64,000 nt of DNA from Stegostoma tigrinum (Eukaryota): positions 23,317,410 through 23,381,409 of the forward strand of contig NC_081366.1 of the NCBI RefSeq assembly GCF_030684315.1. The letters run 5' to 3'. The position numbers and the translations under genes are program-made. Below are positions 1 through 64,000 of the stretch, piece by piece. The notes under the pieces are model-generated. The model saw only the letters and a list, made by a program, of their open reading frames with translations, searched no databases and was not told where the DNA came from. Every line of letters starts with the position of its first letter. The first letter of the stretch is position 1.

Positions 1-460
1 AGGTTGCTAAAGAGGTCAGCAAGTTGCGGAGTGGGACCTCACTCCAGAAAATGTTCAATTATCTAATCAGGGCAGGAAAAATGAGTGACAAGACACAGTT
101 GATTACAAACTCCCTCAATGCCTTGCATATTTCCTCTTCCACTTCTTGCTGTATGGGTGCACCCATCTTTCTCTCTCTGCTGAAGTACTAAACATTCCCA
201 TCTGACACAGTCCCTTTATAAGGAAGCATTTATTTGTCCTCCAGTAAAGGCAACAAAAGTTCATGAGAATGGTCCCAAGGATAGGAGGATTGGTTCCTGT
301 GGTGAGGTATTATTCTAGTAAGAGAACTTGAGTAATCTTGGCTTGCATTCTCTGGGGTTCAGAAGAATGAGAGATTAATTACTCATTTTCTTGGTCTTAG
401 ACCAGCAGATGGTTAAGAAGGAAGTTGCTGCTATAATTATAAAAGCAAAATACATGGAAC

Positions 461-575
461 TATTGTAGTGCAGTGGCAATATCCCCACCGCTGAGCCAGC
501 AGACCTGGGTTCAAGTTCCATCTGCTGCAGTGGGTGTAAAAACATCTCTGAACAGGTTGATTCGAAAATATCTAA
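461..575 (+). mobile_element. Short tRNA-derived SINE
   Basis: A-box-like tagtgcagtgg and B-box-like gggttcaagttcc, followed by a non-tRNA tail. Confidence 0.5.
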
Positions 576-587
576 AAGCAAAATATG

Positions 588-745
588 GTGGATGCTGGAA
601 ATTCAAAAGAAAAGCTAACAGCGATGGAGAAACTCAGCAGGCCTGGTAGGATCTGTAAAGGGAGGGAGAGCAGAGTTAGTGTTCCTCCACAGATGCTGCC
701 AGAGGTGCGGAGTTTCTCCAGTTCTTTCCGTTTTTATTGTTGATG
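588..745. repeat. Old fold-back repeat (family C, probably Penelope-terminus derived)
   Basis: ggagaaactcagcaggcctggtaggatctgt ... acagatgctgccagaggtgcggagtttctcc form inverted arms; related copies at about 3026-3145, 26605-26840, 27597-27790 and 45885-46050. Confidence 0.55.
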
Positions 746-1121
746 TTGCCACTGTTCCTCCTGTTCCCCATCTGTGGTCCAAGGGACCACTGCATAATGG
801 AGTCCTATGAAATAAGAGGCTAGAAACTCCTAGAAGTGACCTGCAGTGTTGGAAATCGACGGAAAGCACACTTATGCTTACAGCAAAAGACCTTGAGCAA
901 AGGTCTTTTACTTGGTCAAGGAGCCAATACCAGACCTCAGTATTTAAAATAAATCCAGTCCATTTGGCTGCCCAGGCCCATTAAGTCCCACTGTCCTTTC
1001 ATTTTAACTTCACTGTCCAGTTCCAAGAACCCAGGATTTAGCTAAAGGTCTAAATCCAGGGTTAAAGTAGTAGCCAAAGAGCAATTTAAATAATTAAATA
1101 ACAGAGTTGCTCATGCTAAAG

Positions 1122-1579
1122 GGATTCACCGTCCCCCCCCCTCTACAAGGCCGATGCTAACCAGACCAGCTCTTCCCCCCCACCCACTGCATCCCAAAAC
1201 CAGTCCAACCTGTCTCTGCCTCCCTAACCGGTTCTTCCTCTCACCCATCCCTTCCTCCCACCCCAAGCCGCACCCCCAGCTACCTACTAACCTCATCCCA
1301 CCTCCTTGACCTGTCGGTCTTCCCTGGACTGACCTATCCCCTCCTACCTCCCCACCTACACTCTCTCCACCTATCTTCTTTACTCTCCATCTTCGGTCCG
1401 CCTCCCCCTCTCTCCCTATTTATTCCAGTTCCCTCCCCCCATCCCCCTCTCTGATGAAGGGTCTCGGCCCGAAACGTCAGCTTTTGTGCTCCTGAGATGC
1501 TGCTTGGCCTGCTGTGTTCATCCAGCCTCACATTTTATTATCTTGGAATCTCCAGCATCTGCAGTTCCCATTATCTCCG
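1122..1579 (+). mobile_element. Penelope-like element 3' fragment (family A) with hammerhead motif
   Basis: Near-identical to 60355-60738 and 48510-48867; flanked by atgctaaag at 1113-1121 and 1580-1588. Confidence 0.85.
1451..1478 (+). ncRNA. Minimal type I hammerhead ribozyme motif
   Basis: CTGATGA-A-GGG(tctcgg)CCC-GAAAC-GTC: intact core with palindromic ACGT stem III. Confidence 0.75.
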
Positions 1580-1589
1580 ATGCTAAAGA

Positions 1590-2060
1590 TTTGCAGGTTT
1601 CCCTTCCCAGGCGCTCCAAACCAACCCGCTGAGAAATCTAATCAGCGTCTCAGACTGAACTATCCACTCTGTGCCTTTCCCACTCCGGATGCACGTGTTA
1701 CGACAAGCTTGAGATAGATTCGTGCTTGCGTGTTTTTTTTAATCCAAGCCCCCATGAAGAAAAAGTTCCTGCCTCATTAGTAAAGCCAAAAGTGAGAAAA
1801 TCACGATGCGGGCAGTTCAGTCCCCTATCTGTGCCTTAACCTTCTTTGCATGCCTGTCAGACTCTCAGCAGCAGCACCAACAGTCCACACTCAGCGTCTT
1901 TTTCTTTTCTCTCTCCCGGTACTTATTTTCCAGAGGGTCGACAGAATTGCAGCGGCAGGAAACGGCAAGGAGGAGGATTGAAAGAAATAGCTTCTGCCTT
2001 GAGGGACGGGAAATATTGTGCGCCATCACCCTATGTCGCTGGGCTGGGATATATGTCTGT
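1590..2060. promoter_or_regulatory. Second CpG-enriched unique patch, possible enhancer or alternative promoter
   Basis: Multiple CpGs, E-box CACGTG at 1692-1697, pyrimidine tract ending ttttccag at 1933. Confidence 0.3.
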
Positions 2061-3732
2061 CAACCTGTGCATTTTACAAAATGGAGCTAGGCTTGATAGC
2101 CCAAGGCAGGACATGGTACTGTTGAATGGGATGAAATGACAGACCTGTCAACGTACAGAGACAAACACTGAAACAAGTCTTTTTTAAACATGAAAGACTC
2201 GTGTTGTTTGGTAGGAAAAATATCCCTTGAACAAAAAAAGGCAAGCTGTGGTTCCATCTATCTGGTTTCACATGCTGGGTGATGTTACAAACTTTGGTTT
2301 CATTGGCCTTGGTGATATCAAGAAAATATATCTTTTTAAGTTGTATCTAGTTTTGAGCTTTAGGTGTTTAGGCCTTTGATTCTGGGTAGAGTTTCCCATC
2401 ATTCACAAAGATCTAATATAAATTTTCCCTGATCCAAAGCAAGTTTCCTTACAAAAACAACTATTATTCTTTCTCCTTTCAGAATGTTTATGTAAATATG
2501 TTTATAAATTCTTCAGTGACCTTAAATTTCCAGAAATTTCTATCTTTACTAGTTGTAGTGTTAGATGTCAGTGTTAGAGGCGCTTCTTTTCATAAAGAAA
2601 AACTGCTTCTACAGAAGGATTTTCTATTTTAAATTTTAATTAAAGTTCTTCCTTTGGGCACAAAGAAGTAGAAACAGTATTTACTGGATCATTTCATGAC
2701 TTAATCAGATCATGGATGATACTTCATCTCAATTCCAGTCTCCTGCCTGGTTCCCATGTCCCTTGATTGTTTTAGAGTACAAATTCCTTCTCTTCAATGT
2801 ATTTTATGACTGAACATTCATAGGTCTCTGGGGTAGAGAAAACCAAAGATTCACAGCCCTAAGTGAAAAGATTTCTGATCCATTCCCAAATGACTGTCTT
2901 GAAAACCCAAGGGAAAATCTTTCGCCTGTCTCAATGATGATTTCCTGATCTGAGCCATGCAAACGTAGAATACTGATTACTCTACAAATGCATATATCAC
3001 ATATATAGGATAAAACAAGGAACTGTGAATCCTGGACATCTGCAACAAACAAATATGGGGATTGCTGGAGAAACTCAGAAGGTCCGGCAGCATCTGTGAA
3101 AGAAAGTTAATGTCTCTAATCAGGTGAACCTTCTTCACAAGACTTAACTCTGTCTTCTCTTTGGTTTTGATTGTGAATAATGAATGTTCACATTTTGGTC
3201 TTGTGAATTGGAGATTTGAGCACAATCCAGGCCGACACACTATTATATTACTGTTTTGTTGGAGGCAAGGTCTTTTAGATGAGATGTTAGGAGGCTGGGT
3301 TTATGTAGATGTGAAAGATCCCAAGTCATTATTTGAAGAAATGCAGCTGACTTGCCTTGGTGTTCTGACTAATTGTTAGCCCTTAACCAGCATCACTAAT
3401 CTAGATTACCTGGGCATAACACTTTAAAACCTTGCTTTGTGGGAGAATGGTGTGTGCCAGTTCAACCTGCTGCATTCTTTCCATTACATGTTTACAGATG
3501 TCTTGAGGTTATGAAAAATGTTGGTAATTCAAAGCCCTCCTTCTTTAAAGTAACCACCATTAAAAAGTAACACTCAAAAAACGAAATGACTAGGACTTAT
3601 GATTTCTGAATAAGGGGTGAGTCATTTAGGCCTCAGTTGAGAAGCAGATGGCTGAAGATACTCATTGAAAACAGAGACCAGCAAGTTTTTAACAGAGAAG
3701 GCGATAGCCTATCAATCCAGAGATGCTGCCAC

Positions 3733-3990
3733 AGGTAATGTCTGGGGACCTGGGTTTGAATCCCATCATGGTAGATTGTGGAATCTGAATTCAATAAGCC
3801 ACCTGGAAATAAAAGTCTGATGATGACCATCTGGCTCACAAATGTCCTTGAGGGATGGAGACTATGGTCAATACCTGGCTTGGCCAGTCCCACAGCGGTA
3901 TGGTTGAGTCTTAACTGCTTTTTAGGCAATTAAAGAAGAGCACTGGCCACGCCAGTGACATCCATATCCTTGAGAATGAGTCAAAAAAAA
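3733..3990 (+). mobile_element. tRNA-headed SINE family (other copies about 5520-5780, 20740-21020, 25060-25520, 30485-30805)
   Basis: gggtttgaatccc B box, shared core gaattcaataa..atgaccat..ggaaggaaatctg, tail like the 23530-23600 LINE end. Confidence 0.6.
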
Positions 3991-4049
3991 TGCTGGGGAT
4001 AAAAAAGGGACAGTGATCCCACTGAATAACAGAGCTGCGGGCCTAGTCT

Positions 4050-4900
4050 TGCTCCCACTTCATGTGTTAAAGGGGCAGGTTTCTTTCTTGAATGTGGAAT
4101 ACTAGTGGATGTGAGGTATTCAGGTTTTCGAGAAAGAGAAAATATTTGTTCATTTTTTTTATAACCTTAAAAAAATGTTCGACAGATGGGCGTCACGGAA
4201 AGAGTTATCAAGTTACCTTTGCACCGGACACCTGTAATGGTGAGACAACAACACGCAGTAAAGCGGCATCATTTGTTTATGTCTGGGCACTTGGTCTGTT
4301 TCTGAGGAGCTTGCTCCCTCTCCAGAAGGTATTTCTTTTCTCTCTTTGTTTGATTTTGGGGCAGCCGCATAAACGTGTCGAGTTCTGTAATGTTTCCCCT
4401 ATCAATGTGTTGGGATGGACGGAGAGAACACTCAACACTTTGAACGAACTCTGATTTTAACTTTGTCTTGCTGGGTGAATCATTAACCCACGTCGCTGTT
4501 GTATGAACCAGGAATCTCTTCCGCTCCCACTGCCGAATTGGCAGGGATCTTATCCCCTATCTCCCCTCTTGTCGTTTTGGGAATTGCTGAGCCGCTGGTC
4601 GCCGTAAGTAAAAGCAAAACTCTTGTTAAATGCTGCAAATGTAAACATAGCAACTCCGTATTACGCCCCGGATCAGGGTGGGTCCGTGCAATTCCACGTT
4701 ATGTGCGCTGACTCCGTTTGGAACAATTGGATCTTTTCACACTTTCAAATATTAAGTGTAATTATCGTTGGATTCACTCGGCTGGAGTGAAATGCGGGAC
4801 TAAAGGTGGTTTGCTACTTTCTGATTTTCGTCTTGTAGTCAGGCTAATCTAAACTTTCGAAAAATTGTGTTCTACGTTGCTGAGTGACAGTACGTGCCTG
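4050..4900 (+). promoter_or_regulatory. CpG-enriched unique region: candidate promoter / non-coding first exon ending at 4603
   Basis: Visible local CpG excess against a CpG-depleted background; consensus donor GCC|GTAAGT at 4604; no repeat similarity recognised. Confidence 0.5.
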
Positions 4901-4944
4901 TGTTACTTTGGACCTGTGACTATGAGACTGTGGCAATTCTATAT

Positions 4945-5135
4945 ATGGGTGTGTGTCTGTGATGGATCTGTTGGTCTGTGACTTGGCTCTGTCTCTGTGA
5001 GTAAGTGGGTTTGTGTCAGTGGTGGCTCTGTGTCTCTGTGAGTGTGTGTCGGTGGTGGCTCTGTGTCTCTGTGAGTATGTGGGTCTGTGTTGGTGGTGGC
5101 TCTGTGATTGTGGTCAATCTGTGTTCCTGACTGTG
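4945..5135 (+). repeat. TG-rich degenerate minisatellite (about 33-42 bp unit, 3-4 copies)
   Basis: Repeats of ggtggctctgtgtctctgtgagt. Confidence 0.7.
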
Positions 5136-7389
5136 TGAATTTGCACAGATGAAATTCTATGATTTGACTCTTGAACTCTGCCAGTGATTGTGTTTTGGTT
5201 AGGAAGCTCTATTTGACCCTTACTCTGCTATATAAATCATTTAGGGAAGTAAAAGTGTTTCACCTTTGTCCAACAAGAAGCATGATTGCTGTACCTTGAC
5301 TGGTTTCCTTTCACACTGATATTTCCATAATCACACAGGGACTAGAACCAACTAGTTCTGTACCATATCTGGTCATCTAAGAATTTTCATTTAATATACT
5401 GCTCTTAGACCCACAGGACATTTCTTTACAGTGAGAGGTTTTTATTGACCTAAAATTTGTGATACATTACACGATGCTGCCTGATTTGAATATTTCCCAC
5501 CTTTTCCATTTAAGTTAAACTAGGAGACCTGGATTCTTGATGCAGATACATGAATTCAGATTCTACCGGGCTGATTGGGAAAGTTAAATTCAGTTGATCA
5601 AAGAAAATCTGGAATTAAAATACTAGTATCAGTCATGGTGACCATGAAAGCAATGGATTGTTGTAAAAAACCTATCCGGTTCACTTTAGGACAGGAAGTC
5701 TGCTGTCTTCACCCTATTTGTCTTACAAATGACTCCAGACTAATTGTTATCTGGTTGACCCTTAACTGTCCTGGCAATCTGCCCTGTTATATCAAATTGA
5801 TGCAAAAAGCCCTAACAAGAATATGAGACTGGTCATAGGACATGGCAAAGGTGCATCAGCCCAGGAGAGTCATTGCTAACATCTGGGAGATTCTGCTAAA
5901 ATTGGGAATGCTTGTCAAATGACAGCCTGACACATTCATACTGACTAAAACTGAACTTTCAGCTAATGTTGCACACTATTCCATTACCAGCTGTAAATGT
6001 GTTCTGTCCCATCAATAAGACAGATCCATGGCAAGTGGAGGCACAGAGACTGAAAAGAAGAACTTACCTTGTGGCTCTTAAATATCAACTTCAGACCTTT
6101 GAAGCCCCAGATCAAACATGAACAAGGAAACTTGTTGATTTCCACCTCCCACCCTACCACAGGATGCATCAATGCTTTTCCATTTTGAACATCACTTGGA
6201 AGAAGCACTAAGGATAGAAAGGTGCAGAATGTCTATCGTTATGAATGGCTTGGTAGCACCACTGTTGACTAAGTTGGCTGAGTTTTGTTTAACTTAGTTG
6301 TTTACATAATGTGACCTTCACTGGCTAAGTCAGCACTTATTGCCAATCCCGAAATTGCTCTTGAGAAAATGCTGGTGATGTTTTTGACCTGCAGCAGTAT
6401 GTGGAGTGTAAGTAGACTCTTTGTCATTTAAGCAGGGAGTTAGTGACTTTTTTTTAAATTTCAAAAATATACTTTGTTCATAAAAATATTCGTATATACA
6501 TAGCCACTTAAGCAGTTTGGTTCTGTGCAGTAGTGTATGAAGAAATGAAACAAACTTTGGAGTTCGACTCTCTCCAACAGACAAAACCATTTCTTACTTG
6601 TTCAAGAATACACTTACACACATTTGAGGCACTGGGAGATCCAATAAGTGAATGGACCTTGTAATGTTGTAGAAATAACTAAATAGTTCTAAATCAGGAT
6701 GATGTGAGTCTGAAGGGGAGCTTGCGGGTGTTCCCATGTATCCCCTACCTTTTCCTTCTTGATGGCAGTGCTTGCAGATTCAGAAGGAAGGAACCTTGTT
6801 GTTGAAGGAACCTTGGCGAGTTTCAGAAATGATTATTGTTTGTGTTACACCATGCTGCCACCATTCGCTGGTAGCGGAGGAATTGTTAATCTCAATCCAA
6901 ACCAGTCAGTGAATCAGAAAACCAAGACCGCTTTCTTTGTGGAGAAAGTTTATTGGCTACTTGTTCTTACAACTCATTCCACACCCCCAGTGTTACAGAT
7001 GTCCCTTTTACTGAATATGGTCATACAAATTTAACAATGTGAATAATCAAGTACTAACAGAGAGTGAATGTTTAAGGTGGTGGATGAACTGCCATTCAAA
7101 CAGTAGAAGGTTACAAGGCAGACCATTTAGAGCTGAGGCGTGGATAAGTGATGCTATGGAATTCTCTGCTGCAAAATGTGGTTGAGGCCACATCATTAAA
7201 TGTTTATCAAGAAGTGGTTAGGTATAGTTCTTAGGGCTAAAAGGATCAAAGATTTTGGGGAGAAAACAAGAGCAGGGTGCTGAGTTGAATGTTCAATCGT
7301 TGTCTTGTTAAATGATGGAGCAGGCTCAAAGGGACAAATAGCCCTACTCCTGCTCCTATGTTTCAATTTTCTATGTTTCAAATGGGTAT

Positions 7390-8556
7390 TTTGCCTTGAA
7401 CAGTTTTGAGCTGCTTAATGGAGGCAGTGATCATCCGAGCAAGTGTTCTCTAACAGTTCTGACTTGAGCTTTGTATATGACAGGAGATCTTTAGGGAGGC
7501 AGGAAATGAGTTATTCCTTGCAGAATTCCCAGTCTGATTTGCTTTTATTTCTACAGCTTGGCAAGTCAAGTTAGTTTCTGCGTAATGGTAACCCCAGGAT
7601 GTTGATAGTCATGGATTCAGTGATGTTAATGCCATTCAAGATCAAAGGGAGATGATTAGGTTTATTCTTGTTATAGATGTTCATTACCTGATACTTGTGT
7701 GGTGTGGACATTACTAACCACTTATTAACCAAAACCTGAATGTTATCTATGTCTTGAAGCTTTTGGACAAGGACAACCTCAATATCTGAGAACTGTTGAA
7801 TAGTGCTGAATATTGTGTATTAATCAGTGAACAGTCCCTCCTCCAACCTATGATAGAATGAATGCCATTAATGAAGCAATGAAAATGTTTGAGCAAAGGA
7901 CACTATCCTGTGGAATTCCTGAGACTGAGAAGATTGACAACCAACAATCATAATCATCTTACTTTTGTGCTAGGTATGACTCCAATCATTAGAGAATTTC
8001 TCCCGATTCCCTTTGACTTCAGTCCTTGTTGCATTTTTGGATGTCAAGGACAGTCACTCTCACCTCTCCTCTGTAGTTTTGCTCTTTTATCCATATTCGG
8101 AACAAGGCTGTAATGAGATCACAAACTGATGACTAGAAAGAATGCATAATGAGCATTAGTGAGCAGGTTACTGTTTATGAGTGTGTGGTTTGATGCCACT
8201 TTTGATGACCCCTTTCATCACTGTTGATGTTCAAGAGTAGAATGATGGATCAGTAATTGGCCAGGTTGGATTTGTCCTTTTTGTGTGGACAGGACATACA
8301 CAGGAAATTAGGGTATATGCCTGTGCTGTAGTTTTTACGGAAATAGCTTGATTAGGGTTACAGCTCGTTCTGGACCACATGTCCAGCAGTATTGACTGGA
8401 AAGTTGTCAGTGTTGCAGTATTCAATGTCTCTCACCATTTTTTTGATAACACATGGAGTGACTGAATTGGCTGGAGACCAGCATTTATGATACTGGGGAC
8501 TTCAAGAGGAAGCCAAGTTGAATCATCTATTGATCTAATCTTCCTGAAGATGGTTG
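7390..8556 (-). mobile_element. Degenerate LINE RT fragment (same family as 22445-23600), continuing at 9445-9560 and 12419-12455
   Basis: Reverse complement matches the 22445-23150 copy, e.g. GEVRVTVLDI. Confidence 0.6.
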
Positions 8557-8559
8557 TAA

Positions 8560-9440
8560 GTAGAAACGTAAGAACTTAGAAACAGAAGCAGGACTAGGCC
8601 AATCAGCCCTTCAAACCAGCTCCACCATTCATTATGGTCATGGCTGATCATCTAACTCTGTACCCGGTTTCCACTTTTCCCCCATTTGCCTTCATCCTTT
8701 AGCTCAAAGTGTTATGTCCAACTTCTTCTTGAAATCATACAATGTTTTGGACTTGACTGCTTTCTCTGGTTGCAAATTCCACATGCTCACTACTCTCTGG
8801 GTGAAGAAATTTCTCCTCATCTCAATCCTAAATGCTTTACAACTTATCCTTAGACTGCGACTTATGGATCTGAACTCACACTATCAGGAACATCCTTTCT
8901 GCATCTACCCTGTCTAGTCCTGGTATAATTTTATATGTTTCTCTGTCATCTCCACCCACCAGCCCCCCTCATTCTTCTAAACTCTGGTGATTATATTCCT
9001 AACCAATTCAACTGTTCCTCATGCATCAATCCTGCCAGCCAAAGAAACAATCTGGTAAACCTTTGCTGCACTTCCTTCTTCTGGTAAGGAGACAAAAACT
9101 GCACACAATATGTCAGGTGTGGTCTCACCAAGGTCCTTTATAATTGCTCATCTCTGCTCATGTATTTGAATCCTTGCCCTATGAAGGCCAACCTATTCAT
9201 TATTTGCCTTCATTACCTCATGCTGCACTTGCATGCTTACATTCAGCAACTGGTGTGTTTGAGGAGAATCAAGTCTCATTGTAGATTCCTCTCTCTCTCA
9301 ATTTATAACCATTCAGATAATAAGCTTCCTGCCTCTTTTTGCTACCAAAGTGGGTAACCTCACATTTATCCCAGTTATAATGCGTCTGCCATGCACTTAC
9401 CTGCTCATTCAGCTTGTGCAAATCACACTGAAGCATCTCC
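8560..9440 (-). mobile_element. CR1-type LINE 3' fragment
   Basis: Reverse complement contains the EYCVQFLSP-type CR1 C-terminal motif and a CR1 3' UTR. Confidence 0.7.
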
Positions 9441-9560
9441 ATGCCAATGTTAAAGCCTTGTCTTTTGCATTGATACGTTGGGCTCCTTCATCGTCGAGGA
9501 TGTGGATGCTTGTGGAATTTCCTCCTCTAGTTAATTGTTTAATCATGTATTATGACTGGA

Positions 9561-12418
9561 TTACGTACCGACAGGACCCGACACACTCACCTTTTCGGAG
9601 CAGCAGACTCGCAGCCCCGTATCCCAGAACTGTTGAGATGGAGGAAACTTACAAGGAAACACGAAAAATGTGCTGTCCTGAGAGTAAGGTTGAAACTACG
9701 TGGTTACAAGACTCCACTCTCTATACTCCTGGCAAATGCCCAGAGTATCAACAACAACATGGACGAACTTAGATCTAGACTTACCTAGTAAAGGGAACTG
9801 AGAGACTGTTGTGTGCTCTGTTTCACGGAGACTTGGCTCACCCCTGCCATTCTAGACTGCACCCTATAAGCTGACGGGTTCTCCATTCACTACTTGGATT
9901 GCACAGTGTCCTCGGGTAAGGCGAAGGGTGATGAGTATGCTTCCTGACCAATGCCACCTGGTGCACTGATGTAGCGACCCTGGCAGGCCATTTCTCCCTG
10001 GACTTAGAATATCTTACAGTAAAATGCCATCCCTACCAATTACCACGAGAGTTCACCTCCGCCATCCTGACTGCAGTCTACTTACCACCCCATGCAGATG
10101 TGAAGAATGTTCTAGACGAGATTTACACTGCCACAAATACTCTAGAGAGAAAATTCCCCAAGGCCAACCTCAAGCAGGTGATGCCAAAATACCATCAACA
10201 CATCTCCTGCCTCACCAATAGACCAAACATTCTGGGCCATTGCTAAAATAACCATCAAAGACACCTACCACTCAATTCCCCACTCTCACTTTGGAAAATC
10301 AGATCACGGCGCTGTGTTACTTGTCCCAGATTATAAGCAGAATCTGAAATGGGAGAATCCTTCACAAAAAGAAGTACAGTGTTGGGCCGAGTCAGTGGAA
10401 GACTGTCTCCGGGACTGCTTGGAATTGGTGGACTAGACTACGTTCAAGTGTTCAGCGGAAACCCTAGATGAGTATGCCACCACAGTCGTGGGCTTCATTA
10501 GCAAATGTGTGAAGGACTGCCTACAAAGGAAGTCAGTCCCAGTGCTCCCCAAACCACAAGCCTTGGGTCAGCCAGGAAATCCACTCCCTACTGAAGACCA
10601 GACATGCAATATTCAAGCCAGGTGGCCCTGGACCAAAATGGAAAATCCAGACCTGACCTCCACAAAGCCATCAGGGATGTTAAGAGGCAGTACCGGACCA
10701 AGTTAGAGGCCCAAACCTACCAAACAGATTCATGCCACCTATTGCAAGGCCTAAACAACATTACGGGAAACAGAGTAAAACGGTGTAAGATGTCAGACAA
10801 AGACACATTCCTCCCTGACGGAGTCCATGCTTTCTGTGCTACGTTTGAACAGATTGCCAATGGTGCTGCCATGCCTGACCCAACAGCCCCGGCCCACATG
10901 TTCCCTCCGTCACTGCTTCAGACACCCGATCGGTCTTCCTGGGAGTCAACCCAAGGAAAACAATGGGCCCAAATGCTGTCCTGGCTGAGCACTCGGATCC
11001 TGTGCAGACCAACTGGTAGAGATACTTATCGACATTTTCAACCTCTCCCTCCTACAAGCTGAAACCCCCACCTATTTCAAGAACAGCACCATCATCCCTG
11101 TACCTAAGAAAACACATGCAACTTGCCTTAATGACTACCGCCCAATGACTCTGACCTCAATAATCATGAAGTGCTTCGAGAGGCTGTCATGGCCCACACC
11201 AACTCCAGTCTCCCAGCTTGTCTCGATCCCGTACAATTTGCAGGTCCACAGAGGATGCTGTATCTCCAGCCCTGTACTCAAGCCTGGAACATCTGGACGT
11301 CAAACACACCTACGTCAGACTCCTGCTCATTGACGACAGCTCCGCCTTTAACACCATTATCCCCTCCAAACTGAACTCAAAACTCCATGACCCTGGTGTC
11401 AGGTCTGCTGTCTGCAGCTGGATCCTTAGCTTTCTGACCCATAGACTGCAATCAGTGAAGATTGTACCTCCTCCTCAATAACACTCAACACTGGAGCCCC
11501 CTACTGTACTTCCTGTATACCAATGACTGTGTTGCTAAATTTGGAATGAACACTATCTCCAAGTTCACTGGTGACACTACAGTGGGCCGGATATCTAACA
11601 ACGAGTCAAACTACAGAAGGGAGCTAGAAGGCTTGGTGATGTGGTGCAATGAAAACAATCTGTCTGTTGGCAAAACTAAAGAACTGATCGTTGACTTTAA
11701 AAAGAAAGGATGGAAACACGGCTCCATCTGTATCAATGGAACTGAGGTTAAGAAGGCAAAGAGCATCAAGTTCCTCGGAGTGATTATAACTGACGACCTG
11801 TCCTGGACTTCCTACGTAGATGCAACAGTCAAGAAGGCACGACAATGCCTCTTCTACATCAGGTGGCTCAGGAAATTTGGCATGTCCATAAGGCCCCTCA
11901 GCAACTTTTACAGACACACCATGTGAAAGCATACTGTCCGGGTGCATAGCAGCCTGGTATGGCAACTGCTCTGCCCAGGACTCTTCCAAAAAAAACTACA
12001 GAATGTGGTGTGCACAGCCCAGACCATCCCATAGGCTTGATTCACTGCTGTGGAAAGGCTGCCAACATCACGAAAGACCCAACACGTCCCAGTAATGGCG
12101 TCCTACAACCTCTTCTGTCAGGCAGATGATACCGAGGCCTGAACACATGCATGAGCAGGTTCAGGAATAGCTTCCTCAGGGCCATTACCAGACTGTTGAA
12201 TGGACTCTCTCTAGCCTCTAAAAACACTGATCTTGTTCATGTTGATCTCACCGAGCACACACCCTATGCTCGTCCTGTGTAATATAACCTGTATGCCTCT
12301 CTAAGTGTTTTTGATCTGTACCTCCTTTGCTTATTATGATCTGCCTGTACCACTCATAAACAACAAACCGTTTCACTGTAGTTTGGTACATGTGACAATA
12401 AATAAATTAATCAATCAG
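9561..12418 (+). mobile_element. Rex1/Babar-type LINE, near full-length but frameshifted ORF (AP endonuclease + RT)
   Basis: Fragments [82 protein letters not shown]; tail aataaataaattaatcaatca. Confidence 0.85.
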
Positions 12419-12769
12419 TCCGGCAGGACTGTACAGCTTAGATCTGATTTTGTACGCAGTCACGGAATTTTAGAGTATGGAAAAAGTGCCTTTGGCCCAT
12501 CATGTCCATCAAGAATCTTTTTATATTCTAGTCCCGTTTTCTAGTACTTGGCCTTGTATGCTATGGCACTTCAAATGATCATCCATGTACTTCTAAAATG
12601 TTGTGATAGTTCCTGCCTCTACCACCCTTTCAGGCAGTGAGTTCCAGGTATCCACCATCCTCTGGGGAAAACATTTTTCCTAAAATTCCCTCTAAACATC
12701 CTGTCCTTTACCTTAAATACACGGTCTATGTTACTGATCCCTCTACTAAAACAAAAGGTTTCTTCCTGG

Positions 12770-12995
12770 ATGTGAGATTGCTCGCTGAGCTGGAAGGTTA
12801 GTTTTCAGACGTTTCATCATCATTCTAGGTAACATCATCAGTGAGCCTCCGACGAAGCGCTGGTGTTATGTCCTGCTTTCTATTTATCTGGTTAGATTTC
12901 CTTGGATTGGTGATGTCATTTCCTGCGTTGGTGATGTCATTCCCTGTTCTTTTTCTCAGAGGATGGTAGATTGGCTCCAAATCAATGTGTTTGTT
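12770..12995 (-). mobile_element. Penelope-like element 3' fragment (family B) with a different hammerhead
   Basis: Minus strand reads NKHIDLEPIYHPLRKR..., resembling the C-terminal tail of PLE GIY-YIG ORFs, then caCTGATGA-tgttacctagaatgatgat-GAAAC-GTC-tg at 12806-12843. Confidence 0.7.
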
Positions 12996-13007
12996 CAGAA
13001 AAGGCTA

Positions 13008-13105
13008 TTTCTGAAGAAGGGTCTAGGCCCGAAACATCAGCTTTCCTGCTCCTCTGATGCTGCCTGGCCTACTGTGTTCATCCAGCTCTACACCTTGTTA
13101 TCTCC
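13008..13105 (+). mobile_element. Penelope family A terminal fragment with CTGAAGA..GAAACATC hammerhead variant
   Basis: ctgaagaagggtctaggcccgaaacatcagc at 13011-13041 followed by the family tail. Confidence 0.75.
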
Positions 13106-15821
13106 AGTCTGTCAATCCCTCTTCATAGCAGAAACGCTGTATCCCAGGCAAAATATTAGTGAATCTTCTCTGCACCCTCTCTATTGCAATCCTATATCTT
13201 CAATTGTATTCTAGAGTGTGACAACAGTCCTCTGCACTGACCTATGTAATGTCTTGTACAGCGCTATCCTACTGTCTCTGCTCTTGTATGCCACGTCTCA
13301 ACTAACAAAGACGAGTATCCCATGTGCCTTCTTAACCACCTGTCAGTTACCTTCTAGGATCTGCAAATCTGTACGCCAAGCTCCCTCTGATTCTTCTGCA
13401 CTTCCTAGGGCCTTTCCCTTCATCATGAACTCCTTTGCCTTGTTATTCCTCCTAAAATGCCTCACCTCACTTTCAGGATTAATTTTCATTTGCTATTATT
13501 CTGACCATATAACCTGCTTGTCGATATCATGCTGTAATCTAAGACTTTCCTCCTCACTATTAACTAAATCACTAATTGTCATGCCATTTGTGAACTTAGT
13601 ATGCAAACGTCCTATATTCATGTCTAGACTATTACCATGCACTACAAATAGCAAAGGACCCAGCAGTGCAGCAGTGCCTCCTGTAGACACATAGGCTTCA
13701 AAACCCAGTGCATATATTAACCAAACCAACGGAACTTCATGCAGATGTGGTCATCCAGACTGTCAGGAGCATTAACGATTGCCCATTGACTGCAAACCAT
13801 GTAACAAACAGGACTGTGACACATGGCCATAGTTTAGATACATCTTACCCTAAATTTAAGCCAAGTAGAAAATTCATTAGATTTTCTTTAAGAAGAAACT
13901 AGAATGCTTGCTTTTCCTTAACACAACTTTAAAGTGTATTTTTAAAAAACTTGCCCTCTACTTAAGAATCGTCTCACTGTTTTGCAGTGATGCTGCTTTC
14001 ACCAGCCTTTGTGAATGCTGGTGGGATTCTTGTTGTGCTTTACCTGCTGATCTAACTGAGCCCAATCGAGACTTGGCTTTCGGGTTTTATGTGGAAACTC
14101 TGCTGCTACTATTCACACTTTGCCATGGGTCGATCTGATGCTGCTCTGACAGGCTCCACTTCGAGTCAGAATAAACTGTATGCCAGAAAAATCTTAAGTC
14201 CTGAATCCCATTCAGGTTCACTGTGCTAGTCAGTTTCGCAATGATTCTAGTTTTCTGCATGTTCCTCCCACTTTGTGGTGAGATGACTTAGCTCTTTCCA
14301 TTGTCTGCTGATTCCACTGTGTAACATGCAAGCATTTCTGTGTTGTACCACCACCAGGCTCACACACCTCATTCTTAGGTATACCTGGTGTGCCCTGCTG
14401 TACTCTTCTCGAACCACAGTTGATTTCCTGGCTTGATATCAATGGTAGAGTGGGGAATTGTGCTGCGTCACAAGTTTACAGATTGTGGATAAATGCAAGT
14501 CTGCTACTGATGATAACCCACAACACCTGATAGATGCCCAGCTTTCAGTTGCTAGATTGGTTTTAAATCTATCACAGTTAACACAATGTCAGGGCCACAC
14601 AAGATTGAATCCTCATTTCCACAAGTATTATGCAGTGGTTACTCCTATTAATACTGATAGTGATAGGTGCATCTGCAATGGGGGTTAGTGAGGCCAAGGT
14701 CAAGTATATACATTCTGCAGACCAAGTAGCTGTTGTCATAGTCATAGAATACAGACCTCTATTGCTCAGACAAAGGCCTTTTGGCCCATCTCATTGACAC
14801 CAGTCAAAAGCAACCACCTAACTATTCTAATTCTACTTTCTAGCACTTGACCAATAGCTTTGTCGACCTGGCATTGCAAGTGTACATCTACATACTTGTT
14901 AAATGTAATGAGGGTTTCTGCTTCTACCACCCTTATAGACAGTGAGTTCCAGATTCCTACCACCCACTGAGTGAAAAAAAAATCCTCACATCCTGTCTAA
15001 ATCTCCTGTACATTAACCTATTTCTCTTCCCCAATCATTGATCCTGGGCACAATTTATTCCTGTCTATATCCCTCATAATCTTATACATCTCTATCACGT
15101 GCTCTCTTGGTGTCCTCGACTTCAAGGAAAATAACCCCAGTCGATCCAGCCTCACTTTGTGACTAAAACAATCCAGCCCATACAACGTCCTGATAAACCT
15201 CTGTATTCTTCATGCTTTATGGGCTTGGTGTCCTCTGCTGATAATGGTGTTAGCAAGAAACTCTTAGTGATGGACTTCAAAGTTTCCTCACTCAGAATAT
15301 CTTCTGTGTCTTTGCCACACTCAGTGCATCCTCCAATTAATGTTTAGAGTTGGGGGCTGCTAAGGGTTTGGTAAGTATTAATTTGCAGGAGGTTTCCTTG
15401 CCATTTTTGACTCATATGCCATGGAGTGTCTTGCAAATCAGTCAATGTAGAACACTAGGTCAACTCCCTCATGACTATGCCACTTGTAATGTACAATGTA
15501 TGGTTTATGTCTAGTTAATATGATTTGTTTTAGAATTTGGATTTCAAAGTCATGACATGTGAGCTTTGGTCTGTGTGTGTATGGGGAGTTTTAATGATTA
15601 AGTTGCCAGCATGTCTGGAGCATTGATTTTTTTTTAAAAATCAGTACGTGAGAGAAAGATTCTGAGTTGATAAAGGAAATTGGTTCGCATTGAGAGAGTT
15701 TTATGAATGAACAAAGTAAACATTGAGCAGCATTAGTTTCTTTCTGTTCAGGAGAATTTGGATTCTATTTTGCTCAGGGGAAAGCAACATAGTTTGGAAA
15801 CAGATAGTAGGAACTGCAGAT

Positions 15822-15930
15822 GCTGGAGAATCTGAGACGACAAGGTGTAGAGCTGGATGAACACAGCAGGCCAAGCAGCATCAGAGGAGCAGGAAAGCTG
15901 ACGTTTCGGGTCTAAACCCTTCATCAGAAG
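15822..15930 (-). mobile_element. Penelope family A terminal fragment with intact hammerhead core
   Basis: Reverse complement reads cttCTGATGAagggtttagacccGAAACGTCagc (15897-15930). Confidence 0.8.
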
Positions 15931-16109
15931 TCAATTTCCTTTGGAACTGGAGGATGCATTGAGTGTGGCAAAGACACAGAAGACATTCTAGGTGAGGGAA
16001 CTTTGAAGCCCATCACCGAGAGTTTCTTGCTAGCACTATTATCAACCGAGAACACCGAGCCCTAAAGCATGAAGAGTACAGAGATTTATCAGGACGTTGT
16101 ATTTTCCTT

Positions 16110-16460
16110 AATAGAGGTTTATAAAAGCATGAGGGGCATGGATAGGGTAAATAGACAAGGGGAGTCCAAACTAGAGGTCACAGGTTTAAGGTCAGAGGGA
16201 AAAGATTTAAAAGAGGCTTAAGTGGCAACTTTTTTTCAAGCAGAGCTTGGTGTGTGTACGGAATGAGCTGCCAGAGGAAGTGGTAGAGGCTGGTACAATT
16301 ACAACATTAAAAGGTATCTGGGTGGGTATATGAATGGGAAGAAATGAGGGATACAGGCCGAATGCTGACAAACGGGACTGGATTAATTTAGGATATCTAA
16401 TCAGCATGGACAAATTGGACCAAAGGGTCTGTTTCCATGCTGAACATCCCTATAACTTTA
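16110..16460 (+). mobile_element. CR1 LINE 3' end
   Basis: agaggtttataaa..ggatagggtaaatag..ggaatgagctgccagaggaagtggtagaggc and tail ggaccaaagggtctgtttccatgctg. Confidence 0.75.
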
Positions 16461-17832
16461 TGGTTAGTGTTATTGTAGTTTGACAAGAGTAGTTTGTTAG
16501 GCTGTTTCAAAGGGCATTAATATTACTGATGGTCGAGAGTCACATATATAGGCCACAGCATGAGTAAGAATGACACATTGCTTTTCGGATGGGTATTAGT
16601 GAAGCAGATTATTATGAAATTTATAATCTTCATATGGGTTTTTATAGCAATCAATGGTTATTACTATTACTGAGACGAGGTTTTGTTTCCAGATTTATTA
16701 GTTGAAGTTGAATGTCACAAGACATTACGAACCATGTCCCCAGAACGTTAGTGTGTGTTTCTTAATAACTAACCCAGTGACGATGCCTACATACCAATAC
16801 CTCCATTTACTATGCTGAAGGCCATTTTTGCCAGAATGCAGAGGGAACCAGGAAGTGGAAAAATCTGCTTGAACTCATCTTTCCAAATCTACCTGCCACA
16901 GGTGCATCTGTCCAAACCAATCATTATTCTGACTTGGAAATATATCGCCATTCCTTCACTCAGTACTTAAAATCATTGTGGATGTATTCACGCCAAATAG
17001 ACTGCAGCAGTTTAAGAAGACAGCTCACCACCAAGAGCACCTAGGATTTGGCAATAAATGCTAGTCCAGCCAGCAAAACCCACATCCCCTGGATTGCCAG
17101 ATCACCCATGATCCCATTGAATAATGAGGCAGACTTGAATGACTGAATGGCCTACTTCTGCTCTGACATCATATGGTCTTATTGTATTAGAGAAATGATA
17201 ACTGTTCTATCCTCATGGAAACAAAATCCTGTCTTCATACTGAGAACATCTACTGTCACTTTGTGTGGCTTAACAGCTTGTTAAATAAGAGAGATTCCAA
17301 GCACTACAGAGGCTCAACACTGAATATTCTTGAGATGATCTGAGCCACCAACAATATCGGAAATATACTTGACCTCAATCTGTTACCTCTTTGTACAGTA
17401 TGTCCCTCATACAACGCGACTAAAGATCAACCCTAATTGAAAGAGAATTGTTTAAGTAGCATACCAAGAGCAGCACCAGGCATGTTGAAAACAAAATGTG
17501 CCAAACTTAAGTTACAACAGTAGGAGCAGTATACTATGGAGAGAGCTAGGTACTCCCCACAAACAATGGATGAGATCAAAGCACTGCTGATATGTCACAT
17601 CGGTCATGAATGGTGATTTACAGTTAAACACCAATGTCACTGCCTCAGTTTAAAATTCTGTCTCATGTCTTGCTGCATGGTGATGCAAACATGTTAATTA
17701 TGTAGAGTTCTTGTTAGAGCTAACGCTATGCAATCATCACTGGATAATCCCACCTGTCATTTTATGATGCAAGGAATGCCATCGATGCAGCAGTTGGAGA
17801 TGTTTGAACCCTAGGGCCAGCCTGGAGGCAGT

Positions 17833-18770
17833 CAAAGAACAAAGAAAATTACAGTACAGGAACATGCCCTTCGGTCTCCAAGCCTGCACCGACATGCTGC
17901 CCGTCACAAATGAAATCCCCTACCCTTCCAGGGACCGTATCCCTCTATTCCCATCCTATTCCTGCATTTGTCAAGAAACCCTTTAAAAGTCACTGTCATA
18001 TCTGCTTCCTCTATCTTCCCGGCAATGATTTCCAGGCTCCCACCACTCTATGTGTAAAAAAAACTTGCCTCACACATCACATCTAAACCTTGCCCCTTGG
18101 ACTTTAAAACTATGGCGCCTAGTAACTGACTCTTCCACCCTGGGAAAAAGCTTCTAACTGTCCAGTCTGTCCATGCCCTTCATAATTTTGTAGACCTCTA
18201 TCAGGTCACCCGTCAGCCTCCATTGTTCCAGTGAGAACAACCCAAGTTTCTTTAACCTCTCCTTATGGCTAATGTTCTCCATATCAGGCCACCATATCCT
18301 TCTGGTAGTTTGGTGACCAGAATTGAACACAATATTCCAAATGCGGCCTAATTAATGTTCTACAAAGCTGCAACATTACCTGCCAATTTTTAAACTCAGT
18401 GCCCCGGCTGATGAAGGCAAGGATGCCGTATGCCTTGTTGAATACCTTCTCCACCTACATTGTCACTTTCAGTGACCTGTCTACCTGTACACCCAGATCC
18501 CTCTGCCTATCGATACTCTTAAGGGGTTCTGCCATTTATTGGATATTTTCCATCTGGATTAGACCTTCCAAAATGCATTACCTCACATTATTCCGGATTA
18601 AACTCCATCTGCCATTTCTCTGCCCAAGTCACCAACCAGTCTATATTCTGCAGTATCCCCTGAAGGTCCTCATCACTGCCCACAATTCCACTGACCTTTG
18701 TGTCACCTGCAAACTTCCCAATCTGACCAGTTATATTTTCTTCCAAATCATTTATATTTATTACAAATAG
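17833..18770 (-). mobile_element. CR1 LINE 3' fragment
   Basis: Tail caaagaacaaagaa; reverse complement encodes RPHLEYCVQFWSP and the RT C-terminus. Confidence 0.8.
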
Positions 18771-19074
18771 TCCTGTTATGACTTTGTCAGGTTTGATAAT
18801 TGCCCTCCAACAACCACAGAATTTTCCTTTGTGGCCAATATGACTCAGTTTTCCACTAGTTCCTACTGATTTCAGTTTTACTGGAGATCTTTGATAGCAC
18901 AGTTTTTCAAATACTACTTTGTCACTGAGCTCTTCAAGTACTCAGTTGATGCTTGGTACTAGACTGTTCTGGTGGTAAGCTGGTAGATAGGATTTGTTCT
19001 CCTTTTTATGGGGAGGATGTACCTGGGACTTCATTAAATTTGTTGGGTTAAAAACCAGTCTTGTACCCGTATTG

Positions 19075-19297
19075 ATGTAGAGCTGGATGAACACAGCAGG
19101 CCAAGCAGCATCAGAGGAGCAGGAAGGCTGATGTTTCGGGCCTAGACCCTTCTTCAGAAATGGAGGCCCTTCTGAAGAAGGGTCTAGGCCGAAAATGTCA
19201 GCCTTCCTGATCCTCTGATGTTGCTTGGCCTGCTGTGTTCATCCAGCTCTAAATCTTAAAATCCCAGATTCTCCAGCATCTGCAGTTCCTACTATCT
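19075..19297. mobile_element. Fold-back (inverted) pair of Penelope family A termini
   Basis: Arms about 19075-19159 and 19170-19254 are reverse complements; diverged flanking duplication ttgtacccgtattg / ttgtagctgtattg. Confidence 0.8.
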
Positions 19298-19419
19298 TTG
19301 TAGCTGTATTGTAATGGTTTGGCTGGAATGTGGTTAGTGTGCAACAGAGGCCTTCAGCACTGTCAATTGAACATTATCAGGACCAATGCTCATAATTTAA
19401 CCCTTTCAACTGTGTTCCA

Positions 19420-19763
19420 TTCTGATGAACCTGGACTATACTTGCTCAAAGATCACCCCACATTTACTCTCTTCCACCTTCTAAAGGCAGAAGGTACAAA
19501 AATTTGAGAACATATACCAACAGAATGAAGAACAGCTCTTTCCCTGCTGTTATCAGACTGATGAACAGATCTCTCATATATTATAGTTGATTATTTTCTG
19601 CATCTTCTCTGTGGCTGTAACACTATATTCTGCATTCTATATTGTTACCCTGATGTATTTACGTAAGGTAAGATTTGCCTGGTTAGCATGCAGAGCAATA
19701 TTTTTCACTGTAGCTTGATACATGTAACGATAAAAAAATCAAATCAAATCAAATCAAATCAAA
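19420..19763 (+). mobile_element. Rex1/Babar LINE 3' end with (AATCA)n tail
   Basis: GRRYKNLRTYTNRMKNS-like terminal coding segment; aaatc repeats at about 19736-19763. Confidence 0.7.
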
Positions 19764-21169
19764 TGCATTGTTCCTGAGGTACAGTATTTTAGAACTGAAT
19801 TCAATATTCTGAATGGAGCCAGCAGACTTTACACAGCTAATATAATTTTTATTGCTTTGTATTCAACTTTTTGAGATAAAGTTCAACATTCCATTAGATT
19901 TTTACATTATCTTTTAAATCCATTAAATTTTCGTGATTTTTGTAGTAGGACTGCTCAGTTTCTCTGTTCCTTCACAGTTCCTAGAATGTAACCATTTAGC
20001 AAATACTCTTATCACTCTTTCTTAGGTCTGAAAACAATAGTGTCCCATCTTTCTGCATTAATTTGCACCTACTGCAGTTTTGCCTGCTCAATTAGTCTAC
20101 CAAACTTTTTTTCTGGCATCCTTATAAGCAAAGACTCATCAGTGTTGCTTTGTAAATTTCTCCCTCCATCTGCCAATTAACTTGATGCAGTCAGAAAATT
20201 TGGGTGTATAACTCCATATTCCTTCATTAAAGTGGAGCATTCACTGAATACTGGAATAAATTGATAGCCAAGATTATATGCACAAATCTCCCAAGTGATA
20301 TTTGAACACACAGGTTTACAATGCTGCAACAAGAGTGTAACCACTGACCCTCATTTGAAACTTTATACCAACAGTATCCTTCTAATTTTCAGTTCTGTCA
20401 TTAACCAAATATTGTGGCAAAGTAATTTAAAACAATTATTCAACATAATTGTCAAACATCATCAAATCAGTTATACTAATACGTGGGAATAATCATTTTT
20501 CAGGTATTGATAATTCTTGTATTGTTAGTTTTTTACTCCTATCATATGGAAGCGTAGAATTTTATAATACAGTGGAAGGTGTGCTAGGTCTGTAGTATAA
20601 CACTCCACTTGTTTCAGATAAATACATTTTCCCCTGCCGCCTTAATTTTATATTGTTCAAATATTTATCCAACTTCTTTTCACAAGCTATTGTACATTCT
20701 ACCTCTGCCATATTTTCTGCACAAAAAGAAAGAATTAGCCCATGAGTCCAGAAACTCAGCCAACGTCCTGGAGACCCTTGTTTGAATCCTACCAATTAAT
20801 AAAAACATCTGAATTTAAGAACAATGACCATGAAGCCATTGTCAGCTGGAAGACTAATATTCTTCAGGGAAGGAAGTCCGCCACGCTTACCTGGTCTGGC
20901 CTACTTGTGACTCCATACCTAGAGCAATGTGGTTGACTCTCAACTACCCTTTGGGCAATTAGGGATGGGCAATGACTGCTGGCCAAGCCAGTGGTGCCTA
21001 CATCCTGTGAATAAAAAAAAAATTATTGTGAGTATGCCGACAGCTCAAGGACTGCAGCAGCCTACTATCACTTTCTTCAAGGGCAACTAGGAGATGGACA
21101 ATAAAAGCTGGCCCATTCAGAACACTCATTATTCCATCAACATTTAAAAGAAAATATTCCCGTGAGGCA

Positions 21170-22400
21170 CAAATGTCCAAAGGGGATGTTGAATCAAGAA
21201 TGGCTAATGAAAGAACTTAAAGGTTGCATTAAATAATAGGATGTTGCTTATAAGGATGCCAGAATAGAAGTGTTAAGCTTGAGGACTGACATCAATTCAG
21301 AGCCTAGTAAAAGAGGATCAAGAAAACCATAAGAAGTAAAACCAATATAAATGCAAGCTAGTGAGAAACAAAGAGGCAGACAGTACAAGCTTCTTTCGAT
21401 GCATGAAAAGAAAAAGATCAGCTAGAACAAAACTAGGTCCATTACAGGCAAAGAAGAAAATTTATACTGGAGAACAGGGAAATTGTGAGGAAATTAAATA
21501 ATTACTTGTTTGTATTAATAAAAAAGATGAAAAAGCTCCCAGAAATACTTGGCAAACACGGGATTTGTGGAAGTGAAATAAATTAGTATTAATAAAGTGG
21601 TAGTTCTAAAAAGGTTAGCTGGATTGATGGTGAATAAATCCACTGGACCAGGGATGCATTAGTAGTAATCTTTCAAAATCATTTAGATTCTGGTGAGATT
21701 TCTGAAAACTGAAAAGTAGTAACTGTACTGCTACAATTCAAGAATGGAGAACTACAAATCTGTAAGCTTGATGTCAATAGTAGGGAAAATGTTTGAACCT
21801 GTAATAAAGGATATAATAAATGGACACAGAAAAGAATGGTAAACACATTCAGACTCAACATAGATTTATGAAAGGAAAATCCAGTTTGTCAAACGTGTTT
21901 GTGTTTTTTTGAAGATGTTACTTATATCATAGATAAAAGAGAACCAGTGATTGCAGTGTAATTTGGATTCACAGTAGGTTATTGATAAGGCCAACAAAAG
22001 AGGTTAATAAACCACAAGAGGCTTGTGGGATTGGGGTAATATACAAGTGTGAGTTAAGAATTGATTAACAAACAGAAAACGAACAGTAGGAGTTGGATCT
22101 AGGCCCGAAACATCAGCTTTTGTGCTCCTGAGATGCTGCTTGGCCTGCTGTGCTCATCCAGCTTCACACTTTATTATCTTAGTAGGAGTTAATCGATCAT
22201 TCTCGGGACTGCAAATAGTTGGAATGATCATTGCCAGGTTCATAGATGTTCAAAACCTTTGAAAAGATTTAGATTAAGGACCAATTATAATATTTTCAAA
22301 TTTTTTGATGATGTCAAATTGAGTGGCTAGATATGTTGTGAGGAGCATGCAAGGAGGCTTCAAGAGGACTTGGACAACAAATGGCTAAAACATAGCTAAT
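21170..22400 (+). mobile_element. Highly decayed CR1 RT region
   Basis: Remnants such as NKSTGP, HRFMKGKSSLSN..FFEDVT, VYLD and KFFDDVKL across frames. Confidence 0.65.
22095..22180 (+). mobile_element. Truncated Penelope family A terminus inserted in a CR1 relic
   Basis: Starts within hammerhead stem II; duplication agtaggagtt at 22085-22094 and 22181-22190. Confidence 0.8.
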
Positions 22401-22444
22401 GAAATATCATGTGTGTGTGAACTTATCCACCTCGGTTGCAAAAA

Positions 22445-23600
22445 TGAAAGGACTAAGGTATCCCACAACTAACAGATTAGATCTAAGTTCTGCAGTCCTG
22501 CCACCTCCGGCCATGAATGGTGGTGGAGAATTAAACAACTGATTGGAAGAGGAGGCTTCACAATTATCCCCAACCAAAACAATGGAAGAACCCAACACAA
22601 CAATGTAAAAGACAAGGCTGAAGCATTCGCAGCAATCTTCAGCCAGAAGTCCCAAGTAGATGATCCATCTTAGCCTGCTCTGGTGGTCCCCAGCATTATA
22701 GATATTGGCCTTCAGCTAACTTGATTCACTCCACGTGATATCAAGAAATAGTTGAAGGCATTGTAAATGCTATGGGCATTGGCAACATTCCAGCAATAGT
22801 ACTGAAGACTTGTGTTCCAGAACTTGCTGCTCACCTAGCCAGGCTCTTCTAGTACAGTTAGGATAACGTGGATAATTGCCCAAGTATGTTCTGTATATAA
22901 AAAGCTGGACAAATCCAATCTGGCTAATTACTGTCCATCAGTCAACTGTCGATCATCTGTAAAGTGGTGGAAAGTGTCATCAACAGTGTATTAAACAGAG
23001 CCTACTCAGCAATCGCCTGCTCCGTCATGCCCAGTTTGGCTTCTGCCAGGGCCACTCAGTTCCTGACCTCATTACAGCCTTGGTTCAAACATTGATAAAA
23101 ACGCTGTATTTTAGAGGTGAGGTGCGAGTGACAGCCTTTGACATCAAGGCTGCATTTGAACAAATGTGACACCAAGGATCCTGAACAAAACTGGTATCAA
23201 TGAGAAGCAGGTGACAAACTCGTTGCTGGTCGGAGTGATACCATGGTCAGTAACAGCAGTAGAGGCTATCTGTAAGATGCCCTGCGGACATTTTTCAAAT
23301 TCCTTATACAGCACCTTCCAAACCCATTCTTTTTCCATCTACAAGGACAAGAGCAGCAAATAAATGGGAAAACCACCATAATCCCATTTGTCATCCTAAT
23401 TTGGAAATATATTGCCGTTCCTTTATTGTCTCTATATCAAAATCCTGGATTTCCCTCCCTAGGGGCCTTGTGGGTCTGCCTACAGAACATGGACTGCCAT
23501 AGTTCACGAAGGCAACTCACCACCACTTTCTCAAGGGCAATGGGGACAGGGAATAAATGCTGACCCAGCCAGCAGTAGCCATGTCCCACAAGTGAATAAC
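22445..23600 (+). mobile_element. LINE RT fragment with internal deletion and 3' tail shared with local SINEs
   Basis: QFGFCQGHSVPDLITALVQT and VTAFDIKAAFE RT motifs; tail aagggcaa..aataaatgctgacccagccag. Confidence 0.7.
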
Positions 23601-25090
23601 AAGAAGGAAAAGAAAATTTAGGTTGAATTATTTTCCTATAATCGAGCTTTCTAAAAATATTCTTTAATGTGTCTTACAGCAGTTTAAAGGGAAAAGTGTA
23701 CGTTTATAATTTTCATGTTTTATTATACCGGCTAACCACATTAAAGATGCTGTTAAACGGATACTAAAGATCAGAGATCCACAAGTTGAAATGCCAACAC
23801 TCTGGTGCTTGTTTGAACAAAGAATATCTACTTTGGCTTAATTCCGAACTCTACTATTTCTCCTGTGTGAGGACTGTGGTTAAGTTGTAAAATTATTTAA
23901 TATAATATATAATGTTGACATTACAGCGACAGACTCCAAAGGGGTCTCAATGCCCTTTTAAGATAATCAAGCTAAGAACACTTCCCATAATGTTTTACTG
24001 CCAAGTACCTTTGAAATGTAGGAAGTGTTGTAATGCAGGGAGCATCACCTGTCTGAGTTCTTTACTGATAGTTGGCTCTCAATTAAGTTCCAATAAAATT
24101 ACAATGATTGTCATTCGGCTGTCATCCATTGCGACACAGGCTTCTGTGTAAGCAGAATAAAAGTAAAATTAGTGTCAACAGATTCCACTTTATAAAGCGG
24201 TTATGTGGGACTGATAAATGTGTTCTTTTGGAGAGAATTAAGATTAAGCATATGCATTAAAACCATGATGGTAATTAGTGAGGTAGGTAGATACAGAGAA
24301 GTTATTATTATGGAATTAGAATTCATAAGTAAAAGTTCAGGAAATGTTGACTTTATCTAACTTATTGAGTTACTTCTTAATAGTTAAAATATATTAACAC
24401 TACAGCTTTGATATCAGAAAGATGTGATTTCACTTTAAGTCATAGAAGCATAGGATGGGGTAAACAATTCAGCCCTCAAAGCTATTTCCTGATTCATTTA
24501 TATCATGGCTGATCTGTACCTTGATCTCATTTACCCTCTCCCTTGATCCTCTTGCCTAACAATGTTCAAATGATTTCTGTCATAAGTGTTTGATCATTCC
24601 CAGATTTTATGTGGGGCATAACTCCCAAACTTTCACAATAATTTCTCCTTAAAATATTTGCTGGCTTCTCTCCTAAATGCCCAGCTTTAATTTTAAAATC
24701 ATACCCACTAATGAATTACCCACTAGAGGAAATAGTTTCTCCATATATGCCATGGCATTCCTTACTCATTTTAATTGCATTGATTAAATAATCTTTCAAC
24801 TAAATTTAAGCCACATTTCTGCAACCTGGCCACAAACTTTAACCTTTTCAGCCTGGTTATCGTTCTGGTACTATAACGCATCCAAGGCCACAATTTCTTT
24901 CCTACGGTTCCACGGTGGACAGAAACTGAATGCAATAATCCGGCAATGTCTGACAAAGGCTCTGTACAGGAAGTATCACTTTCTTCCCTCTGAATTGCAA
25001 CACTTTTAAGATACAACCCAAGATAAGGGGATGCTAATATTTTTGAAATATTACTGACTCATTGTCCAGAGAGCTGAACTAATGCTACAG

Positions 25091-25207
25091 GGTCTAGGCC
25101 CGAAACATCAGCTTTTGTGCTTCAGAGATGCTGCTTGGCCTGCTGTGTTCATCCAGCTTCACACTTTATTATCTTGGATTCTCCAGCATCTGCAGTTCCC
25201 ATTATCT
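25091..25207 (+). mobile_element. Truncated Penelope family A terminus inserted in a SINE
   Basis: Starts within stem II; duplication ctaatgctacag at 25079-25090 and 25208-25219. Confidence 0.8.
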
Positions 25208-26604
25208 CTAATGCTACAGAGATAAGGTTTCAAACAACACCACAGCAGGTGGTGGAGTTTAAAGCAAATGCATTAATACAATTGTAAAAAATGAATTGTT
25301 GTCAAAAGTCATCCGATTTACTAATAAACTGCAGGGGAAGAAATTTTTAGTCTTTTTCCCAGCTGGTCTATACATAATCTTACATCCTAGGAGTTGACTC
25401 CAGACTGCCCTCTGAAGTGCCTAAGCATGCCAACCAGTTGTAGATGGCTTGTTATCAAAAGCAATCAGAGCTCAGAAATAAATGCTGGCTTTGCAATGTG
25501 GTGCTCGCATCCTAAGAATGAATTTATAAGCAAATTGGCTTTTTGATTATATTTTGTGCTTGTGCATTAGATATTAGTGATTTGTGTGCATGAGTAACTA
25601 AACCCTTTGGCTTCTCTACAGTTCCATGTCTAATCCTTAATAAAATATTCTGAACTGTGTTGTTCAGATTTAAAGTGGATAGCTTTGCATTTGCCCACCT
25701 CAAATTCTACTATTAATTGCTTGTTGGCTTAGACTAAGCCTAAATGATGGATTAACACCACACAGCAACATTTATTTATGTGGCACATTAAATGTAGTAA
25801 TATGTCCAAAAGCACTTAACAGGTACATTATGAAACAAATATATCTGAGCTAGGATAGATCTAATAGGAGAGGTTAGATCAAATGATCAAAAGCTGGGTG
25901 TACCAGGTAATTTTGAAGTAAAATGAGGTAGAGAGGTAGAAGGAGGTAATTCCAAAGTTTACAGCCTAGGCAGCTGAAGGTAAAAGCAAAAATGACGGAG
26001 TGGTTAAAATCCGGGCTGTTTAAGAGACCAGGATTAGAAGACAAATGTATCATTAAGGCTTGTAGGGTTGGAGGAGATTACCGAGATGGATGTGAGGCAT
26101 TTTGAAAATTGAGAGATTGCTTAACCAGGAGATAAAACATAGGAGTGATAGTGGAATAGGGAAAATTGAATTCAAATTTCACCATCTGCCATGCCAGTGT
26201 TCTAACTGACATCCTTAGAATATTTAGTTTGCGTTCTGAATTGTTAGCCCAGTGACATTTCCACTTGTGCATTCAGCCTGGAAGATAGATGGGGGCTTTA
26301 TGAGTTTTGGATGCCGTGAAGTTTACGGTAGGTAGAATGTGAGACACCATCTGGGAGTGTACTTTAAAATTCAAATGTAGTAGTAACTAGAGCACGAACC
26401 AGGGTTTCAGAATCAAATGAGCTGAGACAGAGGTGAAGTTGGGCAATATATTTTCATTTGTTCATGGGATGCGGCCCTCACTGGCTAGGATAGTACTTAC
26501 AGCCAATCCCTGATTGTGAAAAGGGAAGTTAAGAGTAAGAGTTGGGTCTGGAGTCATATGTAGGCCAGACCAGATAAGGATGCCACATTGTAAACCAAAG
26601 GCCT

Positions 26605-26840
26605 CTGGATGCTGGAAATCTGAAACACAAACAGAAATTGCTTTTAAAAACTGAGCAGGTCTTGCAGCATCTGTGGAGAGGAAATAGAGTTGACATTTCT
26701 TCAGAGCTAAAGTTCTAGCTTAGAACTTCAGAACTATGCCTAGATCTGAGGATGAGTTACCAGACCCGAAAAGTTAATTTTACTTTCTGTCCACAGATAC
26801 TTCCAGACCTGTTGAGTCTTTAACACCAATGCTGTTTTTG
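26605..26840. repeat. Family C fold-back repeat with decayed hammerhead (ctgaggatgagttaccagacccgaaaagtta)
   Basis: Inverted arms plus CTGAGGA...GAAA core at about 26746-26776. Confidence 0.55.
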
Positions 26841-26999
26841 TGAGCGTTGAGATTTTCCTTCCCTAAAGAACATTAGTGAACCTGATATCTTTTTAACAAT
26901 TCATACTTGCTACATGATTACTATTAGATTAGCCTTTATTTACAACTTTTTTTTATTGTGACCAAATTTGCAAACAAACTGGTTTAATCGCAGACAATT

Positions 27000-27330
27000 G
27001 GGTGAAGGATAGAATCATTGATTAGGGAACTGCTTCAGTGTTCTCAATATATAATTGCAAGAAATTTGGCTCAGCCAGTATAGGATGTCTCATAAGCAGT
27101 CCATTATTTAGCAACAGTGGAGAAGTCAAAACAGGAAGTGTAGAGGTAGAGCTGAGTGTTGTCAGTGTATGTGTGAAAACTAATGCTGGTCTTTTTGATT
27201 TTGCTAATGGGAATTAGGAAAAAGTCAAGGATCGATCCTTGGGTGGCACCAGTGTAATGATGCAGGAGCAGGAAGAGAAGCCATTGCAAGTGGTTCTCTG
27301 GCTACAATTAGATGGATAAGAATAGAACCA
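27000..27330 (-). mobile_element. L2 LINE RT fragment
   Basis: ORF 27104-27289: GATQGSIL..FHTYTDNTQLYL, resembling L2 GVPQGSILGP..HCYADDTQLYL. Confidence 0.65.
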
Positions 27331-27596
27331 CATCCAGCATCAATATGAAACAAAGATCATGTACTACCAACACCAACATTACAGTGAGTCACCACCACCC
27401 CCCATCTCATGGAATTGTAGTTGACTACCAAATGGAGTGAATGTAGACTAAATTGTAGTTTTATAATCAAAGTAAATGGAAGACTCTTGATTGAATGTGG
27501 AAAGAAGAGATGCTAATGGTGTTGAAGAATGAAAGAGTTGAAGCTTTCCTGAGTGGCTCCTGAGCACAAGAACACACATAAAAATGAAAAGAATTG

Positions 27597-27790
27597 CGGA
27601 TGCTGTAAATCAGGAACAAAAACAGAAGTTACTGGAAGCTCAGCAGGTCTGACAGTATCTGTGAAGAAAAAAATCAGTGTTATCATTTTGGGTCTGGTGA
27701 CCCTTCCTCAAAACTGCAACAAAAACTCTGATATTTTCTTCACAGATGCTGTCAGACCTGCTGAGCTTCCAGCAACTTCTGTTTTTGTTG
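27597..27790. repeat. Family C fold-back repeat
   Basis: acaaaaacagaagttactggaagctcagcaggtctgacagtatctgtgaagaaaa is mirrored by ttttcttcacagatgctgtcagacctgctgagcttccagcaacttctgtttttgt. Confidence 0.7.
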
Positions 27791-28399
27791 CGCAAGGAGA
27801 TACGTATAGACTGGATCATCTTTTCTTGCCTATACTTGATGCTGATTTAGTTGGTTTATGGATAGGGAAATTTCATAAGTTGATAAACAATTGGAAGAAT
27901 TGAGATGCAGCGGTAGTGGGGTCATAATATCATAATATTCACTTTCCTGGTGTGGCATGAATCATGGTGAGAAAAGTGGGAAAATAAGCTGAGAATGAAA
28001 AAGTCCAATTGTCAATGTTGAGAAAAATTTTCATGATTTTTCTTTCAAAGCATAAATCATGATTTAAAAACCTTACCAATGAACAGCAACTACCCTACTT
28101 CTGTGCATTTGTATCTCAGTAAAACCCCGACATACCTTATTTACACACCACTTCTGATCCTCTTTTCTTTCACTGAGAAACTAAATGGTGCAAAATGGAA
28201 ATTAGAGCAAGTCCACGGAATGCTTGCTCTAGCCATTTTGCAGCTGCCTTTTCACAACAATGTCCCCACTTGGTCCATGACCACTATCAACTTCAAATGT
28301 TTATTCAAGTTGGCATTGGCAAACCACCAGCCTCACCACATCATCTTGCTTGCTGTTGGACCAACTCATGCACCACTTCAGCGTTTCAACACTACTTTG

Positions 28400-29290
28400 G
28401 AGTTCAGGGGCACCTATGACTTATATGTCAGGTCACTGTTTGCAGGAAAAGAGACACATTTCACACATCTGCACAGGATATCAATTATGCCTCTTATCTT
28501 GCTTTCTTAGTGCTCAGTCACTTTGCACCTACTTGAAGGCTCCCAGCCTCAGTATACGTCACATTGCCTTCTTAGCACACGCTTATGGGCTGCCAGCCTT
28601 TGTGTGGCTCACAATACTTTCTTAGCGCACATGGTCTTTATTCCTCACTTACTGGCTGACAACTTCTGTGACTTTCATCACTTTTTAGCACAGAATGAGA
28701 GGAAGGCATCTTGTGGTGGTGGAGAGCACCGAATAATCAATCCATTGGCTAACAGGGGATGAACGTGCTGCGCTGCAGCCATGTGCTGTGTAGGGCCAAG
28801 GTATGTTAGTGTCAGACCTGCAGCATGTGTCATCAATTTACACACTGCATGTGCTTCAAGCAAATAGCCATGTGTGAAAGTCTGAGGGGAGCAGTCCTTA
28901 GTAGGGTGAAGTGGGAGTACAGTCAACTGGGCAGGGATGGGTGGAGCAACTGCCATAGTCAGTCTAAGTGCTGGTCAAATTCTTCAATTTCAAATTTTGG
29001 AGGTCTGCACCTGATATCCAAGAAGTTACTGTGACTCTTACTGGAATTGCTGCCTCCTTCCAAGTCCCTCAGGGATGGCAGTTGAGGGACAAGGAGTTAC
29101 CTTTCCAGATATGGTTCATGACAACTTTATGAAACTCTCAGGCAGAGGCAGAACAAAGATGCCATGCTGCCCACGCTTTGACTAGGGATACAATGGAAAA
29201 TACCAGGATGAGGTTTTATTACCTGCTCCGTCTCCTGGAGAGCCTTGCACTGTAACCAGAAAGGGCGACTGGCATGGAATGCTGTCTGTT
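28400..29290 (+). mobile_element. PIF/Harbinger DNA transposon relic (Myb/SANT-like and HARBI1-like DDE nuclease remnants)
   Basis: Across frameshifts: VCT*YPRSYCDSY (cf. ARYPGSxHDS), GW..DK..QIWFMT (cf. GDKGYPLxxWLMTP), MRF..L.R (cf. KMRFRCLDRSGG), AQNERKASCGGG. Confidence 0.45.
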
Positions 29291-32200
29291 TCAAAACTGA
29301 ATCCAATAAAAGGGGTACATGTCCAGGATTCGGACAACATGGGAATCAGCAACAAGGTTATGAGGGTGAAGCTGAGGTTGAAAAACAGGACGTTGACCAG
29401 GGGAACTGTCTGAAACAACATGACAGAGCATCATCAAGCCCAAGAGGTCAGAAACAACCTCATTGAAACCCACATCCAGGATGAATGAGCCAGCTTTGGA
29501 ATCCATTTAATTGTTTAATGTGTTGTGGGTGATATGGTAAGTAGCTTCTGTTAAGTACAAATGACATGAGAATCTTATGATCTTTGTAGTCCCTGACCTT
29601 TGTTGTTGCTGAATAAATGTCTCATTAACCATCTAATTGTATGCTTGATATCGTTGGGTGATCTCATTTTAGGTATCTACATGTGACAGGTCCTGCTGAC
29701 CTTTAGGGAAAATGCAGTTGTCCGTGAGACAGTGAACTAACATCGCATGGCACTAAGATTAGGTAGCTGTCATGGCATCTGTCAAGATATCATATCTGAG
29801 TGGTGTGCAGTGATGTCTCTCATGATAGACAGCAGGTTGAGAGGAATCGTGAGGAAACTTCATTTGATTTGCCATTATCAATAACTTTTCAATGTTTCAG
29901 AGTACTCACAGACTGCTAATTTATCCTGAAATGCTTGAGCATCCTCCAGGGCAGCATTACTGCATTACTGTGAGCAGTAAAGCTTTATATAGCTTTTCTC
30001 AGCAGATCAATGTGCCATGACGGAGAGTGGAAATGTCAACTTGCCTTGAACATCTCCCAGCATTTATAGGAATTGTGCTGCCTATAATATCTGACACATA
30101 GAATGAATCTTCCCCATCAGAGGTGTGAGGAATCATCACTGATTCCATGCTCTCACTTTCAAGGTGTGGAGAAGTGTGGGATGAGGTGTAAAGGGTGTGA
30201 CATAACCTCATGCTGTCCACATTAAAGTGCAACACCTTGATGCAGTTCTCAATGTTACAGTTCAATTATCCTTGACATTTGAGACTTAGCAGTCAAGAAG
30301 TTGGTTGCTTGTGAGACGTGAGCAATGCTTGACTATTAAAACTTCTTTCATCCTTGGGATGCCTGAAGAGATTGTTCATCTCTCCCATGGTGTAACTTAT
30401 CCAAGTCCAAATTGGAAGATATATAAACACAGATACTTCAACAGTGTAAGTGAACATAAGTTTACAAAGCATCTGGGGAGGGAGTAAAGTAGTGGTAATA
30501 TGACTGAACTAATAATCCAGAATTCAAGAATTCTATTGACAAGAAGTCAAACCCTGCCATGGAATATGGTGAAAATGGAATTCAATAAAAATTTGAAATA
30601 AAGATCTACCCGGATGATAACTACATAGACATTGTTGATCATTGTAAAAAAACCCATCTGGTTCACAAACGTCCTTTAGGGAAGGAAATCTGCTGCTTGG
30701 TCTGGCCTGCATGTGACTCCAGACACACATTAACACTATTGACTCTCAGTAATGAGCAATAAACTCTGGTCGAGCCAATAAGGTCCACATCCCATGAACA
30801 AATAATAGTAAAATGGGGAAAGGTTATTCAAAATTACTTGAGAGGAAGAGGCAGCTGGAGTGAGATTGTAGATCCTGCCCCTGCTTCCACACCCCCACTC
30901 CCCACTAGCATCAATGGAAAAAGAAATGGAGTCAATATTTCAAGTCCAATATACAAGTGTCTAGCATCCACAGTACACTGCTTTTAATTAAGAATGGAAA
31001 TAAGTTTTTGAAGAAGGATAGAAGTTTGGTCAGATTGGCAGTGAATTAGTCTTTTTGGCAATGAGACCTGTCTCATAATGAATCTATTCATTCCCACGTG
31101 AGTGGTTGTGTACTTCTCTGACCAATTTCAACATTTTCATTGGACCGCAGAGGATGCTAGGGTCTGATAACTACCAACCCTTTACATTTTCAGACTCAGT
31201 TGTGGGCCAGTTCAAGCTTCAAAGAGACAAAGGGAGGAATTGATGGAAGTGGATGGAAGGCAGTTAGTGGTGATAAATGAACAGTCAAAGTGGCGAGGAA
31301 GTAGGAAGCACAGAGGGCAGGAAGGGTGCAAGAGTCATTGATTGGACATGATGCATATAATCATGGGTGTTATAGTCCATGAGCCTTTGTGAGAGCTGCA
31401 TTCAGAGACAGGAATGGGGTGAGTAGTGCCTCTGTGAGTGTGGGCCAGCAGAGAGAAGGTAGTTACATTTACCCTTGCAGAGCACTGAAGAGCATTGTTC
31501 TTCTATTGACACTCTTACTTCAGTCAGGACATTATGTTCAGGCTGGCTGGATTGGTGACATGGCCTCATGTCATGCTCAAATTGAATAAAGGACTGTTTT
31601 CATTTTCGCCATCCTGTTCATCAACAGTTCTAAATACCTTCCCGTGCACTAGGGGAAAGAGAGCTTTCCTTTTGTCCAATCTATGTCCTGAATGTCAAGG
31701 CTCAAACACTGCTGTTTGAGGAGTTATTTCTGGCTTGCAGCAACTGAAGTGGTGTGCACTGAACAGGTACTGGAGGTTCGAAAACTTCTTGCAGTACTGA
31801 GCACTTCGATCTCTTCAACTGTAGAATTCCCGAAATGTTTGCTAGAGCCCACTTGCATAATTAATAAAATGAAGAGTTGAAGAATCATAATAAAAGTTGT
31901 TCTCAGCAACAGTGGACTGGATGCCATGAAGCTCACTTGACAAAGCACCTCACTTAAAAAGGGAAAATTCAATCTAGGCTGAACTATGACCTGTACTTTA
32001 AATCAGAACCAGGTACACTGTAATTAATTATTTGTTTTAGGAATATCTGAATTGTTGTAATTAAATTTTCAAGTCCCAGTCACATGGAATGTAATGGAAT
32101 AGTGGGTGTGAAGAGCAATACAGAGTAACAATGTAATTTATCTCCTTACTTGGTATTTTGGGCACATTTCTGTGAGAACATTTCAGCCTGAGCCCTATAG

Positions 32201-33414
32201 AGGAAAGATATGTGCGCCGTCCTCAAATGTTGGCATGCTGGGCTGAGGTAACACCAACAATAGAATAAGACATGGATCATAAAATGTAACTACTGCTTTG
32301 ATAAAGCTCGGTTAGTAAAGTTAATAATATGATAATTTCTTTATGTTTAAAAATGAACGAAGTAGTAATAAATGGTTTAAAGTCGTGAAAAGATAGTACC
32401 TCACATTTTCACTTACTCTGCTTTCACGAAGAGATCTTTACCAAATCCTCGCCATACTTTAATTTATTTCTCTTTTGCAACAAAAAGAATTACAATGACA
32501 ACGTGGCCTGCACCATTGGAATGTTCAAACTGTCCCAGAATGCATGTTATAGGGTTGCCAAGTCATTTATTATATACCAGAGACAACATTCCAGCCGACT
32601 ACTTAGCTGATAGTAGCTTTAGTAAAACAATGGCATCATTTTACTGAGATTTTGTTCTAACAAAATGGAAATATAGCCCTTTGCCCTTGGCACAAACGTT
32701 ACTAAGTTCACCCAGTTTTAAAACCATTTTAAAGTATTAAAATGCCGAACAAATTGGAACACCAAACTACATGTTCTCAATTAACTCTTTATAAGCTTAA
32801 ATTTGTGAGGGCCATTGTAAAGTATAGAAATTCTGATTTCCTTTTTCAGTGTTGCCATTTATTTTTGATGTAATCACACAAACATTATACGTTCTTTTCT
32901 TTGTACACACCATGTTTCCACCTTTACTGTGAGAGCCAGAGTAATGCTGACATTATTTTTGTCCACACTGCTTGAAAGGATGTCCATATTTAGTTTCACC
33001 CCATCTGTGTCAAGTTTTTTACTATTAAAACAATTTCTTTCTCATAGAGTGTAGGACCAGTTAGTACTGATATTCAAAACAATAACTAAAGTCCCCAGTC
33101 ATAGTTATCTTGGATTTTGCCACTTATTGGAGGGGGACTGCAAGAAAAGGAATTGTTCAGGACTTTGGTGTGTACTCCCTGGGAGTATTGTGCGCTGTTT
33201 TGGTTTCCTTATTTAAGGAAGGATGTACTCGCATTGGCAGCAATACAGCAAAGATACACTCGATTACCTCTTGTGACGAGAAGCTGAATAAATGTGGTCT
33301 ATACTCTCTGAGGTTCAGGAGATTAGGAGGTGACCTATTTGGAACTTATAGCATTCTTGAAGGGGCTTGCCGGAGCAAACACTGAGAGATAGTTGATGCA
33401 AAGAGGAAGTATGT

Positions 33415-33960
33415 GGATTGATTTGATTTGGTTTGATTTACTATTGCCACATGTACCTAAGTATAGTGAAAAACTTTGTTTTGCATGCAGTATAGGCAAA
33501 TCATAACATGCAAAGTCATACAGATCATAAGGTGATTGAAGAAGGCAAGGTATGCAAAGTTACGGCATTAGATGTGAAATTTGAGAGGTCCGTTCAGCAG
33601 TCTGATAATGGCAGGGAAAAGTTGTTGTTGAACCTGTTGGTATGTGTGTTTAATCTTTTGTGTCTTCTGCCTGATGGAAGAAGTTTGAAGAGATTATAAC
33701 TGGAGTGGGAAGGGTCTTTGATGTTGGCTGCTTTTCTGTGGCAACAAGAAGTATAGAAGGAGTCAGTGGATGGGAGGTTGGCTTTCATGATGGTCTGGGC
33801 TGTATTTACAACTTTCTGTAGTTTCTTATGGTGCTGGCCAGAGCAGTTGCCGTACCAGCCATCATGGATCCAAGTAGAATGTCTTCTATGATGTGTCTGT
33901 AAAAGTTAGTGAGGGTCCTTATGGATATACCAAATTTCCTTAACCTCCTGAGGAAGCAGA
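33415..33960 (-). mobile_element. Rex1/Babar LINE 3' fragment nested in a CR1 relic (33170-34090)
   Basis: ORF 33594-33788: KDPSHSSYNLFKLLPSGRRHKRLNTHTNRFNNNFSL; (GATTT)n tail at about 33417-33440. Confidence 0.75.
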
Positions 33961-36339
33961 GGTAGGGGTAAAGTCTCAGGATAAAGGGTTGATCATTTAT
34001 GTATTTGATTAGGAGAATTTCTACACTGGGAGATAAAAAATTATTGGAATTCTCTGCCTAGAGGATTATGAATCCTCCATCATTGAGCATTGCAGCGAGG
34101 CTGGAAATCAGGCAGAGATAAAGGAAAACAAACACTGCAGGAGAGGGGCAGCTGGAGAAGAGAAGCAGCAGTGCCTGGGAAGAAAGAGGATAAATCAGTC
34201 TATAATTTCAATCAAAGGGAATTGTGGTGTCTATGGTAACATTAAAGATTACTTTCAGCCCCTGAGAGTCATAAGTAACACAAAGCAAGCAACCAAGGAA
34301 ACGTGAAATAAGTTTTAATCTGCATTTGTACCAATCGACAACAGATGATGCAATGAAAAACAAACATGTCTGAGATGTGTTGCTACATGAGTTAAGGCCA
34401 AATCTTGTTTTTAGCCAGGCTTTCAAAATTCATTCAATTAGTTAGGAAGGATACTGTTCTTTAACTTGCTTTGTAGAGGTGATCTCACTTCTCGCACCAT
34501 GCTTCCTATTGGAGGCCTAAACTCCCAAGATTATTTTAGAATTCTTTATAGCAGTGCGTTTAGTGGATCACTGCTGATGGAATGCTGTTTATAATCTGAC
34601 ATGCTGCTGCTGTTTGGCTGCTCTCCCTCTTCACTCCAATTGCAATTGAACAGTACTAGGACTGTCCTGCTTTGAAGTTAGGCAAGAATGTAGGTCTTTT
34701 TGTTTTGTTAGTTAAATAAGGCATGCCAGCAAAGAAATATGTCATTCTAGCTCTCTGGTTATTCAAAGGCTCACATCATTGAGTTTCTCTGTAAGCCACT
34801 ATTGCACCTACTGTTAACCAGCATCAATCCTTTAGCTCTACATTCTGGTGAGTTTTTTGTCTTTCCTTTTCCTTATGGCCTTAAATGTTCAATTACCGAA
34901 AAAACTGTGATTAGAATTCTCTATGGTTATAATGAACATGGTTTGCAGATTGGAATTCAGTTCTATTTATTTGCTGTGTGCTTGTCTCAAGGCACAAAGC
35001 CCTGTAATGCTCTCTTATAATGATATTTATGCCAAAAGATCTCATCATAGCTCTAAAGCATACTTATTGATTTGCATGTCTGCGTACCAATCTTTTAAAT
35101 GGGGTAAAAGATAATTGCAAAATCTTGCTAGTACTTCTGTAATGTGAAGAACATTGGACCTGTACACAGAAGAATTGTGTGAAGGCCCCTTGGTAATAAT
35201 TATAGCATTTTACTTTAAAATGTTGAAACGTGCGAAGACCAGTTGGATTGCGATGAAGCTAACACGGAGCCACTTGCTGCAGTTAATTTATTTTTAAAGG
35301 TCAGTGTTGTCATGGTAGTAACTGGCAAGGAATTTTACCATGTGTATACTTTCAGGCAGAGCACAACAAGATGACTAGTGATGAGATTGACACCATACTG
35401 ATTCCATCTTGCTGCAAATGCATTTTAATTTAAAACTTTGAAATTTTCAAATAAAAATCAGAAGTTAGAATATTTCAAAACAGTTTCATCATATTTTCAG
35501 TGATACTCCTTTGTACCAACTCTTTAGATCAGTCATCCTGATTGTGCAGTAGTTGTATATCCATGACAGTTCCGACATTTGTTAAAGTTTCTCTGATACA
35601 GTAGAGTTTTATCTAGCTAGGGAAAAAGAAAAATGTTAAGAGTGACACTTATTTAGTACCTTTTAAGCTGTCAATGTACTCACTGTCTAAGAAGTACTTT
35701 TTTGGTGTGTTCACTATTGTTCTGGAGGCAAAAGGATCAATTTGTTGCACACAGCAAAGCTACTATGAACAGCATATGGGATAAATGATCAGTTCATTCA
35801 TTTTGATAGTGCTTGTTGAGCGATCAGGATGCTCAGGGAACTTCATTTTTGTTTGGAAAGGGTAAAGTGACTATTTATTCTTGCATGTACAGGCAGGGCG
35901 TCCTTTTAACACTTCATCGGAAACATGACAGCTTTCACAACACAGCACTTCTACAGTATGCACTGAAGAGCCAGGCTGGATTATACATGAAAATCCTATA
36001 GCGTATCTTTCACTAATGTTCCCACTCAACTGCATGTGCCCACAGTCCGAAATGAATCTGGAAGGTACCATGAAAATCCTTTTGTAAGTTGTTTCTTCTA
36101 AGATGCCAGTATGTAGCCCAGAAAAAAATTTAAGGCCGACTGCAATCAAATTAATAGGCCATCCAGAAGGAAAATGCAATGGACTTAAATACATTTGAAC
36201 AGCCAGTAGCCATGTACCCAAGTGTATTACTGAGCTGTGGGCAAAGTTGACCTCTGTCAGAAGTGGAAGAGACAATACTGTGTACAGTCATTAATATTTT
36301 TAAGCTGGACGCATTGCAGGAGTGCACATTGTTCTTTAC

Positions 36340-37560
36340 TCTCCTTTCACTCTCATGTCCTTAGAGGAGAAGAGGGCATTGGACACCAGAAATAGTTTTC
36401 CATCAACTGATGAATTGCCACATCCAGCCGTATTGACATCAATTAAGGAGGCAGCCCTTGACTGACTGGAATAATTGCATAGAAATGTGGTGAGAGTAAA
36501 GAAATGTGTGCTAGGATCTGATCACCTTCATGTGATAGGGATGGAACTCATTCATCTTTCCTTCATGCCAAAGCAGAAGCTTTAAGGATCTGCTTCAACT
36601 GCACCGAGCAGACAGTAACAGACAAAATTTACAAACCTACCTGCTTGTATGTCCCATAGGGCCATTTGTGGAGCAGCAGACAAAAGTGACAGCATTGATG
36701 TAGCCTGGAAAGCAGGAAGATGCATGCAAGGCTCCACTGCCAGACCATTCAAGATCACCTTCCACCGGCGCAGACACATCAGCTCGATGGGCCCTCAAGC
36801 ATCATAGAAGGGGTGGCATATAGTGAGCAACACATCAGGGAGGAGGCGAGGGAGCCAGTTGCAGCTGTTGGCAGTGGCCCTCGGAGGATGGATACAACCA
36901 TACTGTGATGACGGAAATGCAGAGTCATGGGGGTCACACGCTGAGTTTGTGTTCCCATAGCAACAATGGAAGACATACCCAAACGTCAAATTCCCAGAGA
37001 CTGTGCAAAGTGTGGAGCAGAGAATGGAGATGACCACTCAGAGTATATATTCTGCCCTGTATCGGGCACATCTGCATGAACCTGTCCATTGACAGAGTGA
37101 CCAACTACTTGGAGAAGCATAATGCTTATCATTAGAGTGGATTCAGGAGCATTGCACTGACTTCCAGGAAACGAATGTCACCTTATGCAGAACTGACACA
37201 TCACTGGCCCTGATGGCACAGATGATGTATGGACGGGGCACCAGGGATATCACTATTGTTGGTCAACTCTAATGTTCAAGTGCCCCATGAAGTGGGTGGT
37301 GATAAGTGTGGGCATACCTCTAATGAAGGCATCATCATCTGATGCCTCCACAGCCTCTTCAATGAAGGCACCATCAATGCAGAAAGGCTCTTTGGCAGTG
37401 GCTGCCTCTCCATTGTTGCAAGTATGGCAAGCTGTTCCAGTGCCCACACTGGCACCACAACACTGAGGATTACTGCCAGAATTATCTCAGCAGACACACA
37501 TGAGCAGCTTACCTCCACCTAACCTTTTCTACAGGGGGAGCATCCTGTAGGAAAAACAGG
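36340..37560 (+). mobile_element. Possible Harbinger Myb/SANT accessory-gene relic
   Basis: After an acceptor-like tract: RKRALDTR...LPHPAVLTSIKEAALD*; GC-richer decayed coding-like sequence. Confidence 0.35.
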
Positions 37561-37574
37561 CTCTTACTAATGGC

Positions 37575-38550
37575 GTACTGTAAGGGTCAGTGATAAGTCT
37601 GTTCCAAATGTTCAGAAGTTATTTAAATGATTTGGATGCGAAATTAATTAAATTTGCAAATTTGCTGGTGACATCAAACTGGGTGGGATTGTAAATCATG
37701 AGGATACAAAGAAGCTTCAAGAGGATGTGAACAGACTAAGTGAATGGGTTAAAACGTGATAGATGGTATTTAATGTGAAAATGTGTGAAGTTATTCATTT
37801 TGGTGGGAAAAAAGGCAGAATAATTCTTAAATATTAAGAGCTTTGATGTCCAAAGGGATCTGGGTGTACTTGTCAGTGAATCATTAAAAGTTAGCATGTG
37901 ATTGCAGCAAGCAATTAGGAAGGCAAATGATATGTTAGCATTCACTTCAACAGGATTTGAGGATTTGAGAAATTAAGATATCTTGCTGTAATTGTATAAA
38001 GCCTTAGTGAGGGCTCACCTGGAGTATTATCTCCAGTTCGGCCTCCTTATCAAAGAAAGGATATATAGTCATAACGGAGATCCACGGCAGATTATCAGAT
38101 TAATCAATGGGAAAGCAGGATTTATTTTATGAGGAGAGATTGAAGAAACTCAGTCTATATTTCCTTGAGCTTCAAAGAATGAGAGATGTAGTGTATTGAA
38201 ACTTACAAAATTCTTACAAGATGAGACAGAGTGAATGTGCATAGGATGTTTTCCCTGGCTGGTGTTTCTAAAACCAGATAATATAACTTAAGAATAAAGG
38301 GTAGGCCACTTAAAATGGTGATGAGGAAAAAGTTTTAGAGGGTGGTGATTCATTGGAATGATGTTGCCCAGAGGGCTATGACGGTCGGTCAGAGTATGTT
38401 CAATGAAGGAATTCATGTGCTTCTGGAGATTAATGACATTAAGGAATGTGGAGGAAGTATGCTTAAGTAATGTGGAGGTAGATGGTTAAACATGATCTCA
38501 TTAGTGGGATAGGCTTGATGGGCTGACTAGCCTGCTTCTGTACCAGTGTT
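37575..38550 (+). mobile_element. CR1 LINE 3' fragment
   Basis: KFAGDIKLGG, LYKALVRAHLEYY and YEERLKKLSL remnants. Confidence 0.75.
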
Positions 38551-39254
38551 CCTGTCCATCAACAGCAATTAGGTTATATGCATTTCTGGCAATGGAGAGA
38601 TAAATGTTGTTTTCATAACCTGAGCTTCCATCATGTCATATGTACTTTTCTTTCCCATTTTTATTTTACTAGGCTGGTCATCATCTTGTTTCTTCCTCAC
38701 CAATGCTAATGCATTCAGATAGTTTTTATATGTAATTTACACCACGTTTACACTTAATCTTTGTTTCCTCACTGTATCCATTACTATTCTTTCCAGTTGT
38801 TTCGTCATGAAACTTTAGCTATTTAATCTTCCCAGGTATTTGTTGGCTCTGTTGATATTATTCTTGCACTGAGTTTGAAACTTGCGCCCACTTTGTGACT
38901 TGAATATTATATTGATTCACCTTTTAGTGCTTTACTTAGTATTACTCAGTTGCCAGGAGTGAATACTTTCAATTTACACTCTCAAAATGGAGCCTCCATT
39001 CATTCAGGTAAGCATAAAAGATAAAAAGCGTAAGAGATTCTCCTGGTAAACATTATTTTTTTAAACAACCGTTTCCAACAAGCTAGTTAATAGTTGCATT
39101 TCCTATCCCAGAAAAGTGATGTTTGCAAGATTGAAAATTGCATTCTTCTATGTAATTTGATGCTTTTCAGGATACCACAATGCAATAAGTTTGTGCACAT
39201 TTATTATTTGCACCAGTGGTAAATGTTTTAATTGTAATTAATCTTTTTTTTCAG

Positions 39255-39341
39255 AAATTGGCACATCCAAAGAAATTAGATGAATCTTTGAAGTCTCGTT
39301 TGGAAATGATGAAGACCAGATTATTGAACAGCAGTTGAAGG
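39255..39341 (+). other. 5' UTR part of the first coding exon, with two uORFs
   Basis: Strong acceptor ends at 39254; all three frames hit a stop before ATG 39342; uORFs at 39280-39291 (MNL*) and 39306-39338 (MMKTRLLNSS*). Confidence 0.65.
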
Positions 39342-41936
39342 ATGGATGGATTGGATCAGACGGACACCACCACAAATCACTTCTCTCCTGACAGGCTTAC
39401 CGGTCACATAGATCCGTTCAACCACCAGCGTGGCAAAGGGGACTCTGGTTATAGTTCCTTCTCTATTTCATTCAACACTCCAGAGTACTTGTCTGTAGCT
39501 CATTGCAGTGAGGATCCCAGGCAGTCAGGATATGCATTGTATCGGGGTCCTGATTCAGAGACACTGCAACATACTGACGCAGTAGTCTGCGATGCTGGTG
39601 TTATGAGCACTGAAGAGAGAGCCGTGTTCCCGCCAATGGATAACCCCTCTCGGAATGGTAATAATAGGAAGTTTAATTGGTCAAACCCACCTCCTCCTCC
39701 AATACGCCATGATAGTTTCCTAGTTACCAAGCAGCATAATGGTCTTGGCAACAATTATAGCTATGATGAGTTATGCCTCCCAAATGTGGCTGAGAGGTCT
39801 TCATTAATCGAGAGCAAGACACGGGGGATGACTAATAGAAGTTACCTCCAATCTAAGGAGACCACAAACCTGCCTGCTGGTAAAGTTACTTATGACCTTG
39901 GACAAACGCGAACTCCATGGTGTACTCCCACTTCAAACTTGACTGGTTTTGTGCCAGAAAGGCACAGTCAATCACTTGAAGGTGCTGTCAATTTTCCTTC
40001 CAAAGGTACTGATAAGGCATCTCAGAACGACTCAAATGATTCACTTCCTCCCTTTGTCCATTACAGTTTAGGTGTCACACATGACTGTGCAGAATCGCAA
40101 CAACAAATCAACAATCTCCCACTGGCACACGGAATTAAACCACACCCTATTAGACAGCAGCACCTTGATCTATCACCTGTAGTAACTCTTACTAGTGCTA
40201 GTGAAAGTAATCAGACTGCAGTGTCATATTGTTACACCAGCAGCACACATACAGAAACATCTATAAGAGAGCCTTGGCCAGCAGAAGGTATTTCTGGGCC
40301 TATCCAAGCAAAGGACCAAGAAAACACTACAGAAGCATATAAATCTGAGGCACATTCTAAGCCTCATGTAACTGGAGATTGCAAAGGTAGAAAGGAATCT
40401 TTGAATCCATTGAGTACCAGCCATTTAGTTCTTCAGTCACCTGCCATGGACTTGCAATCCACGTGTGGAGAATTTGGATTTAGAAGGCATAACAACGCCA
40501 GCAGCAGCCAGATCTTCTACTGTGGACCCAGTGAAAATTCTCACAACTCAAAACTACATCCTACAGTGCCTGAGTCAGCAATACAAAGCAAGTATTTAAG
40601 CCAAAGGCAAATGAGAAATAGCATAGACAGTGCAGAGTCTCAGATACTCCCACATTCAGATGCAAGAACTAACCACAATGCTTTAGCAAACCAATTGTCT
40701 ACAACAGCAAGACAGTTATGTACCGATGGAATAATCACTGCTGAAAATACTCCAATGCTGCATCGTCTTACCTTTGAAAGCATAAATACAGCCAAAAATG
40801 CAGCAGGAAATACTAATCAGAAAATACAAGCCACTGAGGACTCAAAGGAGGCATACAATCAGAGGAACAGAAACCAAGACCTGCGCAAGGGTTTCCAGAG
40901 CAAACAGGAACAGTTTCACAAGTGCAAGAGTTTTTTGCAGCTCTTAGATGAACCTACCAAACTCAACCAATTGAATGAAGAATCTTCAGACCTCTTAGGA
41001 ACACCAATTGTTTCTTCTAAAATTGCTTATAGAGACCAAGTGAAGTACGCACAAACTATGGTCCTAAGGGAGACCTCTTTTAAACGTAGAGATCTTCAGC
41101 TTAGTTGGCCAAACCGAGCTAAGCAGAAACCCACTGAGAGGCCAAGCATCACACACTTACAAACAGCCTCTTTGACGGACCCAAGGCATTTCCTTGATGA
41201 TCCAACAACCACAATGTCATCGTCGCAAGTATTACATGAGGATCTACCAGCTAAATCTCTGGCTTCTGAGCACCAGGCTGCCCATATGGGGAGCAGGAAA
41301 AGACTGACATCGCAAGAGAAAACGATGTATCATTCAGTACCTGAAAAAATAAATCAATTGGGTGTGACAAATGGTTCAAGAAAATTCCCTCCTTCATGGG
41401 AGCAGGATGACAATTTCCCAAACCCACATGAAGAGAGGAGCATTGTAGCTTCCATGCGACAACTGTTTGAAACAACTTCCTTGGCAGCAAATGCACCCAT
41501 GGCATTAAAGCACATTCAGCACAAAGCCTTAATTGAGTACATGGAACGTAAGAAAAGTCAGAGACCCCGTAGCACAGAACCTATGTGTGAACAAAGTCAA
41601 ATGGGAAGGTTCACCTCGCACAGGAGGTTTTCGGACTGGAGTTCCAATGTATGTTCCAACCTCAGCCCTGCCAAAGGGCAGAACATATCGAGACACAAAT
41701 CTGCAGATGTACTATGGGAACCATGGGACGATTCCTTGGCAATGCCAGCCATCTGCACCAATACGTCTCCCAGTAGCCAGTTAAGCCAGCCATTTCAGAA
41801 CCATCACTTTCAAAAGCGGGCAGATGACGTTAGTTTTTCTGGAAAGTTTGCATCCACCGATAAATTACCGAACCAACCAAGGTCCGTTCATTTTGTTGGG
41901 CGCCCAAGATCAAAGTCATCTCCATTATCTTCACAG
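39342..41936 (+). CDS. shroom1: Shroom-family protein (shroom1-like), coding exon 1: N-terminus and ASD1 actin-binding region
   Basis: 872-aa ORF; ATG in strong Kozak context (AGGATGG) with an in-frame TGA just upstream. Shroom motifs: GKGDSGYSSFS, PPPPIRHDSF, AQTMVLRETSFKRRDL, RKRLTSQEK..SVPEKINQLG, LKHIQHKALIEYMERK. Acceptor ttttttttcag ends at 39254; donor CAG|GTATGT at 41937 (phase 0). Confidence 0.88.
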
Positions 41937-43250
41937 GTATGTACATTAGCTAGTAGCTGAGTCATTCTCACTTGATTTGTCCCCCTGGCACCGCCTGAGC
42001 TGAGATGCTCTGGCTTTGATTCCCACTTCCGGGCTGATATCTTATTCACTTCAGGAAAGCCAGCATGTATCAATGCTGAACCACAGCTCAAATAAATGGA
42101 GAAAGTTAATGGCAGGAAAGGTACCAAATGCATCTGCTAGGGACAGAAAGCAGTGACAGGTAAGAAGGATGAGCAACTAGCCATGTAGAAAAAGCTATAT
42201 AAAGAAAAGTGAACTAGCCCCATGAATGCCAGATCCAAACCAAATGTTTTCCAAGTAGTTTCTGGTTCTTTATCATGTGGCTAGGGATAAGGGTCGGAAG
42301 AGGATAGGAATTCTGAAAACATTGAAGAGAATTTTGCAGCAATGGCTGGGTACTGTAAACTCATTGGATTATAGGTTTTAAGATTTTGAAATGGCCTGTA
42401 GCTAAATGATATTGATTTTTTTGTGCTAAAACTCTGTTACCATATTAACCTCAAGAGAAATTAAGGAAAATGCTGCTCCTCTTGCAAAATAAGCTTTTCA
42501 TTTTCATTTTTTAACCACAATGAAATCAGAATTTGTAAATAATTAGAGCACACATGTTGGTTGCATGATTAATTACGAATTAGCAGTGTTGTTACAATCC
42601 TTTTACATATAAACATGCTGACACTTTTACAATGGCAACAGCATCACTTAGAATTACATAGATTTGCAGCACCAAAACAGTTCAACCAATCAATGCAGGG
42701 TTCAGTGTTTTCGTATATTCCCTTTTCTGTCACATATTCATCTAACTTCCTTTTCAAAGTATCTGAGCTACTTGCGTTTACCATTGTCTGTGCTAGCAAG
42801 TTCCACATTCAAACCACTCCCCAAATAAGGAAACTTGTCCTTATTTCTGTATTGCAATTATTATTAAGTTGTACTGAAAGTCTAAGTTTAGGGTCTTTCC
42901 ACAAGCGGAAATGTCCTCTCTGCACCTACCCTGTTCCATCCATTCAGAATTGGAAAGACCTCAATCAAGTCAACTCTAAGTTTTCTCATTTTAAAGGACA
43001 AAATAAAACCTGTTCAATTCTCTTCTTCAGTGCAATCGCTCAGGTCTGGTAACATCCTAGTAAATCTTTTATCCCAGTAAATATTTTATAGTACAGGGAA
43101 CTAGAAATGTGCACTGAATTGCTATTGCCTTGTTTCCTGATTAGTTTTTTGGAAGTTTAAAGTATAAATTTAAAACACATTGAAATTAAATCAAACAAAC
43201 TGAAGAGAATAACCATGTTTTGATAAAGTTATTTTTTTTCCCTGTTGCAG

Positions 43251-43318
43251 AAGGATTTAGCTCCTGCTGTAAGCTCAGAACCAATGAAACAAATGTGTAA
43301 CAGCAGAAACACTTCCAG
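43251..43318 (+). CDS. shroom1: shroom1-like coding exon 2 (68 nt; KDLAPAVSSEPMKQMCNSRNTS), absent from the ORF track
   Basis: Acceptor ttttttttccctgttgcag, donor AG|GTGAGT, no stops. It converts phase 0 to phase 2, which is exactly what is needed to join exon 1 to the 45006 exon. Confidence 0.82.
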
Positions 43319-45005
43319 GTGAGTGACAAAATTGTCTTTGCAAAGACTATGTACTGAACTTGAAGCTTCAATATTTAAGAAGCAGAACTGAAGTGGAGGG
43401 ATACTTCTGCCTATTCTGAAGATGTTGGCCTGCCCTTGTTTCCTAGCCTGAGGATCATTTCCCTGAAAAACAAGTCTGCAACTTCCAGATTTGTGTTCAT
43501 TTTGGGACAGAACCATGTTCGGGTATGTCCCTTGCCCACATACCTTGCCGTAGAATCAGCATGGACGAGTTGGGCAAAAGGGCCTATTTACGTGCTGTAT
43601 GACTCTAAGAGAAGACAGCTAATGGATTGCTTATGCAAAAAGTGATAACCTTTTAAATTGAAAATGTTCTTCATGGTAATATAACAACACTCTGAAAGTC
43701 CTTATATTAACCCCTCTTTCAGTCATATTCTCTGGTGAATTCTAAGACTGGAGAAGTGATTCCAGTACCCACTGTTGCAATGCAAGTAACAGGAACTATC
43801 ACAGAGGCCTTTTTCTCATCTCATGGTTGGCTGTGATTTCTTCTGCTGGAACAAATCTGGAGAAAGCACTGAGCAGCCAGTCACACAGTGATGATCATCC
43901 CCAAATTGTTTGCCACCTCTGCCCGTTCAAGATCCACCAAGTGTTGTTGCAGAGAACCAGGAATTGAAGCACCAATTCAAAGCTAGGTCAGCGCTGTGGT
44001 TAGTATGGCAGGGGGGTGGGAACCTGAGCTGTATACCTGAGCTTAAGGCAATGATTGTAGGCACAGACCATAGAAATCATAGCTGTGTGAATGAGCAGTT
44101 ATTCTATGTAGGGATATTGTCCCCAAATAATCTCAGATGATTCAATAGTCTTCCTCCTCTGCAGTAATGGAACACAAGGTAAAACATTGTACAGCTGTGG
44201 GGGAAATGTGGAAGAGTGAGAATGACAGAGTAGGCCACTTGGCCATGATAAACTGTATAGTCGACTTCTCTGTTGTGACCATTTCTGAATTCTGTGGTTA
44301 GAATTCGAAAACCCTAGAGAAATTCAGTCATTCACCAGCAGAGGACACCATAAACCCTGTCCTCACACATGAGAAAATTGTATATGATCATTATAATTTG
44401 ATCACCATTATCCATGTATTATTGGATTGGGGTTGCTTATTAAGTTACTGTTGTATAAATAATAATACTTATTTTTATATATCACAAGTCTGGTCTTAGC
44501 CAGCTATTCTTACAGTTCCTTTGGGAAATGTTGAAAGATAAATCATTAATTGCTTTAACTGGAGTTTACGCAACAAAATAGGAGCAGAAGTAGACCCAGT
44601 CAAGCCTGGTCTGCCAGTCATAGCTGATCTGATATGGCCTCAACTTCCTGCATGACCCCCATATCCCTTAATACCCATATCAATCAAAATTTCTGTCCAA
44701 CTCAGCCTTGAATTTTTCAATCATTCATGCTCTACTGCTTCCTTATGGTAACAATGCCAAACACTAATGGTCTCCAAGAGAAGAAAGTACTCCTCATCTT
44801 AAATGGGAGAGGCCCTATTTTGAGACTGTGACCCCAAATTCTAAATTTTTCCCATGGGGGGTATTCCACATATCAACGATGTGAGAGTTAAGGTGAGAAA
44901 AGTATCGAATCTTGGTTTTGCTCAACACTTGTTAATTTTATGACATACGTGCTCCAATTTTTTTTCACAATCTAAATATTTCAAATTTGTAATGCTCCTT
45001 CTCAG

Positions 45006-45749
45006 GTCTGTTTCTGGCAAAATCAATCCTGTAACTGATCGGATTTCTTATTCAAATTGTCATGAAAATAAGCGTAAAAACATGGCCCCTAGCAAAAACA
45101 TCCTTGCCAGACAAAGAGGAAAGTCATTGGATGAAATTCAGACGCCAAGAGTCAGAAGTTCCGCAGTACTGAGCAGAAGTTCTGACCAGCTCCACCACTC
45201 TGCCATTGATAGTGAAGTAGATTCCCAAACTGGAAATATGGTGCCTCAAGAAAAGCCCAGTGGATCTCCAACTAAATGGATTAAAGTGGCGCTGGCATTG
45301 AAAAAAGAACGTCCACCACTATCAAGATTGCCTTCTCCCAAACAAGAGGGGATTAAATTGAAGCAGGAAGGCATTATGTTAGGAACTAACAAGATTTCAG
45401 CTCTCACTACATTTGAGACAAATTCTAAAGTAATCAAGGCTCATAGGGGTTCTTCTGCAGAATCCCCAACTTCTACATCCCCATCTCCACGTTCCAGGCT
45501 GCAATCTCCACTGTGGAATTCAAGAGACCGGGCGCATTCCCTTTCCTCCCTGTCTTCCTGGAGAGATGATGTGTTTGTTGAGGATTCTTCCAACATATCT
45601 AAAAACAGTACGACAGATCCTTGTTCAGCAGCTGAAAACTTTTCTGTTCAATTCAACATCTCACAACAGCATCATTCAAAAAGTTTTGAATCTTCACCCA
45701 CGGAAATAACAATGAATAAAGAAACCAAATCAGCTACACAATCAACCAG
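45006..45749 (+). CDS. shroom1: shroom1-like coding exon 3 (Ser/Pro-rich linker, RQRGKSLDEI motif)
   Basis: Within ORF 44992-45753; acceptor ctccttctcag, donor AG|GTAAGG; phase 2 to phase 2. Confidence 0.87.
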
Positions 45750-45884
45750 GTAAGGCAGCAAAATCTGTTCATTATTCAAAGCAAATCCTTGCTCTTCTTT
45801 ATCTAGATTTCTGTAGAGTATTGCAGTTTTGTTTGAAGCAATTTAACAATTACCTTACAATTACCTTAATAGTTGTTAAAAAGT

Positions 45885-46050
45885 TGCAAAAACAGAAATC
45901 GCTAGAGAAACTCAGCAGGTCTAGCTGCATCTATGGAGATAATGTAGACGTAACGTTTTGAGTCAAGTGGCCCTTCTTCACTGGACACTCCAGTTTCTCC
46001 AGCGATTTCTGTTTTTGTTTCATATTTCCCGCATCCACAGTTCTTGGTTT
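45885..46050. repeat. Family C fold-back repeat
   Basis: aaaaacagaaatcgctagagaaact mirrored by agtttctccagcgatttctgttttt; decayed hammerhead on the minus strand at about 45951-45984. Confidence 0.6.
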
Positions 46051-46939
46051 AATTTTAGATGTAAAAATTTAAGCGTCTCAATTCAATTTGGCTACAGACA
46101 TAGCACAGTTTCAGTTGCAACTACAAAACGTAGTATTAGGGACAATGTGGCCATATTGAACAGTTCCAGTGTTTCCTTTACAGCTTGTATTTCACCTGTG
46201 AGAATGTCTGTTAATAAAGACAGCATATGGCTAAGCTTGGCATCAGAATTGCAACTCCTCAAAGTGCCAGTTTGCAGCAGTGAATATTGATGCTGCTCAA
46301 AAGATTAATTAGTTTTGGAGGTGGGGAGTAGTATGGTGCTGTTCTGTGAGGACAGAACCCTGATTGTTCGTTCATGGGGCCTCAAGAATTCTTAATTTAG
46401 CAATGCCAGTGAGTGAACCAGTATCATCCTTTATATGGCGAGGGATCAATTTCAGCCCTAATGATAGTGAAAGCTACTTCTCAATTGGAAGTACAGTTTA
46501 TGAGGAAAGTCAGTTTTATTTCAGCTGTCTTGAGAAACTAATTTTAAAACAATATCGGCTTTCGCACAAGCCCAAAAATATATTAAAAGTTCAAATAATA
46601 CTTTTTAAAAAAAATGTTTTATGAACCAATCCAGCTTGGTAGAATTCTGATGGCTCAGGGTTCTGTCAACAGTCCTCACCAACATCTTTCCTTTAAGGCT
46701 CACCAGGAGAAATCTAATGGCATTATTGGAGAATACCTTTCCCTTTGCTTTTTTTTTCCCCTGGCAGAAGCCTAATTGTAGCTGAGGGCCTAAAATGCAA
46801 AGCAGATACTTGTGATGGGTGTGTGGTAGATGGATAGAGGAGAGTTGCTAATGCCTCTATTATAAACCTGAGATGCTTTTCAAAAAGCATTTTAATTGTA
46901 GCCGTTAGGCATGATTCCAGCTTTTTTTTTCCTTTCTAG

Positions 46940-47446
46940 AGGAAAGAATTCACTGTCAACGAAGGAATCTCTTCACCTAGATCTTGGAGAAAATGGTGAG
47001 GAAAATCACAACAGGTCAATGTCAACAGTGTTGGGATCCTCATCAAACAGTTCAGACGTCGCTATTGAAAGACCTGTGCCAATCTTGATGGCACAAGTTG
47101 CAAAGTCTGCTGAGGACAAAAGTGAGACCAGCCAGCCTTTTCCAGTAAAGGACCATCAAGACAATGGGGAAGAGCCATTTCAGCAGCTTTCAAAAGACCC
47201 AGGATCCACATCTGTCCATGTAAGGGTGAAGACAAAGACTCCTGAAGACCTCAGAATTGAGGAGCTTATTAAGGAAATTATTAATGAGGATCATTCACTA
47301 GCAGATGTCCTTGATCCCAGCCCTACACGGAAAACTATAATGGATCTTGTGACAGAGTTGTTTCAAAAGGATACTTCAGTGCTTGAGGCTTGTCAGAGGA
47401 GAAAGCAAATGGACAGTCAGGCAATGATGAAGGAAACCAAGAATAA
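46940..47446 (+). CDS. shroom1: shroom1-like coding exon 4 (start of ASD2: KTPEDLRIEELIKEII..DHSLADVLDP..RKTIMDLV)
   Basis: Within ORF 46911-47450; acceptor tttttcctttctag, donor AA|GTAAGT; matches the Shroom EELAREIV..DKSLADILDP..KTTMDLM motif; phase 2 to 2. Confidence 0.9.
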
Positions 47447-48420
47447 GTAAGTAAATTAATTACAACTTGCTACATGTAACCTGCAAATACATAAAACTAG
47501 TACTGAAAAGTTATGTTTGCTCAGTGAGGCCTAAGTGAGTGCTGAAAGATATATTTGGAACACAATCTGTCATGCTTTATGCTGTAATGAAGTGATTTTA
47601 GTTATTATTTTCTACTTTTTGCTTCCGACAGTATCGCACTGAACTGTCCAAGGTTGAAGCAGAGTTGTTCTCCTTCCAATTTTCCAATTTCGTTACATAG
47701 GAACATGGAATATTAAAGCGGGTGTAGCCCCTTGAGCTTTTTCCACCATTTTTTCTAATTATAGCTGTTCATCCAACTCAATACACCATTCCTGCTTTCT
47801 CCACAAACCCTTTGATCCCTTTTTTTTGAGAAATATATCTACATATTTTTTGAAAGATTTCAGTGTTTCTCCAGTATAATGTTCAGATATCACCAATATG
47901 TCCTTATGTAGGCAAGAAGAACATGGAAGAAGGGTTGGATAGTGTTTAGCAGCGTGATGGCGTATGAACTTAGGCATTAAAAATGGTTTCAGACCAAGAA
48001 TGGCTGTGCAATGCTACTTGCAATGTCCACTAATATCCAGTAACAACAGTTTAGTTATTTATATGATATGGAAATGGAAAGACTGTGCAGAAGTCTATAT
48101 TTTTAAATAATTTTGATACAGACCATATGGTTTAGGGACAGCAGGAGGGCCACTCAGCCCCTCAAGTCTGCCTCATGAATAAGAATGTGACTGATCTGAT
48201 TACTGCATATTCCCATATACCCCCACTTGCATTTTATCCACTTACTTATCGAGAATCAATGTATCAAAAATATTCAAAGGCTCTGCTGTCATCACCTTTT
48301 GAGGAAGAGTGATTCAAAGTCTTATGACTCTCTGAGAGAGAAAAAAAAATCCGCATTGCTGTTTTAGCTGGGTGACTGCTGTTTTAAGCAGTGGTTCCTA
48401 AACAGTGGTGGAAATGGTCT

Positions 48421-48867
48421 AATGGTATTGTCCACTTGGGAACCCTGCAGCCCAATGGTTTCAATGTGGATTTCACAAGCTTCAAAATCTCCCTTCCCCG
48501 CACTGCATTCCAAAACCAGCCCAGCTCGTCCCAGCCTCCCTAACCTGTTCTTCCTCTCACCTGTCCCCTCCTCCCACCTCAAGCCGCACCTCCATTTCCT
48601 ACCTACTAACCTCATCCCGCCCCTTTGACCTGTCCGTCCTCCCTGGACTGACCTATCCCCTCCCTAACTCCCCACCCATACTCTTCTCTCCACCTATCTT
48701 CTCCTCTATCCATCTTCGGTCCGCCTCCCCCTCTCTCCCTATTTATTGCAGTTCCCTCCCCCCATCCCCCTCTCTGATGAAGGGTTTAGGCCCGAAACGT
48801 CAGCTTTTGTGCTCCTGAGATGCTGCTTGGCCTGCTGTGTTCATCCAGCTCCACACTTTGTTATCTC
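48421..48867 (+). mobile_element. Penelope family A 3' fragment (end of GIY-YIG ORF, C-rich UTR, hammerhead at 48774-48801)
   Basis: Similar to 60225-60738; CTGATGAagggtttaggcccGAAACGTC. Confidence 0.85.
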
Positions 48868-48869
48868 AA

Positions 48870-49990
48870 CTTCTGAGATGTTCCTTGTATGGTTTATAAT
48901 GAAGACCAAAGCAAAATACCTTTTCAGGTTTTTTTTCACCATTTCCTTATTTTCTATTATTAATTTTCCCATACCTATTTCTATAGGACAGATGCTCACT
49001 ATTCATTTTTCATTTTTCACTATCAATAGAAACGCTCACTGTTTGTTATTATATTGCCAACTCACTTTCTCTCATACTCTTTTTTTTCTCCTTATTATTC
49101 TTTTAGTCATTCTTTGCTGTTTTATATATTTGAAACTTTTGATTGCCAGCCATCTTTGCACTACTATGGGTGCTTTTTCATTAATTTTGATACTATATAC
49201 AACATTTCTGGTCAGTACAGATAGTGAGCCCTATCTTTGGATTTTTGTTTCCCTTCCTCATTGTATTTATTCAGAAATATCCCCTTAAATATCAGTCACT
49301 GCATTTCTATTCACCCATTCCTTTATCTAATTTATTAATTCACTTTTGTTACTACTTTTATGCCTTTATAATTGCCCTTTCTTTAAATTTTAAGTACTAA
49401 TCTTGGATCCAATCATCTCTCTCTCTCTCTCTCTAATTGAAGTAAAAATCAGTTAGAAGGATTACTGCTACCTTCTGGTGCTTTCCCTGTGAGATCATTA
49501 TTTATCCTATCTTGTTACGCAGTAACAGTACTAGTACAGGCTGTGCTTGGCTCCAATACATGCTGTTCTAAGAAACTATCCTGAAACCAATTTAATAACT
49601 TCTCTCCCAGGCTACCTTTGCCCATCTGACTTTTCCAGATGAAAATCCCCCATGGTTATCTTCTCACCTTTCTGACAAGCACCTATTATTCTGTGGTTAC
49701 TGATAGGGGACCTATGCACCACTTCTATAAGTAACTTCTTGCCTTTAACATTTCTCAACTTAACTTGAACCATTTTTACACCCTGCTTCCTTGTCATCCC
49801 TGTCTATTGCACTAAAAGCATTAATAATTAACAAAGCTACTGCTCCACTTTTTCCTGCTTTCTGTGTTTCCTAAATTTTGATTTTTAGGCCCAAATTTAT
49901 TTCAACATAAGTCTTAGTGACCTTGACATCATCCTTATTTCTCTTTGCACTATCAATTCATCTGTTTTATTTTGAATGCTGGGTGCTTTC
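48870..49990 (-). mobile_element. Decayed CR1 LINE (endonuclease/linker region)
   Basis: ORF 49612-49797: VKLRNVKGKKLLIEVVHRSP..ITMGDF. Confidence 0.55.
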
Positions 49991-50179
49991 AGATATACAG
50001 CCTTTAGTTATATACTTTTACTATTCTTAAAACTTTTAGCCTTACCTGTTGATTTATTTTTAGAGTTAAAATATATCCCTTCCTGTTAGGGTGGTTCCTC
50101 ATTTCCCATATTAATATCTGACTGCCTTGCTTTGTCTCTACTATTTGATTTACCACATGGTCTCAAAATTGAGTGCAGT

Positions 50180-51090
50180 GAGACATAGAAAATAGATACA
50201 GGGCTCGGTCATTTTGACCTTCAAGCTTGCACTACCATTCAGTATTCCCTTCCTGTTTTCTCTCTGTACTCCTTGATCCTTTCGGCTGCAAGGGCCACAT
50301 CCAGCCCCCTCTTGAACATTTCTAATGAAATGGCCCCAGCAGTTTCCTGTGGGAGAGAATTACCACAGGTTCATGAGTCTCTGAGTGAAGAAGTTATTCC
50401 TCACCTCAGCCCTGAGTGGCTTACCCCTTATTCTTAGACTGTGACTCCGAGTTATGGACTTCCCCATCATTGGGAACATTCTTCCTGAATCTAGCCTGTC
50501 CAGTCCCATTAGGATTTTATATGTTTCTGTGACAACTACCCACCACCCCCCACCATCCTTCAAAATTCCAGTGAGCACAGGTCTATTCGATCCAGTCTTT
50601 CCTCATATGTAAGCCCTGCCAACCCGGGTATCAGTCTGGTGAACCTTCACAGGCCACCCTCAATAGCAAGAATGTCTTTCCTCAGACTAGGACTCTAAAA
50701 CCACACAAAATACTCAAGGTATGGCTTCACCAATTCCCTGTATAACTGCAGCAATACATCCTTACTCTGATTCTCAAATTCTCTCGTTACGAAGGAGAGC
50801 GCAAGCCATTAGCTTTCCTCACTGCCTGCTGCACCTGCATGACATCCTTCAGCAACAGTTCCACCATGACACCCAGGTCTTGTTGTACCTCACCTTTTCC
50901 TAAAATGCAATCATTCAGATAATATTCCTGTTTCTGCCACCAAAGACAATAACCTCAAACTTGTCCACATTATGTTGCATTTGCCAAGTATTTGTCCACT
51001 CAGCCAGTCTATCCAAGTCATTTAGTGTCATCTGCAAATTTGGAAATATGGCATTCAATGCCTTTGCCCAAATCATTAATGTGTATTGTG
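50180..51090 (-). mobile_element. CR1 LINE 3' fragment
   Basis: ORF 50360-50578: ETYKILMGLDRLDSGRMFP..TRSHSLRI..NFFTQR. Confidence 0.8.
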
Positions 51091-53337
51091 AACATATCCC
51101 ACAATTTAATTTAAAATCCTTTCTACTCCCCTTGTTAGACAGCTCACTAGAACACTGGTGCCAGCAAGTTTAAGCTACTTTCCTTCTTTAACTAATTTCT
51201 CCCCAGTACAGAACTTGTTCATCTCTGCTTAGTTCTTAACTTAAGCAAGCAGCACTATGCTTCTTCACTGTTAAACATGCTATCAAAAATATTCCAATAC
51301 AAAGAGATCATTGATTAGTCCCATGGGTCATTCACAACCCAGGTCATACAGAAAAACCCAATCACTGTCACTTTTGACGTGATAGTGACAATGAAATATA
51401 TATTCTGACGCAGGGAACAACTGAAAAAGATGGTACCTTTGTGTCCCAACCGCTCTAAAAACCAGTTGATGGTCTAGACAAACCGGACGTGAGGGTAAAT
51501 GAAGGCAGAAGCAAAGCGAAATGCTACTCATCACACGGCATCATACACATTTAAGGATAGATGTAGCAAAACCCACCCTCACAATTGCACACAGCAAAAA
51601 GTAATAATTGATGTTCCAGCAACTTATTTAGTATCAATAATTTATTAAAACTGCCAGATATCATTGATTTTGGGATCCATCAACAATTTCCCTGTATTCC
51701 TTTAATTTGTTGCATGATGAATGAATAGACAGATGTGACATTGATATGGTTATCTGTATCATTTAGTATCTTATGTGCGGTTAAGGAAATGGATTGCGGA
51801 AAATATAACTACACTCTGCTGAACAACTTTGGCTTGAAAATTAACCTTAGGTATATGATCTTTGATGTTATTTTTGTAATACCCTTAGGATGAATATCAA
51901 AGTGAGAATGGCCATTTGACCCATCTAACCTCATCCATCCCCAGAAAGCATAGTTACTCTCATTGCAACATCTGTTTGTTAAATCATTCCAAGATTATTG
52001 TCTCTATTGCCTGATACAGAGGTGCATTGATCAATCATTTTGGGAATGAGTGTTTCCTGATATTCAACTTAATATGGCCTTTTACTAGATAGTTCTTGGG
52101 CTTGTAGTTCTATTATTGGGTTCAGTTTGAAGTGTAGGGATCATGGATGTATAAATCCTGCTAATATTGGTACTGGAGAGCAAGGGGAAATCTGGAAAAC
52201 AAATGAGTTAACAAGATGGGCCCCGAGCACTTAACTGTGGCAGGCAAGGCCAGGTGACCTCTTGATAATTCTAATGTAAGGAACATGGAGCTCAGAGTGA
52301 TTTGGCAATGGCAGGCCTGCTTATCCAATCTTTGTCTGTTAAACGGCCATAAGACACAATCCTAGGTGGAATTACGGAGAGGAATCCAACATTTAAGGCT
52401 CTATTATTACTGTCTCTGCCTGGCATAAACCAGACATGGACCCAGTTAAAGTAAGTTGAGAAAATCGATCACTCCTTTCCAAACCCAAACTGCTATTTGA
52501 AAATACAGGCAGCAGGGCCACTTAGTGCTAATCAGATAGCATCATCTTGACTTCTCTTGCCATTTTTTCTGGCATGACAGTGGAAGAGATATTGCACTAG
52601 TCCCAAGTTCCCTGATCTGTGTTAACAGAATAACTTTTAATGGTAGTTTACTCTACAGAGTGTTACATAGTTTGTACAACATGTCCACCCTTGTGTTTGT
52701 GTTCCATTTTACTTTAGCAAAACCCATCAACATATCCTTCTCTTCCTTTCTCTCTCATGTACTTAAGGATATCAAAATGCTAGATTACCTATGACCCAGG
52801 AAAACCAGTCAAAGTACAATGGAATGAACATATCTCCTGCCTCTATTCTGTCTCTAAATGATTGGACTCTTGGGGGAAGATCAGCCATGATACTTTGAAT
52901 AATGAAATAGTAGTGAGACAGCCCAATAGCCTACTCTTGCTTCTGTTCCTCATGTTAAAAGAAATCCTCACCTGATCTATAGCTATTGTGTGCTCAAGAA
53001 AGTTTGAGAATTTATCATGACTCACCAACAGCTTTATGATGTAGCTTGTAACTATTGAACACTCCCTCAAATTTATTTAACTCACAAATCTCCTGCTCTT
53101 TAATACAGGATGAATAGTCTCAGTAGTTTGAGAAAGATTTGAACCCACATCAGAGATTTGAAACAATATTAGTTCACAAGCAGTCTCTTCCTTTCCAAAT
53201 AATATACATTAAAATGACAGAACTACAGTAAGATTAACTGGATAGTTCTGGTCTTACTTAATGCCAGGCATTTGGCAGTGTTAAGACAGTCCTTTGGAAA
53301 TGTCATCCGTGCTTTGTGTTCCTATTTTTTTGATTAG

Positions 53338-53470
53338 AAACAAGCAAGATAATCAACTCTCATTTTCAATAAAAACAAATCTCCAATCTGAAATATCAAT
53401 GAAAATCAATCAAAAACAAGAAAGCACCAAGAGTGAAATGGAGTGTGAAAGTGATGTGACAGAGAAGAAG
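53338..53470 (+). CDS. shroom1: shroom1-like coding exon 5 (133 nt)
   Basis: Within ORF 53294-53539; acceptor ttttttgattag, donor AAG|GTGAGT; phase 2 to 0; ends ..ESDVTEKK, directly before the ASD2 core as in other Shrooms. Confidence 0.85.
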
Positions 53471-55498
53471 GTGAGTGATGCTTATGCAATCCCAGTACAA
53501 CGCCGTTCTTATGAAGCCAAGAGGGGAGCTATCAGCTGACACTGAGCATTTTATATGCAGCAGCTTACCCATTTCTACATAGTATTCTGGTAATTTACAC
53601 ACTAATACCATCTCCAGTACAGCATACTAATCTTGTATTAACCAGGTCTGTTCTTAAGGAAAATTTTCACAATGTCCTAATGCCATTTCAGTAGGTATCA
53701 TATGTAGATGAGTAATTCTGACTTGGAGATACCCTATGACATTCAAATGCATATAATACTATGTTACTGCTTCTTCCAACAAAACAATATAAACAATGAG
53801 AGATGATTTGTTCTGCATAGCTGTAACATAAATGTGAAGATCAGTTAGCAAAATTGGCTGGGAGGATGGCTTGTAATGCACAATGACACCAACAGCATGG
53901 GCTCAATTCCCATTCTGCTTGATGTTACCATGAAGGTCCCACCTTCTCAGCCTCACCCATTATACCATCAGGTTCAGCTCATGACCAGTTGCCTCTCTCT
54001 CTCTAGTCGATGAACAGTCCTCTGGGACTATAGTGACTGAATCTTTTCCTATCATAAGTACATTCTTTATAAGTTAGTTTTTAATTTTGTTGCACACAGA
54101 GAACATCTTCACATTGCTAATGGGCTGAGGATTTCAAATATTTCATACTATAATAATTGAACAGACTTTGTCTACTCTTCAAAAGCATTAAAGCTTTCTC
54201 CATGAATTCATGACTGCATATTACAGGTTAAAGCCCTTGAAAAAACAGAAGTGAAACCTATTTTGAACTAAGTAGTAATTTCAAAATGGCCCTACTGAAT
54301 TCGAGCTTTCTACATGTGTGATTTCTACCCCATCCTCTTCTCTCATCACCAAACCTGAGATCTGCTGGAAATGGATATCCAAATCTAAGAAAACCGTACT
54401 ATTTTTGCCAGTCTTCAGAGGTAGCCTGACTCTGCAATTCCTCAGACATTAATATACTTCTGTTGACTGGTCAATTCTTAATTCCTGAATTTTCAAAGTT
54501 TAACTCTTGAAGGGTACCCCTTCAACAAATTACAGAACACCAAGCTCACTGCTTCCCTGCAGTTTTTTTTAACCACAAGAAGCAAGTAGAAATTTTCAAA
54601 CAATGAGTTAAGCAATAAACTGCAATTTTGGGCAGTATACATTAGAAAATGCTCCAAAAAGCTCTTGCACATTGATGAACATTGCCGCATTTAGTGATGC
54701 TTTTTCTTATAAAAGAATAGTGCACCTACTCACTATATAAACAAAATACTCTCAGTTCCAGTTTGGACAGTTTCTGTCAGTTACTCATTGTAGACAGGTT
54801 ACACAGAGATTTGTTTCTCCATTGCTTTCTGATTGTATCATGTGGCTGGCAGGCCAGCAAAAAACAAACTAAATAGACCCTTTTCTTTCGGTTTAGCATT
54901 TTGTATGTTCCCATTCATTTGTAAACAAGTAGGGACAGGCAATACATGCTGGACAGCTAGCGATACTATGAGTGAACATAAAAAGTAAATACTTGGACAT
55001 TCAGCAGAATGGGTGCACTCCTAAAAATGTGCTGGAAACTTCAAGAGAAGATACCCCTTCAACAAAATTATAAATTTCAAACCTATTAAATAGATTCATG
55101 TCTATGTTGCCCATACGCACAGAGCTCTTCACCCAACATTGTTGCCTCTTCCTGAGATGTGTACTAAAACAGCATAACAAGAACACATTCCAGTCCTGCC
55201 TACCTACCTGACAGTGTAGAAGACACTGGCAATATATTTGTGGCTGAGTTCTTGCTATGTTTCTAATGCATTCCCGTCCACTGCTGCTTCAACTGCTGGG
55301 TCAGACAGACGCGATGGTTAAAATTTTCCAGACCTCAAGTCACAGGAACCAGACAGTCTGTCATTTGCCTTAGCCCCCACTTGTGGATCATATTCCCGTA
55401 TTAAAACCAGGCTTGCCAACTCTCAAACAGATAAAAAAAAATGCTAATAGATTTGAAATGAATGTGTGTGTTAAAAGCTGCTTTGCTTTTATTTCCAG

Positions 55499-55771
55499 AA
55501 GGAGTTAATTAACACCATTAAATGTAAACTTCAAAAACTTCAGGAAGCTAAATCTGGTTTAAATGAGGATATCAAAAGAAATAGCACATTAGGTGATGAC
55601 ATCCAGGTCTGGGTGAATGAAGTCTGCACGCCTAATGAAGTCCAGAAATACAAGACCTTCATTGAGGATCTGGACAAGGTGATGAACTTGCTGCTGTGTC
55701 TATCTAGCCGTCTGGTGCGAGTGGAAAGTGCCCTGAGTAAAGTCAATGAGGCCACTGACGTGGAAGAGAAG
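55499..55771 (+). CDS. shroom1: shroom1-like coding exon 6, ASD2 (ROCK-binding) core
   Basis: Reads KELINTIKCKLQKLQEAK...VCTPNEVQKYKTFIEDLDKVMNLLLCLSSRLVRVESAL; acceptor ttttatttccag, donor AAG|GTTTGT; 273 nt, phase 0 to 0. Confidence 0.92.
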
Positions 55772-56532
55772 GTTTGTTACGATTATCAAGTTGTATTCAA
55801 TTTGACATTTAACTTGAGCTACTGCTAAATACCGTGAAACCAAAATATTCTAATTGTTATTACCAGAATATTTAAAATTTCCCAATGATTTAGGCAATTG
55901 ATTCATGTGGATTTCCATGTCCCCTTCTTGTGCTAATTAAAGTATAGTGATCGAGGAAGGCTTAATTAGGACATGAACAAAATACTGTACAAAGATAGGA
56001 AAAACAGCTGGTACATGTTGATAGTGTTAAAATAGTGACAGATACAGCTGAAAAAAACTCGTGTGCTTAGAAAATTCAATACTAAATATATCCCAAGAAT
56101 TTAAAGCAGAAATTAACAAAACAACGTTAACTGTTCAGCTGAATCAGTGGTATACAAGTTAACAGAAGTCATGATTAAACTATGCAGTGCTTCAAATGAA
56201 ATACCATCTTGAATACTGTTACTGAAAAACAAGACAGATAGTCAGGTCCTAGTGGCAGTTCAGAGTTAGGTATGAGACTGGTCCTTATTTTCAAACATTT
56301 GAACTATTTGAAAAGATTGGGGCACTTCAGGTTTTTAATCTAGAAACCACGCATTTGTCATATGCTGTTGTAGATATATACATAAATTGGGAAAGAGAGT
56401 AGGAACAAGCTGAAATACACCCCATGCATTGGGATGCCAATACCAGGACCAAAGAGAATTCTTGAGCATGCACTTGCCAGCAGTAAGAGAGAGCTGGTGA
56501 TTTTCAATTTACAACGAGTCAACCGTCCAGTT

Positions 56533-57081
56533 AATAGAACATATAGAACATAGAACATTACAGCGCAGTACAGGCCCTTCGGCACTCGATGTTACGCCAA
56601 CCTGTGATACCAATCTGAAGCCCATCTAACCTACATTATTCCATTATCATCCATTTGTTTATCCAATGACTATTTAAATGCCCTTAAAGTTGGCGAGTCT
56701 ACTACTGCTGCAAGCAGGGCATTCCATGCCCTTACTACTCTCTGAATAATGAACCTACCTCTGACATCTGTCCTATATCTATCACCCCTCAACTTAAAAC
56801 CATGTCCCCTTGTGCTTACCATCACCATCCTAGGAAAAAAGCTCTCACTGTCCACCCTATCTAATCCTCTGATCATGTTATATGTTTCTATTAAGACACC
56901 TCTTAACCTTCTTCTCTCTAATGAAAACAGCCTCAAGTCCCTCAGCCTTTCCTCATAAGACCTTCCCTCCATTCCAGGCAACATCTTGGTAAATCTCCTC
57001 TGCACCCTTTCCAATTCTTCCACATCCTTCCGATAATGCGGTGACCAGAACTGTACGCAATACTCCAAGTGTAGCCGCACC
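56533..57081 (-). mobile_element. Young CR1 LINE 3' fragment
   Basis: Open frame VRLHLEYCVQFWSPHYRKDVEELERVQRRFTKMLPG..RRRLRGVLIETY; (ATAGAAC)n tail at 56533-56556. Confidence 0.9.
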
Positions 57082-57795
57082 GTTAAGGATGATGGACAAG
57101 CCCCTGATGCTGCTCTCCGATTAGACCATTGGTAGCTGTGAAGCTTCAGCAACCCTACCCCAGCAGAGACAGGTTGGAGACAATAAGGACACTTCAAATA
57201 ATACATTTAGGAAGACTGAGGTTAAAAGGCCTTTTCGGGTGGACTCAATGGAGCAGAAGGGAGAGCCTTTCCTGCAGCAGCCCTTCAGAGGATGGAGACT
57301 GTGGCTCCACTAGACCCCACGCTGCTGCAGTGAGGTCACCTCCCTGAAGTTGCCGTCCTTTCCCACAGGGCAGGGTGTTGTCGAAATGTTGCGGACCCAT
57401 TGTAATGGCTCGTAATTAGAGTCTCAACTATAAAAATAGAGTGAGGCCTACAAGCAGCAGACAAATAACCTGCGCCCAGATTCACCACAGGATACATTTA
57501 CCTGTGATGGGAGTTGTCCCAATATGGTTCCACAGAATTTCATTGCTCTCTCACTCTTCTATTCTAACAGCTGGGGCTGGTAAAATTCAGACCAAAAAAT
57601 TGAGAATAATCAGAATAGTATAAGTTCCACACTGAGAACAGTGGTAAGTGTTCAACCTAGTAATATATCAGTTTAGGATTAATATCAGGACTTTCTTCAT
57701 GAAGAATTGTTAATATATGGAATAGACATCCAGATAGATGAGTGGAAACAAAAATCTTAGATATGTTAAAGAAGCAATTGGAAGCTACAATGGGA

Positions 57796-57954
57796 GAGAG
57801 AGAGAGAGATAATGGGAACTGCAGATGCTGGAGAATCCAAGATAATAAAATGTGAGGCTGGATGGACACAGCAGGCCAAGCAGCATCTCAGGAGCACAAA
57901 AGCTGACGTTTCGGGCCTAGACCCTTCATCTGATGAAGGGTCTAGGCCCGAAAC
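57796..57954 (-). mobile_element. Penelope family A terminus ending in a perfect hairpin, with (AG)n tail
   Basis: Duplication ggaagctacaatggga at 57780-57795 and 57955-57970; 24-bp inverted arms 57907-57930 / 57932-57955. Confidence 0.85.
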
Positions 57955-58281
57955 GGAAGCTACAATGGGATGGCTTTGCAACTGTCTGGATGGGTGAATT
58001 AATATGGTCTAAAAAGCTTTCCTCATCTATAATTATCTTGTGTTTTTGTGAGTAGTGGTGAATAGATATTGCAGGAAAAGATGGGTTTCACAGGTGATTG
58101 ATTACCTGTGTAGTCCATTGCTTTGCCTTAACTGCAAAATTTGAGGAAGGTGTAGATTCAGAGGTTTTACAAGAATCTGCATTTATCATGGCTAAAATCT
58201 TTAATCTTAATTTGGTCTCTACTGAACTGAGTTTGACAAATCATTTACAACAAGAGCTACTTTCACACTGAGTTTTATAAC

Positions 58282-58645
58282 TGCATAGTGGCTCAGTGGT
58301 TAGCATTGCTGCCTCACAGTGCCAGGGATCTGGGTTCATTTCCACACTTGGGTGCCTGTCTGTGTGGAGTTTGCACATTCTTTCGGTTTCCTTTGAGTGC
58401 TCCGGTTTTCTCCCACAATCAATGTACAGGACAGGTGGATTTGACATGCCAAATAGTATTAATATAAATAGTATTTACCCATAGTATCCAGGAGTGTGCA
58501 GACTAGGTGGATTAGGCATGGGAAAAAGTAGGGCTACAGGGATAGGGTAGGAGGAAATGGGTCTGGGTGGGATATTTTTCAGAGAGTCAGTGTGAACCCC
58601 AAAGTACCAAATGGCCTGCTTCAACACTATGAGGATTCCATGATT
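58282..58645 (+). mobile_element. tRNA-derived V-SINE (HE1-like)
   Basis: A box tggctcagtgg, B-box-like gggttcatttcc, V domain tgtgtggagtttgcacattct..tgctccggttttctcccaca, CR1-like tail. Confidence 0.8.
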
Positions 58646-59621
58646 TTATAAATCTGTTGTGCAGACATTTATACATTTTCAATTATTTGAAGAACAAAAA
58701 AGAATAATCCTTTGGTAGTAGACCATTTGAGATTGACTGAAAAATATCACAGATTATTGCAGCTTTTTGCAGGTCAATTTGCAAGAAATACTAAAACTAA
58801 AGGGAAAACAATATTTTCACTTCATAGGAGAAAAATGCTGATCGCATCTCAGAGGAATCACATTTAATGTTGGACAATCTTTTGCAAGATGTGCAAGTGC
58901 ATGCTGGTTGACTCTGCCATAACATTTATCTATATCATTTTTCTAAGTTATTTGGAGTGTGCAATAATTACATTGTTGACTAATTTAGGGCTATTGTCCA
59001 GGTTCGCAGTGTGGTGTACTTGTGTATAATGGAGGATATTTATATTTTTTCTATAATTTTTCATGGGATGGGGATATGGTTCAATGTCAGTATGCTACCA
59101 TCTCTCCCATCAATACGTAGAGTCCTATCTTTCCAAATGGAAAGAACAAGTACACACCCTGTATATATTTCAGCTCTAGAAAATAGGTGGTAGACATCAT
59201 CTGGCTCATTTCTCATGGTAATCTGTTAGCCAATCAGAATCAAGCTGTATCATTTATAATTTAAACAAATTCTGTCTGTTAACTGGTCCATTTTCAGTGA
59301 CAAAAGCTTTAGCAATCAGAGTCCACTTGACAACCAATCAGAACTCTCCTTGCAAACACCATCAATGCTGTTTACCTTTACTTTGGTAATTAATGTGAAT
59401 TGTCCTGTTGAGTGTGAGATAAAAAGTTGAGACCAAATATGCCTTTTTTCAGCAATAAACAAAGGAAAATCAGAAGGAAGAACTTTACTTAATTTTTCAA
59501 GATTACTATTGTTGATATACTGTTACTCTGTTGCTGCACATACCTAAATTAGGAATGGTGTAAGGTTAAATATTTTGGTGTCCCAAATAATACAAGTGTG
59601 CAGCAGATTGGTAGAACCTAT

Positions 59622-60738
59622 GATAATGGGAACTGCAGATGCTGGAGAATCCAAGATAACGAAATGTGAGGCTGGACGAACACAGCAGGCCCAGTAGCAT
59701 CTCAGGAGCACAAAAGCTGACGTTTCGGGCCTAGACCCTTCATCAGAGAGGGGGATAGGGTGAGGGTTCTGGAATAAATGGAGGGGGGGGCGGACCGAAG
59801 ATGGAGAGAAAAGAAGATAGGTGGAGAGGAGAGTATAGGTGGGGAGGTGGGGAGGGGATAGGTCAGTCCAGGGAAGATGGACAGGTCAAGGAGGTGGGAT
59901 GAGGTTAGTAGGTAGGAGATGGAGGTGCGGCTTGGGGTGGGAGGAAGGGATGGGTGGGAGGAAGAACAGGTTAGGGAGGCAGAGACAGGTTGCACTGGTT
60001 TTGGGATGCAGTGGGTGGAGGAGAAGAGCTGGGCTGGTTGTGTGGTGCAGTGAGGCTTGGGGACGCTTTGCAGAACACCTCCGCTCAGTTCGCAATAAAC
60101 AACTGCACCTCCCAGCCACAAACCATTTCCACTCCCCCTCCCATCTCTAGATGACATGTCCATCATGGGCCTCCTGCAGTGCCACAATGATGCCACCCGA
60201 AGGTTGCAGGAACAGCAACTCATATTCCGCTTGGGAACCCTGCAGCCCAATGGTATCAATGTGGACTTCACCAGCTTCAAAATCTCCCCTTCCCCCACCG
60301 CATCCCAAAACCAGCCCAGTTCGTCCCCTCCCCCCACTGCACCACACAACCAGCCCAGCTCTTCTCTCCCACCCACTGCATCCCAAAACCAGTCCAACCT
60401 GTCTCTGCCTCCATAACCTGTTCTTCCTCTCACCCATCCCTTCCTCCCACTCTAAGCCGCACCTCCATCTCCCACCTACTAACCTCATCCCACCTCCTTG
60501 ACCTGTCCGTCTTCCCTGGACTGACCTATCCCCTCCCCACCTCCCCACCTATACTCTCCTCTCCACCTATCTTCTTTTCTTTCCATCTTCGGTCCACCTC
60601 CCCCTCTCTCCCTATTTATTCCAGAACCCTCACCCCATCCCCCTCTCTGATGAAGGGTCTAGGCCCGAAACGTCAGCTTTTGTGCTCCTGAGATGCTGCT
60701 GGGCCTGCTGTGTTGGTCCAGCCTCACATTTCGTTATC
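59622..60738. mobile_element. Penelope family A insertion with long inverted arms and GIY-YIG endonuclease C-terminal remnant
   Basis: About 59660-60050 is the reverse complement of about 60335-60738. The centre encodes RFAEHLRSVRNK..NHFHSPSH / MSIMGLLQCHNDATRRLQEQQLIFRLGTLQPNGIN. Hammerheads at 59719-59746 (-) and 60647-60674 (+). Duplication ttggtagaacctat at 59608-59621 and 60739-60752. Confidence 0.88.
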
Positions 60739-62872
60739 TTGGTAGAACCTATACTGATATTAAAAGTTTACTTTTTGAGAAAACATATTTCTACAGTGTT
60801 TTTATTTGTTTTAATGTATAAAATATCCCAAAGTGTTATAACATAATATTTTGACATTAAGACATACAGCCCAGATGACCAAAAATCTAATCAAACAAAT
60901 AGTTGTGTATTAAGGGGGAAATGAGTTAGGAATGTAGAGAAGTGAAGTAAAGGAATTCCAGAGCTTAGGACATAGGCAGCTGCTGACATAGACATCAAGG
61001 TCAGAATGGTTTAAATCAGGGATACTCAAGAGGCCAGAATTGATGAATGCAGATATCTTGGAGGATTGTGGTGTTGGAAGAGATTACAGAAGAGAGGAGC
61101 AATTACAGGGAGGGCAGTGGCCATGGATGTTGCCGGACATTGTGATCAACTAGGTCAAGAAATACAAGGAGGGATAGTTTACAATTACTGCAGCAACACC
61201 GATGGCATTCGTGATTATGATAAGAATCATTTCAGTACTGTAATGTAAAAGATTAAAATAACATGTTCCAGTATGGTTAAGGAAAAGATCAAGTCAAATG
61301 GCAAAAGGTGCACCAACTGGATAAATTGATCTTGGCTGCAACCATGGCAAGGACATGAAGAAACGCAGTTGTTGAATTTCTAGGAAATCATTAAGACGTG
61401 ACAATGGTGTTCACCCAAACCAAAAGCATTTCCAACTCAAATTCCTAAATTCTGTTTAAAAATGAATATAACAGAGAAGCAACGTGAATATCTTTTGGTA
61501 GTTTGAAATGGTTTATCATTTATTCTCTAAAAGACTGCCCTAATACTTCTGAAATATTTTGAGAAGAATTGAATGTGATATTTAAGCCGAATCAGCACCA
61601 GCTGCTATTTTATCATCAGGCTCAATTGAACCTGTTGATTCCCCTAATCTATTGAACAGTACCGTGATGAATCTTAGTGAAGAAAAGAGGTCAAAATGTT
61701 GCAGCAACTACTTAGGGAAGGGATTAACATTCCTGGGCAATAATGAACAAAAAGGTCACCTTAAAAGTATCACATTCTTAGACTTCTTAGAGCCCATGAG
61801 CTGATTTTATTCATGCTTTTCAGAGCTTACTGCCTAATTTGAAAATGCTGGCTGAGTACATCTGAGTCTTTAACATTTTTTCATACATTTATACAAATGA
61901 TCACTGGTAAATGTGATGACAAGAGTAAATGAGAGGTAAAATAAACCAGAACCAAACTTAAATATGATCATTACCCTCTGACCTTTTTCACATTGGCCAG
62001 CATCTCCGAAAGATTAGGAGCTTAGTTGAGAGATTATGGAAGCTTATAACTATACTGTGTAACAAAGAAACTGTATAACACACTTGAAGATTTCAAATAC
62101 ACATCACTGACCTTGGTGGGTAAAATTACAACAAGTCCAATATTAGCAAATATTTAATCTTTAAAACAGTATTATAAGTGCTTTGGAGCTATCTGTTTTA
62201 TGAGGTAAAACATTGAAATAAGATAAACCTGTTAAGGTCGATATAAAAGGTGCCTTAGCAAATCTTTTGAAAAATTAAGTAAAAGCTTGTGCATTCAAAC
62301 CTGAGAAGTGCCCTCCACTCTTTAACCACACAGAGTGCCTCCTTAATACTAACTAAATCTGCGATGCTCCTTCTCAATACTGCCAAGGCTTTTGTCATCA
62401 TTGCACAATGGGAAAATCATGTTATTTTATTGAATGTTACCAAACTTTTAATGTTGTTACTTTGTAATATTTGATCTACAATTTCCAGACTTCAGAAAAG
62501 TTTGTCGTAGTCTGAAGCCCATATTACAACCGTCTGATCCACTAAACCATGGGACCCTTACACAGTGCTACTAAATTTATGAAACCACCATCATTTTCTA
62601 AAATACTGGTGAACTAGTGACTGTGTAAAACAATGAGATGCTTGGCAAACACTCAGAACTAATGCAGCACTGAGGAAGTACAACATTGTCAGCAATACAC
62701 CTATTAGATGAGATGTTCGACTTTAAGCCAATTTCTCTTTAAACATGGAATCACATGTTTTCTTTCATGTGCTGTAATGTTCCAATGCATATAACACAGC
62801 ACATTGTCTGACTTACTGCAGGCAAAACCTGCAAATGGCTTTCTAGTTAAGTACATGTTCTATTTTTTTCAG

Positions 62873-63127
62873 CAATCATTGAATGAAAGGCACCGGACAC
62901 TCTCTCGCCAGCGTGAAGATGCCAGAGGACTGAAGGAACATCAAGACCACCGGGAACGAGTGATCTTCAGTATCCTAACAAACTACCTCACCAAGGAACA
63001 GCTTCTGCACTGTGAACATTTTATCCAAATGAGAAAAGCTTTCCTAATCAAACAAAAAGAACTTGAAGAAGATTGCAAATTAACTGAGGAGCAACTTGAA
63101 TTTTTTGAAAACACCCTTCAGATATGA
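62873..63127 (+). CDS. shroom1: shroom1-like last coding exon, ASD2 C-terminus and stop
   Basis: QSLNERHRTLSRQREDARGLKEHQDHRERVI...QKELEEDCKLTEEQL*; acceptor tatttttttcag; TGA at 63125-63127. LKEH resembles SHROOM1 rather than the LKEN of SHROOM2/3 (recalled sequences). Confidence 0.92.
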   Translation, partial: QSLNERHRTLSRQREDARGLKEHQDHRERVIFSILTNYLTKEQLLHCEHFIQMRKAFLIKQKELEEDCKLTEEQLEFFENTLQI

Positions 63128-64000
63128 TTTCATTTTGCTTTCTTTTGAAACTGATTATTAGGTTCCCAAGATGACTCCCATTAATGTTGAAAAGTGATTT
63201 AGTAATCCAACTCACAAAGTAGGTTAAAGCAATTCATTCCAAAACTAGCTAATATTAACTGTATCCTGATTGTTTCCATGTGAAATAACTTAAAATGGAT
63301 AATTAAATAGAAATGAATTGAGGCTACGCTGTAGAATTAGAGCCAGCTAATAGCAGATTGTTGGTTCCTGATAACTAACTGAAAGTTTTTGTTTATCATT
63401 TTCATAATCATCAACCACAACAGCCCAGATTTTGCAGTCAGTGTCAAAGCATTGGAACTTGTCATTAAACTGGAAGAAAGTTCACAAAGATCCATTGAAT
63501 TCTATGGCATGGCTTTCATTTCTGAATATCAATTTGAGTCTGCTGCAAAGTCAAAAGCACTTCCAGATGTTTACCAATGTTTATATAATTAAGCTGGACC
63601 ACCCCATCACGTGGAAGAGCTTACACAGACAGCGAACCAGGAAATCAAATATGATCATCACATCATCAACAAAATTTTGACTGTCATATTACAGAGTAAG
63701 ATAATAATGCTGGACATAGATTATATATTAAGGTTCAACTATCATGAACTAACTTTAAAAAAATGAATTCAAAAGTAGATTTTTTTTATCATTGTGGAAA
63801 AATTTAACATAACACAGAATAAGCATTACTTTTTAGTACTACTTCAGCAGTAATTATCAATTTAGTATGTTGTTAAATCCCGGTTATTTCGCAAGGTTTT
63901 TTTTCCACCATTTGTACAGCAAGGCTAATCATATGAAAAGGGAAGTTTTTTTTCAATTCAGTGATTTTGCATAGATTACATTGTGTAGAGACTTGAACAG
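63128..64000 (+). other. 3' UTR of shroom1-like gene (end not defined)
   Basis: AT-rich unique sequence after the stop; only ATTAAA variants (about 63302 and 63464) noticed, no clear AATAAA. Confidence 0.55.

Follow-up and report, generated by a model that had tools for sequence, protein, structure and literature searches.

The repeated motifs in this 64-kb stretch of the genome of Stegostoma tigrinum (64,000 nucleotides, hereafter the window) are genuine minimal type I hammerhead sequences. Their carrier is very probably a shark Penelope-like element (PLE), likely of the Neptune clade, in whose terminal repeat they lie and whose copies here are broken and likely inert insertions. Elements of this kind have already been described, and the association of PLEs with minimal hammerheads is general and expected. 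The window extends it, as a catalogue entry, to a carpet-shark family; literature searches naming sharks or elasmobranchs found no paper describing shark examples of PLE hammerheads. The broader question touched is in vivo cutting by PLE hammerheads, which could be tested from genome data alone in a family with very many copies whose 5' ends gather sharply at the motif head.

Hammerhead cores and family copies in the window

One repeat family contributed 12 segments to the window, five with a complete core and seven broken (Table 1). The five complete cores were found at the positions, and with exactly the letters, given in a preliminary description of this DNA. A descriptor built after the published minimal hammerhead consensus matched these five and nothing else in the 64 kb, and gave no match in 200 dinucleotide shuffles. 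A CUGANGA core followed by one unpaired base and a helix II opening with G10.1-C11.1 was present in five of the 12 segments, and GAAACGTC in all five complete cores, comprising GAAA, a palindromic 15.2-16.2 pair without a loop III, and an NUH site. The published consensus was fitted in its extra base before helix II, its G10.1-C11.1 pair and its palindromic 15.2-16.2 pair. Stem III proved to be the loop-less palindrome already reported for the five complete cores, and helix I was 2 bp long (U-A, C-G) in each of them, also as reported, but stem II, previously drawn as 3 bp with a 6-nt loop, was redrawn as 4 bp (GGG/CCC plus U.G or U-A) with a 4-nt loop. Of the covariance and descriptor searches proposed earlier, only the descriptor recovered the motifs, while an Rfam scan of the window gave no hammerhead family at E<=1. 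Two Rfam matches to miRNA models, both below threshold, were rejected; they arise from head-to-head inverted repeats.

Four variants listed alongside the complete cores, at 13011(+), 19157(-), 19172(+) and 57930, do exist, but none is intact. Helix III was mutated to ACAT at 13011(+) and 19157(-); the motif at 19172(+) was missing one C of helix II and carried ATGT in helix III; and the motif at 57930(+) broke off after GAAAC(G), its minus-strand partner being without U4 at the fold-back joint. That list had left out the 5'-truncated copies at 22095 and 25089. It also lacked the motif at 12812-12841(-), which is decayed and belongs to a second family.

Table 1. Features of the window (strand relative to the window; blank cells, nothing recorded)
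Feature	Position	Strand	Remarks
Complete minimal hammerhead core	1451..1478	+	Predicted cut after 1478; helix II 4 bp, helix I 2 bp
5'-truncated PLE copy: 3' UTR, hammerhead, downstream part, 34-bp tail (1544-1577)	1161..1577	+	10-bp target-site duplication
Short copy, second subfamily, starting at motif head	13010..13104	+	Helix III ACAT; no tail; no duplication found
Complete minimal hammerhead core in 127-bp short copy (15802-15928) with tail	15900..15927	-	Helix II closed by U-A
Head-to-head pair of short copies (19158 minus, 19167 plus)	19074..19297	both	Both cores mutated; 14-bp duplication with 2 mismatches
Short copy cut off inside motif (without CUGAUGA)	22095..22180	+	No tail; 10-bp duplication
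Short copy cut off inside motif, with tail	25089..25208	+	12-bp duplication
Shroom-family gene, coding exons	39339..63127	+	ASD1 in 39339-41960; ASD2 pieces in 46902-47450, 55475-55828, 62795-63127
Complete minimal hammerhead core in copy ~48427-48867	48774..48801	+	Copy opens with scrap of endonuclease end; Shroom intron, sense
Fold-back insertion: 128-bp minus copy and 26-bp inverted motif copy	57806..57955	both	Joined at motif head; (GA)n at tail end; 16-bp duplication
Complete minimal hammerhead core in inverted arm (59622-60065, with tail) of largest insertion	59719..59746	-	
C-terminal remnant of PLE ORF (GIY-YIG endonuclease end)	60061..60416	+	Frameshift near 60144; stop at 60416
Complete minimal hammerhead core in direct arm (end near 60741, no tail)	60647..60674	+	Unit 59622-60741 flanked by 14-bp duplication

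Inverted arms were seen in the insertions at 59622-60741, 19074-19297 and 57806-57955, and target-site duplications of 10-16 bp at six of nine insertions. The 3' ends fell at two sites 34 bp apart, six of the 12 segments reaching the tail end and four the short end, while 5' starts lay within 5 bases of the motif head in six segments and at the cut site in none. The family had been called recently active, which is overstated because the two arms of a single insertion have diverged by 4.8%; divergence among the four long copies is 4.8-12.8%, seven of the 12 segments are broken, and the sole readable coding remnant is frameshifted.

The parent element and its copying

That the motifs are carried by a PLE of shark type, as first suggested, was borne out by an endonuclease remnant and by relatives that combine reverse transcriptase (RT) and GIY-YIG domains. 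At 60061-60741 the motif lies downstream of the endonuclease end and a 3' UTR, and a 49-aa piece at 60144-60290 showed 96% identity to proteins P0001 (Rhincodon typus) and P0003 (Stegostoma tigrinum). The two endonuclease pieces of the window matched no Pfam family, being too short, and their identity was therefore taken from the homologs. P0001 matched both RVT_1 and GIY-YIG, while P0003 stays in one frame across RT, endonuclease and the same 3' UTR and on into the motif itself, with 102 of 121 residues equal to the window frame. There were 95 longer homologs, mostly near 900 aa. The single ORF with RT and C-terminal GIY-YIG was seen in these relatives, the window itself holding the endonuclease end and no full-length element; the upstream repeat and the ORF start lie outside its view. 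From the ATG at 1497 a reading frame runs on through the tail without a stop, and neither a protein search nor comparison with the fetched proteins gave a PLE protein beginning like this 40-aa frame downstream of the motif.

A CX2-5CxxC linker between RT and endonuclease was present in P0001 and in all six full-length homologs among the matches listed; P0003 has lost the last Cys. A wider count of the pattern (77 of 78) is unspecific, as the endonuclease's own Cys motif fits it too. On this linker, which is common to Neptune and Nematis, and on the likeness of the motif, rather than on a tree, the clade is likely Neptune.

By analogy with published elements (PMC11167929, PMC4209133), the protein of the source element would bind RNA near the junction of repeat and ORF and nick the target DNA, whereupon reverse transcription would start at one or the other end of the tail; short and inverted copies would result where the cDNA stopped early or folded back. 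Cutting by the hammerhead would be limited to dimers joined through the ACGU palindrome, and the motif's folding would need the element's protein, because a 6-bp competing hairpin would otherwise trap the core. The main template was likely uncut RNA, since it is at the motif head, and not at the cut site, that short copies begin. Once inserted, the motif decays like the surrounding DNA.

The family is very abundant, with 118,377 and 104,135 contigs in two runs, although contig depth does not equal copy count. In the contigs of organism F, loose 3' ends piled up at 1543 (932 and 702 contigs) and 1577 (583), and loose 5' ends before 1450 (820 and 594 contigs) agree with the starts at the motif head in the window; these ends are those among the rows listed, 981 further loose-end rows lying outside the listing. 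Signs of ends at the cut site were faint: four of the 12 rows of joints listed ran to 1479. One contig starting at 1479 occurred in each of two runs presumed to be RNA (X1 and X2, with 0.10-0.11 of the words in them); these starts may be graph branch points and were left out of the evidence, and contigs are unable to show RNA ends. CpG change amounted to 10.0-14.2% in the core and 7.9-16.7% outside it. The inserted copies thus carry no sign of selection, because core CpGs decay like those outside, and the excess conservation of the core that had been anticipated among genomic copies found no support here.

Cleavage prospects and alternative readings

Computed energies were -4.5 kcal/mol for the catalytic dimer hammerhead versus -22.0 kcal/mol for two competing monomer hairpins, in a nearest-neighbour model that omits the tertiary contacts and Mg2+ by which hammerheads are stabilised. 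When copies were folded in context, helix I pair probability did not exceed 0.0015, and folds of five copies at three sizes of flanking sequence gave no longer helix I in another register. Self-cleavage of the window motifs appears doubtful, since helix I has just 2 bp and these models weigh heavily against the active fold. Published minimal hammerheads are themselves described as cleaving poorly or as requiring the element's protein (PMC4209133, PMC11167929), and cleavage as a dimer was reported for PLE hammerheads with a short stem III (Lunse et al., as cited in PMC6765202).

It is possible, though on balance doubtful, that the motif descends from a hammerhead that no longer cuts even in the source elements, with helix I reduced to 2 bp and a 30-nt hairpin retained as a signal that the element's protein binds or reads as a boundary. 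Helix I is 2 bp in all five complete cores versus 3 bp in the Neptune motif of Acropora, which has the same AGC 3' strand, yet 2-bp helices, the low end of the range printed, occur in six of the 56 motifs of the 2014 supplement, there with G-C pairs (PMC4209133). The core folds as a closed hairpin (-11.4 kcal/mol), with 5' ends piling at its 5' foot, but the hairpin is no stabler than shuffled sequences (z=-0.18). In the Anolis element PAc, hammerhead mutants were reported to be without effect on insertion, and RNA ends were not seen at the cut site (PMC11167929). Against this reading stand a comparison of two organisms, in which 0 of 28 catalytic-core positions but 18 of 170 flanking positions had changed (one-sided p=0.056, a borderline trend), and the changes at 1449 (C-G to U.G) and 1467, which preserve a helix I and a helix II pair, respectively.

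A bolder form of the idea, which can be offered quite tentatively, is that in this abundant Neptune-type shark family the hammerhead is no longer a ribozyme but the 5' boundary of the template, with priming occurring internally and uncut RNA being copied to just ahead of the core. If this were true, the many short insertions, which extend from the tail as far as the motif's first base, would record internal priming by a PLE RT, genome-wide and in bulk, and the family would be a natural test of the purpose of the PLE hammerhead.

Another reading of the short copies (~90-130 bp), as a separate SINE-like, non-autonomous family transcribed from the motif head and copied in trans by the PLE protein, is unlikely. 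It would account for all four segments of the second subfamily (13010, 15928, 19158 and 19167) beginning within 5 bases of the motif head and for the concentration of 5' ends at 1450 among the contigs of organism F, and isolated motifs are described as the rule in other genomes (PMC4209133). However, short copies of the first subfamily share diagnostic letters with long, endonuclease-bearing copies, and the second-subfamily letters occur in organism A together with upstream 3' UTR sequence (loose end at 1447), from which it follows that this subfamily also has a long parent. The same short products could come from internal priming near the 5' end of full-length RNA, on the pattern reported in PMC11167929.

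Part of the family's copies lie within Shroom introns. Co-option of one or more of the sense-strand copies (48774, 60647) to cut or regulate Shroom pre-mRNA is highly improbable: both cores are complete and lie between Shroom exons on the strand that is transcribed, and family pieces can enter host gene models, since zebra-shark NME3 isoforms have a copy of the tail annotated as their first exon, but complete intronic cores are expected from the abundance of the family, an equally complete core lies antisense at 59746, helix I pairing in context is negligible, and the four long copies showed no significant excess of conservation (variable columns 2 of 28 in the core versus 59 of 339 elsewhere, p=0.20).

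Relation to described elements

Minimal hammerheads of metazoan PLEs were described in 2014 by Cervera and De la Pena (PMC4209133). The motifs of the window resemble those presented there in the CUGANGA core, the extra base before helix II, G10.1-C11.1, GAAA, the loop-less C-G palindrome and the GUC site, as well as in lying in PLE repeats and occurring mostly as dispersed singles, some on opposite strands ~100-700 bp apart. The closest motif printed is that of the Neptune element of the coral Acropora digitifera, with the same 4-bp helix II, 4-nt loop and AGC after the cut site; helix I differs, being 2 bp (U-A, C-G) and weaker here, 3 bp in Acropora and typically 4-5 bp in that report. None of the 56 motifs printed in its supplement is from a cartilaginous fish, and shark, Callorhinchus and Leucoraja are unmentioned in the two supplement files searched.

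PAc, a Poseidon PLE of Anolis carolinensis (Frangieh et al. 2024, PMC11167929), is likewise reported with a hammerhead at the junction of repeat and ORF and two 3' ends that define a tail, and uncut RNA is its main template, as we infer for the shark family. It belongs to the Penelope/Poseidon clade, whereas the shark family has the CX4CxxC linker of Neptune/Nematis, and its cleavage was tested and found to be protein-assisted, whereas the shark family is known here from sequence alone.

Animal non-LTR retrozymes, which are reported in one chondrichthyan genome, are similar in being non-coding, hammerhead-bearing and PLE-derived (10.64898/2026.07.22.740005). They are defined in that source by tandem units that each carry a hammerhead, whereas the copies of the window are dispersed or head-to-head, and this identity was rejected, there being no head-to-tail tandem units among the 12 segments.

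Further counterparts are Penelope of Drosophila virilis and Pen2a of Adineta vaga, for which 5' truncation, an inverted 5'-truncated copy and head-to-head palindromic joints are documented, as are short duplications, 8-10 bp long in those elements and 10-16 bp in the window (PMC2377424, PMC3846280, 10.1101/2021.04.23.441226). Unlike the units presented in those sources, the window has no full ORF or tandem arrangement and shows no intron in the repeat. According to the same sources, an optional tail of 30-40 bp is common to endonuclease-bearing (EN+) PLEs; it is 34 bp in Penelope and in the shark family.

Hammerhead motifs and their classification

By every sequence feature tested, the motif is a minimal hammerhead ribozyme (min-HHR) of an endonuclease-bearing Penelope-like element (PLE), with a borderline helix I and with cleavage as a prediction. 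The five intact cores claimed in the preliminary description were all read exactly where it had placed them, and a descriptor modelled on the published consensus (the core with or without an extra base, a helix II that opens with G-C and has 3 bp or more, GAAA, a loop-less 15.2-16.2 pair, NUH) matched only these five in the whole window and nothing in 200 dinucleotide shuffles of it, which bears out the minimal hammerhead identity. Helix II is 4 bp and helix I 2 bp in all five, the latter in agreement with the short stem I (about 2 bp) first described. The proposed check with hammerhead-type models was made against Rfam, where no model reaches these motifs. When the 1159-1577 copy was compared with the window by BLAST, 12 segments overlapped the motif, five of them complete; in the others helix III is altered at CpG sites, the start of the core is missing, or the copy terminates at a fold-back joint.

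The motif conforms to the 2014 consensus (PMC4209133) and most closely resembles that of Acropora Neptune, which has the same helix I 3' strand but a helix I of 3 bp rather than 2 bp (U-A plus C-G). An identity as tandem retrozymes, which 10.64898/2026.07.22.740005 reports in one chondrichthyan, was rejected in favor of the PLE min-HHR, as the 12 segments in the window include no tandem arrangement. Among the papers and supplements searched, none was found to describe shark examples.

Within the core, an ATG opens a 13-codon frame, and a further ATG, at 1497, heads a frame that has no stop up to the end of the optional 3' tail and may be the true ORF start. Another repeat, unrelated to this family, contains a hammerhead-like motif that lies head to head with the 13010 copy, about 170 bp away.

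Features of the window (coordinates in nt unless given in kb)
Feature	Position	Remarks
Complete cores	1451-1478(+), 15900-15927(-), 48774-48801(+), 59719-59746(-), 60647-60674(+)	
Head-to-head insertions (n=3)	19074-19297, 57806-57955, 59622-60741	last is the largest insertion
ORF remnant	60061-60416	inside largest insertion; frameshift near 60144
Frame opened within core	1454-1495	
Pyrimidine tract, then CAG	1410-1430 and equivalent in other long copies	about 20 bases upstream of core; 4/4 long copies
Hammerhead-like motif, second repeat	12812-12841(-)	CUGAUGA, extra U, decayed 6-bp helix II, GAAACGUC, 3-bp helix I
Older decayed repeats with the family's downstream block	609-720, 3050-3110, 26591-26841, 27598-27790, 45887-46051	eroded hammerhead-like heads
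159-bp inverted repeat of other sequence, 89% alike	15180-15338 and 15945-16102	flanks 15802-15928 copy on both sides
Decayed LINE-like reverse-transcriptase remnants	9.9-12.4, 18.3-18.9, 33.4-34.0, 56.7-57.2 kb	judged by translation; one weak RVT_1 match

Carrier element and host gene

The PLE first proposed as carrier was confirmed through the ORF remnant, a 49-aa piece of which shows 96% identity to proteins of the whale shark Rhincodon typus (P0001) and the zebra shark (P0003). P0001 gave a GIY-YIG match above the cut-off and an RVT_1 match below it, and RT and related domains are present in 95 longer homologs, most of them of roughly 900 aa. The frame of P0003 runs across the 3' UTR and on into the motif, a stretch in which it shares 102 of 121 residues with the frame of the window; this ties the motif to an RT plus endonuclease ORF. 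These relatives point to a carpet-shark-like genome as the probable source of the window. A CX4CxxC linker, given as a mark of Neptune and Nematis in 10.1101/2021.04.23.441226, was present in P0001 and in the six full-length homologs listed.

The host gene is a Shroom gene, by ASD1 and ASD2, and copies from 48427 onward sit between its coding exons. Two annotated zebra-shark isoforms of NME3 (nucleoside diphosphate kinase 3), P0155 and P0156, have an N-terminal peptide from the element's post-hammerhead region and tail; an element copy has thus been annotated as an alternative first exon of NME3.

Insertion ends and the template

Two 3'-end sites lie 34 bp apart, with six of the 12 segments ending at the tail end, four at the short end and two elsewhere. 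Contigs of organism F, which contain 0.82-0.83 of the words, have loose ends at the same sites, 1543 (932 and 702 contigs) and 1577 (583), among the rows listed. These sites delimit the optional PLE tail, which is 34 bp in Drosophila Penelope too (PMC2377424) and has been attributed to two internal priming sites (PMC11167929). Head-to-head arrangement is already reported for PLEs (PMC3846280). Target-site duplications of 10-16 bp accompany six of nine insertions; those at 13010, 15802 and 48427 showed no duplication. At 57930-57955, a short inverted arm stops 2-3 bases short of the predicted cut site, directly followed by the target-site duplication.

Of the 12 segments, four are long, six begin no more than 5 bases from the motif head, and two begin 8-9 bases inside the motif. 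Because the 5' ends cluster at the motif head and none of the 12 lies at the predicted cut site (after 1478), uncut RNA is most simply taken to have been the usual template, as was also found in vitro for Poseidon of Anolis carolinensis (PAc; PMC11167929). A cDNA stop at the motif head would reflect either RNA that begins at that point or, once the hairpin has been copied, termination or fold-back. The biggest listed class of 5' loose ends in organism F falls before 1450 (820 and 594 contigs, long and mutually unlike). Less in keeping with this reading, four of 12 listed joint rows extend as far as 1479, just past the cut site, at a depth of 36-83 versus millions for the region, and 1479 starts one contig in each of the presumed RNA runs; these may represent branch points of the assembly or templates that had, rarely, been cleaved. 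The pyrimidine tract and CAG could form a candidate 3' splice site, for which the contig joint rows listed held no supporting joint. Introns can occur in PLE repeats.

Predicted cleavage, conservation and age

Source elements may be active under particular conditions, but cutting by solitary genomic copies is unlikely, since the active fold is disfavored in computation and published relatives behave accordingly: min-HHR monomers did not cleave and dimers did so at low levels (PMC4209133), while the PAc hammerhead is reported to cleave only together with the element's protein (PMC11167929). In computed ensembles (five copies, three window sizes), the pairing probability of helix I was at most 0.0015 and that of helix II ranged from 0 to 1.0 with context; the core folds onto its own downstream half through a 6-bp helix. 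Computed energies, which leave out tertiary contacts, were -4.5 kcal/mol for the dimer hammerhead, -22.0 for two core hairpins and -37.2 for the full duplex.

Excess conservation of the core, proposed as a check, was absent from inserted copies and borderline between organisms. In organism F, four core CpG positions, including the invariant G12, were changed in 10.0-14.2% of depth and four 3' UTR CpG positions in 7.9-16.7%, so inserted copies show no protection of the core. Across the four long copies in the window, variable columns numbered 2 of 28 within the motif and 59 of 339 elsewhere (p=0.20). When organisms F and A were compared, the majority letter differed at 0 of 28 motif and 18 of 170 other positions among the rows listed (one-sided p=0.056), with blocks 1496-1526 and 1549-1577 likewise free of differences. 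Changes at 1449 and 1467 preserve pairing; together with the F-A pattern, this would fit constraint on source elements, without proving it.

The suggestion of a recently active family goes too far. Private letters are common to the two arms of the largest insertion, but 20 of 414 positions differ between them, and the remaining comparisons between long copies give 6.3-12.8% divergence; the family is therefore not ancient, but the window copies are not fresh. The older decayed repeats are likely older PLE subfamilies; those at 26.6-26.8 kb and 27.6-27.8 kb are head-to-head pairs.
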